In this document: positions 1 to 64,000 of the stretch, piece after piece
How positions within the stretch are numbered: the first letter of the stretch is position 1
How the letters are laid out: each line of letters opens with the position of its first letter
Virus record (IMG/VR): IMGVR_UViG_3300050821_009835
Location: 62,001-126,000 of that record
Length of the DNA stretch: 64,000 nucleotides
Strand: one strand, 5' to 3'
The notes under the pieces: generated by a model
The model's input: the letters and a program-made list of their open reading frames with translations, nothing else
Told to the model about the DNA's origin: nothing
The model's database searches: none
Made by a program: the position numbers and the translations under genes

Positions 1-447
1 CCTCAAGATATCCAACCCGCTGATTTTTGGGAGGGACTTCTCTATCGCTTTCATCCGGATGTTATTCATCGTAAGTTAACGGATGTTTTGCGCTATCGAG
101 ATGGCATTGCTAAACCAGGCCCGTACTTCATCACTTCCATTAGTTCGCAAGGGAAGGAAGTTCAAAAATTGCTACAATTGTCTCCACTATTTTCTTATGA
201 AGAAATTGAAGAGCCTGTTAGTGAAGGAATCAAGCGGCGACTAAGGCGTAGCATGGCTCAAAAAACCATCTTAAACAAAATCACACGCCAACGTAAGAAT
301 TTAGGCAAGCCTCCACTGCCTGCCGAAGATATCTTGGCAGAGATTAAGTCACTCTATCGTGACGGTAAGGGCATCACTATTAAACACCAGATCTGTTTGG
401 TGGGTCCTGTTGCTTATGACTTCGTTGCCGCTAAGGTTGCAGTGTAG
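1..447 (+). CDS. Hypothetical protein, 5'-partial
   Basis: Frame 1 is open from base 1 to TAG at 445-447; the next ATG follows at 449. No motif recognised. Confidence 0.7.
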   Translation, partial: PQDIQPADFWEGLLYRFHPDVIHRKLTDVLRYRDGIAKPGPYFITSISSQGKEVQKLLQLSPLFSYEEIEEPVSEGIKRRLRRSMAQKTILNKITRQRKNLGKPPLPAEDILAEIKSLYRDGKGITIKHQICLVGPVAYDFVAAKVAV

Positions 448-448
448 T

Positions 449-1378
449 ATGGCTCTATTTATTGAGAAACCTGTTGCTTGCGTGTTTGACTGGGATAAGA
501 CATTAAGCCCAACCTATCAACAACGTCCCCTCTTCAAGGAATACGGCGTTGATGAAAAGACGTTTTGGGAGCTAACGCATACTCGCACTCGCGCTCACCA
601 ACATTATACTCAGAATCGCTGCTTCGTTGAGCATGAATATCTAAATACCATCCTCGATTACACCCGACGCGGCGTCTTCAAAGGATTGAATAACGCCAAG
701 TTAGAAGAGCTGGGTAAGACCATAGAGGTCTACCCTGGCGTAGAAGACTTTTTTCGTAAGTTGAAGGAAGAAGGTGCCGAACTTTATGTTGTTAGTGGCG
801 GGATTCGCTCCATGCTCAAGGGCATTCCATTTGTCAAAGAAACTGTAACCGAGATTTACGCAGCTGACTTCGCTGACTATGAATTGGACGATTTGGGAAA
901 GAAGATTCCGAAAGAGACAATTCAGTCTATTGTCGTCTCTGTTATTCCCACTGATAAGACTCGCATCATGAACGAGATTTCTAAAGGCTGCGCCCACGGA
1001 AATTTCGATACCAATGCTACTCTTGTTCAAGAGCGACGTCGCATTCCATTTAAACGCATGATCTACATTGGCGACGGAGTATCAGATATCCATGCATTTG
1101 AAACCGTTCGGCGCGACGGGGGATTTGCTGTTGCTGTGTATAATCCTAATGAACCGCAATTTGATCAAGCAGAAATGCTTCGTAGCAATGGTTGGGTAGA
1201 CCTGATTGCTACTGCCGACTTTCGGCCTGGTGCCAGTGCTCACGATTGGGTGCTTCAAAAGGTTCGTCGTATCCGGGATGGTATCAAGAAAGAAGAAATC
1301 GCGGTTAGAGAAGCTGAATTGGAACAGGTTCGGAAAGTCGCGCCGAAATACATTCACGCCTGGTCTAAAGAAGATTAA
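449..1378 (+). CDS. HAD-superfamily hydrolase/phosphatase
   Basis: Motif I FDWDKT (DxD), motif II VVSGG, motif IV IGDGVSD. Start moved to ATG 449 (MALFIEK). Confidence 0.85.
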   Translation: MALFIEKPVACVFDWDKTLSPTYQQRPLFKEYGVDEKTFWELTHTRTRAHQHYTQNRCFVEHEYLNTILDYTRRGVFKGLNNAKLEELGKTIEVYPGVEDFFRKLKEEGAELYVVSGGIRSMLKGIPFVKETVTEIYAADFADYELDDLGKKIPKETIQSIVVSVIPTDKTRIMNEISKGCAHGNFDTNATLVQERRRIPFKRMIYIGDGVSDIHAFETVRRDGGFAVAVYNPNEPQFDQAEMLRSNGWVDLIATADFRPGASAHDWVLQKVRRIRDGIKKEEIAVREAELEQVRKVAPKYIHAWSKED

Positions 1379-1389
1379 TTGGAGGGAAC

Positions 1390-2193
1390 GTGTCGCTATA
1401 TCGTTTGATTAAAGGATTTGTACCGCCTCAAGATTTGGAAGAGGTTATTGCTGAGACCTTTGTATTCAAGAAGGTATACTACACCCCAGAAAATCTTGAG
1501 CACCATATTGCCTATCTTTCGGACGACAAACCCCACCGCACTTCGCATGCTTACGCCGTCTCCTCTCATGTACCAGGACGTTATTTAAGTGCAGAACTTC
1601 CCTATATCAATTTACGCGATAGAGATGATTGGGAAAAATGGCACTTAACTCAACTTTATCGCAATGTTCGAAACGAAATGGGGCTCTGCGAAGACAATCG
1701 CATGCTCTTCAACGTGCAAGAGTATTACGGCGGGTCCGAACATGTACCAATGCATTGTGACGGTGAACTGTTAGAGTTTGATGTCCGCGAAAACGGGTCC
1801 TTGGATATCAAGCGTAGCATCCGACCGGATCTCGTGGCTGTGCTCACGCTGGTCAACGATACGGAGGCCGGGGGGACTCGCGTGCACCCGGTTGACGCGA
1901 TCGACAACTCTATCGTTATTCGCGCTGAAGCTGGAGACCTTCTGATCTTCGACAACGTGAACGCTTTCCACAGCGTCGACGCCTTGACCGGAACCGTGAA
2001 GCGCGACGATGGACTGCTCCGCATGACCATCGGTTGGCGCTCGTTGGGGGACCGCTGCCACTATATGGAGTACGATCGCGTGACCCCAATCAGTAAGGCA
2101 CAAGCTGAGTTGATGACCGAGAAGTGGTATGTGACCGAATGGCCCAAGCAGTGGGAGAAAATCCAAGCGGCAACGCAGAAAGCAGCATTCTAA
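1390..2193 (+). CDS. 2OG-Fe(II) dioxygenase, AlkB-like
   Basis: HxD (MHCDG), distal His (FHSV) and RMTIGWR with AlkB-type RxxxxxR spacing. SD GGAGG upstream. Confidence 0.8.
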   Translation: MSLYRLIKGFVPPQDLEEVIAETFVFKKVYYTPENLEHHIAYLSDDKPHRTSHAYAVSSHVPGRYLSAELPYINLRDRDDWEKWHLTQLYRNVRNEMGLCEDNRMLFNVQEYYGGSEHVPMHCDGELLEFDVRENGSLDIKRSIRPDLVAVLTLVNDTEAGGTRVHPVDAIDNSIVIRAEAGDLLIFDNVNAFHSVDALTGTVKRDDGLLRMTIGWRSLGDRCHYMEYDRVTPISKAQAELMTEKWYVTEWPKQWEKIQAATQKAAF

Positions 2194-2486
2194 TGAGGAA
2201 GATTACCTTCATCATCGCGCCAACCATCCCGAACTCCGAGCGCGAAGCACTTGAGAAGCACATTCTGGAGGCCGGGAACGATCCTGATTACACCGTCGTG
2301 ACCAACTACGAAGTCAAGGCCGTGGAACTTGGGGAGGATGAATTCCTTCTCGCGGCGGCGGACGGAATTCCTCTTGCTGAGGTCATGCTCCTGCGCAGCA
2401 AATTCGACGCAATCAAAGCGGGCGGCGTCCCTCCCGTCATCGTCGTGAATTACGAGATCGATCCTCTGATCATCGCCAGAGCCTAA
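2193..2486 (+). CDS. Hypothetical protein with internal duplication
   Basis: ATG overlaps upstream TAA (TAATG); two similar halves ending VVTNYEV and VVNYEI. Confidence 0.7.
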   Translation: MRKITFIIAPTIPNSEREALEKHILEAGNDPDYTVVTNYEVKAVELGEDEFLLAAADGIPLAEVMLLRSKFDAIKAGGVPPVIVVNYEIDPLIIARA

Positions 2487-2741
2487 ATGGCAAAGTGGAT
2501 TGAATTCGAATTTGCCCCAACACCTCCCGGTCAAAAGACGCAGCGGTTCCTCGTCAAGACCAAGGATGGCGGCGAAATATTGGGCGAAGTAAAGTGGTTC
2601 GGTCGCTGGCGGAAGTATTGCTTCTTCCCGGCACCCGGTACTATCTTTGAAGAGGATTGCCTAGAAGACATTTCTGGATTCCTCAAACAAGTATCCTTTG
2701 AATACAAGCACAGATCGAAAATGAAAGCAGTAACTGCATGA
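2487..2741 (+). CDS. Hypothetical protein
   Basis: Abuts the upstream stop and overlaps the downstream start (ATGA). Confidence 0.7.
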   Translation: MAKWIEFEFAPTPPGQKTQRFLVKTKDGGEILGEVKWFGRWRKYCFFPAPGTIFEEDCLEDISGFLKQVSFEYKHRSKMKAVTA

Positions 2742-3577
2742 ATTACAATGAACGTGACCTCTGGCGTCAAATCTTTATTGATGTCAAAAAGGACGGTAAG
2801 ATTGTCGCTCCGCGTGATAGAGAGATTATAGAGGTTGAAAACTATCACTACGAGCTTCCGCCGTTTGTTCGTTTCTGCACCCTGGTCCCACGTGATTTGA
2901 AATTCGACTATATCCGCGCTGAAACCAACTGGATGCTCCGGGGCGACCCCTATGATCTCAGTATTGGGCAGGCGAGCAACATCTGGCGTAACATCGTTGT
3001 TGACGGCAAACTGAACAGCAATTACGGATATGCTTGGTACACCAAATTTGGTTTCGATTTTGTCGTTGAGCAATTGATTCAAGACAAGGATTCCAGGCGG
3101 GCTAGTACGGTAATTGTGGAACGGGAGCATCTGGACTTACGCCAGAAAGATGTACCTTGCACTGCTTACATCAACTTCCGCATCCGGGAAGACAAACTGA
3201 ACATGAGCGTTCATATGCGCTCTCAGGATGCAGTTTACGGGATGGGGAATGACGCTCCAGCCTTTAGTTTTCTACAAGAGATGGTATTTGTTCTGCTTCG
3301 TGATAAATATTATCCCGATCTCCAAATGGGGACCTATCATCACACATCTGACAGTTTCCACATCTACACTCGTCATTATGAAATGCTGGATCAACTTGTT
3401 GCAGAGGATGTAGCATTCACGTCCACGCCATTCCCTCGCATCCAAGATTCTCAAGAAGTCGATTATCTGCTTTCCAAGAATATCGGACGGCAAACGCTTA
3501 CGGGTACCCCTCCTCTTATTCAGTCAAATTTTAAGTTTGCTAAGTGGTTGGAAACAGGAGAGATAGGGATTTTGTAA
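2738..3577 (+). CDS. Thymidylate-synthase-fold enzyme, dCMP hydroxymethylase type (T4 gp42-like)
   Basis: Glu62 (AETNW), SRRA, catalytic PC141T and RSQDAVYGMGND. Asp172 sits at R+11, where ThyA has Asn177 and T4 gp42 has Asp179. Confidence 0.8.
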   Translation: MNYNERDLWRQIFIDVKKDGKIVAPRDREIIEVENYHYELPPFVRFCTLVPRDLKFDYIRAETNWMLRGDPYDLSIGQASNIWRNIVVDGKLNSNYGYAWYTKFGFDFVVEQLIQDKDSRRASTVIVEREHLDLRQKDVPCTAYINFRIREDKLNMSVHMRSQDAVYGMGNDAPAFSFLQEMVFVLLRDKYYPDLQMGTYHHTSDSFHIYTRHYEMLDQLVAEDVAFTSTPFPRIQDSQEVDYLLSKNIGRQTLTGTPPLIQSNFKFAKWLETGEIGIL

Positions 3578-3621
3578 GGGTTTTTATTCCTTAAAATACT
3601 ACGACAACGGTATTGTTTCTT

Positions 3622-4092
3622 ATGAGGAAACTACTAGCGGTCGCAGTGTTTACTATCGTGTTTCTTTTAGGAACCATCGTCTCCGCTCAGGAAGTGGACG
3701 TAGGTAATCTTCACAAGCTTGCCTTAGCAATTTCTAAAGCAGAAGGGTTCGGGGTAAAAAACACAATCCCTACCCGCTATCACAATCCTGGTGATATTCG
3801 TACATGCCGTCCAGGTCTTCACTATCCTGGTCAAGTGGGGATCAGCCACCACTGCTATGTTATTTTTTGTAGCGACGCTGCTGGATTTTCTGCTTTGGAA
3901 TCCAACCTGCGTAAGATTGCAACTGGTAAATCTGTTTACTATGCACCAGACATAACCATCAATAAGATGGCGCGACTGTATGCCACTAATTGGCACACCT
4001 GGGCTAAAAACGTGGCCAAGAATCTCGACGTTCCTACCGATACTCGATTAGCGGATTTGTTACTAGTTTTCCCAGTGGATCTCGAAAAATAA
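3622..4092 (+). CDS. Secreted lysozyme-like protein (NNPGNI-type motif)
   Basis: Signal-peptide-like N-terminus MRKLLAVAVFTIVFLLG; AEGF...YHNPGDIR...GFSAL motif set. Confidence 0.55.
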   Translation: MRKLLAVAVFTIVFLLGTIVSAQEVDVGNLHKLALAISKAEGFGVKNTIPTRYHNPGDIRTCRPGLHYPGQVGISHHCYVIFCSDAAGFSALESNLRKIATGKSVYYAPDITINKMARLYATNWHTWAKNVAKNLDVPTDTRLADLLLVFPVDLEK

Positions 4093-4126
4093 TGCCCATT
4101 TTTGCGACATTAGAGTATTGAAACTC

Positions 4127-5143
4127 ATGAGCACAATAACAAAGCCCTTCCGTGTTAGTTACTATAACCCATCCCATGTTGTTGACGGGCGAGCACTTCT
4201 TCTGTCCACTGTTGTGGACGCTACCAATGGCGATGAAGCCAAGAAGATTGTAGAAAGCGGCAATACTGCCAAAGCGGTTAAAGCATACCCGTTCTATCGG
4301 ACCTTGAAGCAACCAACACGTAAAACATGGTATATTGTGTCCGGCCCGGACTCACAAGCAACCAAAGATGTCCTTAAGGATCTTACGGGTCAAATAAGCC
4401 ATGACAAACACGACCAATTGATGGATACCTTCACACCCAAGGAAACCACTGCCAGTTCACTTCAGCCTTTAAAGAGCGGCGTGAGATTTCCAGCTTCGTC
4501 TGTGAAGACCAGTGTCTCCCAAGCCAGTAGTCAGATTCCTGGCACTTACCGTTGGCATGGGTCAAAATATCTTGTCGATGGGCGTTGTACAAAACTGGAT
4601 CCTGACGGGCCACAATTGACTATTCAAGAACCCCAGGCTGTTGCTCAGGCTGATGGATATGCAGATCCAGGTTGCACAGTCCAGCCTTCGGTCAAACCTC
4701 CGATTCCTCTCTTTATTATTCAACAGTCGACGTTTCCGGAAACAGTAAACTTCGCAATCGATACGGCCCTTCGCTTAAATCGATCGGTGACGTTCCATTT
4801 TGAAAATCGTGAATTGATCGCATTTCCGGACGGAACTTACATAACTGTTGGGGATACTAGGTCGTATACTGTCACTCCAGAAGTGCCCTCAGAAAAAGCC
4901 TCTAACGAGCTTCAATCAGAAGAAAAGTGTAAGGATGAGGATTGTTGTCTTTGTTATCCTGAAAATGCAGAGAAAGCTAAAACTATTGAGCAGCCCACTG
5001 TTGATGAATCAGTTCCTTTGAAAAGTTTGTTCTCCACAGAGCCCCCGAAGGCGATTGGTTTTTGGTCGACTTGGGGATTAGCAATCGGCTTCGTTGGAAC
5101 TGTCTTCCTCATCCGATATCTGGTTCATCTACTTTCTCACTAG
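4127..5143 (+). CDS. Hypothetical protein with C-terminal membrane anchor
   Basis: Long ORF; hydrophobic C-terminus WGLAIGFVGTVFLIRYLV. Confidence 0.7.
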   Translation: MSTITKPFRVSYYNPSHVVDGRALLLSTVVDATNGDEAKKIVESGNTAKAVKAYPFYRTLKQPTRKTWYIVSGPDSQATKDVLKDLTGQISHDKHDQLMDTFTPKETTASSLQPLKSGVRFPASSVKTSVSQASSQIPGTYRWHGSKYLVDGRCTKLDPDGPQLTIQEPQAVAQADGYADPGCTVQPSVKPPIPLFIIQQSTFPETVNFAIDTALRLNRSVTFHFENRELIAFPDGTYITVGDTRSYTVTPEVPSEKASNELQSEEKCKDEDCCLCYPENAEKAKTIEQPTVDESVPLKSLFSTEPPKAIGFWSTWGLAIGFVGTVFLIRYLVHLLSH

Positions 5144-5228
5144 ATTAAATTCTCACATTCTGGAAACGGGTTCACGTTACAGTAATAAGCTGAGTCGCTA
5201 AAAAAGTTCTCATTGGAGGGAACGCTCA

Positions 5229-5726
5229 GTGGATAATCTTGTCAAATTCAAGCTCTTACACCCCAGTGCAACACTCCCTAAACGTGGTACAGATGGCTCC
5301 GGCGGGTTCGACTTCTTTGTCCCTGAAGATGGCGAATTAGCGCCCGGTGAAAAGAAACTTATATCCTCCGGGGTTGCTCACGATCTCCCACCTTCGATAT
5401 ATCTTCAGAGTTTGATTCCCGATGAATTCGGCAATTCCAGAAAAACTCATATTGAGGTTCGTATACAAGGTATTCTATTCGATCGCTCAGGGCTAGGATC
5501 AAAGAAGGGCATCCGACTTTCCTTCACAGGCCTAATCGACAACGACTATCGTGGAGAGATCAAGTTAAGTATGGAGAATGTCGGTAAAGAGCCCTTCTCT
5601 TGGAAATCCGGGGAGCGGCTTTGCCAAATTGGCTATGCGCTATTATACGCTGGTGATGCTGTGCATACTGACGCACTTGTAGAAACAGCACGTGGTGCAG
5701 GCGGATTCGGTAGTACAGGGAGATGA
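5229..5726 (+). CDS. dut: Trimeric dUTPase
   Basis: All five motifs: GSGGFD, DRSGLG, GLIDNDYRGEI, RLCQ, RGAGGFGSTG; about 20-aa insertion before motif II. Confidence 0.92.
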   Translation: MDNLVKFKLLHPSATLPKRGTDGSGGFDFFVPEDGELAPGEKKLISSGVAHDLPPSIYLQSLIPDEFGNSRKTHIEVRIQGILFDRSGLGSKKGIRLSFTGLIDNDYRGEIKLSMENVGKEPFSWKSGERLCQIGYALLYAGDAVHTDALVETARGAGGFGSTGR

Positions 5727-5730
5727 CAAA

Positions 5731-6006
5731 ATGACGAGGTTACAAACTTTCATCCGTTGGTTGGATGGGTCATCCCCCAACAAAGATTTAGCACCAGAAA
5801 TAAATAAATCGCAGCGAGTTGCGAAAATCCAACTCACAAAATCACACCTCGAGATGCTTGTGAAAAAGAAGACTATTACTCTCAATTTACCCGACGTTCA
5901 GATCCAACTGACCCTATCTAAAGATAAGTCCCCCTCGTTTGATGATTTCAACCTGGATGATTTTAGTGATCTCAAATACATGTTCAGAGATTTCTTTAAG
6001 CGATGA
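5731..6006 (+). CDS. Hypothetical protein
   Basis: ATG 4 nt after the dut stop; ORF track. Confidence 0.6.
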   Translation: MTRLQTFIRWLDGSSPNKDLAPEINKSQRVAKIQLTKSHLEMLVKKKTITLNLPDVQIQLTLSKDKSPSFDDFNLDDFSDLKYMFRDFFKR

Positions 6007-6038
6007 ACTTCCAAATCCCTTTATAGCGAGGGACTTGC

Positions 6039-6629
6039 ATGCAATTCGTAGACATTCGTCCAGATGATCTGCTAAAATTACGGGATGGTTTGGATATTCT
6101 GGATAGAATCAGAGAAGATCCAGATGAACAGCGCAACATATTTTTATACGGCATTAGCACCGACACAGTGCTGTTAGATGCCGCTCGTGAAGCTGTTGCA
6201 AATGATGCTGATGATCCAGCAATTATGGAGGACAATATCACGTTAGGCGAAATTGCTGTGGCTATCCCTCTATCTGGAGATGTGATTTATGCTTTAACAG
6301 GTTCGGGAATGAAACTGGATCGAAGAGGTGAATTTGCTTATCGTAGTGGAGAAGGTGAAGGCGTCCGAACTCTATCTTTTCAATGGTCGAATGTTAAGCC
6401 TGTGGTGACTCTAAAAGACTTTAGTCAGACGGCTTTGGCAAATGACAGTGTTTGGCTTGATCGTTATCTAGCTCAACGAGGGACAAATGCTACTGTCGCA
6501 GTACAGAAAGAAGTTCAAAGAGCCACCCCGGCAACACCACCGCCCGGTGCAGTTGCACCAGCTGTAGCCCCACAGAAGAAACAAACATCTTTGCACATCA
6601 AGAGTATCGTGGAGGATTGGTTAGGGTGA
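6039..6629 (+). CDS. Hypothetical protein
   Basis: SD-like GAGGG upstream; 196-aa ORF. Confidence 0.7.
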   Translation: MQFVDIRPDDLLKLRDGLDILDRIREDPDEQRNIFLYGISTDTVLLDAAREAVANDADDPAIMEDNITLGEIAVAIPLSGDVIYALTGSGMKLDRRGEFAYRSGEGEGVRTLSFQWSNVKPVVTLKDFSQTALANDSVWLDRYLAQRGTNATVAVQKEVQRATPATPPPGAVAPAVAPQKKQTSLHIKSIVEDWLG

Positions 6630-6970
6630 ATAGCACAACCAAACCTCTCGGGCAACGAATTGCTCCTCCGTTGGATGCACCTCCATGTATTTCTACTAAA
6701 CCAGGTTACATGAAAGTCCGACTCTTCTTTCTAACCTCGGAGCCCAAACATATACGAAGTCAGATGCTTAAAAGCGGTTGTGGTGCCAAACCGCCTTTTA
6801 TTGAAGATGTTTGTATTTTGATGCAACGCATGAAAGTATTTCCAAATCTTGAATATTACAGCAATCCGCTATTCCGGCTTCAACTAGCCGGGGTTGTTTC
6901 CTCCACTGCTAAACTCACGGGGTATACCATCCTCGATGGGGATGATGATACCCTTTCCTATGTTGTCTAG
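6626..6970 (+). CDS. Hypothetical protein
   Basis: GTGA overlap with the upstream stop; GGAGG upstream. Confidence 0.6.
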   Translation: MNSTTKPLGQRIAPPLDAPPCISTKPGYMKVRLFFLTSEPKHIRSQMLKSGCGAKPPFIEDVCILMQRMKVFPNLEYYSNPLFRLQLAGVVSSTAKLTGYTILDGDDDTLSYVV

Positions 6971-7132
6971 CTGATTTTCCTTAGACCCCGTAGACTCTAG
7001 ACATAAGAGGTTACGGCACCTATTGCTTTGACGCAAAAAGCATGTTGTTCGAGAGAACGACAATGACCTCCAATTTTCTATGAATCAGTCTTGTTTGCAC
7101 AAACTAATTAACAGCGGCATGGGAAGAAATAA

Positions 7133-7567
7133 GTGAACACAAAACAAGCTGTTGACGCCCTCCTCGCTCAAGTCACCAAACGATTCCCGCATGATCGATT
7201 TGTCCCTGGTGTCTTAATTGCTCAGCTCCCTGCACACCGCAATGACAAAAATCGTCGTGTAATGGACGGCACTAACAAGAAATACAAAATCCCAGCGGGG
7301 CGGCCCTGCGTCTATGGCTGTATTAAACGATTTCACGGTGCTGCGGAAGAGATTGTCCTATCCTACAAGGGTCACTCGGTTTATCAAGTAGCAATGGGCT
7401 TGAGCAAGGAATTGAAGACATTGAAGCTCAAGGAAGAAGTGGCCTCCGAAGCCAACAACTGGAATCCGGCTGGAACTAGTGCGACCTATTGTAAATTCTG
7501 TGGACGTGATACAAACTTCTGTAAACAATATCCTTGCTGGTCATCAGGACGCCCTCGGCCTAAATGA
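7133..7567 (+). CDS. Hypothetical protein with C-terminal Cys cluster
   Basis: CKFCG...CKQYPC at the C-terminus. Confidence 0.65.
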   Translation: MNTKQAVDALLAQVTKRFPHDRFVPGVLIAQLPAHRNDKNRRVMDGTNKKYKIPAGRPCVYGCIKRFHGAAEEIVLSYKGHSVYQVAMGLSKELKTLKLKEEVASEANNWNPAGTSATYCKFCGRDTNFCKQYPCWSSGRPRPK

Positions 7568-7662
7568 CAAACACACAATTTATCGAAGTACTGCTTTGGT
7601 TGTTTGTGATTGGCAATACTACTATGGTTCTTGGGTTTGTACTTCGAGGCTTCGATGTTTAA
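7564..7662 (+). CDS. Small hydrophobic protein (32 aa)
   Basis: MTNTQFIEVLLWLFVIGNTTMVLGFVLRGFDV; overlaps both neighbours. Read by hand, below the ORF-track cutoff. Confidence 0.45.
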   Translation: MTNTQFIEVLLWLFVIGNTTMVLGFVLRGFDV

Positions 7663-8068
7663 TCTTATTTTGTTGCTATTCCCTACATTACTGATTGCTA
7701 CGACGGCGATGTTCATTTTTCGAGGCAAAATCACCATTCTCGAATTTATTAAAGAAGCGAACCCAAATTTATCGCCAGATCTGGCCAAAAAAGTCATGGA
7801 ACAGGTTGAAACGTTCCACTCTACTTTTAGTGCTTCACAAACTCAAATGATCGCTAAGAAACAGGCATATGGGCGATTTCTTAAGACTAACACTGATTCG
7901 CGTATCTACAATGCACTTGGTGCAGTCTTAGGAGCATCCTATCCTCGTATCCATTGCGGCATCCCCGATGGGTCAACAGACGATTACCAAATCCTGACGT
8001 CAGATAAAACTGAAACAGATTTTGCTAAGCATAAAGCTGATGTGTTGCAAATTCATCCGCTAAAATAA
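7655..8068 (+). CDS. Membrane-anchored protein, LemA-like C-terminal part
   Basis: N-terminal TM segment, then IKEANPN...SQTQMIAKKQAY...YPRI...ILTSDKTETDF, resembling phage LemA-like proteins as recalled. Confidence 0.45.
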   Translation: MFNLILLLFPTLLIATTAMFIFRGKITILEFIKEANPNLSPDLAKKVMEQVETFHSTFSASQTQMIAKKQAYGRFLKTNTDSRIYNALGAVLGASYPRIHCGIPDGSTDDYQILTSDKTETDFAKHKADVLQIHPLK

Positions 8069-8116
8069 TCACAGTCTTATTGGGAAAACACGTATTACAT
8101 ACAAGGAGGAGCTACA

Positions 8117-8704
8117 ATGAAATTATCGGAGCTGGGCAGTAAAATGATTCATGCCGTTTGTGAAGAAACTCCTGACAAAGTGGCGCCAACTCCCTCTTTT
8201 CAACCTTTAGTGGCTACTCTTCAACCTCTGTCTTATCAGTCAACTCCGGTACAACTTGGGACGGGAGTAGAGGCCGATCTTTATGATATGCTCAAAAAGA
8301 ACACCAGTCTTGAGCCATCATCTGCTATTCAGAAAGTCTTAAGCCTACAGTCGTCCCTTGAAAAGATCATCCTTGATCCGACTACTCGACTTAAGGCTGC
8401 TTTTGCTACGGCTGAGGCGCAGGGTATTAAAATGACCGATGTAAGTCACGACCTTGATCGTTTGTCTAGCTTAGTGACAGCAGAGTCAACTAAGTTTCAA
8501 ACAAGCATGCAGCATGAAAAAGAAGGAATTGCCGACGACGAGCAACACGCATCGATGTTAGAACAAGACCTACACAGGCTGCGTTCACAGATTTCAGACA
8601 GAAAGTCAAAATTGGACAGAGCTGAAATTGGATTTTCTTCTGCTTTGTCTCGCCGAACTAACGAAGTAGAACAACTGAAGAGCCAGTTTTCAACAATTCA
8701 ATAG
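8117..8704 (+). CDS. Coiled-coil protein of the ABC/OmpA module
   Basis: SD AGGAGG; heptad-rich C-terminal half. Confidence 0.75.
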   Translation: MKLSELGSKMIHAVCEETPDKVAPTPSFQPLVATLQPLSYQSTPVQLGTGVEADLYDMLKKNTSLEPSSAIQKVLSLQSSLEKIILDPTTRLKAAFATAEAQGIKMTDVSHDLDRLSSLVTAESTKFQTSMQHEKEGIADDEQHASMLEQDLHRLRSQISDRKSKLDRAEIGFSSALSRRTNEVEQLKSQFSTIQ

Positions 8705-8716
8705 GAGGAATTAGAG

Positions 8717-9748
8717 ATGGACACATCAACACCCGGTTTAAAGACCTTTTGGCAAAAGCCAGAAGGCAGAGCAGGAGCAGTAGTTTTATTGGCTGCTAGT
8801 GCAGCAGGGATATACGGGTTCGGCCTGGCTCTCCCATTTCTCACTGCCATGCTCGCCGATACCCTCCATATGGCGTACTTGGCCGGGACTTTGTTTGCGA
8901 TCTTTGCGGTCATTTCTAACAACGATTTTCGTTCGGCTGTAAAAAATGGTTTTCAACTTATCATGCGTTGGAGTTTGGGTCGATTGATTGAACTTGATCC
9001 TATCGGTATTGAAAAGAATTACCGAGACGATATGACTCAGGAAAAAGTAAAGTTGGACAAAGGCGTGGAAGGCTGCGCCGGGGCTAAAGAGGGGCTTGAG
9101 CGCAATATTGCCAACAATAACGACGCTATTCAGCATGCCAAGTCTGAAATTTTTCAAACGGATCGCATGATTGCTTCAGAAAGGAACCCGGTTAAACTGA
9201 ACGGTCTGAATCTTAGCAAGCAACGATTTCTTGAAATCATTGCTAGAAAAATGGCCACCAACCAAAACCTGCAGAAGACACTAGACATGACTAACGGTCT
9301 GTATGAACGTTCTCAACGGATGCAGCAGTTGGCTGAATATAACATCGAAAATCTGAATGCCCAGATCGAGAATGACGAGCAAGAGAGAAACGCTATTCTG
9401 GAAGCCTACAAATCTCTCGGTCCTATGCAGAAGTTGATTCGCGGGGAACCCGAAGCACTAAAGACGTTCAATGCTGCCAGAGAATTCGCGGCACGCGACA
9501 ATTCACGGATGCTCGGGGCTATGAAAGATTTCTCAGCCTACTCTGAAAAGTATTTAACGGGTATGGATATCGAGCAAGGTGCCGCTACTGCTGATGCTGA
9601 AAAAATGATTAGTAACATTGAAAAAACAATGCAACTAACCAGTGGGGGTGGTGATACTGTACCCATGGGCATTGTTAGGGCTGACGCTGTTACGGTTCCT
9701 AACTCATCAAAAGCAGTAAGTGGTGATTACCTCGCTTCACTTAAGTAA
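8717..9748 (+). CDS. Membrane-anchored PspA/IM30-like coiled-coil protein
   Basis: Two N-terminal TM helices and a long coiled coil; SD AGGAGG. Family call is from architecture only. Confidence 0.55.
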   Translation: MDTSTPGLKTFWQKPEGRAGAVVLLAASAAGIYGFGLALPFLTAMLADTLHMAYLAGTLFAIFAVISNNDFRSAVKNGFQLIMRWSLGRLIELDPIGIEKNYRDDMTQEKVKLDKGVEGCAGAKEGLERNIANNNDAIQHAKSEIFQTDRMIASERNPVKLNGLNLSKQRFLEIIARKMATNQNLQKTLDMTNGLYERSQRMQQLAEYNIENLNAQIENDEQERNAILEAYKSLGPMQKLIRGEPEALKTFNAAREFAARDNSRMLGAMKDFSAYSEKYLTGMDIEQGAATADAEKMISNIEKTMQLTSGGGDTVPMGIVRADAVTVPNSSKAVSGDYLASLK

Positions 9749-9791
9749 AATTCAAACAAAAGTAAAAATTCAAATAAAAACGGAGATTAAA

Positions 9792-11624
9792 ATGTCAGAG
9801 ATTCACGTGAAGAAATCAGTAAAACTCTGGGTTGGCGGTTTGATTATCGCAGGATTGTTTTTCGGGATACATTACGGGATTATCCCAGTTCCTGCTATCG
9901 GTATTTTGAAGGCAGTTGTTCCACAGAAGGCGAATTTGCCAGACATTTCCGATGCTAAGATTGCTGATGTAAAACCTGAAGTCTTCCCATCCTCAATCCC
10001 TAACGGGTGCCAAGATCCTATCCGCGCTGAAAACTGGGCGTGGAATGCTAATATGGGTTGGAATTACTCCAATGGTGGAATCGATACCACCAAAGGCAGC
10101 ATTGCCGAAAAATACGGCGTCTGTGAACACATTGGACGGCAAGACGACAATGCTCAGATGCAGAATGATCTTCTTGCCTGTGCTAAGGACCTCAAAGAAC
10201 CACATTCAACCGAATGCTCTAACGGGGTTCAATTCATCACCATTATGGGCGATGGGGCAGGAGCATTTCTTGCAACTTTGAACGCTCAGGCTAAAAAGCT
10301 CTGTGCTGACTGTACGGCTGAAATTGTGGGAACTACGGGCTTCAGCAGAGGCGAAGATAAACTAATGGGGCCGCCCTCATGGAAGAATCCGCATTCAATG
10401 GTCGGCGACGGCTTAATTGCCGGGGTTCTTCGTGACGGTGATTGGAACACGGCTCAAAAGTATATTGGAGACAATGGACTTAAGAACAACCCGGATGAGA
10501 AAACATTTGATCCTGACGCGGTTAACTGGGTTAACGCTGGGGATTACGTCAAAGCAGCTGAGATGTATGTTGCCGGATATTGTGAAGACAGAAAAGTCAT
10601 CAAAAACGGCAAACTTACGGGCGAAACTGTCAATGTTTGTGTGAAAGGCGTAGTTACTTGGACGCCAGCCGATGTAACTGCTGCTGAAAAGGGCGGTGGT
10701 CTTCAAAATATCGTTAGCACCGAACAATACCGTTCACAAATGCCGAGTGCTTTAATCGGTATCAAGAAGTGGAATAAAACTCACTCGGACAAACTCGCTG
10801 CTCTACTCGCTGCTGCGCTTGAAGCAGGCGATCAAATTAGAGCTTATCCGAAGGCGCTCACGATCGCGGCTGATATTTCAGCTAAGATTTATGGGGAGCA
10901 AAATGGAGCTTACTGGGAGAAATATTACACCGGGACCACTGAACAAGTCTGCAGCAAACATTTAGAGGACGGCGCTTGCAGAGCAAGCAAGATGGCAGTA
11001 AAACTTGGTGGTAGCTATGCAGATAACATGCATGACGCCCTAGCTGAGTTTGGTGTCGATCCTGGAATGCCTTCTAACAATAACTTCAAGGCTACATACA
11101 CCATCTTCGCAAAGATTGTGGACCAGCAGTACCACCCTCTATTTGAGAAAACTCCTATCCCAGAATTCAAGGATATAGCAACGGCGGCTTATTTGTTACA
11201 AGCCAAGAGTCTTATGGATGATCCTGGCTCCGCCGCCGTCAAACCTCAATATTCGGCTGACGAGCAACCTACGGAGCAATTCGGTGATGTCAACAAAAAC
11301 ATCGAATTTAACACCGGATCAGCCGTACTTACTCCACAAGGGCTAGCAACTGTGGCTGGTATGAAGGATGATCTCGCCATCACTAAAGGCTATATCACTT
11401 TAGACGGCAATACCGATAACACGGGAAACGCTGATACCAACACAAAGCTATCCCTGGCTAGAGCAGAAGCTGTGAAGCTGGCAATCCAAAAAATGGCTCC
11501 TGGCGATTTCCCTTCGGAGCGATTCAGGGTTAATGGCTATGGGCCATCGAAGCCTGTTGCAGATAATTCAACCAACGAAGGACGGGCCAAGAATCGCAGA
11601 GTAGAAGTAATTCTGGCTAACTAA
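9792..11624 (+). CDS. ABC substrate-binding protein fused to a C-terminal OmpA-like peptidoglycan-binding domain
   Basis: N-terminal TM anchor; periplasmic-binding-like core (SRGEDK, DGDWN, VTWTP); OmpA motifs GNTDNTG...LSLARAEAV...GRAKNRRVEV. Confidence 0.85.
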   Translation: MSEIHVKKSVKLWVGGLIIAGLFFGIHYGIIPVPAIGILKAVVPQKANLPDISDAKIADVKPEVFPSSIPNGCQDPIRAENWAWNANMGWNYSNGGIDTTKGSIAEKYGVCEHIGRQDDNAQMQNDLLACAKDLKEPHSTECSNGVQFITIMGDGAGAFLATLNAQAKKLCADCTAEIVGTTGFSRGEDKLMGPPSWKNPHSMVGDGLIAGVLRDGDWNTAQKYIGDNGLKNNPDEKTFDPDAVNWVNAGDYVKAAEMYVAGYCEDRKVIKNGKLTGETVNVCVKGVVTWTPADVTAAEKGGGLQNIVSTEQYRSQMPSALIGIKKWNKTHSDKLAALLAAALEAGDQIRAYPKALTIAADISAKIYGEQNGAYWEKYYTGTTEQVCSKHLEDGACRASKMAVKLGGSYADNMHDALAEFGVDPGMPSNNNFKATYTIFAKIVDQQYHPLFEKTPIPEFKDIATAAYLLQAKSLMDDPGSAAVKPQYSADEQPTEQFGDVNKNIEFNTGSAVLTPQGLATVAGMKDDLAITKGYITLDGNTDNTGNADTNTKLSLARAEAVKLAIQKMAPGDFPSERFRVNGYGPSKPVADNSTNEGRAKNRRVEVILAN

Positions 11625-11628
11625 GACC

Positions 11629-12414
11629 ATGAATGAAGCTTTAGCAATTCTGTCACCTAACCAAGCAGTTTCGAAGCGGGTGTTAAGAACACTGGTGATT
11701 GGACAAATAGTAATCTTTGTCCTTTACTGGGCGTTCTTAACACCCGCCGTAATACCAAAACCCGCTGAAGTACTCGAGTCATTAAAAGAACTTTGGGGTA
11801 ATGGGCTGGTTATGGAGTTGATAACAAGCCTTTCATTGTATGCCGAAGCATTGTTATGCGCAACTGTTTTTTCAATGCTTCTAGCTTACGCTTCAACCAT
11901 AGCATTCTTTAAGCCTGTAGCCAACTTTTGGGCAAAGCTACGCTTTCTCGGGTTAGTGGGGCTGCCTTTTCTTTTCACTCTCTATGTACAAGGAGCGCAC
12001 AACTTAAAACTAGCACTTCTAACATTCTCAATCTCGGTGTTCATGATCACGTCCATGCTTGATGTGGTGGACCTTATTCCGAAGGAAAAATATGACTTGG
12101 CTAGGACACTGAGAATGAACGAATGGCAGGTGCTTTGGGAAGTAGTAATCCTGGGTAGGATTGATGTCTGCTTTGACGTTATCAGGCAAAACGCAGCCAT
12201 CGGATGGATGATGCTCCCTATGATCGAAGGATTGTTCAGATCTGAGGGTGGTATTGGGGTGCTCCTAGATACCCAAAGTAAATATTTCAAACTATCAGAG
12301 GTAGCCGCTCTTCAAATTGCGATATTAATGCTCGGGCTAGGGCAGGATTACTTGATTGGGGTTATAAAGGGCTGGACTTGTCCTTACGCCAATCTGCTTC
12401 TGGAAAGAAGATAA
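11629..12414 (+). CDS. ABC transporter permease (NitT/TauT type)
   Basis: About six hydrophobic segments; EAA-like loop YDLARTLRMNEWQVLWEVVI; SEGGIG. Confidence 0.88.
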   Translation: MNEALAILSPNQAVSKRVLRTLVIGQIVIFVLYWAFLTPAVIPKPAEVLESLKELWGNGLVMELITSLSLYAEALLCATVFSMLLAYASTIAFFKPVANFWAKLRFLGLVGLPFLFTLYVQGAHNLKLALLTFSISVFMITSMLDVVDLIPKEKYDLARTLRMNEWQVLWEVVILGRIDVCFDVIRQNAAIGWMMLPMIEGLFRSEGGIGVLLDTQSKYFKLSEVAALQIAILMLGLGQDYLIGVIKGWTCPYANLLLERR

Positions 12415-12416
12415 CA

Positions 12417-13076
12417 GTGACAGCAAAACTATTGATGATTCTAACTCTCTTTGTTGGCCTTAGCTACGGCCAAGAAGTCATTATGAATCAACCCTCTGCC
12501 GATGTACCAAATCAAGGTGGGGTATTCTTGAGATTTGACTCTTTTTACACGCAGCACCCCGCCTATTTTTCCGGGATATTCAATACGGCGGTGGGATTAG
12601 GTTTTAACGCCGAAACGTCGTTCAACATCGCCGATGCCACTCACGAATCAAGGGTCTTTGTCCCAGGATTTAAATGGCAAGTGTGGAAGAAAAATAACCT
12701 GATAGCTTATGTTGGTGACCAAATCATCGTACCCAACAAAGGTAATGCAGGTAATAATTCGTATGAGGCTGTAGCTTGGTCAACGGGCAATCTAAGATTT
12801 ACGGGTGGTTCGTTTCAGTCTCATAACAGTGTCCAGATGGGCAACAGAGCAGGGGCATTTGCCGGGGTTGAATGGACCACAAGGACATTTAGAAATGGGT
12901 GGACTTTGATGCCAGGCATTGACTGGGCCTCGGGAGCAGGTTCTAACGGGTATTATAGTCCAGGTCTGTCTTTCATGCACAAATCCTTTTTCGTATGTCC
13001 GGGCTACATGATTGGTAACCCTGGAAATAAATTTGGAGCACATCAATCCTTTGTAATGATAGGAGTAACACTATGA
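12417..13076 (+). CDS. Secreted beta-rich protein, candidate outer-membrane barrel
   Basis: Signal peptide (AKLLMILTLFVGLSYG); alternating aromatic/Gly strands; C-terminus SFVMIGVTL. Confidence 0.5.
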   Translation: MTAKLLMILTLFVGLSYGQEVIMNQPSADVPNQGGVFLRFDSFYTQHPAYFSGIFNTAVGLGFNAETSFNIADATHESRVFVPGFKWQVWKKNNLIAYVGDQIIVPNKGNAGNNSYEAVAWSTGNLRFTGGSFQSHNSVQMGNRAGAFAGVEWTTRTFRNGWTLMPGIDWASGAGSNGYYSPGLSFMHKSFFVCPGYMIGNPGNKFGAHQSFVMIGVTL

Positions 13077-13249
13077 AAGCAAATCTGTTAATCTGCACTT
13101 GCGGGGATTGTCTACACTGGGAACTTCTCCAGCAATCAATCGTCTGCAAATCCTGTGGCATAGAATTTCCCATCCCGGGACTCGGCAAATTCATTCAGGA
13201 ACACGTTGACAAACACGATGCTTTGGCCTGGAAAGAACACGAGAGATAA
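13073..13249 (+). CDS. Small Cys-rich protein (58 aa)
   Basis: CTCGDC...CKSC; ATGA overlap upstream, abuts the ATPase start. Read by hand. Confidence 0.6.
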   Translation: MKANLLICTCGDCLHWELLQQSIVCKSCGIEFPIPGLGKFIQEHVDKHDALAWKEHER

Positions 13250-14086
13250 ATGCAGCATTGCCCTTACAATACGGATTGTTCAGGGTGCGTCTCATTTGAA
13301 GACACTCTGCTTGACGTTTCCCATGTTGGCCTTTCCTACGGCGACAAAGTAATTCTTCGCGATGTGGACGTCAAAGTCCAAAAGGTTAAAAGACGTTGCC
13401 ATATTCAAGGGCAGGTTGTAGGTTTCCTTGGCCCGTCGGGTATCGGCAAAACTCAACTTTTCAGAATCATGGCGGGTTTGAACAAACCGACCTCTGGTGC
13501 TGTTTTTGTGAACTCCCATCACGACCCTGTTCACGCCGGAATGGTGGGTGTTGTCTCTCAAAACTACACACTATTCGAGCATCGTACAATTTACGGCAAT
13601 TTGATGCTCGCCGCCGACAAAAAGTACAAGGATGATCATGAGAGGAAAGAAAAAGTAGATAACTATCTCAACATGTTTGAGCTGTACGACAAGAAACTAC
13701 TGTATCCGGCTCACCTCTCAGGAGGTCAACGCCAGCGAATCGCAATTGTCCAACAGCTACTTTCTAGCGACCATTTCATTTTAATGGATGAACCATTTTC
13801 TGGCCTTGATCTCGTAATGCTAGAAAAAGTTTGCAAGTTGATCGTGGATGTTTCGTGCTTAGATGAGCTTAATACTATCATTGTGGTTACCCACGACATC
13901 ACAGCGGCAGCGAGTGTTTCCGATCATTTATGGCTGATGGGTCGTGACGCAGGCTTACCGGGAGCTAGGATTCAAGAAAATTACAACATGGTCGACTTGG
14001 GATTGTGTTGGCAAGAAAATATCACCACACGTCCTGATTTCATCGATTTTGTGCGGACTGTAAAAGAGAGGTTCCGAACGCTATGA
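13250..14086 (+). CDS. ABC transporter ATP-binding protein
   Basis: Walker A GPSGIGKT, signature LSGGQ, Walker B ILMDE, H-loop VTHD. Confidence 0.95.
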   Translation: MQHCPYNTDCSGCVSFEDTLLDVSHVGLSYGDKVILRDVDVKVQKVKRRCHIQGQVVGFLGPSGIGKTQLFRIMAGLNKPTSGAVFVNSHHDPVHAGMVGVVSQNYTLFEHRTIYGNLMLAADKKYKDDHERKEKVDNYLNMFELYDKKLLYPAHLSGGQRQRIAIVQQLLSSDHFILMDEPFSGLDLVMLEKVCKLIVDVSCLDELNTIIVVTHDITAAASVSDHLWLMGRDAGLPGARIQENYNMVDLGLCWQENITTRPDFIDFVRTVKERFRTL

Positions 14087-14229
14087 AAAGAATGATTATT
14101 CTGTCGGTTTTGATCTTAATGGCCCTCTTCGTAATCGTCAATTCATTTTTCGTCGTTAAAACTGGATTGGCTTTGTTTGTCCTGGGTTGTATCGGTGTTG
14201 CAGTATACGTAAGTAGCGGACGAAAGTGA
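14083..14229 (+). CDS. Small two-TM membrane protein (48 aa)
   Basis: MKRMIILSVLILMALFVIVNSFFVVKTGLALFVLGCIGVAVYVSSGRK; ATGA overlap with the ATPase stop. Confidence 0.6.
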   Translation: MKRMIILSVLILMALFVIVNSFFVVKTGLALFVLGCIGVAVYVSSGRK

Positions 14230-14231
14230 TA

Positions 14232-14584
14232 ATGGACATCACGCTCAAGACCGATATTCCCGGCTTCGTGCTAAATCTTCATACAGAAAATGGCAAAGGT
14301 GTCTTATCCTGGATGAAGGATAGAGAAGCACTGATTCGCATGTTTCTCCAATCCAGAAGCTGTTGAGATTCTAGAAAGAGAATTTCGGGCAGATTTAATA
14401 ACGCAATGACAAGAAAATTTGGGGAACCACCGAAGTCCCAGATCTCACTGAGATTGTCTGTATATTTCATGGTAAGCAAGGTAAAAACGCCTTAACCCTA
14501 TTTGTCCCTGGTGAAATCTGTATACATGGAGCAATGATTCCCTACTGTTGCGATATTATGGCAACTTGTACTTGCAAATCATGA
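14232..14584 (+). pseudogene. Possible doubly frameshifted gene
   Basis: Three staggered open frames (14232-14366, about 14335-14409, about 14402-14584). The last lacks an early start yet ends in an ATGA overlap with a 34-codon ORF at 14581. Confidence 0.3.
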
Positions 14585-14713
14585 AAAACGACCTTGATCC
14601 CTTCCATAGAATCTATGGAACATCAGGTGTCCGTCCAATCCCCTTCGAGGAAGAGTCTAAGATTGTGGAATCTTCAAAAAGTTGACTCCGCAACCCAAAT
14701 AGAGGGCTGCTAA

Positions 14714-15421
14714 ATGAATTCACGAATCGCCAAGAAATCACCTGAAGAATCCAGATTCACTCAAATGATGACCGCTCAAGGATGGATGCTTACGGGTGGC
14801 AATAATGTGTGGTTGATCTTCAAGAAAAAGGGCGTGCCTGGCGAGATAGTTGTCACTCGTGGAACTAAAGAATGGGCTTATGATCGTTCTGAAGATGTAG
14901 ACGCTGATCCAGCAGCACAGGGTAAAGGTTTTCAATCTCTGCAAAAGGCTCTACCCACAATTCAGAAAGCCAAAGCTATACACGCTGATTTGGAAGATGA
15001 GGAGACCAATCCTCTTCCTGCTCCTTTTAGGCGAGAAGGACCTAACGTGCAACGCATTACGGGGACAGATCACCAAGGACATGCACAGTTGGGCGATGCT
15101 CAAAATGTTTTAAACTTCCTCCAAGCTAATGGCCCAAAACTCCCACAGCAAGTAGCCGAAGCATTCGGATGGTCGTATGAACAAGCCTATGGGATGCTAG
15201 AACACCTGCGTGCTGAGGGTAAGATAGGCATTAAGCAGATGCGCTATTACGTCAAGCAGGCCAGTCGGTTCCGTTTTAAAAGCAAGATCCTTTACCGCAA
15301 AACCAAGCCAGTCAGCATATTCCAGAGTGAGAACAAAACGATAAAAGAGGGCGGTCCGCAAGGCGACGACATCTCTCGCAAATCTGACGGCGATTACCCT
15401 AAAATGCGTCGCTCACGGTAG
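14714..15421 (+). CDS. Multi-domain protein with winged-HTH-like segment
   Basis: LPQQVAEAFGWSYEQAYGMLEHLRAEGKI; segments bounded by RIAK, KAKA and KQAS. Confidence 0.65.
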   Translation: MNSRIAKKSPEESRFTQMMTAQGWMLTGGNNVWLIFKKKGVPGEIVVTRGTKEWAYDRSEDVDADPAAQGKGFQSLQKALPTIQKAKAIHADLEDEETNPLPAPFRREGPNVQRITGTDHQGHAQLGDAQNVLNFLQANGPKLPQQVAEAFGWSYEQAYGMLEHLRAEGKIGIKQMRYYVKQASRFRFKSKILYRKTKPVSIFQSENKTIKEGGPQGDDISRKSDGDYPKMRRSR

Positions 15422-15433
15422 TATCTAGGCAAC

Positions 15434-15937
15434 ATGAATGTTCAAACAACCTCTGTGCTGCGTCTTGAGAACGCACTCCTCTTAGCAACTAAAGCCCATT
15501 ACGGCCAACTCGATAAAGCCGGGCAGCCCTATATCCTGCATCCAATTGCGGTGATGGAAATGATCCGAAAAGAGTTTGCCGAACACCCCAAAAAGATTCC
15601 AGCGGGTGTGACACTAGACGATCTGCTGATCGCCGCACTACTCCACGACACAGTCGAAGACACTGAAGTTACACTTGACCAAATCGATCAAGAGTTCGGC
15701 CCGGTTGTTCGCGAAATTGTGGATGGTGTGACACGACGTCGTGACTCTTGGAAAGATCATATTGGCGACGAGAATTACATAGATTTCATTTACCGCGCCA
15801 AACGACAGCCCGGCTCGCGGATCGTCAAAACTGCCGATCTTCACCACAACATGAGTCGTATTCATAACTTGCCGCCATCAGAACAAGGCATCTTGAATCG
15901 GTATCTCCGAGCGGAAAGGATTCTGAACGATGAGTAG
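15434..15937 (+). CDS. HD-domain hydrolase, SpoT/Mesh1-like (small alarmone hydrolase type)
   Basis: HYGQ, PYILHP, AALLHDTVEDT, VKTADLHHN. Confidence 0.88.
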   Translation: MNVQTTSVLRLENALLLATKAHYGQLDKAGQPYILHPIAVMEMIRKEFAEHPKKIPAGVTLDDLLIAALLHDTVEDTEVTLDQIDQEFGPVVREIVDGVTRRRDSWKDHIGDENYIDFIYRAKRQPGSRIVKTADLHHNMSRIHNLPPSEQGILNRYLRAERILNDE

Positions 15938-16118
15938 ATTCCTCGTAAGCTACGACCGCACCAAGAAGATCGTAGAAGATACTGAACTCAATGCGGCCTA
16001 TCTTGAGTCTATCATCAAGAAGGATCAAACTCGTTTGGAGATCGCGCTAAAACGACTCTTTCCCAAAGCAGATACCGTCTTTATTCGTCCCGCGCTTACA
16101 GGAGATGGGGATGCCTAA
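15930..16118 (+). CDS. Hypothetical protein
   Basis: Overlaps both neighbours by a few bases. Confidence 0.55.
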   Translation: MSRFLVSYDRTKKIVEDTELNAAYLESIIKKDQTRLEIALKRLFPKADTVFIRPALTGDGDA

Positions 16119-16341
16119 ACTCTTTAGTATTGAATCCCACGATCGTTTTGATAAATTCTTCAATATCATAGGACCGGAAGGGTTCACTCTTCGAGTCGAC
16201 CAAGATGATTTTCCCTCCAAATTAGCTAATAACTATGCTAGGAAAGTTGTTGCAATCCTCAATGAGAATTGGGAAGGTCTGGAGTGTGATAATGCGGGCA
16301 TTCTCTTTCTAGGTAAAAAGACAACAGTACCTGAAAGATAG
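16111..16341 (+). CDS. Hypothetical protein
   Basis: GGAG SD 6 nt upstream of ATG 16111. Confidence 0.55.
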   Translation: MPKLFSIESHDRFDKFFNIIGPEGFTLRVDQDDFPSKLANNYARKVVAILNENWEGLECDNAGILFLGKKTTVPER

Positions 16342-16362
16342 GTATTTCCCGTAGTTTAAACC

Positions 16363-17568
16363 ATGAGCACAATGACTACCCCTGTAGACCAGCGCATTGT
16401 CAACCTGAATCAGCAGCTCATTGAAGCCGCCGACGCTTATTACAAAAAAGCCTCTCCCATTATGTCTGACGTGGCATTCGACGCCAGTGAAAAAGAATTA
16501 AAACAGCTGGTTGCAGCCTACCCTCTGTATGCTTCACTTGCCACCTATCTACAGAAAGTCGGCTCTGACCTGAAGGCCGTTTCTGGTCGCACTCCTCACC
16601 GTATCCCGATGCTGAGCATCGAAAACATGTACACTGAAGAAGATTTCCTCGCTCAGTATGATCGTTTTGGTGGCGTCCCGGTTGTGATTGAACCGAAATT
16701 TGATGGCGTAAGTATTTCCATGACCTACGTGGACGGTGAACTGACCAAGGCGCTGACTCGCGGGGATGGTACCAGTGGCGAGGACATGACCGCGCAGGTT
16801 CGCTGCACCGAAATCCCCACCTCTCTGGGCAAGGTTCTTTCGAGGAGCAACGGCGAGCCCGTGAAGGTCCCCGCGCTGGTTGAAATTCGCGGCGAACTGG
16901 TCATGCACGAAACGACCTTGAAGGCTCTGAACGCCAAGTATGCCGCATCCGGCCAGAAGACCTACGCCAACACGCGCAACCTGACCGCTGGCACGATGAA
17001 GTTGAACCCGGCCAAGTATGCGGACACGATCCGCGAGCGCAAGATCACCATTCGCCCTTGGGACGTTATTGCTGACCAAGTTCCTGACAGCCGCATCGAG
17101 CGTCTCCGCATGATTAAAAATGCGGGGTTCAGCGAACCAGAAGGTATCTTGCTCACCGACCGTAGCCAAGTGATTCCGGCGCTGCGCAAGATGCTGGAAC
17201 TGAATAAAACTGCCGATATCTACCGCGACGGCGTAGTGATGAAGGTCGACAGCGTGAAAACAAGTCGCTCATTAGGACTGGCCTCCAAGTACACAAACTA
17301 TCAGACATGCTTCAAACCGCAAGGTGACAAGGGAGTTACTTATCTACGTGAAGTCGTGTGGCAAGTGGGAAGAACAGGTCGCATTTCTCCAGTGGGAATT
17401 GTAGATCCTATAGTCTTGGCTGGGGCTACTATTACTCGAGTCAATCTCAACAACATTACTTGGATTCGAGCTATGCGGATAAAGCTAGGAAGTCGGATTT
17501 CTTTGCTTCGCAGTGGGTCGGTAATTCCTGTAGTAGAACGAGTCTTGGATGACGATCCCTCAAAATGA
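16363..17568 (+). CDS. ligA: NAD+-dependent DNA ligase, N-terminal part (adenylation + OB domains)
   Basis: YY..D..FD domain Ia, MLSI, EPKFDG (KxDG), RNLTAG, DGVVMK, GRTGRISP, RSGSVIP; stops before the Zn finger. Confidence 0.93.
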   Translation: MSTMTTPVDQRIVNLNQQLIEAADAYYKKASPIMSDVAFDASEKELKQLVAAYPLYASLATYLQKVGSDLKAVSGRTPHRIPMLSIENMYTEEDFLAQYDRFGGVPVVIEPKFDGVSISMTYVDGELTKALTRGDGTSGEDMTAQVRCTEIPTSLGKVLSRSNGEPVKVPALVEIRGELVMHETTLKALNAKYAASGQKTYANTRNLTAGTMKLNPAKYADTIRERKITIRPWDVIADQVPDSRIERLRMIKNAGFSEPEGILLTDRSQVIPALRKMLELNKTADIYRDGVVMKVDSVKTSRSLGLASKYTNYQTCFKPQGDKGVTYLREVVWQVGRTGRISPVGIVDPIVLAGATITRVNLNNITWIRAMRIKLGSRISLLRSGSVIPVVERVLDDDPSK

Positions 17569-18499
17569 AATTCATTCGATGGCCCAGTTCTTTGCAGCGG
17601 TAATACTTCGCCAAATTCTGGGCTTTTTCTAACTGAAATATGTATTCACTCTTTACCTCAAAAATCCAGTTAAGGCGAGGCACGTAGAAATCTGGATAGT
17701 AACGTCGTTCTGTCCCATCCACATCAGTGTAAAAGATAGGTAACAACGAAGTCATTTCAAAATCAAAATCTTCTTCTCGAAATCCCTGTTGTAACAATTG
17801 CTCCAGAACTCCCGATTCATACCCAGCTAGAACGAGTACCCGACCCGATGGCAACCGAAATTTTTTGTGCTGATTCTTAGCCGCTGTAGACATGACCTTT
17901 CTGGCAATTTCATGGTTTTGCATTGGATGCCTTACTCCATAATTTTCAATAAAAGTCGCCACCGATTTTGCCTGTACAGCCTTTGTTTTCAAAGGATGCC
18001 CGCCAAATCTAGAAAGCCAAGTGGCTTGAGTCTTCGCGAGGATCTCTGGCACCTTTGAGGGGTGGTCCATTCCATACTTCTCTACCATAGATTGGTGAAT
18101 AGCATCTTGAACGATTTTGACAGAAAAGGGATTCTCAAAACCGTATCTTTCCAAACAAGTTTGCTTTCCTCTAGCCCGGATCCTTGGATTCTGGAAACCA
18201 ACGTCGTGAGTCTCTCTCATCGTCTTCTGTTTCTCGGCGTCTTTCATCCAGAGATTTCTATCTTTAAGCAACGCGGGGCAGTTTGCGAGGTTGTCCACGC
18301 AACATAATAATTGATTTTTGAATTGGAATCTTGCGATTCCACCACAACCGTAGGCACAAAAACCGGACCCTACATAGAGTTGTGGCTTACTCTTAGTCCA
18401 TGTTTTTCCTTTCAATTTGTCGATCGGACAATGAGCACGATGGGCATTGTGACTTTGGCTATTCTTGAATTCTCTGCCACATTCTGAACAAACTAGCAT
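17471..18499 (-). mobile_element. Homing-endonuclease-like gene (YG.ENP repeats + PD-(D/E)xK) splitting ligA
   Basis: N-terminal C2H2-like motif, repeated [EK][RK]YG..[NH]P units, YYPDFY...IFEVKS; SD AAGGA upstream. Confidence 0.8.
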
Positions 18500-18567
18500 A
18501 CTAATTCCTTTGTTACAAATGGATTAGAAAGCTACCCGATTTTTGAGCATTAGTGGTAGTATTACGA

Positions 18568-19500
18568 ATGATGACCACTACTGAAATTATCCCTCCTAAA
18601 AACTGCCCTGAATGTGGCCAAAAGTTAGATGTCTTTGAAGACAGCACAGAAGATGCAACCGAACACATTTATTGCACCAACACAGATTGCAAAGGTCGTG
18701 TGGTTGGGCATTTTTGCTTCGTGGGCGATCGCGAGGTTTTAGAGATTGACGGCCTTGGGCCGGAACTCTCAGCCAAACTAGTCACGGATGACTATGCACG
18801 AAACGTGGCTGAACTGGTAGAGTTTGCTGACGAAATTAACGATGCCATCACTAAGAATGGTGAAGGGCCAGTTACTAAATCACTCCAGAAAGAGGGTTTC
18901 ACCAGCGCCGTCGTAAAGATGGCGAAGTCGGTTCAACTGGCGAAGCATGCTTCTTGGGAGCGTTGGATTGCTGCACTGGGCATACCGATGGTTTCGGACA
19001 CGCTGGGTAAGATCATCGCAAAGGAGATGAAACTGACCGCTGATGATATGGTGAATCTAGTCAGCAAGTTCCGAGACTTTCTAAATTTGACCATCGCTGG
19101 CGTAGGACCAAGTAAGAAAGCTGCTCTACAGGATTGGCTCAAGACACCAGCTAATATCGACATCATCCAGTCTCTGGCGAAATCTGGTGTCAAGCCGACT
19201 CCGCTGGCTGCACCAAAAAACGTGAATGGACCGCTCAGGGATGTCGTTTTTTGTATCACAGGCGGGTTTCCTAACTTTGGGGAACGTACCGATATTGAAT
19301 CAAAATTATCCTCTCTCGGAGCTACCGCAAAAAGCGGAGTATCTAAAAAAACAAATCTCCTCCTTGTCGGGGAAGATGCTGGCGGCACCAAATTGAATGC
19401 CGCTAAGAAACTAGGTGTACAGCAAGTCGGAGAAGACTGGCTCCAGAGAGTCTATACTGAGCATGGTCTCCAAACTTGTGGTAATAAGTTTCCTATCTAA
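18568..19500 (+). CDS. ligA: NAD+-dependent DNA ligase, C-terminal part (Zn finger, HhH, BRCT)
   Basis: CPECG...CTNTDC, HhH motifs IDGLGP / ALGIP / IAGVGP, BRCT FCITG...VSKKTNLLLVG. Start is ATG 18568 or 18571. Confidence 0.92.
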   Translation: MMTTTEIIPPKNCPECGQKLDVFEDSTEDATEHIYCTNTDCKGRVVGHFCFVGDREVLEIDGLGPELSAKLVTDDYARNVAELVEFADEINDAITKNGEGPVTKSLQKEGFTSAVVKMAKSVQLAKHASWERWIAALGIPMVSDTLGKIIAKEMKLTADDMVNLVSKFRDFLNLTIAGVGPSKKAALQDWLKTPANIDIIQSLAKSGVKPTPLAAPKNVNGPLRDVVFCITGGFPNFGERTDIESKLSSLGATAKSGVSKKTNLLLVGEDAGGTKLNAAKKLGVQQVGEDWLQRVYTEHGLQTCGNKFPI

Positions 19501-20278
19501 TCACAAAATTGAATTTGAATCCGGCCTTCAAACAGGCTTCGCGCTTCCTCAGATTATCTTCTTTCTGAACCATGAACGTCCACATTGATTTAACTTCAAT
19601 GAGCCAATTCTGTTCTGGGATGAAAATGTCTGGATAATACCGCGCCTTCTTACCATTACTTCTAGTGTACCAAATTGCCGGCATCTTTGTCGGATCAGTT
19701 TCTATTGAACAAACGGCTACCCCGCTCTTCAGAAGTTCCTTTAATACTTTACCTTCTGCTCCTTGAAACACAAAAGTTTTGCCCTGCAACTCTACGGTTT
19801 TCTTGCTCAATCGACCTTTCTGGAGAATCCGAAACATCATTGGATTCTGGAAGTGATGAGGGAAGCCGTAGTGTTTCATAAATGTTGCCACCTTCTTGGC
19901 TTGTATATCAGAGTTTTGGCTGGGGTTTTCCACACCATAGTTGGCTTTTAAGGTGGCGCGTATTTTCTTTTGAACTGTCTTTGAAGCAAAGGGATTCTTC
20001 ACTCCATATCTTTCTAAATTAGTGGCGGCAACCCTGTCTTGAAGTTCCTTAGTCTTATAAGGGTGATCAACCCCGTACCTCTCAATATTATGCTTTTTAC
20101 GCTGTGCCTGAACGTCAGGATTTTGATTAGGGTGGGGCACACCAAATCGTTCGGTGCAGGTCTTAATGGTTTTCTTTTGTATACCGGGGCAAGCGTTAGG
20201 AGATGGAGCACAGTAAATAGCCCCATTCTTCATTTGAAACAATCCAGTCCTGCCACAACCTTTACAATTATGCATCAT
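19493..20278 (-). mobile_element. Second homing-endonuclease-like gene of the same family
   Basis: ERYGVDHP / ERYGVKNP / NYGVENP repeats; YYPDIF...LIEVKS; GAGG SD upstream of ATG 20278. Confidence 0.8.
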
Positions 20279-20352
20279 AGGAGTCCTCACTAGATATGCA
20301 GAAAGTTGAATTACCTCTTTCGACGGTAAACACCGTAGTATAAGACAAGGCA

Positions 20353-20664
20353 ATGTACGGTATCTGCCCAACTATCGAAGGATTTCACAGCCGTGAGCCG
20401 CACGAACAATTTGATGGGTGCAGCGGCTGGACGCCTGTGCCGCCGAACCCAGATCAGTCTCTGCGTGAACGTTTTCACCATGTGACGGTACTGGCTGGAT
20501 ATCAGAATGAAGGTCCCAGCCGAATTGTCGCTCAGTGGTACGATTTCCTGATGAATCAGGGGCGTGAAAGCTTTATTAAGATGCTTGAACGTTATGAACG
20601 AAGCAATGGTAACCCCATGGATGATCCTGAACCGGAAGCAAGCCTAAGCAAGCCTATGCTGTGA
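20353..20664 (+). CDS. Hypothetical protein
   Basis: ORF track; preceded by TAGTAT motif. Confidence 0.65.
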   Translation: MYGICPTIEGFHSREPHEQFDGCSGWTPVPPNPDQSLRERFHHVTVLAGYQNEGPSRIVAQWYDFLMNQGRESFIKMLERYERSNGNPMDDPEPEASLSKPML

Positions 20665-20726
20665 ATTTCACAACACGCAAACGGTTAAAAATCAATTTGG
20701 ATTGAGGTAAATTCAGGAGGAATAAA

Positions 20727-21098
20727 ATGTGTTTATCAGTTGTAAAACAAATCATCAAAAAACCTTCTTCTAAGGTTGTCACGGGGTATAAGTCTTTTGG
20801 CTTAAGTGAGGGCGTACGGGGTGCGAAGGCTCTGGAATTTCTTTTTATGGGAGGATTTGTACAAACTGACACTTGGCTAAAAGCGTCAGGAAGAGCTATA
20901 GGCAAACGCAATAAGAAATATCCAGCAGGTTTTCATGTCTATGCTTCCAAAGTCGGGGTCGAAAGAGAACAGGAAAGTATGGCGATTAAAGTAAAAATTA
21001 GAAAAATTGTTGCCCATGGTCATCAAGAAAAAGGAAGCAGACTAAAATGCTACGTGGCGAAAGAGATGTTTGTGAGCTCGGATGACGCTAATTGGTAA
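20727..21098 (+). CDS. Hypothetical basic protein
   Basis: SD AGGAGG; Lys-rich. Confidence 0.7.
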   Translation: MCLSVVKQIIKKPSSKVVTGYKSFGLSEGVRGAKALEFLFMGGFVQTDTWLKASGRAIGKRNKKYPAGFHVYASKVGVEREQESMAIKVKIRKIVAHGHQEKGSRLKCYVAKEMFVSSDDANW

Positions 21099-21131
21099 GG
21101 AGAGCAACTGTTTAGTGGTAAAAGGAGACTT

Positions 21132-21482
21132 ATGACCGACGGCACGACGGCAGCTTTGGGAATTAGCGCGATTGTTGTAGCCTGGCTGACTTGGGGAATA
21201 TGGGATCATTTCGCACACCGCCAACAAAAGAGAGATCAGCTCATTCAACCTCCCTTGACTCCTAAAGAAGAGCTTCAAGCAATCTTGAGCGGCGAAGATG
21301 AGGAAACCGACATTGGAGACATCATCTTCGATGAGGATGGCCAAGTTATGCCGGAATACGTTCAGCCACTTAAAGAGTTGGGAATTAAGATCAGAATAAC
21401 GAACACTTCTGACGGGCACGTAAGTACTGGTGACGACGGAATCTGTAGAACTGGTCCTGGTGCCACATTCTGGTATGATTAG
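21132..21482 (+). CDS. Hypothetical membrane-anchored protein
   Basis: SD AAGGAG; N-terminal TM segment, acidic tail. Confidence 0.7.
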   Translation: MTDGTTAALGISAIVVAWLTWGIWDHFAHRQQKRDQLIQPPLTPKEELQAILSGEDEETDIGDIIFDEDGQVMPEYVQPLKELGIKIRITNTSDGHVSTGDDGICRTGPGATFWYD

Positions 21483-21512
21483 CATGAAACACGAGCATAG
21501 GAGGAGAAAACA

Positions 21513-21692
21513 ATGTTAACAGCTGAAGACAAGGCGTGGCTATCCGATTTGGGAGCACTCATGGTAGCCGCTGTTGTGCAGTCTATGATTGGCACTTTCA
21601 CTTCGCAAATTCAAAGCGACAGATGCAAAGACATACGTCAGTTTGGCCGAACCGGGAAATCCGAATACCAATCTGTTGCTCCAAGAACTTAG
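21513..21692 (+). CDS. Small protein (59 aa)
   Basis: Strong SD AGGAGG; MLTAEDKAWLSDLG...; read by hand. Confidence 0.6.
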   Translation: MLTAEDKAWLSDLGALMVAAVVQSMIGTFTSQIQSDRCKDIRQFGRTGKSEYQSVAPRT

Positions 21693-22321
21693 CACTTCTT
21701 TTCACCATCTCCCGGTGGGACGTCGAAACCGTTAGCTGTTAGTGCAGCCGCGCCTTGCTTCGCTGGCCCTCCACCATAAGCAATTTGATAGTTACCACCG
21801 CCCTCTGGCTGGAACAGTGGGAATCCGAGGAAGAAGTTACCCTGAAACTCCAACCAGAATTGATGCAAAGGATGGTACCCGGCCCCAATCAAAGTCAGTT
21901 TTGCTTCTGCCACAGGCCGCTCTATGTTCGGGGTTGAAGTTGGTTGCATAGCCATGGTAACAAGGTGCGGCCAGATAGGAATATCTACAAGTTCGGACCA
22001 AGTCTTCTGTTTATTAACAAACTGATCCATGAATTTCTCCCAACCCGTGACGTTGTCAAAGATACTCACATCGTTGTGGAGCATGTAAAGAGAATGGCCG
22101 TAAATGAGTGTAGTTTGTACCTTGGGAACAATGAAATTGACTCTGAGAACCGGGGCTAGGCCATACCATTTAATAGACGAACCAGTTCCAGCTAAACCAC
22201 CTTCAGCATCCCATTCAAATCGTTCTCCTTCAGGCATCAATTTGACGCCGAGAATCTTACCTCTGCTCTTTGGGTAAAGAACCTTGGTGTGACGTTCGGT
22301 AGATGCTGGATTGCGGGCCAT
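21689..22321 (-). CDS. Hypothetical protein, probably structural
   Basis: Last gene of the minus-strand baseplate run; AGGAG SD. Confidence 0.6.
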   Translation of the reverse strand: MARNPASTERHTKVLYPKSRGKILGVKLMPEGERFEWDAEGGLAGTGSSIKWYGLAPVLRVNFIVPKVQTTLIYGHSLYMLHNDVSIFDNVTGWEKFMDQFVNKQKTWSELVDIPIWPHLVTMAMQPTSTPNIERPVAEAKLTLIGAGYHPLHQFWLEFQGNFFLGFPLFQPEGGGNYQIAYGGGPAKQGAAALTANGFDVPPGDGEKKC

Positions 22322-22518
22322 TAGGATGCTCCTTTAGCAAAGCTGTCGTATGGTTTGTTTAGCACACCAAAAGGTAGAAATTCAAAAACTTCACCATCGT
22401 TTGAAACTGCCACCAAGAATTCCCATCCAGAATCAAGGCATGCTGCTCCCTTACAGAAAAGAACACCGTAATCCCGGTTGAAGAAATATCGAGATTTCAC
22501 TTCGATGATTCTGCGCAA
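22321..22518 (-). CDS. Hypothetical protein
   Basis: TAATG overlap with the downstream gene. Confidence 0.5.
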   Translation of the reverse strand: MRRIIEVKSRYFFNRDYGVLFCKGAACLDSGWEFLVAVSNDGEVFEFLPFGVLNKPYDSFAKGAS

Positions 22519-22530
22519 TTTCGGCTGAAA

Positions 22531-23301
22531 TCAAAATTGCAGTATCCATTCTATAATTATGTTGATTCCCGCCGGAAGTATAATCGGGGGTGTGGTAATA
22601 TAATTCACCAAAACCACAGAATTCAGATTCGGAACCGGGACACCCTGCGAATTCGGTGGAACAAAATAGGGAGCGGTTAGCATGTTAGTGCCTGTGAAGC
22701 TTCCTGCCGTGTACTGACCACCACCGATAAGCCCCATCTCGCGAATACCCACCCCAATTAAATTATCAGTGGTTGCATTTAAGATGGTTTGGAAACTAAC
22801 CTGCAGAGAAAAATTGGGCAGCGGGTTAAAATTCGAATCCACGAATTGAATCGAAGACAAACCCTTGCGTAGCACTTGAGAGATTAAAGCTGTCTGCTGA
22901 GGGGTTTGAGTAGGCTGCGTTTGTGGTGCCCATGTAGGAGATCCAGTACCGAGTGCAAGCCCCCAGATACCGAAGAGTGGGCCAGTATGATTTGGTTGCG
23001 GGTTTGCTGAGTTAGCGGGTGTCTGTCCAAATTGATAGGGGTTCTGGGGAGTGAATGCTTCACCTGGTGCGTAATTCGAAGCCCAGAAGGCGAAGAGATA
23101 TTTTGTCGTATTTACAATGATGTTATTATCCTGAAAGATAACCTCACCGTTATCCTCACGACGAGCGATGACACGTCCGTGACCTATGGGATTGGAAATT
23201 TGTTCCGCTAAGTTATTACGTTGCGCTTGTTGAGCAGCCCGTGCTGTGTTACCTTCAGAGCCAATTAAATATTTCTGATTATCATCCATTACAGAATTCA
23301 T
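22531..23301 (-). CDS. Baseplate/tail-fibre attachment-like structural protein
   Basis: WGLALGTG...IREMGLIGG pattern typical of tail-fibre proximal domains; structural context. Confidence 0.6.
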   Translation of the reverse strand: MNSVMDDNQKYLIGSEGNTARAAQQAQRNNLAEQISNPIGHGRVIARREDNGEVIFQDNNIIVNTTKYLFAFWASNYAPGEAFTPQNPYQFGQTPANSANPQPNHTGPLFGIWGLALGTGSPTWAPQTQPTQTPQQTALISQVLRKGLSSIQFVDSNFNPLPNFSLQVSFQTILNATTDNLIGVGIREMGLIGGGQYTAGSFTGTNMLTAPYFVPPNSQGVPVPNLNSVVLVNYITTPPIILPAGINIIIEWILQF

Positions 23302-23429
23302 GGTCTATACCTTTCCCGTAGTACCACAAGGAAATCCCAAACAAAATGGAACACCCTAGTGCCATATATGTTGCAACGATCCATAGTAAACCAGATTAGT
23401 AACAAAATGAAGATGTGCAGATCGATCAC
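23298..23429 (-). CDS. Small hydrophobic protein (43 aa)
   Basis: GAGGAG SD, GTG start, MIDLHIFILLLIWFT...; stop overlaps the downstream ATG (ATGA). Confidence 0.5.
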   Translation of the reverse strand: MIDLHIFILLLIWFTMDRCNIYGTRVFHFVWDFLVVLRERYRP

Positions 23430-23483
23430 ATCTCCTCGTGTCCATGGACCCATATCCATTAAAGAATAGTCCTCATTCGTGCT

Positions 23484-25619
23484 TTAAGATTCGAAATCGC
23501 TTTGCACGCCCGTAACTTCATTACTCAAAGGTTCATCTCCATTACGAATAAAATTCCAACGAGTGTAACGATCCGGGACTGGATAATTCTTAGCACGTAA
23601 TGCTTGAAGCGAAGGTCGATCCGTAAACCTCACCATACGTCCGTCAGAAAACTTAACCATCCAGGTTTTGGTTTTCTCTTTGGATTGACAGAGATAGATA
23701 GCCATATCAGCTCCAACGAATCCTTCAGGGAAGTACATATCTGTACCGACTGAGATACTCTTAGGAATCCCGTCGGCAACCTCATAACGCAGATCGTTGT
23801 CAGTCTCCACTGCTACGGCATCGGTAAACTCCGGGGTTTCTGCACTAGAACCCTTCATCATCTGAAACAGCTTATTACGAAAATTATTCCCCAACGATAA
23901 TGTTCCTGAGGGTTTACCACGTTGGTCGTAAACCACCACATACAATGGCTTCGGTTGTGTCTTCAGGGAACGCGACTTGTACTGACGGATAACGCGAGCC
24001 ACATCTCCCAAATCGTTCTTATCGGGCTTCTTAGTGAGAAGTTCCAAATGACGATAGGCGGGTGCCCGCTGGATGAGTTTGCCGGAGCCAGCATATTTGC
24101 GAGTCACCACATGAGCCTGAGGATATTCCCGTTCAAAAGCTGAAACAACTTGAGACAAAAACTCTTCATCTCCAGTCCACCACTGACCTTCAGAACTTTC
24201 ACCAATTGTAATTAAACCGGAAGGAGATATTCTAGCATCTCCTCGAGGAATGCTATCAAACATCCCACCAGAAGTGGGCAAACCCAGTTTTGAGAACCAC
24301 GCTACGTGGCCGAATCGCTTATTCAAATCTGCATTTTTAAAAATCTCAACCTGGCCATTGACAATTGCCCATAGATCGTACCGATTCAATGCTCCCGTGA
24401 CCACTCGCTTTTGTGTCTCGTCGATAAAACTGATGGGCATCTTGAAGGTGCCCTCATAAGTCTTGATCGTCGGATCTCGGCTGACATCGGAAAACTGAGA
24501 CTGAGTGTCCGACTCATTGGTCATGTCTTTGTAGCACTGGAGCACAGCTGCATACAGTTTCACGATCACGTCTTGTTCATACTCCATAGACAACATGAAG
24601 CTGGAAACCTCGTCTAGTAATGCTCGAATTCCCTCGGTGACCATCTCCTGCATGCCCTGAGGATTGTCCTCAACACAGGGGAACTTCAGAGTAAACACTG
24701 TGAAATTGGGGATACCAAGATCCAACTGGAGAGTAACTTCCGGTCGTTCAGCTCGAACGATTGTGATGTTTAGTTCTCCGTTCATCGAGGATAGATAAGC
24801 TGTTTTTGAAGCTACTTTAGTTAATGGAATCTCAGTTGCCCAATTTTCCACTGCACCACCTACTTGTACGGCTTTCACTTTGTCAATCTTCCATGCCTTA
24901 ACAGGATGAACAGCTCCTCTGTGGGCAAGATGAGCGCCGTTTTCTAACAGCCACTTAGACAAATTCTTTGATAGATATTTTTGAAGCTTCTTGCCCACTT
25001 GAGATTGTACAGCAGCTTCTTCTAAACGACGACGCTGTCCTTCTGTCATTTTGTTAGCTAGATAGTCCAATTCCCACTTGATATCATCCGGTGTTTCTGG
25101 TCTATTGACAGGTTGGGCATTTACAATTTGGTCTTTACGTCCATCCAAAAGATATTGCCAAGACTTACGCTGTGCTTCTGTTCCAAGTCCTTTTTTAAGC
25201 TTCTCTTCAAGTTCTTGCTTCTGACGTATATCATCAGTGTATTTTATACGCCAGTACAGCGCCTCGCCTATACTATCCTCATCTGGCACTACATCTCCTA
25301 AAAGATCAGAGCCATTTATAGCAAAAATATAGCCAAATGGATCCTTACCTTCTATGAACTTTGTAGATTTAGATCCAAACATCGAACCGCCCAATGCATA
25401 AATCGCTGCATAACCAAAATTATCTGTCATGTACACCCTGTCCGGCACAGGTGCTTGCATGGCTCGACTCTTTGCTTTCTCAGGCATAGTGATTTCACGA
25501 GGTTGAATACCCTCTGCCATAATTTTTTGCGCTAGATCTTCACGGTCGGTCCCATGATAATATACACGAGCCTTCGCTTCATCGTGGATGGGTGCAGCAT
25601 GTTTTTCCATATGCATCAA
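23484..25619 (-). CDS. Polyvalent protein with N-terminal ADP-ribosyltransferase-like domain
   Basis: YYHGT...VYMTDNFGYAAIYA...PDED; three further unrecognised segments; linkers KHAA, KVASKTAY, RKYAG. Confidence 0.65.
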   Translation of the reverse strand: MMHMEKHAAPIHDEAKARVYYHGTDREDLAQKIMAEGIQPREITMPEKAKSRAMQAPVPDRVYMTDNFGYAAIYALGGSMFGSKSTKFIEGKDPFGYIFAINGSDLLGDVVPDEDSIGEALYWRIKYTDDIRQKQELEEKLKKGLGTEAQRKSWQYLLDGRKDQIVNAQPVNRPETPDDIKWELDYLANKMTEGQRRRLEEAAVQSQVGKKLQKYLSKNLSKWLLENGAHLAHRGAVHPVKAWKIDKVKAVQVGGAVENWATEIPLTKVASKTAYLSSMNGELNITIVRAERPEVTLQLDLGIPNFTVFTLKFPCVEDNPQGMQEMVTEGIRALLDEVSSFMLSMEYEQDVIVKLYAAVLQCYKDMTNESDTQSQFSDVSRDPTIKTYEGTFKMPISFIDETQKRVVTGALNRYDLWAIVNGQVEIFKNADLNKRFGHVAWFSKLGLPTSGGMFDSIPRGDARISPSGLITIGESSEGQWWTGDEEFLSQVVSAFEREYPQAHVVTRKYAGSGKLIQRAPAYRHLELLTKKPDKNDLGDVARVIRQYKSRSLKTQPKPLYVVVYDQRGKPSGTLSLGNNFRNKLFQMMKGSSAETPEFTDAVAVETDNDLRYEVADGIPKSISVGTDMYFPEGFVGADMAIYLCQSKEKTKTWMVKFSDGRMVRFTDRPSLQALRAKNYPVPDRYTRWNFIRNGDEPLSNEVTGVQSDFES

Positions 25620-27550
25620 TTCATTTCTAGACCCTGAAATACATCTGAAGAAATCTCCCAGGCAAGACGTAAACGTGGGGCAACCAGCCCGTTCGGATGA
25701 TTGATATCCCAGTTACTTACTTCTCCCGTTGGAGGCAGCGGCTCCGTAATACTTGGTGTACCCGGCTGAAGCAGCATAATCCATCTATACGAAGGAATAT
25801 AGGCTTGACCAATACCAACCATCCGCCAAGTCAACGTTCCATCTGTAGTCGTGCCATTGACATTGATAGCCCAAGCTGAGACTGAAGCACTGCCGGGGTC
25901 AACTTCAAATTCCCCGTCTACATTGTTCAGCGTAATTGATTCATCAGTAGAAGCCAAACAGGAAAAGACGCCGTTGTTACCAGGATTTGTGAAACCTGTA
26001 ATCGTGAATGTTCTCCCCAGATAGGCATTGTCGCCCCCGCCTGTGATATTACCTAAATAAGTTGTGCTGCCGTTAAACTCCACTTGGCCCTGAGATGATG
26101 TCAATGTGAAATTAAGCGTAGGTGGATTCGGGGTGGAACCAGTCATACCATAGTACCCGCTGGTTCCAAACAACGATGGCGGACTATTCGAGCCTGTGCC
26201 AACGACCATCTGAGTGTTCCCATTTGAATCCATGATGATCTGGCTTTCAAAGAAATTTGTGTCAGGTGCCCAATTTGCTATTCCGAGAACATAGTCTCCG
26301 TTCAAGCCAGGTACATAGGCTGATTGTAGTGTTGGAGTTACAAGCCCAGATCCGGCTTCTGCCGCAGAAGGAACGGGAGCGGGCAATTGCACAACCATCT
26401 TAAATGTTCCCGAGTACGGCGGGTTGCCCACAGAAGGAGGATTACCTGTTCGGATCGTAGTCGTATCGCTGATCTTACCTGTGATATCGAATATGTTCCC
26501 ACCATTTACGCAGCCTGTAATAGTGACTTGCATGCCATCATGGATTGCATAATTAGCATTTGTGTACGTAAAAGTTGCTAAAGTTTCAGTTGCAACCGTG
26601 TTAACAATATTGAACGTGATTTCCGGCAAAGTTACCCATTGGGATTCTGGTATACTCATAAGCGGACCAGAGAATTGGCGTCCGTGAGCGGCAACTGTTG
26701 TTTGAGGATTCACGGGGTTCAAAATAGGAGCTACAATCAACATCGGGTTGAATGGTGGTTCTTCAACAATCCTAAAGATAATCGATAAATTGTCTGCAAT
26801 TCCTGGCTCAGTGGGAGACCACATATCCTGCGGAAAGTAACTAATGTCTTCCGTGTAGGCATCAATGTTATCGTTTTCGCCGAATACTACAATGAATTCA
26901 AGCCCCACATGGGCGGGTTTAGTCAAATCAATGGCTGTATACAATGAACTAACAACCAGCTGAAGCTGATTGAGAGACTCTATGTCTTCCAGCGGATTGC
27001 TTCCGCCCACATTGATAGAAACTTGTATTGCATTACGATCAGACTGATCGTACGGGCTGGGGGGCGGTAATAGAGTTGAGGCATCAGAAGGGATAAATTT
27101 GTAAAGCTCTTGCACAACCACTACAAGGCCAGTGTATGCAAAGATGACATCTTGAATCGCCTTGACCGTAGCACCTTCTTTGTAGGCTTGAAGTAGGGCG
27201 ACAAGCATGTTACGATAGGATAAATCAGATTGTCCGTCCGGGAGATCGAAGACCCCAGTTGAAGGATAAGCACTACTGATAAACAGCGGGTCAGCCCAGC
27301 GACGTTTAATGTCAGATGGAGTTAAATACTGAGGATTTTTAGCGATTAGATCGTAAGCATAGAAATACTCGCATCTAGCAATTTCTTGCGCTACAGCACG
27401 AAGAGCCACGCCCCATATAGATTGATCGTTCCTAGTGGCATAAAAATTGGCCGTGTTGTTGAAGAGGCGTCGAGTACTAGCATCTTCATACAATAAAAGA
27501 TCAGTTCTGTTCGGGGTGTATAAGACATCAGGTTGAACGTATTTAGTCAT
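25616..27550 (-). CDS. Baseplate wedge / tail protein I-like protein
   Basis: LQAYKEGATVKAIQDVIFAYTG...TKPAHV N-terminal domain, then T/S/N/P-rich beta domains; GGAG SD at 27550. Confidence 0.6.
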   Translation of the reverse strand: MTKYVQPDVLYTPNRTDLLLYEDASTRRLFNNTANFYATRNDQSIWGVALRAVAQEIARCEYFYAYDLIAKNPQYLTPSDIKRRWADPLFISSAYPSTGVFDLPDGQSDLSYRNMLVALLQAYKEGATVKAIQDVIFAYTGLVVVVQELYKFIPSDASTLLPPPSPYDQSDRNAIQVSINVGGSNPLEDIESLNQLQLVVSSLYTAIDLTKPAHVGLEFIVVFGENDNIDAYTEDISYFPQDMWSPTEPGIADNLSIIFRIVEEPPFNPMLIVAPILNPVNPQTTVAAHGRQFSGPLMSIPESQWVTLPEITFNIVNTVATETLATFTYTNANYAIHDGMQVTITGCVNGGNIFDITGKISDTTTIRTGNPPSVGNPPYSGTFKMVVQLPAPVPSAAEAGSGLVTPTLQSAYVPGLNGDYVLGIANWAPDTNFFESQIIMDSNGNTQMVVGTGSNSPPSLFGTSGYYGMTGSTPNPPTLNFTLTSSQGQVEFNGSTTYLGNITGGGDNAYLGRTFTITGFTNPGNNGVFSCLASTDESITLNNVDGEFEVDPGSASVSAWAINVNGTTTDGTLTWRMVGIGQAYIPSYRWIMLLQPGTPSITEPLPPTGEVSNWDINHPNGLVAPRLRLAWEISSDVFQGLEMN

Positions 27551-28191
27551 TAGGATCTCCCCATGACCCAACCATCTGCACTGTGGCTTTCTATGTCCCC
27601 CGGTTTTATCAATAGACTGAAAATGCCATTATTGACCCATTTTCTTCCAAGAATAGGGTTTTTTCGACGACTGTTACCAAGACCGATTTTTCGTCCGTGT
27701 TCAGCAGTTTTGGGAATTCCTTTGAATCTTTTCTTGGCTATAGCAGCCCGCTCTTTTCGAAGATGAGGATTTTTAGCCCACCATTTTGTTTGTCCCTCTC
27801 TTATTTTTTGACAGAATTCTTCTGATCTTGGAATATCAGTTAAGGCAGTACGAATTTTCTGCTTGGATAATTCAGTATGGGAACGCCCCGCAAAACTGGG
27901 GATATCCTCACCTCCCATTGTTATGTTGTATCCAATCTCTCTGTCATACGACTGATGAAGAACGATAAAAAAGGTTTCCATCGCGCAGAGCTCTTTAAAA
28001 CTACCCGCTTTGTGTAATGTTTCTGTTCTAAACCCTTCTGGCCCATAAAATCGCAAGGCTTGATAAAAATAACCAGGAGTGCCAATTCGTGCGCAACATT
28101 GGTGCTCTTTCCAACGAGTCTCTTCAGATTTAGTTGTCCTGCCAATATACACCTTGCCGTTAATCACGTTTGTTATCTTATATATTAGCAT
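27550..28191 (-). mobile_element. GIY-YIG homing endonuclease with NUMOD3-like repeats
   Basis: LIYKITNVINGKVYIGRT; GYN; HTELSKQKIR, KTAEHGRKI. Confidence 0.9.
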
Positions 28192-28253
28192 AATTCAACC
28201 CCCTGCTAGGAGTGTATAGAATATCGGGTTGTACATACTGTTGAGTCATTGGT

Positions 28254-31200
28254 TTACGAGGCTGTTTCGTATAAAAGTGTTAGCGAGCCCGGCACTAAAA
28301 ATTCCGTACTGCTCATCACGATATCCTTAGCTCCCCCCTGGTTAAATGTTTGGTACGTACATATGTAACTCCGCAAACCAGGATTTGGCACCGCAGGCTC
28401 CGTAATCAAAATGCGCAGTGCATAGCTAGGAATAGGCGTTGTAGCGTTAATTTGATCATTCAAGCCAATGATATAGAATGAAGGAACAGTGGAATTTGCT
28501 AGAAAATCCTGAACACTAACAGCACGACGATATTCTTGACCTTGATATAACAATCCAACAGCAGCACCAGGTAAACCGCCGCTAGGAATTGTATTATCTG
28601 GCAAAACTGGTCCGGCTGTAATAAAAGCGTTCAATGGAACTTGTTGATTTACGAATTCTGGATCTTTGGAAAGCGGGAGCCAGGTTGTATCTGTTGGGAT
28701 AATTATCCCAATGTCGTATGCTCCATTAGCTTTAGCCAGCGTTATAAGCGGCACTTGGACATTTTGAACACCTGTAACCGATTGAATTGCGCTCACGATA
28801 TTCGATTGATACAACGCTCCTACAGCGTTATCCATCGCAATATCGATAGCTGTACGAATGTTAGGATCTACTGTAGCAGCATCGGCGCTGGTCTGTAATT
28901 CAACCGTTGCCGTGACGTTCACCTGGTTAGCAACCATAGCTTTCACAAGAACAGAAGCCCCTGCAGCCTTGGGTAAAGCCAATGTGTTCGTTAAAATCTG
29001 AACGAAAGATGGGTATTCTGTGGAGACATCAAATGTTTCATTGCAGAAGTAAGAAACCTCTACCGTACCTCCATCTGGAATAGTGCCTGTCAAGATGCGT
29101 GTAAGTGTAGCCTGGCCTGATGTAGGGTCGACTGTAAGCGTAAAGTCGATGTTCTCTATTTTTACAATGTCTCCCACTCCATCATTGTAGGTAACCTTGA
29201 TGTAGCGAGAATCGTGCGGGACCTGGGCAGCAATAAGCGTGCTGTAGCCCAGGAACGTAGTTCCAGAGTAAACTGAACCCGCTATGATGGAAGCGGGCAA
29301 ATTCAAACTTTGATCCGTGTTATACACTGCACCATCTAAAGTCAATTTCGTCCCTGGAGTAACATCATCGCTGGCAAACTCATAGCTTTCGGGGAGCCAG
29401 GTATCGTATACAAAACCAAGATTGTTCAACGGGGTAGCAATGGACCCATTGAGCGTTTGTTGTTCTTGAGACACGAAGGTGAGCTGTTCCGCCAGTACAA
29501 ATTTGTTGTAGGCTACGACCACAGTCTGGCCTGTGCTTATGGTTGTATAGTTTGCCGCCCCGGAATCGGGTGCTGGCCCATATGTTCCCGCGTAGTTATA
29601 GGTTGCTGTGAACCCGGTATAGCTTGGGGCAGTACCAACCAAAGCTAGTACAGTAACTGACACACCATTGAGAAACACTGCATTCTGAATATTCGCAAAT
29701 GTAACGGTTTCTCCTGGCACCAAATTACTCACAGGGCAAGTTGCCGTAAGTATGTTGCCAGTGATACCGATTTGCGTAATATTCATCTTCTGCTGCAGAA
29801 CATTCAGCGCATACTGATGATACGGGCCAAAAGCAGTGATGCTGTAATCCACACCAAATACATAGAGTTGCGAAAGATCCGAAGAGCGAACAGAGAGTAT
29901 GTTTTGTGGGGTGCCATTGGAGTTGATGGGCACATCCATGGCTGAATCGATTAAGACTGGACTTGTAGTGTTTGCAACGATATTGGCTGTAACAGGAGCA
30001 GAGATGTTAGAATCAACCTCTACTGTGTCACCTGCGTTTTGAGACAAGCCATTCAAAAAGAAATTAGATGTATGAATTAACTGCACGTCTCCCGGAGGTA
30101 CGAGTCCAGTTGGGCCATTACCCGTAACTGAGTTTACAGACTGTATGGGCTGAATTACCGGGATGTGAATTAGCGGCGATTCTTCACGAGCGAACAAGCT
30201 AAATGAGTAGTTGCTGCCCAGCCCAGAGATTAGTGCAGTAACAGCGGTTAAGTTCGTTGCTGGTTGTCCTGCAATGAGAAGAGGGACTCGAACTTCACTG
30301 ATCGCGCTGCCATTGATCTGATAGCACAGTTCGTTAGGGTTCAAAATAATGTTGCCGTTGACATTGTCAAACTGCGCGGTTTCAACCCCCAAGTAAAATG
30401 GGCTTACTCCTGTGCGATTAACTTGTAGTTGAACCGCTGTATATGGCAAATATGCTAAGGTGCTAAATCCATTAAGACTAAATTTCAGCTGCTGGGCATT
30501 CAGCAAAGTAAGAGGACAATAAGTGGACAATGAATTGAATGTTCCTGTATTCTGATAAGTGAAGAACACTTCTTCTTCCTGGTCAGAAGTTTGCGTTCCT
30601 TCCACGTAAATGTCTACACAGCCGAAAACATGCTTCTGACGTACCGGGTCCCAATCACGCAGCATCTCTAAGTCGCCCGCTGCTACAACTAAAACATCAA
30701 CAACTCCAGGAGTTGCTCGAGCAGCCTTTTTGTACCCGTATCGTGTTCCAGAGTCAAAACCTGCTACCAATGCATCAGCAATACGAGCCGCGAAATTAGC
30801 ATTGCTCTCGTTATCCGTTCCGAAAGCAAATGAGACTTCATTGGTGACGCTCCATCCACCCGGCCCACCGCTGGCGATAACTCGAATAGTCCCCTCCCCC
30901 ACGTTAGTAGCACTGCCTGTAGAAGTGGAATTCGCTGGTATAGTAACTTCCCAACGACCTTCCTGCGGATTGTAATAGGAACTAGCTGTCGCCGGGGTAA
31001 TAGTTCCCGAACCTGTAGTCTGGAAGTTGAGCGCCGGGGTCTGAGCATCAGCTACAGATGATAGTGTAACCCCTACAGGGAACGTGGTGCTTGTGGTAGG
31101 AACTGAGTATGTGAAAAAAGTTACTGTGCCTGTGGAACCTGCTGCGGAAAGTCTCGTTAACCCGGCATCCTCCCCAAGAATGTCAAACTGTTTGCTGATT

Positions 31201-32957
31201 AAATTTTGAGTATCGGTCGCACTCAGGCCGTAAGCGCGAGCAATCTGTTGCTTAAAGGGCGATTGATTGAATGGGTCGCTGATCCCGTTACCACTTACAT
31301 TGTCTATGTAACTAATGGCAGAGATAGAAACAGAGCAGCGAGCAAACCATTCACGAACTGATTGATTAGCAAGCTCTAAAGCAATCGGATCGATCATGAG
31401 GTCTCGCGCTTCGCTACGTGGTGTCAAATCTAATGCAGGATACACCTTGTTGATGGAAGCAATGAGACGACCAGCGATATCTTCCTTCCGTTGTAGGGCA
31501 AGAAAATCTGTTGGTTGTACAAGCCTTAGATTTACAAATCCACAAGTAATTGGGCCATTCTGTTGGGATTCATAGATAGTCTGTGTGTTTGGATCCTGAA
31601 TAACCGTGCTTATCAAAGCGTAGAATTCTTGGTTAGTTAAATTGCTAAAATATGTTAACGGGATATCCACGGAAGAGTAATTCACGGTCTGTGTAGATTC
31701 AGTGGTCGTGATGACGGTCTGATTATCGTTGACCAGTGTAGAGGAATTTGAAGAAATTACAACATTCGCTTCACGAGTTTGGTTATTAACCAAGTTTCCA
31801 TATTGAATGTAAGGTGGATCGATGCCTGCTGGATCCGTGCTCACCATCAAGCGAACGCCAATGAATCCTTGGTACGTGGGAAGCTGCCACTCAATACGGC
31901 AGGAGTTTAGCCCTTTGTAAGATTGGAAAGCAGAAGGAGGGGCGATAACAAGCGCGTCACTGGTCTCATAGTATAGAAGTTGGAACTTAAAAATCGGTGT
32001 AATGGCAAGCGCACCTTCATTTTCCCATTGCACACCTGCCACTGTCGGATCGTTAGTAATGCCATCCAGAGTTTGATTCCAAGTTGGTTCCGTAGTACCT
32101 GAAGTTCCTGCCTGTACAACAACTTGCACATTTCCATTAGGATCAGCCAAACGCTGCCCAAGATTATACGTCGTACTAGCAGTCCAAGCAACTGTTGGAT
32201 CATAATTACGACCGATGATCTGGACAAATGTTAAAGGTTGAGTTGGATCCACAGGGATAGAAGCCATGAAAGTGTTCTGATTTGTCCAAGTCGCTGTACC
32301 TGAGTCAGATATATTGCTCAAGGAAGATGTTGCCACTCCTGCTGTATCGGGAACGCCTGAAGCGTTGTTAACGGTGATCATATTCCCAGCATTTGCAACA
32401 ACCGTGAAAGTGCCGTTGTTTTGGGGCTGCGGAAAATTTGAGAATTTAAATTGAAGCCCGACTAAATAGTTAGTGCCAAAGGTCTGAGGTGGACTTCCAC
32501 CCAAAGTGTATACAGTAGTTCCGTTAACAGCTGCCGCTACAGAAGCAACAATCAGATTCGTTGCTGGGAGCGTATAGCTGGCAGAGAGTGAATCAATGTT
32601 TGATTGAAGTACCGTTAACTGCTGCCCGTTTAAAAACGACTCGTCTGTACCTGCAAGCGTGACTACAGTGTTCGGTTGTGGAAATGCTGCATTAGCAGGT
32701 AAAGTGAAACCCACGGTTAAAACATTATTCACAATTTCAACAGAAGTTACAGATGCTGAAACTGGAGTTGGCACTGCACCCTGATTGATGTATGTTGTAT
32801 TGTAGATGCTAAATTCTACTTGACTGGTACTAAGATCTGTAAGGATAACATAAGGGAGAACAGTCGTATCTATGGACAATACACCTGGCGCAGGAATGCC
32901 TGTTAAAGCTGGGACGACAATGATCAACGGGGCTAAAGATGGCGCTGGTGTTGGCAC
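28254..32957 (-). CDS. Large baseplate J-like protein
   Basis: GLTRL.AAGSTGTVTF, GTDNESNANFAARI, GTRYGYKKAARATPGVVDV; long insertions. Confidence 0.8.
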   Translation of the reverse strand: MPTPAPSLAPLIIVVPALTGIPAPGVLSIDTTVLPYVILTDLSTSQVEFSIYNTTYINQGAVPTPVSASVTSVEIVNNVLTVGFTLPANAAFPQPNTVVTLAGTDESFLNGQQLTVLQSNIDSLSASYTLPATNLIVASVAAAVNGTTVYTLGGSPPQTFGTNYLVGLQFKFSNFPQPQNNGTFTVVANAGNMITVNNASGVPDTAGVATSSLSNISDSGTATWTNQNTFMASIPVDPTQPLTFVQIIGRNYDPTVAWTASTTYNLGQRLADPNGNVQVVVQAGTSGTTEPTWNQTLDGITNDPTVAGVQWENEGALAITPIFKFQLLYYETSDALVIAPPSAFQSYKGLNSCRIEWQLPTYQGFIGVRLMVSTDPAGIDPPYIQYGNLVNNQTREANVVISSNSSTLVNDNQTVITTTESTQTVNYSSVDIPLTYFSNLTNQEFYALISTVIQDPNTQTIYESQQNGPITCGFVNLRLVQPTDFLALQRKEDIAGRLIASINKVYPALDLTPRSEARDLMIDPIALELANQSVREWFARCSVSISAISYIDNVSGNGISDPFNQSPFKQQIARAYGLSATDTQNLISKQFDILGEDAGLTRLSAAGSTGTVTFFTYSVPTTSTTFPVGVTLSSVADAQTPALNFQTTGSGTITPATASSYYNPQEGRWEVTIPANSTSTGSATNVGEGTIRVIASGGPGGWSVTNEVSFAFGTDNESNANFAARIADALVAGFDSGTRYGYKKAARATPGVVDVLVVAAGDLEMLRDWDPVRQKHVFGCVDIYVEGTQTSDQEEEVFFTYQNTGTFNSLSTYCPLTLLNAQQLKFSLNGFSTLAYLPYTAVQLQVNRTGVSPFYLGVETAQFDNVNGNIILNPNELCYQINGSAISEVRVPLLIAGQPATNLTAVTALISGLGSNYSFSLFAREESPLIHIPVIQPIQSVNSVTGNGPTGLVPPGDVQLIHTSNFFLNGLSQNAGDTVEVDSNISAPVTANIVANTTSPVLIDSAMDVPINSNGTPQNILSVRSSDLSQLYVFGVDYSITAFGPYHQYALNVLQQKMNITQIGITGNILTATCPVSNLVPGETVTFANIQNAVFLNGVSVTVLALVGTAPSYTGFTATYNYAGTYGPAPDSGAANYTTISTGQTVVVAYNKFVLAEQLTFVSQEQQTLNGSIATPLNNLGFVYDTWLPESYEFASDDVTPGTKLTLDGAVYNTDQSLNLPASIIAGSVYSGTTFLGYSTLIAAQVPHDSRYIKVTYNDGVGDIVKIENIDFTLTVDPTSGQATLTRILTGTIPDGGTVEVSYFCNETFDVSTEYPSFVQILTNTLALPKAAGASVLVKAMVANQVNVTATVELQTSADAATVDPNIRTAIDIAMDNAVGALYQSNIVSAIQSVTGVQNVQVPLITLAKANGAYDIGIIIPTDTTWLPLSKDPEFVNQQVPLNAFITAGPVLPDNTIPSGGLPGAAVGLLYQGQEYRRAVSVQDFLANSTVPSFYIIGLNDQINATTPIPSYALRILITEPAVPNPGLRSYICTYQTFNQGGAKDIVMSSTEFLVPGSLTLLYETAS

Positions 32958-33764
32958 TTAATTGTTCCCTCCTGGTGTATAATATTGTAAGCTCTTTGTT
33001 GTAGACAATTGAAAACCCAACGGCTGTGTCGTATTTGTTCCATACGAGGACACTGCAAGCGATACATCTACTTGCGTTGGATTGACCGAGTCCAATACCG
33101 CTACCACATTGGTGATGTCCTTCAACATCTCAAAAGGATCCATGTTCTGACCTACGAGTGTTCGTTGAGCCGATTGAATCTGTTGAATGTATCCTAGCGA
33201 TGTTGTGATGGCGTTTGCAATGTCAGCATCCGTTATAGAAACACCGAACTTCTGCCCAATATAACTCTTGATAGGACAAGTATACTGAGGATAAAACGGG
33301 CAAGTAGATGTCAGAATGAATCTTAAGCATTCCTGGACAAGTTTATTTGTTCCCCAGATATGAAGCAACGAACCATTAGAAGCAACAGCATAGTCATTTA
33401 ATTGCCCGTTCCCATTGCATTTGATACAAAAAGGTTGAAATGTGAAATAATCAACCTCGATCAATGGGACAATCAATCGTATTTGCTTGTTAAATAGAAT
33501 CTTCTTGAAAACAAATTGATTACCAGATTCGATTCGATTGGGATCCAACAGAAGTGTGTACCCATAGATTGGATCATCTGGATCCACTAATTCTCCACTG
33601 ATGAAAAGCTGAAGAGCATTGGAAGAATTCACAGGTGCTCTCATATTTATGGTGGTATTCGAAGCCAGATGCAGAGTTCGGAAGTCGTTCTGATCCACGA
33701 TGTAACGTTCTCTAGACTGAGAATGATCGCAGGGTGCAAGGGCAGTATTTAGATCGTAGGACAA
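32958..33764 (-). CDS. Baseplate wedge gp25-like protein
   Basis: Directly upstream of the J-like gene; KLVQECLRFILT...YPQY; likely TTG start after a G-run SD. Confidence 0.55.
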   Translation of the reverse strand: MSYDLNTALAPCDHSQSRERYIVDQNDFRTLHLASNTTINMRAPVNSSNALQLFISGELVDPDDPIYGYTLLLDPNRIESGNQFVFKKILFNKQIRLIVPLIEVDYFTFQPFCIKCNGNGQLNDYAVASNGSLLHIWGTNKLVQECLRFILTSTCPFYPQYTCPIKSYIGQKFGVSITDADIANAITTSLGYIQQIQSAQRTLVGQNMDPFEMLKDITNVVAVLDSVNPTQVDVSLAVSSYGTNTTQPLGFQLSTTKSLQYYTPGGNN

Positions 33765-33837
33765 ATGACCCCCGCGCATGTTGTATCAGTGATTTTCATT
33801 TCGTTAATGTAATCAACAGCTCGTTTTCACGATTTCG

Positions 33838-34560
33838 TTATGTGTTGACTGTGGCTGGTTCCTTGATTAAAATGGGTGTCTGTGGTGTAGAATGATTCAT
33901 TCTCTCAAGTTCCCATTCTGTCGGAGCATCAAACTGATGAACACGGAATCGCGGCCCGTTTGCAGCCCCTTGCCCATATGTATCAGTTTGATCATTAACG
34001 AGAACGGCCTGATACTGATTTTGAGCAAAATAATTGCTGATGCTATTCAGCAAAGCTGTAATCGTAGGCATCTGAAAACTGCTAGTCGTTGGAGTTGACG
34101 AGGTTACAGCATCGTTGGCAAACTGAGCATTATCCTCATTCTTTTCAATCATAGTTCGAACATGATTCATCCAGAACCAAAGTTCGTCATCTCGTTGAAA
34201 TTGAGGCTTCAAGTATTGTTTTAGATATGTCATGACGGTCATTGGAATATGGTCATCACGATAAGCGTAATTGAAGTGCCCGTATGGACCTGGTTTCCAT
34301 GCTTCTTTCTGGAAAGCTGTGGTCAATTTTTGATCATTGAGCGTGGCTGCATACTGTTCTAGAACACCTGCCATCTTACGAAGTTGTTGGGCGCGAATCT
34401 GATAGTGTAACTGGATTCCCGCCTGGCCATTGTTTTGAATAGGAGGAAATTTTCCAGCCCGAGCGTTCACCCAAGACTGGAGATTCCCAAATTGAGTTTG
34501 AGACATATGCCCCAAAAAATTGAATGGTGGGCCAGGAAGGGCATAAACGAACTTAGTCAT
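33838..34560 (-). CDS. Hypothetical structural protein
   Basis: GGAG SD before ATG 34560; baseplate operon context. Confidence 0.6.
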   Translation of the reverse strand: MTKFVYALPGPPFNFLGHMSQTQFGNLQSWVNARAGKFPPIQNNGQAGIQLHYQIRAQQLRKMAGVLEQYAATLNDQKLTTAFQKEAWKPGPYGHFNYAYRDDHIPMTVMTYLKQYLKPQFQRDDELWFWMNHVRTMIEKNEDNAQFANDAVTSSTPTTSSFQMPTITALLNSISNYFAQNQYQAVLVNDQTDTYGQGAANGPRFRVHQFDAPTEWELERMNHSTPQTPILIKEPATVNT

Positions 34561-34577
34561 AAAATCTCCAGAAACGA

Positions 34578-37500
34578 TTAGACTTGGTTTAAGCCAGGGG
34601 TCCAATAGACAGGGTTCATTTGTAACCCGTTTTGATCCACACAAGTGAAGCCTAAATAAGCATTAAATGCAGAAAAAGTCAAATACTCCCCTGAATACAC
34701 CTTAAAAAACACTGTTTCGCCGTTCACTTGCCCAGTATAGGAATTAATCAATACTCCGCCACCCGTTGAATATTGTGTTCCACCCGGCTTACGAGCTAAA
34801 AAGCCCACAGTGTTGCTAACATTTGTAAAATTATAGACTGTCGCTGTGAGTGTTCCACCCCAAGTATCAGGACCGTTCTGAGTTTGATCATAAACAAAAC
34901 TATAAAATTGAGGAGGAATCAAATTATCACCAGTTAAAGTGATCGTAGCAATAGTAGCATTATTAACATAAAGGAAATTGTTCCTTACAAAAGTGTTTAC
35001 TCCACTTAGCCGAGTTAGATCGCCTTGAATCGTGGCAATCATGCTCGCGTTAGTCGTAGTTCCAGAAAGCGGCAGAGTTGCATTTACAGTCCAACCTATT
35101 AAAAACCCAGCCCCATTCTCTACTGGGGTGATGCTGTTTGTCGTAATTCCCCCACTCCAAGTAACGGTGATACCGATTGTGTTGTTGGTACCCGAACCTG
35201 TACCCTGTTGCTGAGGTGATAAAGGTTTAGTGAGAGTAATCGAAAAATTGATAGTAGAGCCATCAGCCACGTGAGTAGTCGGAGAAACACCTGCAACGAA
35301 TGGTGACGGGTTAGCCAAGTAGTCTACTACCACCCCGAGCGATAGTCCTCCTTGACCCACAGGAAATACGTCGTAGGATTTATTGGAACTGTCAAACCAA
35401 GCTACATCTTTAGCAGAAATAGTGAGGTTGGTGGAGGCTATACCAGAAACAATCGCACCGCCGTTGTACCCGAAAACAAACGTAGGTTCATTACTATTTC
35501 CCGCTGGAGCAGAAACCGATAAGAGACCTGAATAAGCCGTGTTATTGCCGGAAAGGCTGAGAGAAGCTGTGGCTGCAGTTGGGTCATCGACCACTTGGGG
35601 GAAAATAAATCCCTGGAGCTCCAGTGAACCCGATGTACGTTCCAAAATAGGGATATATGGCGCCCCGTTCTCAGTAGGAAGAGCAGGAAATAGGGTTAGC
35701 GCGGAGCCATGATTGTACACAGTCCATTTAAAGGTCTGTGAAACAATGATTTGACCTTCTGTCAATGTAAGAACAAAACTGTAGTTACCTGGAGCTTGAT
35801 TAAAACCAGTTCCAGATAAAATAATGGCAGCTGCTCCAGGCACTGAAACACCATTGATGGTTCCCGGCGTTTGTGGTGTTGCTGTGACATTAGGATAATT
35901 TACAGAAGCCTGCAAACCGGATGATGACTTGGTTGTAACCCCTGTTGCTACAACAACAAAGGACTGATTAGGGCGAGTTGTAATGCTACCCACTGCACCG
36001 TTGTCAACATAACCCAAGAAGAAATTAGAAGTACCGTCTTCAAAGTCAATCCCGGACAATAGAGCGAGAGGTGCGGATACAGTGAATGTAAAAGTACCAT
36101 CGGTGTATGCACCAATATTATCTGTTACACGAATAGTGACAGGCTTACTGTAACCTGTGTCATTAGTGGTGCCTGAAACTAGTCCTGTTGTGGAACTATT
36201 TGCTAAAATGGTCAATCCAGTGGGTAATTGATTTTCAGATAGCGGGGAAATACCCCAAGTATACGGGGTGTTTGGATCACCTGCCGCAGCGAATGTCATA
36301 GAGTACGCCTGCCCTGACAATGGTTCATTGGCATTCAACTGAGCCTGCGTTGTTGTAATGGTCAACCCTGCTGCTTGAGCCGTTAAAGATAATGGAGTTG
36401 GAACAGAAGTATTCGCCGGGGACAAACTGTCAGATGCAACAAAGTAGATTGTGTTTGTCCAAACGATATTCGTAACACCCGAAATCACACCCGAACTAGA
36501 AAGAGTAAGACCTGTAGCAATTCCACCAGAAGTCGGGATAGTGGACGGATTAATGTACCCTGGAGTCATCGGGCTAATGACCCAAGTGTACGGTGTTACT
36601 CCACCTGTAGCTGTTAGCTGGAAACCTGTATTCTGATACGAAACTGTATCAATTGCGTTAGGGAGACTGGTTGTGGTGATAGTCACACTGTTAGGATTTG
36701 TGCTCAGCATCAAAACAGCCTCTGCTGTATTGCCAATAACATCAACTGCGACAACTCGTACCGGATAACTAGTCAGGAAAGCTCCTGTATAGTTTCCTGA
36801 TATCGTAGCTGTGCCGCCCGTCCCATTTACCTGCAGTGTTAACCCAGTAGGAAGCAAATTTGGATAAGTAGAAGATGGAGCAATTTCCCATTGAACAGGG
36901 GTTACAAATGTTCCCTCCGCAATCAGTGTTCCTTGATATGCGATACCACGCGATATCTGATTTACCCCACTGGAGTTAATCGTGAATGTCCATACTCCTG
37001 TACGAATGGTGAAACTCTCATTGACTGGGCCATCAGCATGGCTGTCGTTCAACGTAATAATAACAGGCGTCGGGCTATAGGAAGTCCCGGGCCATGTCCC
37101 ATAAAACCATCCTCCACCAGGAGGAGTAGTCGTTTCAGTAGCCGGGGGATTTGGAGCCGTTGCCGTAAATGTGATGCCACTAGGCAATGCTATATTGTTC
37201 ATCTGCCAAGTGTAAGGCGGGACGCCTCCTGCTCCCTGAACCTTAAAAGAATACCCAGTTGGATCATTCGTAACTGTAGCAATTTGATCTGTAACAATTC
37301 GCAGATTGTTGTTGTAAGTTAAGTCGAGTGCAGCTGTAGTTGTTGCTCCTCGTGAATCTGTCAATATAAAAGTGATGTTTCCCAAGTCTGTGGGGCTTGC
37401 ACCTGGGGGCGAGGCGAGGGTTCCAGTCAATTTTCCAGTTGAAATATTCAAGGTCAAACCAACAAAATTACCCACTGTCGGGGCTGCAATACCCCCACTT

Positions 37501-40481
37501 ACAGCCCAAGAGCCATTAACCATATCGCTGGCACCCCAAGTGTAAGGTGGAACGCCGCCAAATGCAGCAAGGAAAGTAGTATAGAGTTGTGCACTAATCG
37601 TAGGCAATGATTGAGTTAGAATAACCAACGGCACAACAAAATCCACTGAGACACGGTAGTAAGCATAGGCTGTCCCATTATTCGCTGAAGTTGCCGCAAA
37701 CCACACGTCAAAATAGCCCGCTTCTACTGGAGTTCCAGTTACAATAACGTTAGTCCCATCTGTTGAAACTGACAAACCTAGCGGCAATGCATTAAGCAGG
37801 TTATAAGCATTGAAAGTTGAAACACTCGTGATTTCAATGTTTGGGGATGTAAAAACCTCGATACCAGTTGGGGGACTTCCTGCTCCATAAGTCGTTCCGA
37901 AAACCAAGTCATCTAACCCGCCGTTGTTGATTAGTGAGAATGCACTAGCCACCGTAGACCAATTGATTGTAATTGTGCCATGTATTAAACCAGAGGAATC
38001 TACATAATTTATAACACTTGGCCCGGAGGCTACCCCAAGCAGATAGCCATAAATTAAGCCTGTGTTTGAATCTAAAGATAGTCCCTCTGGTAAAGAAGAA
38101 CTCGCTTCTACTTCTGCAGTCAATGGGATAGAAACAGGAGGACTACCAAGAGCCACAAATGGAGTGAAGGACGAGATTACATCCGGTGTAGGAGAATTCA
38201 GATTAGGCTTACGTGGATTTAAGCCTACAAAATCCCCAACGACATAAGGGTGAGTATAAGTCGTTATGCTCCCAACATCGTCCGAGGCAAATGGTGAAGA
38301 ATTATTATGGGCCAGCAAAGTATATGGGCGAGAAATCTGAGCAATTTGCTGCAAACCCTGCAGCATCTGTAGCGGGAAACGTAATTCGGTGTTCTGGTAA
38401 AGTGCTGGAGGGCCATTAACGGTAGCAACACCATCATTTAGGACAGTGGGGCTACTAGCAGGAATAATAGAACCGTCCAACCCATTGGAAAGAGAAAGTG
38501 CAACTGGGTTTAGAGTAAAACCTTGTAAATCGCCCACAATGATGATATCTGCTGTGCTAACGTCATTAAAACCCCAATAATAATTGAAGAATGCCTCGGC
38601 CATGCGTAAGTCGCTAATTTGTTGACCAACCACATAGCTTAGACCTGTCAACGGGGAGTTGTTTCCCTCACTATCTACGATAGCCCCCGCTGCGAATGCA
38701 ATATTATGGACCCCCACTGCTGTTACTGGAATGGGATTAGGCGGTGAATCATTGACATTACCCGCACGAAATTCCACTCGGCCATCACTAAAGAATTTTT
38801 GTCCTGGGTCTACGTATGTATCTCCCGGTAAGAAACTGGAAGGATGGAACGTATACGGAGAGAAACCTCCAAATACCGCAACTGCCATAACAAAGTCTTG
38901 CTGTGGAAAAATGCGTTCTTGATCAATCACCGGGGCAAATTGGAGGGGTGCCGGGGACAACGTAATCGTGTATGTTTTAGTTGCTACCGCACCAATAGCA
39001 TCCGTAACTTGAACTGTCGCTGTAAAATTGATAGAATAGTCCGTTGTAGAATTATAAGTACATGGAGTTCCATTTAGCAGCCCTAATGAATTGATGCTCA
39101 AACCAATAGGCAAAGCTCCAGCCGCAATAGACCAGGTGTACGGTGCCAAGCCGCCAGTAAAAGCAATTTGTTGACTATATGGAGTAAGCACTTGTGCATT
39201 TGGAATGGTGGTCGTAGTAATAATGAGATCCGTCGCAATGGTCATAGGCAACGTAGTCTCGGCAATAAATGGCGGTGTTCCAGAATCCATGGCCGCAAAA
39301 TTAACTTGGAATGTCCCTAATTCCACGGCTGTACCAGAAATGGTACCATCGATACTCATCTGTAAACCCGGAGGTAAAGTACCATCATTAAACCAGCTGT
39401 ACGATGGAAGACCCCCTATGGCTTGCATTTTAAACTGAGGCATAGGTTTACCCACAATTACTGAAGGCAATGTTGTAGTAGTGACGGTGGCTGGGCTTGC
39501 AGTAGTGGTTGGAGTAACTTGCAGAATCTCTTCTGGGACAATAAGTTCCTTTGCGTGGGGACGTCCTTCAAGCGGGAACACATCTCCAGCCATAGAACCC
39601 AATTCTGAACTTGCATTAGAAAATCGAGAAACAAATGGAGCTAACTTCAACTCGTTGGTTACTGTATCGCGAACTAAAGTGCGGGCAATAACAGCATAAG
39701 GTTCTGGTTGTACAACCCCACCCGTACCAACAATTTCAAATTCTGTCTGACCCCCAAATCCCAATGTTCCTGTAAGTGAGCCCTGTGACGCCTGTTGGGG
39801 ATTGAACTGCACATCAACCACGAGAATGGGCAAAGATAACGAGCGGAGCAATTTTACAGGTGGAATGAATGAAGAATAGTCATTCCAGGTCTGCACAATA
39901 ATATTGAACGATCCAGCTGTGGTAAAAGATTTTGCTGCAGAACGACTGGAAAGAGGAAGCGGCCCAGTGGATGTATTATCTGGCCAAAGAATTTGCCAAA
40001 AATTAGCTCCTGCTCCTGTTTCTGGATAGTCTGGTCCTAAAGTTACGGTAACTGTCTGGCCCAGCTCTAATGTTGTGTTGTTAAGTGTAACATCTGTAGC
40101 TTGAAGTGATGTTGGAAAAAGCAAAAGAGCAGGGGAGCCATTCGGGTTTAACGTGGAAACATTCCACAACGGGCTGTTTGTATAGTCAGAGTTGGCATTC
40201 TCTGCCTGCATGTTCATGCCATAATCGCCCGCAGACAATTGTGTTTGATAAATGCGAGCTGATGGTTCAGAACCAGGGAATTCTAATCCAGTTGGTTTAT
40301 GTCCATTGACTAATTGGAGCACACCAGGTGGAGTGAATGGCGGCCCTTCTACCCAAATATTCCAGTTGAGGTAATCATTGTATCCTTGAGGAATAGCAGG
40401 GGGATTCCAATTAACAACCAGGAAGAAATCCTGGTCAATAGTAGCGATTGCCGGGGAAACTGGAAGTTGTGGGGTTGCCAT
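34578..40481 (-). CDS. Giant putative-Ig (He_PIG-like) repeat protein, tail fibre/adhesin
   Basis: Repeats of I.TT.LP...G..Y...GG..PY.W...LP.GL.....G.ISG; 1967 aa. Confidence 0.75.
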   Translation of the reverse strand: MATPQLPVSPAIATIDQDFFLVVNWNPPAIPQGYNDYLNWNIWVEGPPFTPPGVLQLVNGHKPTGLEFPGSEPSARIYQTQLSAGDYGMNMQAENANSDYTNSPLWNVSTLNPNGSPALLLFPTSLQATDVTLNNTTLELGQTVTVTLGPDYPETGAGANFWQILWPDNTSTGPLPLSSRSAAKSFTTAGSFNIIVQTWNDYSSFIPPVKLLRSLSLPILVVDVQFNPQQASQGSLTGTLGFGGQTEFEIVGTGGVVQPEPYAVIARTLVRDTVTNELKLAPFVSRFSNASSELGSMAGDVFPLEGRPHAKELIVPEEILQVTPTTTASPATVTTTTLPSVIVGKPMPQFKMQAIGGLPSYSWFNDGTLPPGLQMSIDGTISGTAVELGTFQVNFAAMDSGTPPFIAETTLPMTIATDLIITTTTIPNAQVLTPYSQQIAFTGGLAPYTWSIAAGALPIGLSINSLGLLNGTPCTYNSTTDYSINFTATVQVTDAIGAVATKTYTITLSPAPLQFAPVIDQERIFPQQDFVMAVAVFGGFSPYTFHPSSFLPGDTYVDPGQKFFSDGRVEFRAGNVNDSPPNPIPVTAVGVHNIAFAAGAIVDSEGNNSPLTGLSYVVGQQISDLRMAEAFFNYYWGFNDVSTADIIIVGDLQGFTLNPVALSLSNGLDGSIIPASSPTVLNDGVATVNGPPALYQNTELRFPLQMLQGLQQIAQISRPYTLLAHNNSSPFASDDVGSITTYTHPYVVGDFVGLNPRKPNLNSPTPDVISSFTPFVALGSPPVSIPLTAEVEASSSLPEGLSLDSNTGLIYGYLLGVASGPSVINYVDSSGLIHGTITINWSTVASAFSLINNGGLDDLVFGTTYGAGSPPTGIEVFTSPNIEITSVSTFNAYNLLNALPLGLSVSTDGTNVIVTGTPVEAGYFDVWFAATSANNGTAYAYYRVSVDFVVPLVILTQSLPTISAQLYTTFLAAFGGVPPYTWGASDMVNGSWAVSGGIAAPTVGNFVGLTLNISTGKLTGTLASPPGASPTDLGNITFILTDSRGATTTAALDLTYNNNLRIVTDQIATVTNDPTGYSFKVQGAGGVPPYTWQMNNIALPSGITFTATAPNPPATETTTPPGGGWFYGTWPGTSYSPTPVIITLNDSHADGPVNESFTIRTGVWTFTINSSGVNQISRGIAYQGTLIAEGTFVTPVQWEIAPSSTYPNLLPTGLTLQVNGTGGTATISGNYTGAFLTSYPVRVVAVDVIGNTAEAVLMLSTNPNSVTITTTSLPNAIDTVSYQNTGFQLTATGGVTPYTWVISPMTPGYINPSTIPTSGGIATGLTLSSSGVISGVTNIVWTNTIYFVASDSLSPANTSVPTPLSLTAQAAGLTITTTQAQLNANEPLSGQAYSMTFAAAGDPNTPYTWGISPLSENQLPTGLTILANSSTTGLVSGTTNDTGYSKPVTIRVTDNIGAYTDGTFTFTVSAPLALLSGIDFEDGTSNFFLGYVDNGAVGSITTRPNQSFVVVATGVTTKSSSGLQASVNYPNVTATPQTPGTINGVSVPGAAAIILSGTGFNQAPGNYSFVLTLTEGQIIVSQTFKWTVYNHGSALTLFPALPTENGAPYIPILERTSGSLELQGFIFPQVVDDPTAATASLSLSGNNTAYSGLLSVSAPAGNSNEPTFVFGYNGGAIVSGIASTNLTISAKDVAWFDSSNKSYDVFPVGQGGLSLGVVVDYLANPSPFVAGVSPTTHVADGSTINFSITLTKPLSPQQQGTGSGTNNTIGITVTWSGGITTNSITPVENGAGFLIGWTVNATLPLSGTTTNASMIATIQGDLTRLSGVNTFVRNNFLYVNNATIATITLTGDNLIPPQFYSFVYDQTQNGPDTWGGTLTATVYNFTNVSNTVGFLARKPGGTQYSTGGGVLINSYTGQVNGETVFFKVYSGEYLTFSAFNAYLGFTCVDQNGLQMNPVYWTPGLNQV

Positions 40482-40487
40482 CTATTT

Positions 40488-43400
40488 TCACACGCCTGTC
40501 ACAATACTTGAGGAATCATCAGTTGTAATTCCTCCCAAGAATGGATTAGTGAGCACTGTACGTTGTAGCGCAGAGTTTACTTGAACTACAGCAGATCCAT
40601 TCGACTGCCAATCTGAGTTACATACAATACTAGAACTAATCTCTGCTTCTGCTATCACTATGGAATTAGAAACGCCATTTTCATTAGCCGTTCCGTGTGT
40701 CTGTAACGTCATATTAGACTGTCGTTCGGCTACAAAGAATGTACCAGGTGACGATGCACCTGAAGTTACTATCAATTCTGGGTTAGAAACTGTTAATTCT
40801 GATCCTGTAACGATAAAGCCTGTGGCACTATCGCCTAGACTTATCGAACAGGCTGTCAGAATTATTCCACAGCCCTGCTCAAAACCACCCGCCTGTACAT
40901 TATTCTGCCAAGTGCAATTTACGAATTCAATATCAGAATTTATTCCGTAAACTGCAGGGTTTGTGAATCCCTGAAATTGAAGATTATTAAAGATAACGCG
41001 AGTTGAATCCACAAAAAATGCGGAGGTGGGGCCGTTGCCAAATCCCGTAAAGGCCGAGGCATCAATAACAACTGGTTGAACCGAATTAGGCGCTGTAGAA
41101 ATTACAAAACGCCCTGAACCTTGAACTGTGAAGGCTATGTTAGCCAAAGCATACCAATTGGTTTGAACAATAGTCCCATCCCCCAAGGGAATTTGAGTTA
41201 AAAACGAAGAATTGTTAGGGGTAATTGCGTAGGGAATTCCTGTATAGATCAATTGAATTGAGCACGGGTCACGTAGTACAGGGGGGAAGAGTGCCATGGC
41301 AGCACCAATAGTTTGCAAAGCAGCAGCTTCGGTTAAACCATTGTTGCTATCGTTGCCATTGGCATTATTAACATAGATGATAATCGGGGCAGACGTTGTC
41401 TGCAAATTTTGACCTAATACAGTTTTAGGCGTTGGAGGCTGGATAGCAAAACCAAAATGCGGGATTGCCGTTGCCCAACCACGTTTACCAGCCGTCAAAA
41501 ATTGAATTTCCTTGCGAATATCATGATTCACTGGGACGATAAAGTCATTAGAGTGCAGAGGAGCCAGGAATGTGTCTTCGACGTTGGCTGCTCGCATGGT
41601 ACTGAAATTATCGTCAAAAATCGTTTCTAACGGGATGTTCTGCAGATCACCGTCATTCCAAGAAATCTGAGATGGGAGAGTTGTAATAATCGGCAATTCA
41701 CGATTATACGGGTAGACATCCTCCAAACCCACTACAGGTGCAGCACCTGTTCCATTCGTGGTAATTAAGGCATCGTTTTCATTGTACAAAATTTCGTAAT
41801 TGCGATTAGCAACACCCTCGCCTTGGTATGGAACATACTGAGATTCTACGATCAAAGTGGAATTTGGGTCGAAAGCTGGGAGTAAAGATGCTACAAAGAA
41901 AAACTGCTGAGTCAACAGATTTACGCTAGCTGGACAGACTACAGTAACCACACCGTCATTGAAACTAGCACTGCTGCATTGAAGTGCAGTGAAACCCGTG
42001 ACAGGAGAATCCAAAACCCAAATGAATGCAACAGTTTCGTTCCCGCTAATGCCTCTTAAGATGGCATTGTTGGAAGCCAAAACCACTGTGTTAGTGTTTG
42101 TGTTTATCGGATCATACGCAATAGAAGCTACCGACACTCGGTTGTCCATAGGAAAACCTGCAATGCCAGTAACGTTACCAACTAAGACTGTTTCTTCAAT
42201 TGTAAGAGCACCCTTTACTGGTGCATTGTAGGCTAATTGACAGGTGTTTTCCCCAATAAACGAGAACACTATCGTAGAAGTTGTGATATTGATTCCCGAA
42301 ATCGGGGAAATGCTAACCACCAATTCATCGGGTCCTGTAGCTGATATTGTTAAATTTGTGATATTATAGAAAGTTCCAGTAGTAAGATCCCAACATTGCG
42401 TGCAATACCACCCGCCTACCTGATCACTAATGGTATCACGAGGGATCACAAATGTTGCAATAGTTGAACCCCCGACAGTAAAGAGTGTAGCCTGAGACCC
42501 TGGTATTTGAAGCCAGATGCGCGTCCCAAATACAACATTGCTATATTCTGGGTTGATGGCCAGAAAATTAGAACATACAATACCCGCCGCAGCCGCAGCA
42601 GAACCTGGCAACGGGGGTAGAATAGGCTGAGGGTTTTGAATCTCATAAGCAGAAATACCATATACCGGGAGTGTTTCACCCGCTACCGCATCTATCAATT
42701 CCCCACCATTTACAGCAAACGGCACAACACGTAGGTCAATTCCGGAAGAAGCAGGATATTGAACACTGAGTGTGACGTACAGTGGGTTAGAAGCTGGGTC
42801 AAATGGAGTCCCGGTTAATGATTTGACAAAAGAAACTGTCACGGCCTTAGAACTCAAACCCGAGAAGCCCAGTTGTCCTTGCAATAAATTGACTGGGATG
42901 AAAGTTCCGTTAATACCGTTTGTAAGCGCAGTCACGGCGACGTCTGTAATGGTGGCATTGGATGTCGCTGGTAATGTGATTGTAAAGGAATCCCCCAGGA
43001 TCCACGGACCGGAAGGATTGCCTGTACCCGTGCTTTTTGAGCTGATAGGAAAAGCCTGCGTAGTCATGAAAGTACGCTGATCTGTACTAAAGCCGTTGGA
43101 GAATCCGTCAAATTGACCCACGGTATCAGCATTGGTAACAGCCGTAGGAGAAACAGCCATTGTATAGGAGAGAGTTGATCCCAATGCTTGCGGAGAATTT
43201 CCCGGCGCAACACCACGAGAAATGGCATAGCGTGAAGCACCTGTAATGATATCGGTGAAACCTTCTGCCATAATCTTGCGAAGATCCCAACCTTCCACAT
43301 TGACTGTGCTGCGTGTATCCACGCAATCATCAGGAAAAATTTGATCAGCTAGTTTACCATCGAAACGACCTGAAACACCATATGCTAGTAGACCTGAACT

Positions 43401-44333
43401 TGAATTACCCGGCACAGCACAACCAAAGGGGTTGGTGGATAGGGAGAATGGCCCAGAATTACGCTGAAAGACAACTGCAACAGGCATGGCGTAGCTATAA
43501 CCATCCATAGTTCCTAATGCATTATTGACGTTGCCATCACCTGCACGCCAAAGTCCCGTGTCGCCGTTAATTGCAGCCACATTGGGAGTAGAACCACCCA
43601 TATTAGCATAGGTGTAAATAGAGATTGGTTGAGAATTACTTGTCTGTGGGAAAACTGACAACGGAACATTATAAACAGATGTATCAACCGTATCTGCGTC
43701 CAACCCGAACTGATATGTAGAAAAATTGTAAGCCAGAGAAACAGGCTGAACATTCAAGCGCCATTGAATTTGCGCTCTTTCTGTTGTGAAAATACCTTGA
43801 AATGGATCCAGCGTATCGTCTGGGAGCGACTCAGCTTGACTAGGGTCAGGTGAGACATTCCCGTAAGGAAAGAAGTAGTTTTGCCCTGTGATAGGATCCG
43901 TGTAATAGCCTTGCCCTGTTTCAGGGTCTAACGCTTGATACCAAAGTTCCAAAAATACAACATAGATACTGGCAGGTTCAGCCAATGTACCGGCAGTCCA
44001 ATATTGTGGAGCGGGTAAAATCACACGATTCGTAGTTGGGTCAGCCGACTGAAACCCGGTAATGGTGACAACTTCATTATTGAAAAGAACGTCAAACGAT
44101 GGGATCAAGAATATACTGCTCGAGAATGGCTGAAATTGCATCGGGGAGTAGAGGATCGCCCCAGAAGTTGTTTGATCTGCCAGAAGACGCGTGCGTTTAG
44201 AATCCGCAAGGTCTTGCATAAGATTTAAATCAGCATCAGAAATCTCATTATCATGGAGGGCAACCACTGTTATAAGTGATTTGCCGGTTGGGTCCAATGT
44301 TCGTGAAACGTTAGATGGATAAAGGATTTGCAT
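40488..44333 (-). CDS. Tail/baseplate protein with C-terminal beta-helix (pectin-lyase-like) domain
   Basis: IYVNNANGNDSNNGLTEAAALQTIGAAM followed by beta-helix-like repeats; GGAG upstream of ATG 44333. Confidence 0.6.
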   Translation of the reverse strand: MQILYPSNVSRTLDPTGKSLITVVALHDNEISDADLNLMQDLADSKRTRLLADQTTSGAILYSPMQFQPFSSSIFLIPSFDVLFNNEVVTITGFQSADPTTNRVILPAPQYWTAGTLAEPASIYVVFLELWYQALDPETGQGYYTDPITGQNYFFPYGNVSPDPSQAESLPDDTLDPFQGIFTTERAQIQWRLNVQPVSLAYNFSTYQFGLDADTVDTSVYNVPLSVFPQTSNSQPISIYTYANMGGSTPNVAAINGDTGLWRAGDGNVNNALGTMDGYSYAMPVAVVFQRNSGPFSLSTNPFGCAVPGNSSSGLLAYGVSGRFDGKLADQIFPDDCVDTRSTVNVEGWDLRKIMAEGFTDIITGASRYAISRGVAPGNSPQALGSTLSYTMAVSPTAVTNADTVGQFDGFSNGFSTDQRTFMTTQAFPISSKSTGTGNPSGPWILGDSFTITLPATSNATITDVAVTALTNGINGTFIPVNLLQGQLGFSGLSSKAVTVSFVKSLTGTPFDPASNPLYVTLSVQYPASSGIDLRVVPFAVNGGELIDAVAGETLPVYGISAYEIQNPQPILPPLPGSAAAAAGIVCSNFLAINPEYSNVVFGTRIWLQIPGSQATLFTVGGSTIATFVIPRDTISDQVGGWYCTQCWDLTTGTFYNITNLTISATGPDELVVSISPISGINITTSTIVFSFIGENTCQLAYNAPVKGALTIEETVLVGNVTGIAGFPMDNRVSVASIAYDPINTNTNTVVLASNNAILRGISGNETVAFIWVLDSPVTGFTALQCSSASFNDGVVTVVCPASVNLLTQQFFFVASLLPAFDPNSTLIVESQYVPYQGEGVANRNYEILYNENDALITTNGTGAAPVVGLEDVYPYNRELPIITTLPSQISWNDGDLQNIPLETIFDDNFSTMRAANVEDTFLAPLHSNDFIVPVNHDIRKEIQFLTAGKRGWATAIPHFGFAIQPPTPKTVLGQNLQTTSAPIIIYVNNANGNDSNNGLTEAAALQTIGAAMALFPPVLRDPCSIQLIYTGIPYAITPNNSSFLTQIPLGDGTIVQTNWYALANIAFTVQGSGRFVISTAPNSVQPVVIDASAFTGFGNGPTSAFFVDSTRVIFNNLQFQGFTNPAVYGINSDIEFVNCTWQNNVQAGGFEQGCGIILTACSISLGDSATGFIVTGSELTVSNPELIVTSGASSPGTFFVAERQSNMTLQTHGTANENGVSNSIVIAEAEISSSIVCNSDWQSNGSAVVQVNSALQRTVLTNPFLGGITTDDSSSIVTGV

Positions 44334-44389
44334 TACAATGTAAACTCCGGAAGCGATTTTTCTTTCACTAAGTAGGGAGAAGTCATTCG

Positions 44390-45049
44390 ATGTCCACAAT
44401 TCCTATTCCACAACCCGTGCCTTCCAGTTCCTACGATTATATTCACCAAGATATCGTAGCAACAGCTCTTATTCTTCCCACAGAGAATGACAGTTTCTAT
44501 AATCCAGTAGCAAATCTACACACAGGGTTTGCTTTTGATGGGAGGCTCTATAGAGCAGGAGTTCCTATTGCTTCAGGAAGCCCACCTACATACACTCATG
44601 CAACATGGTGGACTGAGTACACTTCTCTTCCAAACCCTTATCGGGGAGATCAAGCCAATTTCCCGGCAACCGGGTTACTCCTGCTATCACCCGTTTCCCT
44701 TACGATTCTCGATCAGAGCAACCAGGCACTCCCAATGTGGATGCAATTTCTACTATGCGATTCCTTTATGTTTGCTAATGATTTTTCCACTGGGAACTCA
44801 AATTACCCCAATCCTTTATTGAATGGATGGAACCCAAGCGGTGTAACTTACGCTGACGGAATAGTTTCTGTTATCTATACTCCTGACATTGGAGCGTATT
44901 CCGTGGATGCTGAGGCTGCGGGGTCGCCACCATCTTTAGTTGGACCATTCACGATACAACCTGGTGCCGTTGGAAGCGGCCCCAATATGGTTCTTTCCAT
45001 TGATTTTTCTCACGACTGGGCATACTTGGATGTCCCTGTTGCCAGTTAA
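44390..45049 (+). CDS. Hypothetical protein, structural-like composition
   Basis: Lone plus-strand ORF; GGAG SD; P/S/T-rich. Confidence 0.65.
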   Translation: MSTIPIPQPVPSSSYDYIHQDIVATALILPTENDSFYNPVANLHTGFAFDGRLYRAGVPIASGSPPTYTHATWWTEYTSLPNPYRGDQANFPATGLLLLSPVSLTILDQSNQALPMWMQFLLCDSFMFANDFSTGNSNYPNPLLNGWNPSGVTYADGIVSVIYTPDIGAYSVDAEAAGSPPSLVGPFTIQPGAVGSGPNMVLSIDFSHDWAYLDVPVAS

Positions 45050-45118
45050 TCCGGTAACTTTTACCGTATTCTTTTCGCTGTTTTGTTGAGATTTCTGACC
45101 TAATCGACGCGCATTTAG

Positions 45119-45143
45119 CGGCGAATAGAAACTCTATTCGCCG
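45119..45143. terminator. Perfect 11-bp hairpin between convergent genes
   Basis: CGGCGAATAGA-AAC-TCTATTCGCCG; overlaps the stop codon of 45134..45499. No clear U-tract. Confidence 0.55.
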
Positions 45144-45499
45144 TAATCATCAGTAAAACCTTCTGGGATTGGAGGCATAGGAATCGTTTGATCCTTCATT
45201 GAATGAGTACAATCTCCCTGATAAGCAATCATACCATTGGTCACAATGTAATGACAGGTGAACGGGATTGTGTGGCCAGCAGCATCACGTTCCCACTCTC
45301 CAGTCCAAACCCCATCTTTCCATTGACGTTTAAAACCAGACTGGCGAAAACTAGGAGTAAATGTGGGATTTTCTAGGTCTCCATTGAACTTCCAACTATC
45401 AGGGAGAGGATGCATTTCTCCACAGGCAGGACACCAATGAAAATAACCTTCTGAACAACAGCCTGCTGCGCGTCGAAGTTTGCTACTGACCTGCCCCAC
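45134..45499 (-). CDS. DUF6527-like Cys/His protein
   Basis: HWCPACGEMH...WKFNGDLENPTFTPSF...CHYIVTNGMI...DCTH. Confidence 0.65.
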   Translation of the reverse strand: MGQVSSKLRRAAGCCSEGYFHWCPACGEMHPLPDSWKFNGDLENPTFTPSFRQSGFKRQWKDGVWTGEWERDAAGHTIPFTCHYIVTNGMIAYQGDCTHSMKDQTIPMPPIPEGFTDDYGE

Positions 45500-45915
45500 T
45501 AGCGACCCCCGTTTCCCACAACACGTTTTACAGCCATCTTTCCATGACGAGCTAGAGCGGTGTTTAAAGCCGGGGTCTCTCCTTTATTAAATCCTCCAGC
45601 TCCATCCCCAAGAGTACGACCTGAGGATGGCTGATATATAGAAGGCCCGCGTAAGCCACTGCCACCACCTGCGGAACCAAACTCAAATTCTTCGCTTGCA
45701 CCTGAAATTTCTCCCAGCGGGCCTACTGAGCCATACTGAAATTTCGGGGTGTCGGCACGTTTGATGCGGGTAGCCCCGACGCCCCCAGATGTCTCCAGCC
45801 CAACCTCGAGAGCAGCTTCCACTTCATCTGCAGTGGCAATTTCCTCTGCTTGGATGGCAACTGTATCCGCCCAATTGATTGCTTTACGGCCTGCGAGAGA
45901 AGAATGTTTGCGCAT
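45499..45915 (-). CDS. Hypothetical Gly-rich protein
   Basis: Between the polyprotein and the DUF6527-like gene; stop overlaps the downstream GTG start. Confidence 0.65.
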   Translation of the reverse strand: MRKHSSLAGRKAINWADTVAIQAEEIATADEVEAALEVGLETSGGVGATRIKRADTPKFQYGSVGPLGEISGASEEFEFGSAGGGSGLRGPSIYQPSSGRTLGDGAGGFNKGETPALNTALARHGKMAVKRVVGNGGR

Positions 45916-45923
45916 ACTAGAGG

Positions 45924-48900
45924 TTAGAAATTAAGGAGATCAGCCTGCTTCAGTGCTTTCAGAATCGCATCAGCATTCGGCGGTAGAGTAACAATTAAAG
46001 TGCCTTCGTCGTTTCCAGTCATATAGACTTTTCCATCTTTCTCTCTAAGGCGTGGGTCAAAGATGTGATAATCGTCAGCAGCATCTATCCCTTTACCTGT
46101 GCTCGGGAAGAACACATACTTGAATGTATCTACAGTAATGAAAGCCCAAGGGGATAAAGTGTCTTTCTGCCCAGTAGAGGGAATACTAATCGTTGCAACC
46201 TGCTTGGCCAAGCTGACCGGGAGATAAACTCTACCCGACTTAGACATGAAATAGAGAAACTCCTGGTCCGGATGCTCTTTCAAATAAGTACCCACCTGCT
46301 GAGCCTCTTGTTCTGCTCCCTTGCTATACCGTTTTTGAGCTTTTTCTTTTCCCACAGCAGGTAGTATCTCCATACCCGCCTGTTCAATTTCAGACAATGG
46401 CACAACTATACCGCCCGAGCTTTGATATTGGAGAGTATAGCTACCTGCAGGAAGTGTCACTACTTGAGCAGAGTAAGTTCGGCGAGTGATGCTAGACCCT
46501 GTTTGTAGAAGAACTGGAACAGGCTGAGTAATCTTTATCTTGGTGCGAGGAAGAGCGGCGTCTGGCACCTGATTTAATCTTTTTCCAATTTCATCTGTGT
46601 ATGAGACAAACGTGCTCTTCTCTTTCGAGATAGTTGGTAGAGGGAGTCCCGCATATTGTTCAGCCGTTATCTGTTCAATGTTTGGAGACCACATTAAACC
46701 GGAACCAGCCTTGTATTTGTATGGTTTCAGATCTACCCCCAATGCAGAAGCCTGTTTTTCAAATTCAGCCATCCAAGAAGGATTAGGTAACCCATAGAGT
46801 TGTAAACCCGCTAGCATACTAGATCTACGGATTTGTTGCTCATCCACAGCTGCTTTGTAGAACGAGAATGAAGCTGTTTTTCCGACCTCCTTGAACAGTT
46901 TCGGGTCCCAGAACACTTTGTGCTGATCTTTGTATTTTCCAGTGTTCACGCATTCCGTCTTACCTGGGCCTTCCGTATGGGATACAACTGTTTCTGCAAC
47001 GGGAGTACCATCAAAAGTAAAAACGAGCTTCTCCCCTGGCAAGCAGACGATGGGATGACGGAACGCCCAGAATTCTAGATTACCTTCAGGCGGTTCTTCC
47101 CAAAAATGTTCACGAGACGCCTTGGGAACTTCGATCTTGAAAGAGCGTTTCGTCATCCGCCCTGCCTTTTTAGAAGACTCCTTCGCGAGTTCCGCAGGAT
47201 CTAGATCCAACTTAAAAATCTCCACATGATCCGGCGTGAAGACTACACCCGGGATCTTCTTCCAGCTGTAACCGCCCCCGGTTTCATAGACGTTATGCGG
47301 AATGTCCACAGCATAAACTTCTTTACCGAACTCATTGTCCATGTAGACTATGACATAAGCATGATCATCACCCGGTTGTCCGCCTTCGGTCACGCTGCAC
47401 TCAATCGGGACCCGATCATAGACGACCCCGGTTATGGCCTGAGCGATCTCGTCACAGATTCCACCTGTTCCGTTCTCAGGATCCTCACCTGCTTCATTCT
47501 GGTCCCAAGCATCATAGATCTTCTGCGCTTCCGCTGCCATCTCCAGTGTAGCTTCTTGCAAGTAGTGAAGAAGCACAGTCCGGTTACGGGTGGCGGTATG
47601 CTCAAGGCATCCTCCGGACAGGCAAGCGACGCAGACCTTCGCAGCGATCCGAGAAGATGCGGCAGTCTTATGAGACAGAAACTTCTGCCACTCCACGCCA
47701 AATTCCTGAAGTGGGAGATTATCCGGCAGCTCTGTTAGCCAAAGATACAGAGCAACCGGGTCGACGTCCTTGGGCTTGATCACGTCATAGTGGTTGTCCA
47801 TGACACGAATGAGGCCGTTCTTGAGAGAAAGTCCGACGACGTTACCGAAAGTCACGCGCTGAAGTTCTCTATCAATGTCCGCGTTTGCAGTTTTGGAAGC
47901 ACTAAATTTTACAAATGCCTTATCCTGAATCTGCCTACCGTAAGCAATATCGTCCAGTATAGCACCGTCGTAACCTTGTTTCTGGAGTACCCGAACCAAC
48001 TGACTCACTTCCGTGCCGTGAAGATTGCTATCGAAAATCGAGGCAGGCGTATTCATCTCATTGTTAATGCCCAATTTAGAAGCTTCCGCTACGATGACAT
48101 CCCAAGGTGCAGGATTACTAATGGATATTTCTCCCTCGTTTAATTGCCCGCCCGTTCCGAAACGATCATTGTACATCTCAACATAGGACTCTGCCATTTC
48201 CTTGTTAGGAGTCCAATAAGTCACGGCCCCGCCTGGTTTGCTGTTGCCTCCGTTATACATCTTTGAAGCAATTTTGGACGCCAAGGTTAAGCTGTAATCC
48301 TTCTGCCCATGCGTTGCGCTGGGTGTCTCTTCAACTGGATGAGTCTTTTTCAAATCCTCCCAAATCTTTCCAGATTCTCCAATGCGATAGTTGGCTGGAC
48401 TCTCTACTTTCTTGACACCGTGTTCTTTGAGAAAGTCAAACCCCATCCTATAGAGGTAGGAGCCATATCCCTGCCGACGAAAATCGTATTCAACCCAAAC
48501 ATTATGGACAGCTGCGACAGTCCCTGGAGAATACACAATAAATTGAATCTTGCCAATGTAGACGCCCTGGAGATTTTTAGCCTCGAATGTATGGATTATT
48601 GCCCCAGACTTGACTCCAGCCTCTTTCTCAGTATGCTCAATCTGAATTTCTGAAGGATTTGCCGGCGCGGTTGCAGTTTTTCTGGTTCCAATGTATGCTT
48701 GGATGGTTTTATCACCGCGCATCTTAGCCGCATCCCGACGATGATAGCCGTCAACGACGTATTTATTGCTGCCAATAACGATTGGGGGTAGCGCGGTCTT
48801 GCGTTGCGAGTATCCCCAAGCCACTGGAGGATGTTTACCCTGCCCCCAATGGATGCTGGGATCATTAATATCTATGGTCTGAAGAACGTACTCATCTGCT

Positions 48901-51374
48901 TCAGCTATCCATTCTGGATCTTCAAATGGTTTTCGTTCCCACCCCTTTTTATGGAGAGAGTTAACATACTCGAGCATTCCATCGGGGGTTAATAAACTTG
49001 GATATCGTTCATCGTTCTCCTTAGCTCGTTTGTTTTCTTTGCGCCCCCAAATTTCGATCGGCAGATTCCTTCCGATTATCAAAGCCGCTATAGCACGATG
49101 TTGTCCATTCAAAATAACCAAACGACCATCCTTTAACCGAGAAACAGGCACAGGCGGAGGGATGCTTCCCGCTTTCCACATATCCGCGTATTCTTGAGCT
49201 TTTTGTTTACTTCCCTCTGGGTTGTTTAATTCTTCTTGCGTATAAAGTTGACTTGGGTCCATTGAAGTCGTTTCTAGAAGTGTCAAACGACCGGCCTCAA
49301 ACTCCAACAAATCGTTGAAAGATTCATCTGTCGGCTCCATGTATTTTAAAGAATCATGACCCGAATGGAAAGCTGCTTGTTTATGACTTCCAAACGGAAC
49401 CCCATTACGCGCTCCATTGGCTCGAGAGAGCACGAGAGAGCCGCAGGAGAAGGAGATACCCTGCGCCCAATCTGACCCCTCGTACTTGTGAGCAACCTCT
49501 GGCTTCACGTAAGCGATAGTTACATGGGGTTTATAGGGAAAATCATCTTTACGATTTCCTATAGCAGAATCGACCAATTCATGGAGGACATGTAAATCTG
49601 CAGCATGAGCTTCGGCAACAATAGGAACTCCTCCGGCTTCAGATGCTGTAAAAGCATGCATTTTACCCAATACGACAGAAAAATTGTGCTGCTCACCTAC
49701 AGCCCAGGCCAGTTTTTCTAGATTCTCTTCCACACCAAACTTTACCGTAATGTGAGGATCATCTTCAATCCCCTTCACATCTAGATCCTCGGCAGGTATA
49801 CGGCGGGCTACAGCGAAGACATCGTCTCGTGCTGGACCAGATAATCCGATAATCACAAGAGGCTTCTTATCCTTGCCCAAATACTTAGCCATTCTGAGGT
49901 CGTAGCCCATCCTGCTGTTGCTGAAAGCAATTCTGACATCAGGGTATTTTTCGCGCAGACGCTCAAGAACTGGACGTATCTTAGTCTCCCCTTCAGAAGA
50001 GAAGGTGGAGATTTTCAATTCATGACGACCAGAATCTTGTACAAACTTTACAGCAGCTTCGAGTAACTGGCGAGCATACCCTCGTCCTTCATAACCTTTA
50101 CGAGTCGTGATATGCATTAACCAAAACTGATCTGGATTGTTTGGGTTAGGGTAGAGTTCACAATCTGCTACAATCTTGCCATCGTCAAGGATATCAAAAT
50201 GGGGTTCCTGACGAAGATCAGAATGACGAAGATACATTGTCTCTTCCATCAAACGGTTGTCTTCTTGCTGGAATTTGCGAATCTGTTCACCCTTCATGAA
50301 AACAGGTGGAGAGGCTGCGGTTTTAGCTGCGGTTACAGTCTTTAATTTATCGGGAGGATTTTGCCAAGCACCCCCATTTTCTTTCCACCCGATAATCGAG
50401 ACTGTAGTACCCTCTATTAAACGAATTTCTGCTTCTTCAGGGGCAGCTAGATTGCAATAAGCTGTTGCCAACCAGTCAACCTGACCTGGGACAACTGTTC
50501 CTTTAAAAACTAAAGCTGCACCCCCCATAGCATTGTAAGGCTGGGCTGCATTTTCTTCCCAAGACCAAAACTTACCGAAATTATCTGGATTTATCTGATT
50601 TATGGAAGCAGAAATAGCTCGATAAACGGGTAACCGATTTGTCCTGGCGAGCTCCTTAAGATGCTCTTCAACAGGGGCATAGGAAAGTTCTAGAAACTGC
50701 TCTGCTGCAACCTCGAGTTGCTCTTCGGGTAAGTTTTGATTGATATTATTTTCCCGAAGATACTGATGAAATTCTCCAGAAGGAATTGTATCCCAAAAAC
50801 CGCCGTAATTTAAGACTTGATCAAAGCTGGGAACACCCGAGGCTGCTTTAGATTCAATCCCAAACTCCTCGGGCATCATCAATTCAAGAGGGATAAATGA
50901 TTGAGTCCCTTTCTGCTTCTCAGGCTGATTGACATATCCGTTAGTCTCTTCTACGAAAGTTTCGTCTCGTCCGGGAGTCTGTTTGTGGGTTGCGGTCTTC
51001 CTAGATTCCCGAATAGGACTTCCCATTTCCGTTTGATAGATGTTAATCCGTTTTATCAATTCTTTAGGAATTTTCTTACCGGGGTAAACCCAAGTTACAT
51101 TATCCTCTAAAAGGACTATTCCCTCCTCCAACTTAGAAGGGTCTACAACAACGATAGCAATTTCATCAACCTCAGCATATCTGGATCCCCAATGAGCAGC
51201 ATAATCTAAATCCTCAGCGAAGTAGATCCCTCCGTTTGGGACATAAAGACCGTCGCGCTTGATTTTTTCCACATTTTCCACCGGGGTGCCATGGAAAATT
51301 TCTGGGGGGAAATACTTAGCGACGACGCCTTTTGGCGCGACACTTAGCCCCGGCTTTTGCAACAAAGGATTCAT
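45924..51374 (-). CDS. Giant polyvalent protein (about 1816 aa): ART x3, GNAT x2, 2H phosphoesterase, ParB-like x2, papain-like, unknown domains
   Basis: FHGT; YRA...FWSW...EEAE; GYEGRGYA; HITV/HVTI; NGQHR; DGYHR; FRRQGYG; YNG...YWT...GYDG; GICD...DHAY...VDI. Start uncertain (51374 or 51392) and overlaps the JAB gene end. Confidence 0.85.
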   Translation of the reverse strand: MNPLLQKPGLSVAPKGVVAKYFPPEIFHGTPVENVEKIKRDGLYVPNGGIYFAEDLDYAAHWGSRYAEVDEIAIVVVDPSKLEEGIVLLEDNVTWVYPGKKIPKELIKRINIYQTEMGSPIRESRKTATHKQTPGRDETFVEETNGYVNQPEKQKGTQSFIPLELMMPEEFGIESKAASGVPSFDQVLNYGGFWDTIPSGEFHQYLRENNINQNLPEEQLEVAAEQFLELSYAPVEEHLKELARTNRLPVYRAISASINQINPDNFGKFWSWEENAAQPYNAMGGAALVFKGTVVPGQVDWLATAYCNLAAPEEAEIRLIEGTTVSIIGWKENGGAWQNPPDKLKTVTAAKTAASPPVFMKGEQIRKFQQEDNRLMEETMYLRHSDLRQEPHFDILDDGKIVADCELYPNPNNPDQFWLMHITTRKGYEGRGYARQLLEAAVKFVQDSGRHELKISTFSSEGETKIRPVLERLREKYPDVRIAFSNSRMGYDLRMAKYLGKDKKPLVIIGLSGPARDDVFAVARRIPAEDLDVKGIEDDPHITVKFGVEENLEKLAWAVGEQHNFSVVLGKMHAFTASEAGGVPIVAEAHAADLHVLHELVDSAIGNRKDDFPYKPHVTIAYVKPEVAHKYEGSDWAQGISFSCGSLVLSRANGARNGVPFGSHKQAAFHSGHDSLKYMEPTDESFNDLLEFEAGRLTLLETTSMDPSQLYTQEELNNPEGSKQKAQEYADMWKAGSIPPPVPVSRLKDGRLVILNGQHRAIAALIIGRNLPIEIWGRKENKRAKENDERYPSLLTPDGMLEYVNSLHKKGWERKPFEDPEWIAEADEYVLQTIDINDPSIHWGQGKHPPVAWGYSQRKTALPPIVIGSNKYVVDGYHRRDAAKMRGDKTIQAYIGTRKTATAPANPSEIQIEHTEKEAGVKSGAIIHTFEAKNLQGVYIGKIQFIVYSPGTVAAVHNVWVEYDFRRQGYGSYLYRMGFDFLKEHGVKKVESPANYRIGESGKIWEDLKKTHPVEETPSATHGQKDYSLTLASKIASKMYNGGNSKPGGAVTYWTPNKEMAESYVEMYNDRFGTGGQLNEGEISISNPAPWDVIVAEASKLGINNEMNTPASIFDSNLHGTEVSQLVRVLQKQGYDGAILDDIAYGRQIQDKAFVKFSASKTANADIDRELQRVTFGNVVGLSLKNGLIRVMDNHYDVIKPKDVDPVALYLWLTELPDNLPLQEFGVEWQKFLSHKTAASSRIAAKVCVACLSGGCLEHTATRNRTVLLHYLQEATLEMAAEAQKIYDAWDQNEAGEDPENGTGGICDEIAQAITGVVYDRVPIECSVTEGGQPGDDHAYVIVYMDNEFGKEVYAVDIPHNVYETGGGYSWKKIPGVVFTPDHVEIFKLDLDPAELAKESSKKAGRMTKRSFKIEVPKASREHFWEEPPEGNLEFWAFRHPIVCLPGEKLVFTFDGTPVAETVVSHTEGPGKTECVNTGKYKDQHKVFWDPKLFKEVGKTASFSFYKAAVDEQQIRRSSMLAGLQLYGLPNPSWMAEFEKQASALGVDLKPYKYKAGSGLMWSPNIEQITAEQYAGLPLPTISKEKSTFVSYTDEIGKRLNQVPDAALPRTKIKITQPVPVLLQTGSSITRRTYSAQVVTLPAGSYTLQYQSSGGIVVPLSEIEQAGMEILPAVGKEKAQKRYSKGAEQEAQQVGTYLKEHPDQEFLYFMSKSGRVYLPVSLAKQVATISIPSTGQKDTLSPWAFITVDTFKYVFFPSTGKGIDAADDYHIFDPRLREKDGKVYMTGNDEGTLIVTLPPNADAILKALKQADLLNF

Positions 51375-51861
51375 AGTTCTTCTTTCGTTCAACTGCTAAT
51401 GGACGAAGGCACGGCCAATAGCTCACAACCGTCTTCCGCCTACTACCATCTTTTGGAATTTGAATAGCACAAACAGCCAAAATCGATTCTTGCGTGTTCA
51501 AACTGTCCCGGATATCGTGTTCGCTTAAAACCGCGTCGTCGCAATCGGGGTGAGTATGAATCGTCCCCAAGAACTCGAGTTTGATTCTTCGACCAGATAC
51601 AGAGTCATAGATCTCCGTGTCCTTGGCATCATCCTCATGCCGATCTAGTTCTAGGTCTTCATCAATGCAGACTACTTTACGAGTGTTGGTTTCCTTTTTA
51701 TTGATGTCGCATTTAATGAAGGCACAAATGTACACTGTGTCTCCACGGACATAACCCCATAAAGCCGAAATGGTTTCTTTGGGGGCATAACGCAACGCTC
51801 GCCGACGAAAGCGCCCTTCTTCCCTGCCGTCAACAACGACTTTCAAGAAAGGTGCGATCAT
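51316..51861 (-). CDS. JAB/MPN+ metalloprotease
   Basis: Catalytic E (KETIS) and HxHx7Sx2D motif (IHTHPDCDDAVLSEHD); SD AAGGA. Confidence 0.85.
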   Translation of the reverse strand: MIAPFLKVVVDGREEGRFRRRALRYAPKETISALWGYVRGDTVYICAFIKCDINKKETNTRKVVCIDEDLELDRHEDDAKDTEIYDSVSGRRIKLEFLGTIHTHPDCDDAVLSEHDIRDSLNTQESILAVCAIQIPKDGSRRKTVVSYWPCLRPLAVERKKNYESFVAKAGAKCRAKRRRR

Positions 51862-51870
51862 CTTAGTTCC

Positions 51871-53448
51871 TTAGTTTAAAATACTATTCACCATGGTCGT
51901 TACTCGACCTTCTGTTTCGCCCCGGCGCTCACATAACTTCTGCAAGCGAGTTTTCTTTGCTTTCTTGACTTTAATCTCAAAATCCTCGCTCGCTGTAAGA
52001 TGATACCGCGCTGCAGCAAGCCTACGTTTTAAATGAGCCACTACCCCTGTTTGTAACGGGCAGCCCGTGCGACGCTCAATCTCTCCTTGCAGTTCGTCAA
52101 TGCTTGATTCGCCCGCACCAACCAATGCTCCCAGCATTTCCAGAATCTGAACTTCAGCCTCAGACAACTGGCCCATGCTCGGCTTATAGCCCAAGTCATG
52201 GTTCACCTCTTGCAAAGCATGCATCAGAATGGAAGCAGCCTGAATTTCTACAACCGTGCCCTCATACCAAACAGTATAGTGGAGTGCTCGATAAATCTGA
52301 CCGTCTTCTGGATCAGCATCGCGTGGAAATTCCTTTACGGGTCTGGCCTGTTCAAAATTTGATTCAATGATCGCTCGAACCTTTTCTTGATCATGAGGGA
52401 AATACAATGCTACACGTACCCCAGCCAGGTCCTTAATGTCTTGCTGAATTGCTGCCAAATCCTCATACTGATTTTTGTTGTTACGATTCATTAGCTTATC
52501 ACGCAAACTTCTCGTACGTTTGGCACGGCTGGTGACCAGCGCCTTAATCTTGTCTGCTTGGAATATATCCTCAAGAAACTCTTGCACCTCCAAAGCCACG
52601 TGTTCGTAAAACTCGAAATCGTAACTATCGAGGAACCGCATAATGAGCTTGGGAACACTGGCAGAAGTCTTCAAAACAGTTCCTATGGAATCTGATCCTC
52701 CATCATGCTTTAACGCTTGTCTTATTCGAGAATCAAAATTAATCGGGTATTCGGTGAGTTCGTATAATTTCTGTACCATAGCGGTTAAAACTCCCGCATG
52801 TTGTAGATCTTTTGCTACTTCATATCGACCCAATCGCGTTCTTCCAGAAATAATTGTATAGGGTAACTGTCCGGCTGTTCTCCCTTCCAACAGTGCAGTC
52901 AATACTCCCGAGGTCTTGTATTCTTCTTCTGAAATGATGTAATTCGAAAAATGCAATTTACTGATAAGTTCAGGATTATAGACACCCTTCAGATGCTGAT
53001 CTGCACCCGTCTTATTCACCTGATTTTGATTCTCTGCGACAGCGTCAAAGAGATACTTGAGAGGAATCTCGTCAATGTCCCCAAGATTCTTGTCTCCCCA
53101 CATATCGGTGTAGCATTTCTCTGCGCTCAAGAGATCCGGGAAGCCAAGGAACACTTTGTATTCGTCAAATTCACCTTTATCGTCAAGTTGTTCAACAGCA
53201 TAGGCATATTCAGCCGATTCATCTTCTCCGACATACACATCCACTGGTTCTTGATCCCCGGATCCAGAAGTGGCGGGAATATATCCATAATCTGCCAACA
53301 TTTCTTTCTCCCAATGAGTTCCATCGGGTAAATCTCCCTCTCGAATTCCTCCCTTTGGGGTTTCGATGATTATCGGCAGCCCCTGGTAAGAAGACGGTCG
53401 ATTAACGTCTCCGCTTGCTCTCTTAAGGAATGTAGCAGTCAAACTCAT
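51871..53448 (-). CDS. Polyvalent protein: pyrophosphatase-like domain + RelA/SpoT nucleotidyltransferase (small alarmone synthetase-like)
   Basis: IETPKG...DYGYI...D.EPVDVYV (PPase fold); RAKRTRSLRDKL, DLAGVRV, YRALHY, VEIQ, EVNHDLGYK (RelA/SpoT). Confidence 0.85.
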   Translation of the reverse strand: MSLTATFLKRASGDVNRPSSYQGLPIIIETPKGGIREGDLPDGTHWEKEMLADYGYIPATSGSGDQEPVDVYVGEDESAEYAYAVEQLDDKGEFDEYKVFLGFPDLLSAEKCYTDMWGDKNLGDIDEIPLKYLFDAVAENQNQVNKTGADQHLKGVYNPELISKLHFSNYIISEEEYKTSGVLTALLEGRTAGQLPYTIISGRTRLGRYEVAKDLQHAGVLTAMVQKLYELTEYPINFDSRIRQALKHDGGSDSIGTVLKTSASVPKLIMRFLDSYDFEFYEHVALEVQEFLEDIFQADKIKALVTSRAKRTRSLRDKLMNRNNKNQYEDLAAIQQDIKDLAGVRVALYFPHDQEKVRAIIESNFEQARPVKEFPRDADPEDGQIYRALHYTVWYEGTVVEIQAASILMHALQEVNHDLGYKPSMGQLSEAEVQILEMLGALVGAGESSIDELQGEIERRTGCPLQTGVVAHLKRRLAAARYHLTASEDFEIKVKKAKKTRLQKLCERRGETEGRVTTMVNSILN

Positions 53449-53633
53449 TGGAATCCCAATCTTACAGTAAAAATTATGAGGGGGTTTAGAAAATCCTCTC
53501 TAATTGAGTGTGCCGTATATGTTGGATCTCCGACAGAAGCGGTATTACATTCACGTCGCGAGTTTTAGAAACGATCCCGTTAGTTCGAAAATCATGGGAC
53601 TTCTAAACTAAATAGAAGCACATTTCACTCAAC

Positions 53634-55286
53634 ATGAAATGCGGAGGGAACGCTATTTTGAGCAAAAAAGGTACGTTATCCCCAGAAATTCTTCAACCCA
53701 TTCTTGACGCCTATAACGCAAACGGCGGGAACATATCAGCAACGGCCAGAATGTGTGGTGTCAGTCGTAAAAAAGTTTATACAGCCCTCCGTCAAACGGG
53801 TGGTATCAAACGAAGTGGGCATCGTCCGACATTAGCTGCAGGAACTGTCTCTGGCGTCACTCTCGTTGTTAATCCCCTCCCGTCCAAAGACCAGATTAAG
53901 CGATACATCCTTACATCAGCCCAGAATAACACTTATGTCCATGATGATGTTTGGAAAAATATCCTTGCACTTGCAGAATACTACAACGCCGAATTGTACG
54001 TAGGCAGTTTTTCCTACGACAAAAATGCATATGGGCCTCTGGCTGTAAAAGCAGATACCTACGATGCGGGCGATCAAAAAGAACTATGGTTTGATCCGAA
54101 AATCGAAAAGCATCGCAAGGATAAACGCATTGAACTAGGCAATGGATTATGGTGGTGCGGCGAGATGAATGTTCTTCCAACTGCTAATGACCCGCTGGAA
54201 GGCTTGGAAGTCTACTCCGGGCGCAAGTCAGCAATCTTCCCCCATGCTAAAATGGCGATGCGTTCCATTGCTACAATGAAGGGTGAAGGCACCAAATTCA
54301 ATTACACCACGGGAACCGTCACCAAGAAAAATTATATTCAGAAGAAAGCCGGGCTCAAAGCCGAATTCCACCATGTTTACGGCGCTTTACTAGTCGAGGT
54401 TAACAGCAACGGCAATTGGTGGGTGCGACAATTGGAGGCCGATGGGAACGCTCGCATCCAAGATTTAGCTGTACTCGCGAATAATGGCCAGGTCACCGAG
54501 GGACATCGTATTGAAGCAATAACTTGGGGGGATATCCATGCTACGATCATTGAACCTTCAGTGATGAAACAAAGCATGGATATGCTCCGCATTCTAAGAC
54601 CAAAATACCAGTTCCTTCATGACATCATGGAAGGTGCCTCAGTTAATCACCATAATGAGAAAGATCCCTTTGAACGGCACAAAGCATACATTCGTGGGTT
54701 GGATAACATAACAACTGAAGTAACACGCACTCGAGCAGTTCTTGAAGAGTATGTTAAGAACGGCGGCCCCGATATTCAGACTCTCGTCGTCGATTCTAAT
54801 CACGATAATTGGTTCTATCGCTGGTTAAAGTCCAATGATCCCCGTAAGGGAAATCCCTGTAATGCTATCCTTTACCACGCAGGCAGTTTAGCTGCGCTGT
54901 ATGCCATTGAAAAAGAAGATAAAAAATTCAACATGACAGAATGGCTGTTTCGACGTTTCGGCGTGCCAAAACAAATCCGCTTTCTTGCTACAGATGAATC
55001 CTTCACTATCTGCAACAAGAAGATTGAGTGTGGTATGCACGGGCACCTTGGGCCTAATGGCGCAAGAGGAACTCCTCAAAATCTGTCTAAAGTGGGTCGG
55101 AAATCTATAACTGCACACACCCACAGTGCAGGTATATACGATGGAAATTATGTAGCCGGAACTAGCACTCAACTCGACATGGGCTATAATCATGGCCCTT
55201 CTAACTGGTCACACTCAGACGTACTGACTTACCCATCTGGCAAACGCTGCATTGTTACGAAATACGCTGGTAATTGGAGAGCGTAA
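53634..55286 (+). CDS. HTH + calcineurin-like metallophosphoesterase, T5 A1-like nuclease candidate
   Basis: HTH GGNISATARMCGVSRKKVY; ILTSAQNN; WGDIH, HD, SNHD, MHGH, AHTHS. The A1 likeness is from recollection. Confidence 0.65.
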   Translation: MKCGGNAILSKKGTLSPEILQPILDAYNANGGNISATARMCGVSRKKVYTALRQTGGIKRSGHRPTLAAGTVSGVTLVVNPLPSKDQIKRYILTSAQNNTYVHDDVWKNILALAEYYNAELYVGSFSYDKNAYGPLAVKADTYDAGDQKELWFDPKIEKHRKDKRIELGNGLWWCGEMNVLPTANDPLEGLEVYSGRKSAIFPHAKMAMRSIATMKGEGTKFNYTTGTVTKKNYIQKKAGLKAEFHHVYGALLVEVNSNGNWWVRQLEADGNARIQDLAVLANNGQVTEGHRIEAITWGDIHATIIEPSVMKQSMDMLRILRPKYQFLHDIMEGASVNHHNEKDPFERHKAYIRGLDNITTEVTRTRAVLEEYVKNGGPDIQTLVVDSNHDNWFYRWLKSNDPRKGNPCNAILYHAGSLAALYAIEKEDKKFNMTEWLFRRFGVPKQIRFLATDESFTICNKKIECGMHGHLGPNGARGTPQNLSKVGRKSITAHTHSAGIYDGNYVAGTSTQLDMGYNHGPSNWSHSDVLTYPSGKRCIVTKYAGNWRA

Positions 55287-55298
55287 GTATTACTAGGC

Positions 55299-56018
55299 AT
55301 GAGCACTTTTCAGATTATTAGATACGGTGCTGATCCCAGCGAAAACCCCACACCTAGTGAAAATCCCAGCCTAGACATTCCCAGCCTAGATTTAAACCAT
55401 TGGCTCCGACGCTATGAAACTGATAGCGTAGAGGGTAAACGTTCTGTACAAGAATGGGCGGCGGAATACAAGAAGTTTCCAGCGGATCGTAAAGACTCAA
55501 TAAACAAGGAAGTTCTTAAACAATGGGGGACTCTACCATTCTATGGCGATCACTGTTTTGGTCTCATCGTAGATGGCGAAACCGTTAGTTATTTTACTGC
55601 TCGATTCAGTTCAAAGAAATCCAAAAACGCTTGGGGGCGGTATATCGTTTGGCATTTCGCGTACACTCCTGAGGTATATCGTCGTCGAGGATATGCTTCG
55701 CAATTAGGGATAAATATCCAAAATCTAGCTCACGCCTGGGGATACAAACGGGTTAAATCGATTTGCCAAACTTACCTTGGGTTCCGTTTGCATTTGTCGT
55801 TGGGCCAGGATTTCTGGGGGATGGATAAAAAGAATGGAACTTTAGTTGTAGATGCAGCTTTGAGTCCAAAAGACGAATTCCCAGACGGCATCCCTATAGA
55901 AGCCCGTGCAGCAATAGGAGCACACAAACTTAACAATCAAGAGTTAACCAATATCCTGCTTGCGCACCCCTATTCAATATCGCCTCAAGAACTGGCAACT
56001 GTTCCTTGGCAAACTTAA
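55299..56018 (+). CDS. GNAT-like acetyltransferase
   Basis: FAYTPEVYRRRGYASQL acetyl-CoA loop. Confidence 0.65.
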   Translation: MSTFQIIRYGADPSENPTPSENPSLDIPSLDLNHWLRRYETDSVEGKRSVQEWAAEYKKFPADRKDSINKEVLKQWGTLPFYGDHCFGLIVDGETVSYFTARFSSKKSKNAWGRYIVWHFAYTPEVYRRRGYASQLGINIQNLAHAWGYKRVKSICQTYLGFRLHLSLGQDFWGMDKKNGTLVVDAALSPKDEFPDGIPIEARAAIGAHKLNNQELTNILLAHPYSISPQELATVPWQT

Positions 56019-56031
56019 TTAGAAAATCATC

Positions 56032-56256
56032 ATGGAATTAGAAATTCTACATCCAGATCTTCGGAAGATTAATTTCGGAATCTATGAATTATGTCAGGAC
56101 ATGCGCATTCTTGGGAGGCACGTCGTGCGCCCCGTCATCATCCAAAAAGATGGAATAATCTCATACCCGGAAGACTGGAAAGACTACCCACTCGGGGGTC
56201 AATGCCCCGGTTGGAGATGTCAAGCAAGCGAATCTCTTATCTGTTACAAATTATAG
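56032..56256 (+). CDS. Hypothetical protein
   Basis: ORF track; converges on 56244..56960. Confidence 0.5.
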   Translation: MELEILHPDLRKINFGIYELCQDMRILGRHVVRPVIIQKDGIISYPEDWKDYPLGGQCPGWRCQASESLICYKL

Positions 56257-56960
56257 AACCCAAGTTTTCTAACTTCTGCCTCTGCTCTAATGGCGTGAAC
56301 GCACTTCCCGTCAAACCCACAGACCACGCAACGTTTTCCGAAAGGGATGTCATTAGCATTCGCCAGCCCGTTATTGCGAAGTTCCTTTTTGGAAAGCTGA
56401 CGCTTGGTGCTGATGTTCTCAGTCCATCTCACTTTGATGAACTCTACCCCGTTGATTTCCATGCGATCCAAAGATCGTTCGACAAGCCAAGGGTCGGCTT
56501 TTCCAACCTCCGACCAACCCTCGTGTTTAATGCTGTAATTCTCTTGGAAATACCAGATACCATCAATCTTGTCGAAAGATCTGCCATCCTTGAGATCATA
56601 GTGCGTTACGGGTTTCTCAGACTTATCGCGAGGAACGGGATAGGCGTAACAAAGTATTCCGGTCCAAGGATGAACATAGTGCTCATCGGACAGTGCAGTC
56701 ACACAGCCACGATGATCGGAATAGACAGTTCCTGTTTCAGCCCCAATCCAACAATGCTGATAGACGTGCCAGTCAAGATTATCACGGAATCTATAGCCAG
56801 CAAATGAACGGGAATCGAACTCAGAACAGAGTTCGGAATAGACATCGTCCCAGAGTCGCCCCAAGCGGGACGTTAAAAGACGATCGAACGGATAGGGGGA
56901 ATGTCCACGCCCGTGACGGCGAGACCCCTTAAGATAGTCCTTACGGACACCATTACGCAT
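56244..56960 (-). CDS. Conserved phage hypothetical protein
   Basis: SD GAGGAGG; LLTSRLGRLWDDVYSEL segment resembles a recalled uncharacterised family. Confidence 0.7.
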   Translation of the reverse strand: MRNGVRKDYLKGSRRHGRGHSPYPFDRLLTSRLGRLWDDVYSELCSEFDSRSFAGYRFRDNLDWHVYQHCWIGAETGTVYSDHRGCVTALSDEHYVHPWTGILCYAYPVPRDKSEKPVTHYDLKDGRSFDKIDGIWYFQENYSIKHEGWSEVGKADPWLVERSLDRMEINGVEFIKVRWTENISTKRQLSKKELRNNGLANANDIPFGKRCVVCGFDGKCVHAIRAEAEVRKLGFYNL

Positions 56961-56980
56961 AGATTTGTGCCTCCTCGCAC

Positions 56981-57004
56981 TTAGTGCTTATCTATAAACG
57001 TCAT
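56981..57004 (-). promoter_or_regulatory. 7-codon upstream ORF (MTFIDKH) with strong SD
   Basis: AAGGAGG-ACATC-ATG...TAA; the stop lies in hairpin GCAC-TAA-GTGC, whose arm alternatively pairs around the downstream SD. Confidence 0.45.
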
Positions 57005-57293
57005 GATGTCCTCCTTGTTAAAGAAATTGGGGGAGTTACCGCCCTTTGTCACTGAATCCCACTCGACTAGAGCGGTAGTTGCTCCCATGGTAATTATACT
57101 GACAGCTACAATATTTCGGCTAATTTCTCACCTTCAAAATTATTTTCAACACCTTGCCTCTAAACCATCCAAGGCAGCTATGAATTACGAGCAGTAGTCT
57201 CAACAACAACTCCCGTGTGCGTCCCATCTCATGCAGTCTCCTTGGGGGGCATAATTTCTTCCCTCACTAATAGGACGTGAGCTAAAGAACACT

Positions 57294-57794
57294 TTAAAGA
57301 GTTTTTGTCATGATCACAGCAGACTTGCCTTTATCGTACCAGTCTTTTTCAAAACCAGTGATACGATAGCCTAGTTTGAAATACATCAACTGCGCAGGAT
57401 TTTCTGTGTAGACTTCGAGTCGAAGCGTTTTAATCCCGCGCATTTCATAATATTGCTCACAAGCAGTGATTAAACGGGTTGCATATCCTCGACCCCGGTA
57501 ATTTTCTGGGACTTCAACAGTGAGGATACAAGCTTTACCACGAAAAACCTTGGCAATAAGGAAACCCACGATGCGGTTTAAACGCTGGGTAGTTTGGATA
57601 GAACCAAAACTACGAGGCGTGATTATATTTTCAACAAACTCATCTTCTATAATCCAAACGTTGTTTCTGTTTAATTGTGAAGTGAATTCAGTTTTGCTCC
57701 AACGAAACGGCGGCTTGAAACATTCTTTCTCCATTTCATAGAGAAGAGGAATTTCCTGTTGACAAAATTCGTTTTTAATGCGAGGATTGTCCAT
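57294..57794 (-). CDS. RimI-like GNAT acetyltransferase
   Basis: ILTVEVPENYRGRGYATRL; N.AQLMYFKLGY. Confidence 0.88.
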   Translation of the reverse strand: MDNPRIKNEFCQQEIPLLYEMEKECFKPPFRWSKTEFTSQLNRNNVWIIEDEFVENIITPRSFGSIQTTQRLNRIVGFLIAKVFRGKACILTVEVPENYRGRGYATRLITACEQYYEMRGIKTLRLEVYTENPAQLMYFKLGYRITGFEKDWYDKGKSAVIMTKTL

Positions 57795-57798
57795 AATC

Positions 57799-58254
57799 TT
57801 ACTTGAGTTCTGCGTGAGTGTGTTTCAAATCCTTAGGCAACGTACAATTAGAGTCAGCGCATTCTGGCGCAACAGCAGGAACCGGGAGAACGGTGTCAGA
57901 ATCAGCCTCTTTTAGTTCATAGCTAAAGACGTAGCGATCAGCTTCTTCGAATTTAGTGGTACCGTCTGGCGTTTCGATCTTAATAAGAAGTTTTTTGTTT
58001 TTAAAAGATTCGATCTTTTCTTTAGTGACTTCGGGCTTTCCACCCAATTGATCGATCAACCCGGCGCAAAGTGCAGACAAACGATTGTTTTGAAGCACTA
58101 CAGCATTATAGCGATTGAGGAACGGCGCGATGACACCGTTGGGATCTTCCTTCATCTGCCTGTTCTCTTCTACAAGACGAAGGTAGTCGGTGTAAAGAGC
58201 TTTGTTGTACTGGTGTTTGAGTAACTTCTTTTGTTTTAGAATTCCTCTTCCCAT
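57799..58254 (-). CDS. Hypothetical protein
   Basis: ORF track; tight operon packing. Confidence 0.7.
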   Translation of the reverse strand: MGRGILKQKKLLKHQYNKALYTDYLRLVEENRQMKEDPNGVIAPFLNRYNAVVLQNNRLSALCAGLIDQLGGKPEVTKEKIESFKNKKLLIKIETPDGTTKFEEADRYVFSYELKEADSDTVLPVPAVAPECADSNCTLPKDLKHTHAELK

Positions 58255-58595
58255 TATTTCACCCTACCGCGTATTTGACCGGGTCGGAGAGCTGACCCTG
58301 TCTCTTTAGGCGTAACCTGCCCAACGCGCACTGGCGATCCTTTGAGTGGTGGAAGTCCTGCTTGAACAGCAGCATCGGTGGATTCCAATTCAGGATCCTT
58401 AGTTACTTTTACAGCGTTGTTAACCGCACCCTTTGGTTGAACACCAATTTGACGATCTAAAATTGGGCCAGCGTTGTACTCACCCATGGTTGGATTGTCA
58501 AGGCTACGGTAAGTCAATTCACCGGACTTAACATACCGTTCTCCCAGTGCTTCAAACTGTTCTCCGACTTTCATATCTGCGAATTTCTTTGCCAT
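58254..58595 (-). CDS. Hypothetical protein
   Basis: TAATG overlap with the downstream gene. Confidence 0.7.
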   Translation of the reverse strand: MAKKFADMKVGEQFEALGERYVKSGELTYRSLDNPTMGEYNAGPILDRQIGVQPKGAVNNAVKVTKDPELESTDAAVQAGLPPLKGSPVRVGQVTPKETGSALRPGQIRGRVK

Positions 58596-58607
58596 GATTA
58601 ACCCTCT

Positions 58608-58898
58608 TCAAACGATACTGTTTCTCTCACGAAAGATGGGAATATCAGCCATCATCTTTAACACCATTTCGCGGACATTGATCGGGAAATCTTCATCATC
58701 CATAAACAGGACTGCAATCTCTAACCCGCAATCAACAAGATCGATGCCCACCTTCCGTAGTAAACGCAATTCCTCCTCTGTTGTGTTGGTATCTTTAACG
58801 GCTGCGTCGTATCTATCCGACCACTCCCGTGTTAGCTGTTGAAGCTGAAGCGCCTTCTTCATCTGCTCCCGAACTTCCGGGTTGTCCTCGTCGATCAT
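58608..58898 (-). CDS. Hypothetical protein
   Basis: GGAGG upstream; ORF track. Confidence 0.7.
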   Translation of the reverse strand: MIDEDNPEVREQMKKALQLQQLTREWSDRYDAAVKDTNTTEEELRLLRKVGIDLVDCGLEIAVLFMDDEDFPINVREMVLKMMADIPIFRERNSIV

Positions 58899-58902
58899 TA
58901 GC

Positions 58903-60645
58903 TTAGCCTCCCACCGATGCTGCTGGCGTCATTCCACGATCCGCTAAGAACTTTGCAGCTAACTTTTTGATAAAACCAGATTCCACTGAAAGTTTTGTCA
59001 CGAGATCCTGATTTGGATCCCGAATACCTTCCGCTTGTTGCTTTTTAACACCTAAGATGTCGCTCATAAACGGGTCAGATCCTAATGTAGAAATCAGATA
59101 GTAAGCAGTCATCGGATCTAGTTGCCCATCCCGAGCAAACCTACCAATATTCTGCTCGTGTACCCCAGGTGACCAATCCAATTCGCCGAAGACACCTATA
59201 TGACTGACCGCTTGAAGACCGTCCAACCCAGCCCCGGCGCGGAGGGAAATGACGAAAACTTTTGATTCGCCCCGTAGGAATTTTTGTTTGCTGATTTCTT
59301 TTTCTTTCGCGTCCTCTGAACCTGTAAACAACACAGGATTGAGATTGCGGATATTCCGACTCTTGTCTCCTTTGAGCTTCTCCATCCAGATGTCATAAAC
59401 AGCTCGATGCCATCCGAAAAGAATTACAGGCTCATCATCTTGTTCTACGAGGAAACGAACAAATTCAGCTACGAAGGGAGCTTTGGCAATTCCTGTAGCT
59501 TGTCGCATCCTCATATCAAACTCACCAGATGCTTGCATGCGTTGGCCCTTGTATGCATCATGCTGTTGAAGAATGATTTTCGCCAGATTGATGGCATCGC
59601 TTTCCATCTTCATAATAACTTCTGGTGCAGCGTCAATGTAATGGGGTACAACGGTTACAGGGGGCAATTCACGACCAACTTCTTTACGAGTGCGGCGGAG
59701 CATAAGACCAGCATCGCGGGCATAAATGCCAAACGCTTTAGTATCCTTGATCTTGGGCTTCTGATCATCATATTCGCACCACTCACGTTGAAATTCAGCC
59801 CAATCTCCTAGGGAGTCGGGCAGCAATGCGTCAATAACAGAGAAGATCTCGCCCCCGTAATTGTAGATTGGCGTTGCACTGAGGCCCAGGCGAAAATTCA
59901 TCTTATTGGCTATATAAGATGCGGCGATGTATTTCTTGGTGCCGCGATGCCTCAATTCTTGACATTCATCGAAAATGACGGACTTGCAGATAGCCCCCAA
60001 TGTCTCCTGCCAGCCGTTCAATTTGTGATAATTTGTAATAACGACGTCTGGCATACGTCCGGTTATCTTGTTACATAGATCATAGGGAGTGGATTTCTTC
60101 AAAATGTGACATTCAAGATCTGTGAATTTGGCAACCTCGTCCCGCCATTGAAATGGCAGGTGGGTCAGCGTCACAACCAACGCAGGACGTGTTCGAGGGT
60201 CCGTCATACCCGCGACCCCAACAGCCGATTTTCCAAGGCCAACGTCGTCTGCGAGGAGGAGCCCCCCAGCAGCCAGCCACATTGCCGTGGCTTGCGCCTG
60301 ATATTCACGCGGCGGGAGCTTCATAGGGAACTCCTGCTCCACGCACCCCATATGGAGTATCTTTTCAACTAGCGATTCGCGCTCTGACCATTTAATCGCA
60401 CGACCGAGGAGTTCGGTCTCCGTTGTAGTATTTTCAAACTCCAAAGGATATCGTTGAATAAACCATTTCAAATCAAAAGCATTCTCAGGAGTTGCGGACA
60501 AAGTCAGGGTACTATTGCCACGAAGACCGCTGTGAGTGTGAATTTTGGCAAAGACCCGCTTTAAACGGATTGCGACATGTGGCTGGCAATCGATCTCGAA
60601 GTGTTTCTTCTTGGGATGAAAATGTATGGAGCCATAAGTCTTCAT
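58903..60645 (-). CDS. SNF2-family (SF2) helicase/ATPase
   Basis: LADDVGLGKS, DECQ, LSATP, MLRR, SLRAGAGLDGLQ, QNIGRFARDGQ; ATGA overlap at 60645. Confidence 0.92.
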   Translation of the reverse strand: MKTYGSIHFHPKKKHFEIDCQPHVAIRLKRVFAKIHTHSGLRGNSTLTLSATPENAFDLKWFIQRYPLEFENTTTETELLGRAIKWSERESLVEKILHMGCVEQEFPMKLPPREYQAQATAMWLAAGGLLLADDVGLGKSAVGVAGMTDPRTRPALVVTLTHLPFQWRDEVAKFTDLECHILKKSTPYDLCNKITGRMPDVVITNYHKLNGWQETLGAICKSVIFDECQELRHRGTKKYIAASYIANKMNFRLGLSATPIYNYGGEIFSVIDALLPDSLGDWAEFQREWCEYDDQKPKIKDTKAFGIYARDAGLMLRRTRKEVGRELPPVTVVPHYIDAAPEVIMKMESDAINLAKIILQQHDAYKGQRMQASGEFDMRMRQATGIAKAPFVAEFVRFLVEQDDEPVILFGWHRAVYDIWMEKLKGDKSRNIRNLNPVLFTGSEDAKEKEISKQKFLRGESKVFVISLRAGAGLDGLQAVSHIGVFGELDWSPGVHEQNIGRFARDGQLDPMTAYYLISTLGSDPFMSDILGVKKQQAEGIRDPNQDLVTKLSVESGFIKKLAAKFLADRGMTPAASVGG

Positions 60646-61049
60646 GGACGTCGGTAGAATCCCCATTTAGCGGCTAAATCGTTAGCTGCTTTTTCTTGTG
60701 GACGATCTTCCCAGGGTATATCTGTATCGTACTCTTTATCCTGTTTCCTAGTATGATGACCCAAGTACCCATGAGCAAATTCATGAGCAATAGTAAATTC
60801 GATTTCTTCCTGAGTTTCTAACTCTAAATCTTTAAGATTTAAGAGAATGATATCCTTATAACCACGACACGCAAAAGAAACACCATAGCAATCCGTCGCC
60901 ACCACAAGAACATTGCCATGCTTGTAACAAACCTTTCGAGGAATGCGTTTAATCACATTGACTAAGCCCTTTAAAACTTTAGGGTAGCGATCTCTATCAA
61001 AATCAGCAAGATGGTGACATTCAAACTCTTTCCAACTCATGACCTTCAT
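60642..61049 (-). CDS. HExxH metallopeptidase (IrrE/ImmA-like)
   Basis: TIAHEFAHGYLGH...EKAANDLA. Confidence 0.75.
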   Translation of the reverse strand: MKVMSWKEFECHHLADFDRDRYPKVLKGLVNVIKRIPRKVCYKHGNVLVVATDCYGVSFACRGYKDIILLNLKDLELETQEEIEFTIAHEFAHGYLGHHTRKQDKEYDTDIPWEDRPQEKAANDLAAKWGFYRRP

Positions 61050-61079
61050 ATCAGATGGAATACTCCTCAGTCTGGGGAA

Positions 61080-61265
61080 TTAAATGAATGATTTCCATTC
61101 TGCATTCTTCGCAAACGAATGCAACTGCGGCCCACTGCCCATTCCTGGGGATTCATAGAGCCACTTAGCAGGCATACTGTGCGCTGGTTCATCGGTGCGG
61201 TAAGAGCAGGACGGACGCATAGAAGAACTAATGGAAATCTTTTCAGGGATAAAGTCTTCAGTCAT
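61080..61265 (-). CDS. Hypothetical protein (doubtful)
   Basis: ATGA-type overlap with the upstream nuclease stop; no motif. Confidence 0.35.
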   Translation of the reverse strand: MTEDFIPEKISISSSMRPSCSYRTDEPAHSMPAKWLYESPGMGSGPQLHSFAKNAEWKSFI

Positions 61266-61621
61266 AAATTCAGAAGATAGACTACACGCAAAAGTTTACC
61301 CTTCATCCCTAAGGGCAAGTTTTGGTGAACGTGTCTGGTTGTTACCAGGATAACCGCTTCAATCTGATCCGAGTCCATGTAATGCCAAAGCTGCCGCGTT
61401 ACCGTCCCGAGCGCACCATCTATCTTAACTTCAATACCGATTTTCTCTTCGGGAAGGAGGAAATCAATGCGCTGTTTCGGGCCGAGTTTGACTTCTTTCT
61501 TGAACTCCAAACCCGTTTCGGTCAGCACCTTAGCAATTCCGGCCTGAAGCTCCCATTCGTTGTTGTAGGAGAATTGGTGCTGTTCTAGAGCTTCAACAAT
61601 GAGCTTAACAGTAGATTCCAT
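61262..61621 (-). CDS. PD-(D/E)xK nuclease
   Basis: NEWELQ...EV...RIDFLL...IGIEVK. Confidence 0.8.
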   Translation of the reverse strand: MESTVKLIVEALEQHQFSYNNEWELQAGIAKVLTETGLEFKKEVKLGPKQRIDFLLPEEKIGIEVKIDGALGTVTRQLWHYMDSDQIEAVILVTTRHVHQNLPLGMKGKLLRVVYLLNL

Positions 61622-61678
61622 ATTATCCCATACCTAATTCATTGAACAACGCCGTAGAATATAAATGGAGGGAACAAC

Positions 61679-61945
61679 ATGGAACTCGAAAGTCTATACA
61701 ACGCAGTTCGAAGCAACAAATACGAGACCAAGCTGTCCTATAAGACTGATCGTGCAGCAGCTCGAGTTGATCAAGACCTTCTGCTTTTGAAATTCATGAA
61801 TGATTTACGAGTAGCTTTGAGGGGTGAGGGCGTGCCCGATCAATATATTGCCAAGGTCGCTTCACTTGCTTGGCAAGAAGGGCATTCGTTTGGTTTTTCT
61901 GAAGTCCTTAATCATGCAAGCAATTTAACCGAAATTTTCCAGTAG
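61679..61945 (+). CDS. Hypothetical protein
   Basis: TAGAAT box and GGAGG SD upstream. Confidence 0.7.
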   Translation: MELESLYNAVRSNKYETKLSYKTDRAAARVDQDLLLLKFMNDLRVALRGEGVPDQYIAKVASLAWQEGHSFGFSEVLNHASNLTEIFQ

Positions 61946-62038
61946 CGGGTTCAATCCCCGACGCCTCGAGCCGACCAGCTTAAACTGGTCTCTCATCATA
62001 GGCAGTGGGCCGCAGTTGGGCGGTGCTCTGGAAGTAAG

Positions 62039-62067
62039 TGAGGGATAGGCTAATAACCTATCCCTCA
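62039..62067. terminator. Intrinsic terminator-like hairpin between convergent genes
   Basis: TGAGGGATAGG-CTAATAA-CCTATCCCTCA, 11-bp perfect stem, followed by T-rich bases on +. Confidence 0.7.
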
Positions 62068-62076
62068 ATTTGTTGA

Positions 62077-62961
62077 TTAAATGAGCGATAGAGCCGTTCC
62101 GCATTGAGCGCAGAACTTCTTATCGCCCTTAGATTTCTTACCACAGGTTTGACAAGTTGACCTAGTTTTGACAGTGACAGCTTTCGCTACAGGTTCTCCA
62201 CCTACCGCACCCCGCAGTTTAATCACGATGACTTCAGTTTGTTCGTGGCATGCGAAATCAGACGCATGGCAGAATTGCTGATTACTTTCGCTTCCCGGCA
62301 CCGTAATACCGCTGTCATCAACGTTATCACCCCCAGACTGAGAGGAAGCATCTGCGGAATTGAACGCCATCATGTTGGTATTGCCATTTTGCATGGCACC
62401 GATATTTCCAGAAGTCGCTGAGTAAGAAACGTTATCCGAAGATCCTACAAAGCCAGAAGTAGACTGCCCAAAGCCAAAAGACCCGCACCAGATTGGATCC
62501 CATGGATAACCCCAAGGACGCGGATAATAAGGCCTGTTCCAAGGCCAATAATAATCATAGTAATCGTGATAGTGAGTCCGTGTAATATGAACATCCTGAG
62601 TCGTAGCGACCTTTTCTGTCCTGTATTCAATACGAACCAGCCCATCGTCGGCCTTTAGCCCACGATGCTTTTCGATCTGCTTGGTACGAGGGATGAATTT
62701 GAAGCGGTTACCCGATTGCAGATTTCCGTTGCGGATGTAACGTTCCAATTCAAGAGACTGATTCGGTCCGATGATAAGCCAAGTACCTTCGGTAGCATCT
62801 TGTCCATCTACGAGAATTTTTACTTGAATGCGTTTAGAGTTGAGGTTCTTGAGTAGAATAGAATATTCTGAACCGAAGGGAATACTAACAGTGTTGTCGG
62901 TGTCACGTAAGACTTGACCGCCAACTTTAATGCATGCAACTAACTTCTGAAAATACACCAT
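62077..62961 (-). CDS. Hypothetical protein with C-terminal zinc ribbon
   Basis: SD AAGGAG; Y/W/P-rich linker; CQTCG...CAQCG. Confidence 0.75.
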   Translation of the reverse strand: MVYFQKLVACIKVGGQVLRDTDNTVSIPFGSEYSILLKNLNSKRIQVKILVDGQDATEGTWLIIGPNQSLELERYIRNGNLQSGNRFKFIPRTKQIEKHRGLKADDGLVRIEYRTEKVATTQDVHITRTHYHDYYDYYWPWNRPYYPRPWGYPWDPIWCGSFGFGQSTSGFVGSSDNVSYSATSGNIGAMQNGNTNMMAFNSADASSQSGGDNVDDSGITVPGSESNQQFCHASDFACHEQTEVIVIKLRGAVGGEPVAKAVTVKTRSTCQTCGKKSKGDKKFCAQCGTALSLI

Positions 62962-63092
62962 GGTGTTCTCCTTGTACAGGACGCACCCACTAGGACGTCC
63001 AGATTGAAAGTGGGTTGGATTTAACAGCTTGGCGGTTTTCTCTCCGCCATTAACTAAATACTAGAAGTTGTAGATTCGGGATAAATTAGCGA

Positions 63093-64000
63093 TCAGATTA
63101 GAAACACTTGAACTTGTAAATTGTTCAAACAAATGGTTACTGCAGCTGCACCTGTATTGATTAACTGGATCGCAAAGCCAAAATTGGAATCATTGATGAA
63201 TGTGCTTGTGACAATCCCACCCCAGTTGTCAGTTGGTCCTCCAATTACTTCTTTAAGAACTTGTGAGGTCCAGGGAGTGTTCAAAACTCTACTGGCATAA
63301 GAACCATAAGGGCCGTATAATTGTACGCTCTGAGTAAAGATTGTTCTGGAATTATCGGGATAACGGCTATAAAATTTCTGAAAAGAAATCTCTATCCCAG
63401 CTACAGTTTTGTTTGTGGGAATTTCAAAGTTAAAACCAGAGACAGGGATCGTTACAGAATCATTACCCGCCAAACCTATAACAACCCAGTTTGAAGAAAC
63501 CTCATCTGTTAGAGAATTTGAGATGTTGTTAAGACCGCGAACACTGGACAATGAGACAGACTGCTTCACTGCTGTGGATTTGTTTCCTGAATTTACCAGC
63601 ACTACAGAAGAGATAACTCCCTTCAAAACAGAAATCCCAGCAACATAAGCAGAAGTTGCCCCGGATTCCGTGGTTCCTGATCCAGAACTAATACCAATTG
63701 AAGCCCCAATCAAGACCCCCTTCGCACCCAGTTTTGCCGTATGGGTAATCCGACCAACAGCACTTCCTATTAGGATTCCTGGAGAATGAAGCAGAGCAGT
63801 TTCAGTAGCAAGCCCGGTAGAATTTCCGAGTAGTGCGCCCTTAGCTTTTAAGTCACTAAGGCAAAAAACAAAGCCTGTAATAGAGCCGCGAAGCCGCCCA
63901 GTATCCTGGGTGACACCAGTTACAGTTGAGGTAGCAATTAGAAAACTCGATAATTTACCGAGTGCCTTTATAAGAGCAGTTTCACTTGCCGCTCCCACTC
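63093..64000 (-). CDS. Structural protein, 5'-partial
   Basis: Open to the window edge; G/S/T-rich; GFNFEIPTNKTVAGIEI beta-sandwich-like C-terminus. Confidence 0.6.
   Translation of the reverse strand, partial: VGAASETALIKALGKLSSFLIATSTVTGVTQDTGRLRGSITGFVFCLSDLKAKGALLGNSTGLATETALLHSPGILIGSAVGRITHTAKLGAKGVLIGASIGISSGSGTTESGATSAYVAGISVLKGVISSVVLVNSGNKSTAVKQSVSLSSVRGLNNISNSLTDEVSSNWVVIGLAGNDSVTIPVSGFNFEIPTNKTVAGIEISFQKFYSRYPDNSRTIFTQSVQLYGPYGSYASRVLNTPWTSQVLKEVIGGPTDNWGGIVTSTFINDSNFGFAIQLINTGAAAVTICLNNLQVQVFLI

What the first reader, a model, noticed from the sequence alone, without database searches (positions are those of the whole stretch)
449..3577. Candidate cytosine hypermodification cluster: HAD + AlkB-like oxygenase + dCMP-type TS-fold enzyme
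Seen: the TS-fold protein has Asp (codon 3251-3253) at the specificity position, in GMGND. Known: Asn177 gives dUMP specificity in ThyA, Asp179 gives dCMP specificity in T4 gp42 (GFRND), and AlkB-type dioxygenases act on nucleobases. Inference: the phage makes a C5-modified cytosine that may be further oxidised or tailored by the co-transcribed oxygenase and phosphatase. No glucosyltransferase is visible in the window. The partial ORF 1..447 and upstream genes may be part of the pathway.
Basis: partly seen in the sequence, partly recalled or inferred. Interest (0 to 1): 0.7.

Follow-up and report, generated by a model that had tools for sequence, protein, structure and literature searches.

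The report
Predicted dCMP hydroxymethylase module, jumbo phage
A soil jumbo phage carries a thymidylate-synthase-like enzyme with the full active-site signature of a dCMP hydroxymethylase, so it probably builds 5-hydroxymethylcytosine DNA. Beside it sits a phosphatase plus an unnamed iron/2-oxoglutarate oxygenase; that rare oxygenase family was found with such hydroxymethylases in every record I could check.

Summary
Codon 3251-3253 is GAC, Asp172, in GMGND of a 279-aa TS-fold protein (2738-3577). The HAD phosphatase (449-1378) and the 2OG-Fe(II) oxygenase (1390-2193) lie just upstream on the same strand.

At the four diagnostic TS positions (E. coli L143/C146/D169/N177) the protein reads D/C/D/D, as T4 gp42 does. 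That predicts a 5-hydroxymethyl-dCMP synthase. It argues against a dUMP enzyme, a methylase and a 5-hydroxy-dCMP synthase.

"AlkB-like" is not specifically supported. The oxygenase is a generic double-stranded beta-helix enzyme, equally close to AlkB homologues and prolyl hydroxylases (Z about 14). It belongs to a small unnamed family: 131 cluster representatives among 1.84 billion.

All eight records that carry the oxygenase and could be checked also carry a hydroxymethylase-type TS homologue. Its upstream neighbour is either this HAD (jumbo-phage clade) or a P-loop kinase (other phages, one bacterium).

The HAD is phosphoserine-phosphatase-like and its substrate is unknown. Outside the window the genome holds an NDP-deoxysugar and glycosyltransferase cluster, a 5-hmdU-DNA-kinase-like protein and a dCMP deaminase.

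The chemistry of the HAD-oxygenase pair remains inference.

The parts
1..447 (+). 3' part of orf180 (full gene G000:61905-62447). Function unknown; not a core member of the module.
   Evidence: No Pfam or PHROG hit. Only 30% identity to one ORF in L006 and absent from L012. No P-loop motif.
449..1378 (+). HAD-IB (phosphoserine-phosphatase-like) phosphatase, 309 aa. Catalytically competent; substrate unknown.
   Evidence: PF12710 3.6e-12. TIGR01488 scores 42.5 bits against a cut-off of 45. HAD motifs are invariant in 42 homologues. AF2 pLDDT is 93. Best folds are SerB, PSP, MtnX and ThrH at Z 16-17; cytosolic 5'-nucleotidase III scores Z 13.8. Directly upstream of the oxygenase in L006 and L012 as well.
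1390..2193 (+). 2OG-Fe(II) oxygenase of a small unnamed family, 267 aa.
   Evidence: HxD...H...Rx5R is invariant. AF2 pLDDT is 92. The fold is generic DSBH: ALKBH6 14.0, PHD 14.0, AlkB 12.9. There are 49 unnamed homologues, 131 representatives in 1.84 billion and no hit in 50,697 phage records.
2193..2486 (+). orf97, small ORF of unknown function between the oxygenase and the TS gene. Not conserved.
   Evidence: No family hit. No tblastn match in related loci.
2487..2741 (+). orf84, small ORF of unknown function. Not conserved.
   Evidence: No family hit. No tblastn match in related loci.
2738..3577 (+). TS-fold enzyme, predicted dCMP 5-hydroxymethylase (5hm-dCMP synthase), 279 aa.
   Evidence: PF00303 59.5 bits. 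The best PDB match is T4 gp42 at 5e-15. E62, Y96, D138, C141, T142, R161, S162, D164, D172, H208 and Y210 match T4 gp42 at E. coli positions 58/94/143/146/147/166/167/169/177/207/209. It sits in a clade with RsoM2USA gp10 and three metagenomic jumbo phages.
3251..3253 (+). GAC codon for Asp172, the pyrimidine-specificity position (E. coli N177, T4 D179).
   Evidence: Read directly. Alignments.
5229..5726 (+). Trimeric dUTPase, part of the same conserved nucleotide-pool module.
   Evidence: PF00692 7.7e-21 and TIGR00576 104 bits. Found at the same relative place in L006 and L012.

Best explanation
The window opens inside a nucleotide-pool module of a soil jumbo phage (a 264.9-kb record, 78% complete).

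Shown by sequence: the 279-aa TS-fold protein has every catalytic residue of the TS family. It also has the four-position signature of T4 gp42.

Inferred: it converts dCMP plus methylene-tetrahydrofolate to 5-hydroxymethyl-dCMP. After phosphorylation this is built into phage DNA in place of C. Three genes could support that route:
- A MazZ/MazG-like pyrophosphohydrolase just upstream (G000:61462-61944) is the candidate dCTPase.
- The dUTPase and a dCMP deaminase keep the dUMP/dTMP side in balance.
- A small P-loop kinase elsewhere (G000:245201-245800) is the best candidate for the 5hm-dNMP kinase, or for a 5hm-pyrimidine DNA kinase.

The HAD phosphatase and the 2OG oxygenase form a conserved pair. 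Three context facts bear on what the oxygenase does:
- All eight checked records that carry it also carry a hydroxymethylase-type TS homologue, of either the C type or the U type.
- In other lineages its upstream neighbour is a P-loop kinase, not a phosphatase.
- In those lineages it lies among nucleotide kinases and a dUTPase.

The most likely reading is therefore that it oxidises a pyrimidine nucleoside or nucleotide, not DNA. The feature common to all its contexts is the 5-CH2OH group, which is the most economical target. The partner enzyme would add or remove the 5'-phosphate. The actual reaction is not shown.
For: TS signature and catalytic residues. The rules come from PMC13326640 sections 24 and 28 (N177D = dCMP; L143D/E = hydroxymethyl; D169N = 5-hydroxy-dCMP synthase) and from PMC8670742 (positions 147 and 177 separate modified-cytosine contigs from unmodified ones).

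The next clade (Xp15, Effie) carries the TS homologue beside a carbamoyltransferase. That is the 5-carbamoyloxymethylcytosine layout of PMC8670742.

No second TS and no ThyX were found in the record.

The module is conserved in L006 and L012: DSPc, NDT-like, NUDIX, MazZ-like, HAD, oxygenase, TS, dUTPase.

G001, a complete 299.9-kb relative, keeps HAD, TS and oxygenase although they are dispersed.

The oxygenase was found with a TS homologue carrying L143D in 8 of 8 checkable records: the window, L006, L012, L007 and G001-G004.

A P-loop AAA_28-like gene lies directly upstream of the oxygenase in 8 loci. In L008 and L010 a thymidylate-kinase-like gene and a dUTPase follow it.

In bacterial L007 the oxygenase is adjacent to a dUMP-hydroxymethylase-type TS protein and 6 kb from an HMUDK_hel gene.
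Against: - No chemistry was measured. All specificity calls rest on residue rules taken from a few characterised enzymes.
- PW916 and MW202621 carry Asp at 177 but are annotated as dUMP or 'pyrimidine' hydroxymethylases next to a dCMP deaminase. Either those labels are wrong or the rule has exceptions.
- RsoM2USA has the TS homologue without the HAD or the oxygenase.
- In G001 the three genes lie up to 118 kb apart.
- The eight co-occurrences are not independent lineages, and I could not compute the base rate of TS homologues in large phages.
- One distant family member is fused to an F-box, which hints at a protein substrate.
- The nearest solved folds include prolyl hydroxylases.
- No T4 gp1-type dNMP kinase was found.
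Confidence: 0.5

Rival explanations
1. Only the TS-fold enzyme concerns DNA modification. The HAD and the oxygenase are neighbours with another job. Examples would be hydroxylation of a host or phage protein (like Pseudomonas P4H on EF-Tu), or turnover of a small phosphorylated metabolite such as phosphoserine.
For: - The best folds include prolyl hydroxylases at Z 13-14 and PKHD-type hydroxylases.
- A distant homologue is fused to an F-box.
- The HAD is closest to phosphoserine phosphatase, MtnX and ThrH.
- RsoM2USA lacks both genes.
- In G001 the genes are dispersed.
Against: - Found with hydroxymethylase-type TS homologues in 8 of 8 records, including a bacterial locus where the genes are adjacent.
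- The neighbours are nucleotide kinases, a dUTPase and a MazZ-like protein in every lineage.
Confidence: 0.27
2. The end product is a uracil derivative. Either 5hm-dCMP is deaminated by the phage dCMP deaminase to 5hm-dUMP, or the enzyme accepts dUMP despite Asp172. A 5-hmdU DNA kinase then starts thymidine-type hypermodification.
For: - A dCMP deaminase lies at G000:145183-145515.
- A P-loop protein hits PF18748 HMUDK_HMUD1 at 29.8 bits against a cut-off of 27.
- Asp-type TS homologues sit next to dCMP deaminases in PW916 and MW202621.
Against: - Asp at 177 and Thr at 147 are the modified-cytosine signature (PMC8670742).
- T4 also has a dCMP deaminase.
- No aGPT-Pplase-like transferase lies beside the kinase.
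Confidence: 0.09
3. The TS-fold enzyme is a dCMP methyltransferase of the XP12 kind. The oxygenase then hydroxylates 5-methyl-dCMP to 5hm-dCMP, a nucleotide-level analogue of TET.
For: It would give the oxygenase a clear role. 2OG oxygenases that hydroxylate 5-methylpyrimidines exist: TET/JBP, and thymine-7-hydroxylase (the latter from my own knowledge).
Against: - Position 143 is Asp, which correlates with water attack and a hydroxymethyl product (PMC13326640).
- The oxygenase also accompanies U-type hydroxymethylases (L007, G002).
- It has no TET_JBP similarity.
Confidence: 0.05
4. The enzyme is a MilA/BcmA-type CMP hydroxymethylase. With the upstream NDT-like N-glycosidase it would release free 5-hydroxymethylcytosine, as in mildiomycin or bacimethrin synthesis. 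The product would then not enter DNA.
For: - MilA is the second-best solved match (1.7e-10).
- A PF15891 Nuc_deoxyri_tr2 gene lies 5.5 kb upstream and is conserved in L006 and L012.
Against: - T4 gp42 is the better match.
- The setting is a phage replication and nucleotide module with a dUTPase and a MazZ-like protein.
- No downstream antibiotic-pathway genes were seen.
Confidence: 0.04

Closest known systems
T4 gp42 deoxycytidylate 5-hydroxymethyltransferase (PDB 1B49/1B5D)
   Same: It is the best solved-structure match (5e-15). The residues at Glu58, Tyr94, L143->D, Cys146, H147->T, Arg166, Ser167, Asp169, N177->D, His207 and Tyr209 are identical.
   Different: - Identity is only about 25%.
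- The window's protein has a 55-aa C-terminal extension.
- There is no adjacent beta-glucosyltransferase.
- No gp1-type dNMP kinase or gp56-type dCTPase homologue was found.
- The genome context is a soil jumbo phage.
Ralstonia jumbo phage RsoM2USA ORF10 ('putative thymidylate synthase')
   Same: It is the closest cultured relative: 49% identity over 95% of the length, same signature, same clade.
   Different: - RsoM2USA also has a canonical Td (PMC8504454).
- It has no homologue of the HAD or the oxygenase.
- Its DNA composition has not been reported.
Xp15/Effie-type cluster (carbamoyltransferase + MazG + P-loop kinase + TS homologue), matching the 5-carbamoyloxymethylcytosine pathway of PMC8670742
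   Same: The TS homologue is of the Asp type (33-37% identity). It is clustered with a pyrophosphohydrolase and a tailoring enzyme.
   Different: - The tailoring gene here is not a carbamoyltransferase (no PF02543 in the genome).
- The pyrophosphohydrolase is MazZ-like (PF18909), with no detectable similarity to the Xp15 one.
- The kinase is not in the cluster.
5-hydroxy-dCMP synthases (RB69 gp48, DLP3 gp80; PMC13326640)
   Same: TS fold, Asp at 177 and an acidic residue at 143.
   Different: Their diagnostic D169N is absent here; the window's protein has Asp164.
AlkB / ALKBH and prolyl-4-hydroxylase 2OG oxygenases
   Same: DSBH fold and the HxD...H...Rx5R motif. Z is 12.9-14.0 over about 170 residues.
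   Different: - Identity is 12-14%.
- There is no Pfam membership.
- AlkB homologues and prolyl hydroxylases score equally.
- The family is sharply bounded, with 131 representatives.
TET/JBP 5-methylpyrimidine dioxygenases of phages (PMC8256090, PMC13229309)
   Same: They are 2OG oxygenases tied to phage pyrimidine hypermodification.
   Different: - There is no sequence or top-50 structural similarity.
- Those enzymes act on DNA and pair with C5-methyltransferases.
- This one pairs with nucleotide-level enzymes.

Membership tests
Thymidylate synthase / pyrimidine hydroxymethylase superfamily (PF00303) | Profile match above the curated cut-off | tested here: met
   59.5 bits against a cut-off of 24.3. 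phrog_160 3.1e-35.
Thymidylate synthase / pyrimidine hydroxymethylase superfamily (PF00303) | Catalytic Cys146, Glu58, Tyr94, phosphate-binding Arg166/Ser167, His207/Tyr209 (E. coli numbering) | tested here: met
   C141, E62, Y96, R161, S162, H208 and Y210; these columns are invariant in A2.
dCMP 5-hydroxymethylase (T4 gp42 type, EC 2.1.2.8) | Asp at the N177 position (cytosine specificity) | tested here: met
   D172, codon 3251-3253 GAC.
dCMP 5-hydroxymethylase (T4 gp42 type, EC 2.1.2.8) | Acidic residue at the L143 position (lets water attack the exocyclic methylene) | tested here: met
   D138. The rule comes from PMC13326640 section 24.
dCMP 5-hydroxymethylase (T4 gp42 type, EC 2.1.2.8) | Non-His residue at position 147, as in modified-cytosine contigs | tested here: met
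   T142, the same as T4 T149. PMC8670742 section 11.
dCMP 5-hydroxymethylase (T4 gp42 type, EC 2.1.2.8) | Makes 5hm-dCMP from dCMP and methylene-THF | not testable with these tools
   Needs an enzyme assay or in-vivo nucleoside LC-MS.
5-hydroxy-dCMP synthase (RB69 gp48 type) | Asn at the D169 position | tested here: not met
   D164 is retained. PMC13326640 section 28.
AlkB family (PF13532) | Profile match to the AlkB family model | tested here: not met
   No PF13532 hit at E <= 0.1. The only hits are PF13640 at 0.0066 and WelO5 at 0.06.
AlkB family (PF13532) | HxD...H triad and Rx5R 2OG-binding motif | tested here: met
   H122, D124, H194, R211 and R217 are invariant. This motif is shared with other DSBH clades, so it is not discriminating.
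AlkB family (PF13532) | Structure closer to AlkB homologues than to other 2OG oxygenases | tested here: inconclusive
   ALKBH6 Z 14.0, PHD 14.0, PHD2 13.4, AlkB 12.9.
TET/JBP 5-methylpyrimidine dioxygenases (PF12851) | Profile or fold match to TET_JBP | tested here: not met
   No Pfam hit. No TET or JBP entry among the top 50 Foldseek or VIA matches.
HAD superfamily, subfamily IB (phosphoserine-phosphatase-like) | Motifs I-IV (DxDxT, S/T, K, GDxxxD) and a Rossmannoid core with a C1 helical cap | tested here: met
   D14, D16, T18, S116, K170, D209 and D213 are conserved. PSP, SerB, MtnX and ThrH match at Z 16-17 over about 200 residues.
HAD superfamily, subfamily IB (phosphoserine-phosphatase-like) | TIGR01488 score above the cut-off | tested here: inconclusive
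   42.5 bits against a cut-off of 45.
Pyrimidine 5'-nucleotidase (NT5C3/UMPH-1) | Sequence or fold closer to NT5C3 than to other HAD enzymes | tested here: not met
   E 0.015 over 50 residues. Z 13.8, below PSP at 17. The only other support is a language-model look-alike at 0.93.

The most novel reading that the evidence does not exclude
The unnamed oxygenase is a nucleotide-level 5-hydroxymethylpyrimidine oxidase. It would convert 5hm-dCMP here, and 5hm-dUMP in U-type hosts, to the 5-formyl or 5-carboxy nucleotide, or to a reactive intermediate. The HAD or the P-loop partner would set the phosphorylation state. These phages, and a few bacteria with chromosomal hydroxymethylase/HMUDK islands, would then make a pyrimidine modification not yet described. 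In this phage it might be further decorated by the genome's deoxysugar and glycosyltransferase cluster.
Probability: 0.13. Interest if true: 0.85.

Novelty: new variant of a known kind. Interest (0 to 1): 0.55.

Why it matters
Phage pyrimidine hypermodification is a main route of escape from restriction and CRISPR, and a source of enzymes for epigenetic sequencing. Known cytosine routes start from a TS homologue and add sugar or carbamoyl groups, or start from a methyltransferase plus TET.

A rare 2OG oxygenase family that accompanies both C-type and U-type hydroxymethylases would add an oxidative, pre-replicative branch to these pathways. Its alternating partner, a phosphatase or a kinase, fits a nucleotide-level role. 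It would also extend 5hmC-type DNA to a clade of soil jumbo phages related to RsoM2USA.

If the pair proves unrelated to the modified base, the finding reduces to one more predicted dCMP hydroxymethylase. That is useful for annotation but ordinary.

Tried and rejected
- tblastn of the oxygenase against 50,697 phage records found nothing.
- A single-sequence scan of viral contigs found nothing. The alignment-based scan gave 4 loci.
- The scan of 185,579 prokaryote genomes found only a 25%-identical relative in an Oligoflexales MAG, in an unrelated context.
- Oxygenase membership in AlkB and in TET/JBP was considered and not met.
- The HAD as an NT5C3-type pyrimidine nucleotidase was considered. 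It stays a weak lead only.
- A Z-genome reading of the MazZ-like gene was rejected: there is no PurZ.
- No ThyX, second TS, thymidylate kinase, GT1, T4 beta-GT or carbamoyltransferase was found. The beta-GT control also found nothing anywhere, so that blank is uninformative.
- phmmer with T4 gp1 against all ORFs of the genome gave no hit.
- The MazZ-like protein shows no similarity to the Xp15, PW916 or Effie pyrophosphohydrolases.
- orf180 is not the P-loop partner seen elsewhere.
- The promoter and terminator scan found fewer sites than shuffles, so it adds nothing.
- Reads: a soil metatranscriptome holds identical low-depth contigs over the HAD, the oxygenase and downstream ORFs. It covers a late structural gene equally, so transcription cannot be told from DNA carry-over.
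- The context of the F-box fusion P0201 is not on record.
- No complex prediction was sent, because I make no binding claim.


Full report
**Where the window lies.** The window is bases 62001-126000 of a 264,912-bp IMG/VR virus record, 78% complete by CheckV. A soil metagenome run holds it letter for letter. The nearest cultured relative of the focal gene is the 344-kb Ralstonia jumbo phage RsoM2USA.

**The observation.** On the + strand, packed with gaps of at most 11 nt or with 1-4 nt overlaps, lie:
- the end of orf180 (1-447);
- a HAD hydrolase (449-1378);
- a 2OG-Fe(II) oxygenase (1390-2193);
- two small unconserved ORFs (2193-2486 and 2487-2741);
- a TS-fold protein (2738-3577).

Pfam supports the HAD (PF12710, 3.6e-12) and the TS fold (PF00303, 59.5 bits against 24.3). 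It gives only a sub-threshold hint for the oxygenase (PF13640, 0.0066).

**What the TS-fold protein is.** Its best solved relative is T4 dCMP hydroxymethylase (5e-15), followed by MilA CMP hydroxymethylase and only then true thymidylate synthases. HMMER and MAFFT agree on three equivalences: E62 with T4 E60, C141 with C148, and D172 with D179.

I read the positions that recent work uses to sort TS homologues:
- N177D marks dCMP use.
- L143D/E marks a hydroxymethyl rather than a methyl product.
- D169N marks the flavin-dependent 5-hydroxy-dCMP synthases (PMC13326640, sections 24 and 28).
- Positions 147 and 177 best separate modified-cytosine contigs from others (PMC8670742, section 11).

The window's protein reads D138, C141, T142, D164, D172. 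T4 gp42 is identical at all five positions. E. coli ThyA reads L, C, H, D, N, and the SP10 dUMP hydroxymethylase reads D, C, N, D, N. A maximum-likelihood tree places it in a clade with L012, L006, G001 and RsoM2USA gp10. That clade groups loosely with T4 gp42 and the Xp15/Effie clade, and lies apart from ThyA and SP10.

Xp15 and Effie carry their homologue next to a carbamoyltransferase, a MazG-type hydrolase and a P-loop kinase. This is the layout that PMC8670742 tied to 5-carbamoyloxymethylcytosine. I therefore predict a 5hm-dCMP synthase.

One caveat: PW916 and MW202621 also have Asp at 177, yet they are labelled dUMP or 'pyrimidine' hydroxymethylases and sit beside dCMP deaminases. Either the labels are wrong or the rule has exceptions.

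**The oxygenase.** Thirty-seven homologues share H122-x-D124, H194 and R211-x5-R217. The AlphaFold model is confident (pLDDT 92) and is a double-stranded beta-helix. Its matches are flat: ALKBH6 14.0, Dictyostelium PHD 14.0, PHD2 13.4, AlkB 12.9, all at 12-14% identity. Foldseek against the PDB and Swiss-Prot, and the ESM Atlas, say the same. No TET or JBP entry appears.

So 'AlkB-like' is true only at the superfamily level. The family is small and sharply bounded:
- 49 unnamed proteins in the word-indexed search;
- 131 representatives at E <= 0.001 among 1.84 billion;
- none in 50,697 deposited phage genomes.

**Context of the oxygenase.** The upstream gene comes in two forms.
- In the window, L006 and L012 it is this HAD. 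A contig carrying a 52%-identical HAD is followed by an unannotated 264-aa ORF, which I could not verify as the oxygenase.
- In L007-L011 and L021-L023 it is a 180-190-aa P-loop protein of the AAA_28 kind, often overlapping the oxygenase by 4 nt. In L008 and L010 a thymidylate-kinase-like gene and a dUTPase follow.
- In G001 neither partner is adjacent.

Every record that I could search for a TS homologue has one: the window, L006, L012, L007 and all four IMG/VR records, two of which are only 15% and 42% complete. All carry Asp at position 143. G001, G003 and G004 are of the C type; G002 and bacterial L007 are of the U type.

In L007, a 7.6-Mb bacterial contig, the oxygenase follows the P-loop gene. 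It is divergent from a 595-aa TS-domain protein and lies 6 kb from an HMUDK_hel gene. Two other bacterial genomes have the P-loop gene beside two TS-domain proteins and two HMUDK_hel genes but lack the oxygenase. That makes the P-loop protein a plausible 5hm-dNMP kinase and the oxygenase an add-on.

G001, a complete relative with terminal repeats, keeps the HAD (55% identity), the TS and the oxygenase at three distant places. RsoM2USA has only the TS homologue.

**The HAD.** All HAD motifs are invariant. The model (pLDDT 93) is closest to SerB, phosphoserine phosphatase, MtnX and ThrH (Z 16-17). Cytosolic 5'-nucleotidase III scores 13.8. An uncharacterised Borrelia protein is the nearest Swiss-Prot model (TM 0.79). 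It is a small-molecule phosphatase or phosphotransferase, and its substrate cannot be read from sequence.

**The wider module.** Upstream of the window lie a dual-specificity phosphatase, an NDT-like protein (PF15891), NifU, a NUDIX protein and a MazZ-like pyrophosphohydrolase (PF18909). Downstream lies a dUTPase. L006 and L012 share this order.

Elsewhere the record has:
- a dCMP deaminase;
- no PurZ, no ThyX, no second TS and no Tmk;
- a 199-aa P-loop protein that passes the PF18748 5-hmdU-DNA-kinase cut-off, with no transferase beside it;
- at 9-28 kb, an operon with GDP-mannose 4,6-dehydratase, epimerases, a sugar C-methyltransferase and GT2 and GT6 glycosyltransferases.

**Mechanism.**
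- Shown: an intact TS-fold active site with the gp42 signature, an intact 2OG-oxygenase triad, intact HAD motifs, and the conservation patterns above.
- Inferred: dCTP is hydrolysed to dCMP by the MazZ-like enzyme, converted to 5hm-dCMP by the TS-fold enzyme, phosphorylated and polymerised.
- Inferred with less confidence: the oxygenase acts on a pyrimidine nucleoside or nucleotide. The 5-CH2OH group is the only feature common to its C-type and U-type settings. The HAD or the P-loop partner would set the phosphate state.

Rivals are listed with odds in their own section. The strongest is that the pair serves an unrelated role, supported by the prolyl-hydroxylase-like folds and by a distant F-box fusion.

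**Novelty and verdict.** The dCMP-hydroxymethylase call is a new member of a known kind. The HAD-oxygenase accessory, and the family's link to hydroxymethylase systems in phages and one bacterium, is not described in the papers I searched. The whole finding is a new variant of a known kind. Interest is 0.55. No chemistry is shown, the co-occurrence counts are small and partly non-independent, and read data could not show transcription.

Noticed in passing
outside the window: G000:C1:9000-28000 (L040): A minus-strand operon encodes GDP-mannose 4,6-dehydratase (9e-135), two NAD-epimerases, an SDR, a sugar C-methyltransferase (Methyltransf_14), two or three GT2 enzymes and a GT6/Galactosyl_T protein. 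It could glycosylate DNA or virion proteins.
   Followed up: partly
outside the window: G000:C1:245201-245800 (L035): A 199-aa P-loop protein passes the PF18748 '5-hmdU DNA kinase' cut-off (29.8 against 27 bits). Its neighbours are PP2C, UvrD, a NadM-like NUDIX protein, NAMPT, DUF3310, DUF7487 and a PARP-like protein; there is no transferase.
   Followed up: partly
L007, L042, L043 (bacterial contigs): These look like chromosomal islands for 5hmU-type hypermodification in bacteria. They hold one or two long TS-domain proteins of the dUMP-hydroxymethylase type, an AAA_28-like kinase, HMUDK_hel genes and DUF1643. L042 and L043 also hold an aminotransferase and an intein-containing dCTP deaminase.
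   Followed up: partly
window 16363-19500: The NAD-dependent DNA ligase appears split. The adenylation and OB domains are in 16363-17568 (+), and the HhH and BRCT domains are in 18553-19500 (+). A DUF7487 gene on the opposite strand (17471-18499) lies between them. DUF7487 copies also flank the oxygenase locus in L010 and lie at G000:247426-249453, which suggests a mobile gene.
   Followed up: no
window 9720-14086: A jumbo phage carries a 634-aa protein with a C-terminal OmpA domain (9720-11624) and an ABC-transporter ATPase (13250-14086).
   Followed up: no
L005 (Xp15) 5519-6001; L015 (PW916) 3280-4098: Two deposited annotations look wrong. Xp15 gp37, labelled 'putative DNA polymerase subunit', is a P-loop kinase-like protein next to the TS homologue. 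The PW916 'deoxyuridylate hydroxymethyltransferase' carries the cytosine-type Asp177/Thr147 signature.
   Followed up: partly
P0201 (428 aa, metagenomic): A distant member of the oxygenase family (5e-42) has an N-terminal F-box-like domain. This points to a eukaryote-like protein and possibly a protein substrate. No genomic context is on record.
   Followed up: partly
window 1-6000 and 34000-40000: A soil metatranscriptome run holds identical low-depth contigs over both the early nucleotide module and a giant late gene. Either the phage was active in that soil or DNA carried over into the RNA library.
   Followed up: yes
L031 (Oligoflexales MAG) 9420-11496: A 25%-identical oxygenase lies two genes from a YfbR-like HD-domain protein; I recognised it by eye from the N-terminal sequence and did not test it. 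It follows aldehyde and alcohol dehydrogenase-like ORFs. It is too distant to use.
   Followed up: no

What the first reader, a model, noticed from the sequence alone, without database searches (positions are those of the whole stretch)
14714..53448. The same K-x-A punctuation marks four dispersed genes, suggesting a shared cargo/processing code
Seen: besides the giant ORF, the motif sits at N-termini and domain joints of 23484..25619 (EKHAA, TKVASKTAY, RKYAG), 51871..53448 (LKRAS, NKTGA, LKTSAS) and 14714..15421 (SRIAK, KAKA, VKQAS). A related basic segment appears in 14714 (FKSKILYRK) and at the polyprotein start (NPLLQK). I did not notice such punctuation in the housekeeping enzymes. Inference: a genome-wide class of proteins shares a packaging or maturation signal that lets new enzymatic domains be plugged into the virion.
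Basis: partly seen in the sequence, partly recalled or inferred. Interest (0 to 1): 0.72.

Follow-up and report, generated by a model that had tools for sequence, protein, structure and literature searches.

The report
Lys-x-Ala joints in phage polyproteins
A short Lys-Thr-Ala mark sits at nearly every joint between enzyme modules in the giant "polyvalent" effector proteins of this soil jumbo phage and its relatives. It probably marks where a neighbouring metallopeptidase cuts them apart, but cutting has not been shown.

Summary
The window is part of a 265-kb jumbo myovirus record from IMG/VR.

The specific form K-T-A is real. It occurs 7 times in the giant ORF against 0.53 expected. In 56 independent relatives it is seen 94 times against 21 expected. 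It is the tripeptide most enriched at the borders of shuffled homology blocks: 67 of 86 lie at borders, against 31±4 for shifted borders.

These are the InPase|RelA-SpoT joint of 51871..53448, the N-terminus and module joints of 23484..25619, and the end of the wHTH module of 14714..15421.

All four genes belong to one class of modular polyvalent proteins. A small metallopeptidase gene always lies beside the giant gene: JAB in 6 loci, SprT-like in 6 others, never both.

Best reading: K-x-[AGS] is a processing site of injected polyproteins. Cleavage, packaging into the virion and the protease's identity are inferred, not shown.

The parts
45924..51392 (-). Giant polyvalent protein P0004. It has 1822 aa from the TTG start; the real start is probably the ATG at 51374, giving MNPLLQK. 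About 12 modules: YHGT ART-like, SHKTP mini-module, ART-PolyVal-like, GNAT, 2H phosphoesterase, ParB-like, second GNAT, and others.
50991..50999 (-). KTA132: joint between the N-terminal YHGT domain and the SHKTP mini-module
50841..50849 (-). KAA182: end of the mini-module, start of the ART-PolyVal-like module
50316..50324 (-). KTA357: joint before the GNAT domain. 26 HSP ends pile up at residues 355-364, and the site is at the edge of a low-pLDDT linker.
49374..49382 (-). KQA671: C-terminal edge of the 2H phosphoesterase domain, followed by a low-confidence linker
48672..48680 (-). KTA905: joint between the ParB-like module and the second GNAT
48267..48275 (-). KIA1040: start of the 'MYNGG' module. 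Relatives have KTA or KAA at this position.
47886..47894 (-). KTA1167: module joint
47661..47669 (-). KTA1242: module joint
47163..47171 (-). KKA1408: joint before the 'FKIEVPK' module. Relatives have KTA, KHA or KRS here.
46872..46880 (-). KTA1505: end of the 'FKIEVPK' module. Relatives have GKTAS or GKTGA here.
51316..51861 (-). Prok-JAB (JAMM) metallopeptidase gene, 181 aa, with a polybasic C-terminal tail. It overlaps the start of the giant gene and is the candidate processing peptidase.
51871..53448 (-). P0003: InPase, an inserted module, then a RelA/SpoT nucleotidyltransferase. The same gene lies beside the giant gene in relatives.
53416..53424 (-). KRA9 in the conserved N-terminal 'TATFL[KQR]RA' before the InPase domain. 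Two relatives have KTA here.
53005..53013 (-). KTG146: end of the InPase domain, start of the inserted module
52663..52671 (-). KTS260: joint before the RelA/SpoT part. K-x-[AGS] is present in 10 of 10 homologues and K-T-[AS] in 6.
23484..25619 (-). P0002: YHGT ART-like module A (residues 2-271), module B (272-410 and about 501-700), and an inserted module (about 411-500) shared with P0008 and P0009
25596..25604 (-). KHA6 (EKHAAPIHDEA): homologous to SKTAAPLHAEA at an internal joint of Tunturi_5 gp205
24798..24818 (-). KVA268 and KTA272: the A|B joint. About 45 stand-alone homologues of module B begin M-x(0-8)-K-x-[AS]-Y-[IVL]-S-P.
24090..24098 (-). KYA508: the border where homology to stand-alone module B resumes after the inserted module
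14714..15421 (+). P0001: a 235-aa protein whose wHTH module (residues 115-180) recurs as one module of P0066, a relative of P0002
15254..15262 (+). KQA181: directly after the wHTH module. P0066 has GKTSA at the equivalent place, and P0067 and P0068 have KTAS, KQAS or KRAS.

Best explanation
The four genes encode modular 'polyvalent' effector proteins of a jumbo myovirus: ADP-ribosyltransferase-like, GNAT, 2H phosphoesterase, ParB-like, InPase, RelA/SpoT and wHTH modules strung together.

In this phage lineage every module is bounded by a short protein-level mark, K-x-[A/G/S]-[A/S/T], most often K-T-A. The mark lies in or next to a flexible linker.

I propose it is the recognition and cleavage site at which the polyprotein is cut into separate effector domains. 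The cutter would be the small metallopeptidase always encoded just upstream of, or inside, the giant gene. That peptidase is a JAB/JAMM enzyme with a polybasic tail in this phage, and a SprT-like zincin in sister lineages. Because every module carries the same mark, modules can be gained, lost and reordered without changing the processing machinery.

Shown: the enrichment, the position at module borders, the conservation, the class membership and the peptidase synteny.
Inferred: cleavage itself, which peptide bond is cut, which enzyme cuts, and packaging and injection of these proteins.
For: 1. KTA is the top-enriched tripeptide in P0004 (7 against 0.53) and in P0008 (8 against 0.61).
2. In 56 independent representatives found through an unrelated mini-module profile, KTA is seen 94 times against 21.1 expected (p 2.5e-31). 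With the query region removed it is 86 against 19.4.
3. Of all 8000 tripeptides, KTA is the most enriched at BLAST block borders in the first set (24 of 36, p 2e-10). K.A is the top gapped pair there (63 of 126, p 6e-16).
4. In the independent set K.A is 325 of 531 at borders (p 1.7e-30). 67 of 86 KTA lie at borders, against 31.4±4.4 for circularly shifted borders; 0 of 1000 shifts reach the observed value.
5. HSP starts peak at K-1 to K, and HSP ends at K+2 to K+3. Both neighbouring modules therefore run up to the mark.
6. The codons differ between sites and there is no DNA repeat, so selection acts on the protein.
7. At the InPase|RelA-SpoT joint, K-x-[AGS] is kept in 10 of 10 homologues down to about 40% identity, while the rest of the linker varies.
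8. In the AF2 model, KTA357 and KQA671 lie at the edges of confident GNAT and 2H folds, next to low-pLDDT linkers.
9. A peptidase gene sits between the InPase gene and the giant gene in 12 of 12 loci with readable context. It is JAB in 6 (often overlapping the giant gene's start) and SprT-like in 6, never both.
10. Processing of polyvalent proteins by associated peptidases was predicted on other grounds (PMC5512222).
Against: - There are no proteomic or biochemical data, so cleavage is not shown.
- Known JAB enzymes cut after a Gly-Gly C-terminus of ubiquitin-like proteins (my own knowledge of the family), not at K-x-A. The JAB here could instead be an anti-defence enzyme.
- About 45 stand-alone homologues of P0002 module B carry K-x-[AS] 1-9 residues from their own start, where there is nothing to cut off. 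That fits a module cap, or a relic of fusion and fission, as well as it fits a site.
- The GNAT|2H joint of P0004 (about residues 494-501) lacks the mark.
- Some relatives have E-A-S instead of K-x-A before the mini-module.
- The peptidase exclusivity count ignores phylogeny.
- The complex prediction of JAB with a P0004 fragment gave no verdict.
Confidence: 0.45

Rival explanations
1. K-x-A is an uncleaved module cap or linker, inherited through repeated gene fusion and fission. Each module once was (or often becomes) a stand-alone gene beginning M-(x)-K-T-A. The mark persists at joints as a vestige, or as a neutral, well-tolerated linker that makes domain shuffling safe.
For: - Stand-alone homologues begin MSKTAY, MATSKTAY or MKQAY.
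- Some joints keep a Met just before the mark: MKTAF, MTKTAA, MPKTS, and NMSKTAY inside P0067.
- In L001 the same modules are split over several genes.
Against: - The proteome of this phage shows no general N-terminal bias for the mark: 10 seen against 8.2 expected.
- Most joints have no Met.
- K and A are kept while x and the flanks drift, even at 40% identity. That argues for ongoing selection rather than a relic.
- The mark also closes modules at their C-terminal side, as at the end of the mini-module and of the FKIEVPK module.
- A peptidase gene is invariably linked.
Confidence: 0.3
2. The mark is a recognition motif for something other than cleavage. Examples are a lysine that is modified (acetylated or ADP-ribosylated by the protein's own GNAT or ART modules, or conjugated to a ubiquitin-like tag that the JAB removes), or a docking motif for packaging or ejection.
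For: - The invariant residue is Lys.
- GNAT and ART modules are in the same polypeptide.
- JAB enzymes are isopeptidases acting at Lys-linked conjugates (knowledge of the family).
Against: - SprT-like zincins replace the JAB in half of the loci, and these are plain proteases.
- No ubiquitin-like or E1/E2 gene was seen in the neighbourhoods listed.
Confidence: 0.12
3. The sites in the three smaller genes are chance matches to a very loose pattern, and only the giant ORF has a real motif.
For: K-x-A counts in the three genes are at or below expectation. P0001 has only one supported site.
Against: The supported sites coincide with block borders and are conserved in homologues:
- P0003 joint, 10 of 10.
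- P0002 N-terminus, matching an internal KTA joint of Tunturi_5 gp205.
- P0002 A|B joint.
- P0001 post-wHTH site, matching KTSA in P0066.
Confidence: 0.1

Closest known systems
Polyvalent proteins of phages and conjugative elements (Iyer, Burroughs, Anand, de Souza, Aravind 2017; PMC5512222)
   Same: Many unrelated enzymatic domains (ART, GNAT, 2H, ParB, InPase, RelA/SpoT-type) in one phage polypeptide. Associated zincin peptidases were predicted to process them, and they are thought to be injected with the DNA.
   Different: The word 'linker' does not occur in that paper, and none of the 12 of 24 passages shown for cleavage or processing terms names a site motif. Here a specific K-x-[AGS] mark bounds nearly every module. 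The partner peptidase is a separate small JAB or mini-SprT gene. A disordered SHKTP mini-module and an MNPLLQ N-terminal tag are further lineage marks.
Prohead-protease processing of head and ejection proteins in T4, phiKZ and SPN3US
   Same: Giant myoviruses package many proteins that are cut at a short consensus during head maturation (abstracts of PMC5694885 and PMC10052503; PMC7824862).
   Different: Those sites end in Glu ((L/I)-x-E in T4, (A/S/G)-x-E in phiKZ and SPN3US; my own knowledge, not read from the papers here). They are cut by an S77/S80-type serine protease. Here the mark is K-x-A with no Glu, and no S77 or S78 protease was detectable.
Phage P1 DdrB/DarB internal head proteins
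   Same: Large anti-restriction proteins packaged in the head. DdrB is proteolytically processed and carries a zincin domain (PMC5512222).
   Different: One cut rather than a repeated punctuation. No K-x-A motif is reported.
Viral polyprotein processing by DNA-dependent or site-specific proteases (adenovirus protease; herpesvirus assemblin cutting at Ala|Ser). This is my own knowledge, not tested here.
   Same: In concept: a small-residue P1 site repeated in precursor proteins. The polybasic tail of the JAB and the SprT family (DNA-dependent metalloproteases) hint at protease action on DNA.
   Different: Unrelated enzymes and hosts. This is a resemblance only.

Membership tests
Polyvalent proteins (Iyer et al. 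2017) | Two or more domains of disparate biochemical activity in one polypeptide | tested here: met
   P0004 has GNAT and 2H phosphoesterase domains. P0003 has InPase and RelA/SpoT. Relatives add SprT-like, ART-PolyVal, Tpt1 and ParB_N.
Polyvalent proteins (Iyer et al. 2017) | Carries domains defined for the class (InPase PF18823, ART-PolyVal PF18760, MPTase-PolyVal PF18818) | tested here: inconclusive
   InPase is met in P0003 (E 4.6e-29). ART-PolyVal is recorded for relatives P0011, P0014 and P0229 but gave no Pfam hit in P0004 or P0002. MPTase-PolyVal is absent from the record.
Polyvalent proteins (Iyer et al. 2017) | Encoded by a phage or conjugative element | tested here: met
   The source is an IMG/VR virus record of 264,912 bp. 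It has a baseplate wedge/J protein, tail sheath and portal.
Polyvalent proteins (Iyer et al. 2017) | Packaged in the virion and delivered with the DNA | not testable with these tools
   There are no proteome data. The Tunturi 5 paper has no virion proteomics.
Substrates of T4/phiKZ-type prohead proteases | Cleavage consensus ending in Glu: (L/I)-x-E or (A/S/G)-x-E | tested here: not met
   The enriched border motif is K-T-A or K-x-[AGS], and no Glu position is enriched.
Substrates of T4/phiKZ-type prohead proteases | S77 or S78 prohead protease encoded by the phage | tested here: inconclusive
   No match to PF03420, PF04586 or PF00574. The record is only about 78% complete and very divergent.
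JAB/JAMM metallopeptidases (gene 51316..51861) | Match to a JAB profile above the curated cut-off | tested here: met
   PF14464 Prok-JAB scores 27.4 bits against a cut-off of 25, E 3.2e-6. Homologues in L013, L019 and L021 are unmarked Prok-JAB hits and L014 is a weak one.
JAB/JAMM metallopeptidases (gene 51316..51861) | JAMM metal site H-x-H-x(7)-S-x-x-D with an upstream Glu | tested here: inconclusive
   HTHPDCDDAVLSEHD is read directly from the sequence and conserved in 5 relatives. The spacing is 8 rather than the canonical 7. The upstream Glu is present in KET/KEH.
JAB/JAMM metallopeptidases (gene 51316..51861) | Substrate is a ubiquitin-like protein ending in Gly-Gly | not tested
   No Ubl or E1/E2 gene is listed in the neighbourhoods, but none was specifically searched for.
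Proteolytically processed viral polyproteins | Demonstrated cleavage at the repeated site | not testable with these tools
   Needs mass spectrometry or a cleavage assay.

The most novel reading that the evidence does not exclude
A lineage of soil jumbo phages uses a universal three-residue 'cut here' code (K-x-A) to release a dozen effector enzymes from one injected polyprotein. The cutting would be done by a DNA-tethered metallopeptidase, either a JAB enzyme with a polybasic tail or an interchangeable mini-SprT. That would be the first JAB known to cleave linear, non-ubiquitin sites. It would be a bacteriophage analogue of adenovirus-style processing of cargo on DNA inside the virion.
Probability: 0.2. 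Interest if true: 0.85.

Novelty: new variant of a known kind. Interest (0 to 1): 0.62.

Why it matters
Polyvalent proteins are thought to be a main early counter-defence weapon of phages and plasmids. Whether and how they are cut into active pieces has stayed a prediction.

A simple, conserved joint mark gives three things:
- A way to parse these giant proteins into functional modules, including unknown ones.
- A concrete, mutable site and two candidate enzymes for testing the processing hypothesis.
- An explanation of how such proteins can shuffle modules freely.

A cultured relative (Tunturi 5 on Tunturiibacter) carries the same marks, so the test is feasible.

Tried and rejected
- Megablast of the region against GenBank phages: no match.
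- Pfam searches of the phage's own genome for T4 or HK97 capsid, S77, S78 and ClpP proteases, and MPTase-PolyVal: nothing.
- PHROGs on about 55 ORFs found only sheath, portal, baseplate and replication genes. No capsid, scaffold or protease was found. The idea that a prohead protease recognises K-x-A could therefore not be examined.
- DNA-level repeat or recombination hotspot: rejected, because the codons and flanks differ between sites.
- General N-terminal 'MSKTA' habit of this phage's genes: rejected, 10 seen against 8.2 expected.
- Relatives of P0001 and of the 525-aa protein after the tail tube in IMG/VR: none.
- Complex prediction of the JAB with P0004 residues 120-200: no verdict, so not evidence either way.
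- Atlas look-up of P0002 module B: no informative neighbour.
- The SHKTP mini-module as a capsid-targeting peptide: not supported. It usually travels with the following ART-PolyVal-like module, so it may simply be that module's disordered N-terminal arm.
Full report
CONTEXT

The window is bases 62001-126000 of a single 264,912-bp IMG/VR virus record, GC 46% and about 78% complete. The record encodes a tail sheath, a portal and a baseplate J/wedge protein, so it is a jumbo myovirus. It has no close relative among GenBank phages. The only isolate sharing parts of the genes in question is Tunturiibacter phage Tunturi_5, a 309-kb soil myovirus of Acidobacteriota (PMC11924767).

THE OBSERVATION

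The quoted strings exist.
- Genome-wide there are 330 occurrences against 330.2 expected.
- The three smaller genes have 1, 5 and 2 against 1.8, 3.9 and 2.6 expected.

The specific tripeptide K-T-A is different:
- It occurs 7 times in the 1822-aa giant ORF (45924..51392, minus strand) against 0.53 expected. The other 315 ORFs together have 27 against about 22.
- It is the second most extreme tripeptide excess in any protein of the genome. The first comes from Ig-like repeats in a tail-fibre protein.
- Only 3 of 2000 shuffles of the giant protein give any tripeptide as extreme.

WHAT THE GIANT ORF IS

Pfam finds GNAT and 2H phosphoesterase domains. Relatives P0006-P0011 carry the same modules, plus ParB_N, SprT-like, Tpt1 and ART-PolyVal, in different orders. 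This matches the 'polyvalent proteins' of Iyer et al. 2017 (PMC5512222).

THE MARK SITS AT MODULE BORDERS

I defined borders as the ends of BLAST blocks shared between eight such proteins, and asked without prior choice which tripeptides concentrate within 6 residues of a border.
- KTA came first of all tripeptides: 24 of 36, with 18% of sequence in such windows, p 2e-10.
- K.A came first of all gapped pairs: 63 of 126, p 6e-16.

In P0004, six of seven KTA lie at such borders, together with KAA182, KQA671, KIA1040 and KKA1408. About 11 of 12-13 border clusters carry K-x-A. The GNAT|2H joint does not.

INDEPENDENT TEST

A profile of a 50-residue mini-module (SHKTP...), unrelated to the question, retrieved 61 cluster representatives from 1.8 billion proteins. 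56 of them were new.
- KTA is the most over-represented tripeptide in them: 94 against 21.1 expected, p 2.5e-31.
- With the query region removed it is 86 against 19.4, second only to YHG, a motif of a recurrent domain.
- K.A is again the top border-enriched pair: 325 of 531, p 1.7e-30.
- With circularly shifted borders as control, 67 of 86 KTA lie at borders against 31.4±4.4. None of 1000 shifts reaches the observed value.
- Block starts peak at the K and block ends at the A or the next residue. Both neighbours therefore run up to the mark.
- Position preferences are T at +1, A at +2, S/A/T at +3, and small residues at -2.
- The codons differ from site to site, so the constraint is on the protein.
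- In an AlphaFold model of residues 120-700, KTA357 and KQA671 lie at the edges of confident GNAT and 2H folds beside low-confidence linkers. The mini-module is disordered.

THE THREE SMALLER GENES

51871..53448 (P0003) is InPase plus RelA/SpoT.
- In ten homologues down to about 40% identity, the joint before the RelA/SpoT part always has K-x-[AGS] (K-T-[AS] in six), while the rest of the linker varies.
- The extra module of P0003 is flanked by NKTGA and LKTSAS.
- The N-terminal FL[KQR]RA is conserved, and two relatives have KTA there.

23484..25619 (P0002) consists of a YHGT ART-like module A, a module B, and an insert shared with P0008 and P0009.
- Its N-terminal EKHAAPIHDEA aligns with SKTAAPLHAEA at an internal joint of Tunturi_5 gp205. 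That 853-aa polyvalent protein has three more KTA joints.
- SKTAY is the A|B joint.
- RKYAG lies where homology to module B resumes.
- About 45 stand-alone homologues of module B start M-x(0-8)-K-x-[AS]-Y-[IVL]-S-P.

14714..15421 (P0001) has a wHTH module.
- The module recurs at 43% identity inside P0066, a P0002 relative.
- Directly after it P0066 has GKTSA where P0001 has VKQAS. Sister proteins have KTAS, KQAS or KRAS.

Of 316 ORFs, only these four and 3613..4092 share modules with the class. The hits of P0002-P0004 are by construction. Those of P0001 and 3613..4092 are not.

NEIGHBOURHOOD

Twelve loci have readable context. In most the order is: A1-like gene on the opposite strand, InPase gene, a small metallopeptidase, then the giant gene or genes.
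- The peptidase is a Prok-JAB of about 185 aa in G000, L013, L014, L018, L019 and L021. In four of these loci (G000, L013, L014, L018) it overlaps the giant gene's start by about 60-75 nt, and it always ends in a run of Arg/Lys.
- It is a SprT-like zincin in L001, L015, L020, L022, L023 and L025. There it is either a stand-alone protein of about 110 aa or lies inside the giant protein.
- No locus has both. Fisher's exact test gives about 0.001, without phylogenetic correction.

Two unrelated metallopeptidases in the same slot argue that a peptidase activity is coupled to the giant protein. This agrees with the 2017 prediction.

INTERPRETATION

The best-supported reading is that K-x-[AGS] is the processing site of a polyprotein of injected effectors. 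The shared mark then explains the free shuffling of modules.

Still inferred:
- That cutting happens at all.
- Where it happens: after the A, as the small residues at +2 and +3 suggest, or after the K.
- Which enzyme does it.
- Whether the proteins are packaged.

The main rival is an uncleaved cap or linker left by fusion and fission. It is favoured by the stand-alone proteins that begin with the mark. It is weakened by the absence of any N-terminal habit in this proteome, by conservation of K and A amid drifting flanks, and by the linked peptidase.

Known giant-phage maturation sites end in Glu. That is my own knowledge; only the abstracts of the SPN3US papers were seen here. No S77 or S78 protease was found. 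This is therefore not the T4/phiKZ system.

In the papers I could search I found no earlier description of this joint motif.

VERDICT

It defined the pattern too loosely and could not have demonstrated it from this genome alone. The 'shared processing code' idea is a reasonable, testable hypothesis. The 'virion cargo' part is untested.

Noticed in passing
window 51354..51374 (minus strand), N-terminus of the giant ORF: MNPLLQ[KRP] is a conserved N-terminal tag of the giant proteins (P0004, P0006, P0007, P0206, P0219; MNPLLH in L001). It also occurs internally at module borders in P0224 and P0237. It is distinct from K-x-A and its function is unknown.
   Followed up: partly
window 50841..50999 (minus strand), P0004 residues 132-182: A mini-module of about 50 aa (SHK-TP..D....ETN.Y...PE....P.LE..P..F) is flanked by the mark on both sides. 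It is found in 61 cluster representatives, is predicted disordered, and usually sits directly before an R-S-E type ART-PolyVal-like module. It has no Pfam family.
   Followed up: partly
window 51316..51861 (minus strand) and L013, L014, L018, L019, L021: The JAB peptidase genes all end in a polybasic tail (for example KRRRR). Four of the six (G000, L013, L014, L018) overlap the start of the giant gene, which suggests translational coupling and perhaps DNA binding.
   Followed up: partly
L001, L015, L020, L022, L023, L025 versus G000, L013, L014, L018, L019, L021: SprT-like zincin and JAB are mutually exclusive in the slot beside the giant gene: 6 loci against 6.
   Followed up: yes
window 3613..4092 (+): A 159-aa protein with an N-terminal signal or transmembrane segment shares a module with the C-terminal part of relative P0006 (residues 1344-1443). 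It is the only other ORF of the genome linked to the class.
   Followed up: no
G000 220187..222646 (L010:14187-16646), portal gene, outside the window: The portal has DKTAALFG at about residue 86, after a basic N-terminal arm. It is kept as SKTAALFG in a 78%-identical portal (L017). It could be a maturation site, but the comparison is too close to tell.
   Followed up: partly
G000 259261..260838 (L012:13261-14838), outside the window: A 525-aa coiled-coil, Ala/Pro-rich protein lies just after the sheath and a 147-aa ORF. It carries ASAKTAD and AASKTAV. No family hit and no relatives were found. It might be a scaffold or an assembly protein.
   Followed up: partly
window 27550..28191 (-); G000 222693..223442; L013 8939..9496: GIY-YIG homing endonuclease genes are scattered through the structural and effector regions. 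One is inserted between the InPase and JAB genes in L013.
   Followed up: no
window 34578..40481 (-) and 40488..44399 (-): Two very large Ser/Thr/Asn/Gly-rich proteins (1967 and 1303 aa) lie next to the baseplate J gene. The first has four He_PIG Ig-like repeats. They are probably tail fibres. They are low in Lys and lack the mark.
   Followed up: no
window 53634..55286 (+): A homologue of the T5 A1-type 'DNA transfer protein' (phrog_1745, E 2.5e-167) is divergently transcribed from the effector cluster. A 550-aa gene stands in the same place in L013 and L019.
   Followed up: no
whole record G000: No major capsid protein, scaffold, prohead protease or clear large terminase could be recognised by Pfam or PHROGs in 265 kb. 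The same proteins occur on a 340-kb contig, so part of the genome is missing.
   Followed up: partly

What the first reader, a model, noticed from the sequence alone, without database searches (positions are those of the whole stretch)
16363..19500. NAD+-dependent DNA ligase split into two genes by an antisense endonuclease
Seen: the N-part ends just after the OB motif RSGSVIP and the C-part starts just before the Zn finger, with no ligase domain lost. The roughly 1-kb insert is an opposite-strand endonuclease ORF plus about 68 non-coding bases, too little for a self-splicing intron core. The C-part has its own TAGTAT motif (18557-18562) and tandem ATGs. Known: Aeh1 nrdA is split by mobE and works as two polypeptides. 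Inference: a two-chain LigA, and the break defines the endonuclease target site.
Basis: partly seen in the sequence, partly recalled or inferred. Interest (0 to 1): 0.7.

Follow-up and report, generated by a model that had tools for sequence, protein, structure and literature searches.

The report
Phage DNA ligase split by endonuclease
A soil jumbo phage carries its NAD-dependent DNA ligase as two separately promoted genes, cut apart between two protein domains by a backwards-facing mobile endonuclease gene; relatives show the uncut, cut and drifted-apart stages, which suggests how the two-subunit ligases annotated in T5-like phages may arise.

Summary
ligN (16363-17568, domains Ia, NTase and OB) and ligC (18568-19500, Zn finger, HhH and BRCT) align to E. 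coli LigA residues 4-395 and 399-666, so no domain is lost. Between them lies an antisense 342-aa ORF (17471-18499) of Pfam DUF7487, with an invariant PD...ExK nuclease triad.

Two corrections:
- The endonuclease ORF has no stop inside the insert. It runs 98 bp into the antisense of ligN.
- TAGTAT alone is not enriched. It is the -10 part of a genome-wide bipartite promoter-like motif that sits 4-12 nt before ATG starts, including those of ligN and ligC.

No intron or intein signal was found.

Relatives show every stage:
- an uninterrupted OB|Zn junction (L007, L008/L009);
- the same antisense endonuclease (L006, L010, L013, L018);
- a split with no endonuclease (L015);
- halves 3.2 kb apart in the cultured Tunturiibacter phage Tunturi_5;
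- a three-piece ligase (L010).

Other support:
- Both halves are under purifying selection (dN/dS 0.15 and 0.06).
- Both appear in a soil metatranscriptome.
- A complex model scores 0.64 against 0.00 for the best control, through the native OB/Zn interface.

A T5-like phage (PG07) has the same split point, so this is a new variant of a known kind. That the break marks the cleavage site is untested.

The parts
16328..16357 (+). Promoter-like element of ligN (TACCTGAAAG, 13 nt, GTAGTTT), ending 5 nt before the ATG
   Evidence: It has the form of the genome-wide motif TACCyGAWTT-N11-15-GTAGWWT. GTAGWWT lies 3-13 nt before the ATG of an ORF of at least 60 aa 16 times out of 161 in the 265-kb genome, against 2 of 165 in the reversed sequence. 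Relatives have -10-like boxes at the same distance from the ligN ATG.
16363..17568 (+). ligN: N-terminal LigA chain (domain Ia, nucleotidyltransferase with KxDG, OB fold), 401 aa
   Evidence: Pfam Nlig-Ia, DNA_ligase_aden (144 bits) and DNA_ligase_OB. It aligns to E. coli LigA residues 4-395. dN/dS is 0.15 against L013. RNA contigs lie at 16677-16827 and 17141-17388.
17471..17568 (.). 98-bp antisense overlap: the last 32 codons and stop of ligN against the last 32 codons and stop of HEG1
   Evidence: The same overlap (80 or 98 bp) occurs in all five HEG1-bearing loci. In the HEG1 frame the tail has dN/dS about 2; in the ligN frame it is 0.28 (29 codons). The tail is modelled at pLDDT 40-54. 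This suggests the tail is run-on with no selected role as protein.
17471..18499 (-). HEG1: free-standing DUF7487 endonuclease gene, 342 aa. It has N-terminal Cys clusters, repeated (K/R)YG-x-x-NP helical repeats and a C-terminal PD-(D/E)XK-like nuclease domain. The conserved core is 17558-18499.
   Evidence: Pfam PF24308 at 153 bits. D270, E281 and K283 are invariant in 60 homologues. The AF2 model has pLDDT 85, and residues 200-330 match TnsA (Z 7.7), Vsr (Z 7.1) and I-Bth0305I (Z 6.3). It is present or absent at the same site among relatives.
18500..18567 (.). 68-nt divergent intergenic region. It holds the ligC promoter-like element (18533-18562: TACCCGATTTT, 12 nt, GGTAGTAT). On the other strand an AGGA lies 7 nt before the HEG1 ATG.
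   Evidence: The element is conserved upstream of ligC in L013, L018 and the endonuclease-less L015, each time 5-7 nt before the ATG.
18568..19500 (+). ligC: C-terminal LigA chain (Cys4 Zn finger, HhH, BRCT), 310 aa from tandem ATGs
   Evidence: Pfam BRCT and weak HHH_2; PHROG 3869 positions 386-653 and PHROG 3498. It aligns to E. coli LigA residues 399-666 and T. filiformis LigA residues 403-662, with the four Cys aligned. dN/dS is 0.06. RNA contigs lie at 18619-18778 and 18826-19355. It belongs to a stand-alone clade of about 310-aa homologues at 40-79% identity.
19493..20371 (-). HEG2: second, paralogous antisense DUF7487 endonuclease gene (292 aa from the TTG), overlapping the ligC stop by 8 bp
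   Evidence: Pfam PF24308 at 153 bits. It is 33% identical to HEG1 and 44% to the gene at the same position in L006. It is absent from the closest relative L013, where an antisense HNH-motif ORF lies downstream of ligC instead.
20312..20341 (+). Another copy of the promoter-like motif, before the next + strand ORF (ATG 20353), lying inside the 5' end of HEG2

Best explanation

What the sequence shows:
- The cassette's left end supplies the stop codon of the N-part. In turn the endonuclease ORF borrows its last 28 codons and its stop from the antisense of the ligase.
- The cassette's right end carries a copy of the phage's own promoter-like motif, placed 5 nt before a new ATG.

What is inferred:
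- The C-part is transcribed and translated on its own, probably as a leaderless or near-leaderless mRNA.
- The two polypeptides, Ia-NTase-OB and Zn-HhH-BRCT, reassemble without covalent joining through the native OB/Zn-finger interface. They probably close around nicked DNA as single-chain LigA does, giving a working two-chain ligase.
- The endonuclease lineage at this site moves horizontally between related phages by homing and is sometimes lost. Because only a precise deletion would re-fuse the gene, the split outlives the endonuclease, and the halves can drift apart.
- The two-subunit ligase of T5-like phages may have arisen the same way.
For: Anatomy:
- Domains and break point.
- Junction codons against intact alleles: L007 reads VLDD|TGEDIIFPSVCPEC, while the window reads VLDDD-PSK* ... 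MMT-TTEIIPPKNCPEC.
- The ligN stop lies within or next to the conserved C-terminal motif of the endonuclease in all five loci.

No splicing signal:
- Rfam gives no hit in the window region at E<=1. In L006, L007, L010 and L013 only tRNAs pass the gathering threshold.
- Pfam finds no intein or Hint domain.
- No joints appear in the RNA contigs.

Both halves functional:
- dN/dS is 0.15 and 0.06 against the 72-78% identical L013.
- Catalytic Lys and Zn cysteines are retained.
- There is a stand-alone ligC clade of 14 clusters of about 310 aa.
- The split persists without any endonuclease in L015-L017 and L005. In the cultured Tunturiibacter phage Tunturi_5, gp116 and gp108 are 3.2 kb and 7 genes apart.

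Own expression signals:
- The bipartite motif gives 20 hits in the genome, against 2 in the reversed sequence and a mean of 4.5 (maximum 10) in 30 shuffles. About 13 of the 20 lie 4-12 nt before an ORF's ATG.
- The ligC copy is conserved in L013, L018 and L015.
- The metatranscriptome run X2 has 100%-identical contigs only inside ligN and ligC within 15300-20800.

Assembly:
- Complex prediction scores 0.64 against 0.00 for the best of 3 controls. That mark was reached by 51 of 78 solved complexes and 2 of 108 mismatched pairs. The three runs share at least 70% of contacts, and the partner's pLDDT is at least 82.
- The interface is ligN 331-377 (OB) with ligC 3-51 (linker and Zn finger). The Zn finger is known to hold OB and HhH in position (PMC5052709, PMC7470946).

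Mobility of the endonuclease:
- Ligase sister pairs differ in state: L010 (with it) against L007 (fused junction), and L018 (with it) against L015 (without).
- HEG1 of L013 is 62% identical to that of L018 but only 42% to the window's, although the L013 ligase is 75% identical to the window's.
- The family occurs in several copies per genome in large phages.

Precedents:
- Aeh1 nrdA split by mobE is active as two chains (PMC3045599).
- T5-like phages have LigA subunits A and B. In PG07 the split is at the same linker.
Against: - No biochemical evidence exists here, or as far as I could find in the literature, that any two-gene LigA seals nicks.
- The complex model may pass from memory of single-chain LigA structures. 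It shows likeness of the interface, not binding.
- RNA support is thin: five short contigs at depth 2-5, the junctions are not covered, and coverage elsewhere in the phage is equally patchy at about 20%.
- dS is saturated (1.5-2.5), so the dN/dS values are rough.
- The genome also encodes a 268-aa ATP-dependent-ligase-like protein, so LigA need not be essential.
- Endonuclease activity, target site and current mobility of HEG1 are inferred only.
- The promoter motif was derived from this genome, and no transcription start has been mapped.
Confidence: 0.8

Rival explanations
1. The two halves no longer work together. The N-part acts alone as a minimal adenylyltransferase or ligase, or the C-part has become an independent DNA-binding or BRCT scaffold protein. 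The gene pair is then two proteins with separate jobs.
For: The halves are 3.2 kb apart and separated by seven genes in Tunturi_5. Each half has its own promoter-like element. The genome has a second, ATP-type ligase-like gene.
Against: In every relative examined whose contig extends past the N-part, both halves are present on the same strand and in the same order. The complex model scores 0.64 against 0.00 for the best of 3 controls, a mark reached by 51 of 78 solved complexes and 2 of 108 mismatched pairs; the runs share at least 70% of contacts and the partner's pLDDT is at least 82. The OB-facing N-terminal segment of ligC (ExIxPxxCPxC) is conserved as in intact LigA. HhH is described as providing essential DNA binding for LigA (PMC7470946).
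Confidence: 0.1
2. The insertion killed the ligase, and the two ORFs are decaying pseudogene fragments.
For: An essential-looking gene is interrupted by a selfish element. Another ligase-like gene exists in the genome.
Against: Both ORFs are intact, with dN/dS of 0.15 and 0.06. Catalytic Lys and Zn cysteines are kept. The split is conserved down to about 40% identity, including in a viable cultured phage. Both have promoter motifs, and RNA contigs lie on both.
Confidence: 0.04
3. The insert is removed after transcription or translation (intron, split intein, ribosomal bypass), giving a single-chain LigA.
For: Phage DNA-metabolism genes often host introns and inteins. [quoted passage not shown]
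Against: Rfam finds no intron. Only 68 nt of the insert is non-coding. The inserted ORF is on the opposite strand. The N-part ends 12 residues after RSGSVIP, and the C-part starts about 11 residues before the first Zn cysteine, so there is no room for intein halves; Pfam finds none. The same split exists with 3.2 kb and 7 genes in between. No joint appears in the RNA contigs, though the junctions are not covered.
Confidence: 0.03
4. The join is an assembly artefact or chimera.
For: The source is a metagenome-derived contig.
Against: The same four-gene or three-gene layout is found in independent samples and assemblers (L006, L010, L013/L014, L018/L019). A 178-kb contig from a public run covers the stretch without a difference.
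Confidence: 0.01

Closest known systems
NAD-dependent DNA ligase subunits A and B of T5-like phages (Demerecviridae; T5 ligA AAU05253 and ligB AAU05254)
   Same: LigA is encoded as two same-strand genes. In the one T5-like locus I examined, Vibrio phage PG07, subunit A ends ...VIRSGGIIPKIIDVR* and subunit B begins MNIPTNCPSC. That is the same OB|Zn linker as here. PHROGs has separate families for the two halves, 3359 and 3498.
   Different: The ligases are only about 23-27% identical to this one. In PG07 only two small ORFs, of 44 and 103 aa and not annotated as endonucleases, lie between the halves, and no DUF7487 match was found there. In T5 the two subunits have consecutive protein accessions. 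So the cause of the T5-like split is not visible there. I found no published activity test of the T5 pair.
Aeromonas phage Aeh1 nrdA split by the free-standing endonuclease gene mobE (Crona et al. 2011, PMC3045599)
   Same: [quoted passage not shown] Their products reassemble into an active enzyme without RNA or protein splicing.
   Different: mobE is an HNH-family endonuclease (PMC2790892 abstract); here the endonuclease is DUF7487 (PD-(D/E)XK-like) and antisense to the ligase. In Aeh1, element-derived tails on both chains are essential for activity and holoenzyme assembly. Here the element adds only PSK to one chain and MMT to the other, and the modelled interface is the native OB/Zn one.
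'Fractured genes' of marine metagenomes (Dassa et al. 2009, PMC2677866) and their gene-breaking model
   Same: Phage replication and repair genes are broken in place by a free-standing endonuclease gene that brings gene-control elements. The paper includes one intein-less case (SbcD-like). Its model predicts later loss of the endonuclease and uncoupling of the halves. Both stages are seen here, in L015 and Tunturi_5.
   Different: Most fractured genes rely on split inteins; this one has none. Their new endonuclease family is Vsr-like, with a diverged active site. DUF7487 keeps a canonical PD...ExK triad.
PD-(D/E)XK-fold homing endonucleases I-Ssp6803I and I-Bth0305I
   Same: Restriction-endonuclease-like fold used for homing. 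The I-Bth0305I catalytic domain matches the HEG1 model at Z 6.3.
   Different: There is no sequence-level relation: phmmer against the PDB finds nothing. [quoted passage not shown] HEG1 is free-standing, with a long helical-repeat DNA-binding-like region and Cys clusters.

Membership tests
NAD+-dependent DNA ligase (LigA) | Domain Ia plus nucleotidyltransferase domain with the KxDG lysine | tested here: met
   Pfam Nlig-Ia and DNA_ligase_aden. EPKFDG aligns to E. coli ELKLDG.
NAD+-dependent DNA ligase (LigA) | OB fold, Cys4 Zn finger, HhH and BRCT in that order | tested here: met
   OB is in ligN. The four Cys, the HhH region and BRCT in ligC align to T. filiformis LigA residues 403-662 and E. 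coli LigA residues 399-666.
NAD+-dependent DNA ligase (LigA) | All domains on one polypeptide | tested here: not met
   There are two ORFs separated by a 1.0-kb antisense gene. It is filed as a two-gene LigA, not a canonical one.
NAD+-dependent DNA ligase (LigA) | NAD+-dependent nick sealing | not testable with these tools
   This needs enzyme assays with both chains.
T5-type two-subunit LigA | Split in the OB|Zn linker into two same-strand genes | tested here: met
   The break points in the window and in Vibrio phage PG07 are the same.
Free-standing homing endonuclease gene | Encodes a nuclease with intact catalytic residues | tested here: met
   D270, E281 and K283 (PD...EVK) are invariant in 60 homologues. 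The fold matches TnsA, Vsr, I-Bth0305I and Hjc at Z 5.5-7.7. These Z values are middling, so the call rests on motif and fold together.
Free-standing homing endonuclease gene | Present or absent at the same site among related genomes, with a phylogeny that disagrees with the host gene | tested here: met
   L010 against L007 and L018 against L015 are ligase sister pairs with different states. HEG1 identities (L013-L018 62%, L013-window 42%) contradict the ligase tree. The sample is small, at 5 copies.
Free-standing homing endonuclease gene | Co-conversion of flanking host sequence | tested here: inconclusive
   The first roughly 135 nt of ligC in L013 are as close to L018 (69 and 62%) as to the window (68 and 63%), unlike the rest of the gene. 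This region is also the conserved Zn finger.
Free-standing homing endonuclease gene | Site-specific cleavage of the endonuclease-less allele, and biased inheritance in co-infection | not testable with these tools
   This needs in vitro cleavage and phage crosses.
Pfam DUF7487 (PF24308) | Score above the gathering cut-off of 27 bits | tested here: met
   HEG1 scores 153.4 bits and HEG2 153.5 bits. A third copy exists elsewhere in the genome.
Self-splicing intron (group I or II) | Recognisable ribozyme core around the inserted ORF | tested here: not met
   Rfam gives 0 matches at E<=1 over 15500-21000. Only 68 nt of the insert is non-coding.
Split intein ('fractured gene') | Intein N- and C-halves at the ends of the two host ORFs | tested here: not met
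   There are no Hint or intein Pfam hits. The host ORFs carry only 3-4 extra residues at the break compared with intact alleles.
Aeh1-type fragmented enzyme assembled by element-derived tails | Unique element-derived tails on both chains that are required for activity and assembly of the enzyme | tested here: not met
   The tails are PSK and MMT only. The modelled interface uses native OB and Zn-finger residues.

The most novel reading that the evidence does not exclude
DUF7487 is a previously unrecognised family of PD-(D/E)XK homing endonucleases. One of its lineages targets the OB|Zn linker of phage LigA as an antisense cassette. The cassette ends the upstream gene fragment, borrows its own stop from the host gene's antisense strand, and brings an outward promoter that re-starts the downstream fragment. 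Within one phage clade this gives a complete natural series: intact, split, endonuclease lost, halves uncoupled, and three-piece. It would explain the origin of the two-subunit ligases of T5-like phages, and it would show that LigA tolerates being cut at two different points.
Probability: 0.5. Interest if true: 0.6.

Novelty: new variant of a known kind. Interest (0 to 1): 0.5.

Why it matters
Three reasons this matters:

1. It offers a visible candidate cause for an annotation that has stood since the T5 genome, LigA 'subunits A and B'. It comes with a set of natural alleles, from intact to three-piece, that can be tested for how a clamp-shaped multidomain ligase reassembles from separate chains.

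2. It points to an uncharacterised Pfam family (DUF7487) as a likely homing-endonuclease family, with long helical-repeat DNA-binding modules. Such proteins are of interest for target-site recognition.

3. It shows how a selfish insertion can be made harmless by bringing a promoter and start codon for the downstream fragment.

The same analysis also gave a genome-wide promoter-like motif with leaderless spacing for a clade of soil jumbo phages whose closest cultured relative infects Acidobacteriota.

Tried and rejected
- megablast of 16000-20500 against cultured phages found nothing.
- The search for related loci with ligC in viral contigs confirmed no locus. Relatives were reached through ligN and through the protein database.
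- TAGTAT alone as a promoter signal is not enriched. The sigma-70 consensus scan found fewer promoter-like sites than shuffles, and none before ligC.
- phmmer of HEG1 against the PDB found nothing. Foldseek against the PDB gave only weak hits at E>=0.03, though all were PD-(D/E)XK nucleases.
- HEG remnants were sought between the halves in L015 and Tunturi_5 by tblastn at E<=1. None was found.
- I checked whether the upstream HD-domain gene is also split, since L013 has a 357-aa version. The extra N-terminal part of L013 is unrelated to the window's upstream ORF, so it is not a split.
- A second RNA-run search found only the same run. The RNA contigs do not reach either junction, so they say nothing about splicing.
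- The literature holds no paper mentioning DUF7487. I found no biochemical study of a two-gene LigA.
Full report
**What is there**

The window is bases 62001-126000 of a 264.9-kb IMG/VR phage record from soil, estimated 78% complete.

ORF listing and Pfam/PHROG scans give four genes in the region:

| Gene | Coordinates | Strand | Length | Content |
|---|---|---|---|---|
| ligN | 16363-17568 | + | 401 aa | Nlig-Ia, adenylation domain, OB fold |
| HEG1 | 17471-18499 | - | 342 aa | Pfam DUF7487, 153 bits |
| ligC | 18568-19500 | + | 310 aa | Zn finger, HhH, BRCT |
| HEG2 | 19493-20371 | - | 292 aa | second DUF7487 gene |

- Against solved structures, ligN aligns to E. coli LigA residues 4-395 and ligC to residues 399-666. 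The KxDG lysine and the four Zn cysteines are in place.
- The break therefore falls exactly in the OB|Zn linker, and nothing is lost.

**Junction anatomy**

Intact alleles exist in relatives. L007 reads ...RSGDVIPQITKVLDD-TGEDIIFPSVCPEC..., and L008/L009 are also uninterrupted. In the window the N-part reads ...RVLDDD-PSK* and the C-part MMT-TTEIIPPKNCPEC. The insert is therefore about 17557-18576, and it adds three or four residues to each chain.

HEG1 has no stop codon inside the insert.
- Its conserved core ends with NFILR (17558-17572); the paralogue HEG2 ends FNFVIR*.
- The ligN stop TGA (17566-17568) lies inside those codons.
- HEG1 then reads on for 28 codons through the antisense of the OB-coding sequence, to a stop at 17471-17473. 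That gives a 98-bp overlap.
- The same arrangement, with an 80- or 98-bp overlap, is found in all five loci that carry this endonuclease.
- The tail evolves as ligN dictates: dN/dS is 0.28 in the ligN frame and about 2 in the HEG1 frame, over 29 codons. It is modelled at pLDDT 40-54. It therefore looks like run-on, not a selected part of the protein.

**Not an intron, intein or artefact**

- Rfam finds nothing at E<=1 over 15500-21000. In four related loci only tRNAs pass the gathering threshold.
- The two chains leave no room for intein halves, and Pfam finds none.
- The layout recurs in independent samples and assemblies. A DNA contig of a public run covers the stretch without a difference.

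**Relatives show a series of states**

A maximum-likelihood tree of the concatenated ligase is.

| State | Loci |
|---|---|
| OB-Zn junction uninterrupted | L008/L009 (whole gene intact); L007 (but split in the NTase domain) |
| Antisense DUF7487 gene at the same point | window, L013/L014 (ligase 75% identical), L006, L010, L018/L019 |
| Same split with two small + strand ORFs instead of an endonuclease | L015-L017; L005 (N-part and first small ORF only, contig ends) |
| Same split, halves 3.2 kb apart with seven genes between (one a thymidylate kinase) | cultured Tunturiibacter phage Tunturi_5, gp116 and gp108 |
| Second break inside the NTase domain (between MLSIENQY... and KxDG), with an antisense GIY-YIG/NUMOD3 endonuclease gene in the insert | L007 and L010 |

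- No endonuclease remnant is detectable in L015 or Tunturi_5.
- Because of the second break, L010 encodes LigA in three pieces.
- Sister pairs differ in state: L010 has the endonuclease and L007 is fused at OB|Zn; L018 has it and L015 does not.
- The endonuclease copies do not track the ligase. L013 and L018 are 62% identical in HEG1, but L013 and the window only 42%, although the L013 ligase is closest to the window's.
- HEG1-type and HEG2-type copies are 32-35% identical to each other, and each type stays at its own site.
- Together these are the population signatures of a homing endonuclease gene. Cleavage itself is untested, and the co-conversion signal is only suggestive.

**The endonuclease**

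- DUF7487 has no literature and no sequence relative in the PDB.
- Sixty homologues keep D270, E281 and K283 (YYPDF...EVKS) invariant.
- An AlphaFold2 model (pLDDT 85) shows Cys clusters, a run of helical (K/R)YG-x-x-NP repeats and a C-terminal alpha/beta domain.
- That domain matches TnsA (Z 7.7), Vsr (Z 7.1), the I-Bth0305I catalytic domain (Z 6.3), Hjc and VRR-NUC.
- The Z values are middling, so the nuclease call rests on motif and fold together.
- Relatives occur, often in several copies, in large cultured phages, where they are annotated as endonuclease, HJR nuclease or homing endonuclease.

**Expression signals**

TAGTAT alone is not enriched: 27 matches against 20.3 +/- 4.5 expected. 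It is, however, the -10-like half of a bipartite motif, TACCyGAWTT-N11-15-(c)cGTAGWWT.
- A regex for this motif hits the 265-kb genome 20 times, against 2 in the reversed sequence and a mean of 4.5 (maximum 10) in 30 local shuffles. About 13 of the 20 hits end 4-12 nt before the ATG of an ORF.
- Copies precede the HD-domain gene (15395-15424), ligC (18533-18562) and the ORF at 20353 (20312-20341). ligN has a variant copy (16328-16357) that the regex missed and that was found by its GTAGTTT box.
- The ligC copy is conserved at the same distance from the ATG in L013, L018 and the endonuclease-less L015.
- The spacing implies leaderless or near-leaderless mRNAs. This is an inference, because no start site has been mapped. 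The motif was also derived from this genome, so the enrichment figures are partly circular. Its placement before ATGs and its conservation in relatives were not built into the pattern.
- One soil metatranscriptome run has five 100%-identical contigs in 15300-20800. All lie inside ligN or ligC, none in HEG1, HEG2 or the flanks, and none shows a joint.
- A control stretch shows the phage is covered equally patchily, at about 20%. This is weak support for transcription of both halves and says nothing about the junctions.

**Are the halves a working enzyme?**

- Both are under purifying selection against L013: dN/dS is 0.15 for ligN and 0.06 for ligC, with dS saturated.
- Stand-alone ligC homologues form a clade of 14 clusters of about 310 aa.
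- A complex prediction scores 0.64 against 0.00 for the best of 3 controls. That mark was reached by 51 of 78 solved complexes and 2 of 108 mismatched pairs. The runs agree in at least 70% of contacts, and the partner's pLDDT is at least 82.
- The interface is OB residues 331-377 with ligC residues 3-51. This is the native OB/Zn contact, so the pass may come from memory of single-chain LigA structures. It shows likeness, not binding.
- Reviews describe the Zn finger as holding OB and HhH in position, and the HhH domain as essential for DNA binding and for closing the clamp (PMC5052709, PMC7470946). This argues that ligN needs ligC.
- The genome also has a 268-aa ATP-type ligase-like gene, so essentiality is not given.

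**Comparison with known systems**

- Two-gene LigA is already annotated in T5-like phages (PMC4319617, PMC3632103). In Vibrio phage PG07 the break is at the same linker (...RSGGIIPKIIDVR* / MNIPTNCPSC), with two small ORFs not annotated as endonucleases in between.
- Genes split by free-standing endonucleases are known: Aeh1 nrdA/mobE, phage 25 gene 43 and T4 gene 39/60 (PMC2988022). Aeh1 NrdA works as two chains, but it needs element-derived tails (PMC3045599). No such tails exist here.
- Dassa et al. (PMC2677866) proposed that loss of the endonuclease and uncoupling of the halves follow such insertions. This clade shows those stages.
Free-standing phage endonucleases typically cut hundreds to thousands of bp from their gene (PMC2988022).

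**Verdict**

The two-chain reading is well supported computationally, with confidence of about 0.8. The target-site inference remains open.

The case is a new variant of a known kind. What is new is the endonuclease family, its antisense overlapping design with an outward promoter, and the series of evolutionary states, including a three-piece ligase.

Noticed in passing
L010:4373-8773 (IMGVR_UViG_3300010379_000014) and L007:3090-7839: A second break of LigA lies inside the nucleotidyltransferase domain, between MLSIENQY... and the KxDG motif. The insert carries an antisense GIY-YIG/NUMOD3 endonuclease gene. L010 therefore encodes LigA in three pieces. L007 encodes it in two, with the OB|Zn junction fused. 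Each piece has a GGTATACT-type box upstream.
   Followed up: partly
whole genome G000; window copies at 15395-15424, 16328-16357, 18533-18562, 20312-20341 and 61631-61660: A genome-wide bipartite promoter-like motif, TACCyGAWTT-N11-15-GTAGWWT, ends 4-12 nt before ATG starts. This suggests leaderless or very short-leader mRNAs in this phage clade.
   Followed up: partly
window 19493-20371 (-); L006:9162-9983 (-); L013:5834-6508 (-): The site just downstream of ligC is a second endonuclease hot spot. A distinct DUF7487 lineage (HEG2) sits there in the window and in L006. An antisense 224-aa ORF with an HNH motif lies downstream of ligC in the closest relative, L013.
   Followed up: partly
G000:C1:247390-249450 (L003:949-3009), outside the window: A third DUF7487 copy lies inside a 675-687-aa ORF. 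It has an extra repeat region and about 290 additional C-terminal residues with no Pfam match.
   Followed up: no
G000:C1:206437-207240 (L020:1252-2055), outside the window: A 268-aa ORF matches the ATP-dependent DNA ligase domain (PF01068, 43 bits) and is preceded by the same promoter-like motif. It is a possible second ligase in the phage.
   Followed up: no
L007:4239-5075 (-): The 2.4-kb insert in the L007 ligase also holds an ORF with an ART-PolyVal ADP-ribosyltransferase domain (57 bits).
   Followed up: no
L005:5279-5956 (-): An antisense GIY-YIG gene sits directly upstream of the ligN start in L005. The ligase locus attracts endonuclease genes of at least three families.
   Followed up: no
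window 21758-22806, 24669-24907 and 26568-26700: The soil metatranscriptome run X2 has further 100%-identical contigs on these stretches, so the phage, or its DNA, was present in that RNA sample.
   Followed up: no
L013:6550-6914 and 9430-11567: The closest relative carries a cluster of at least nine tRNA genes within 6 kb downstream of the ligase locus.
   Followed up: no
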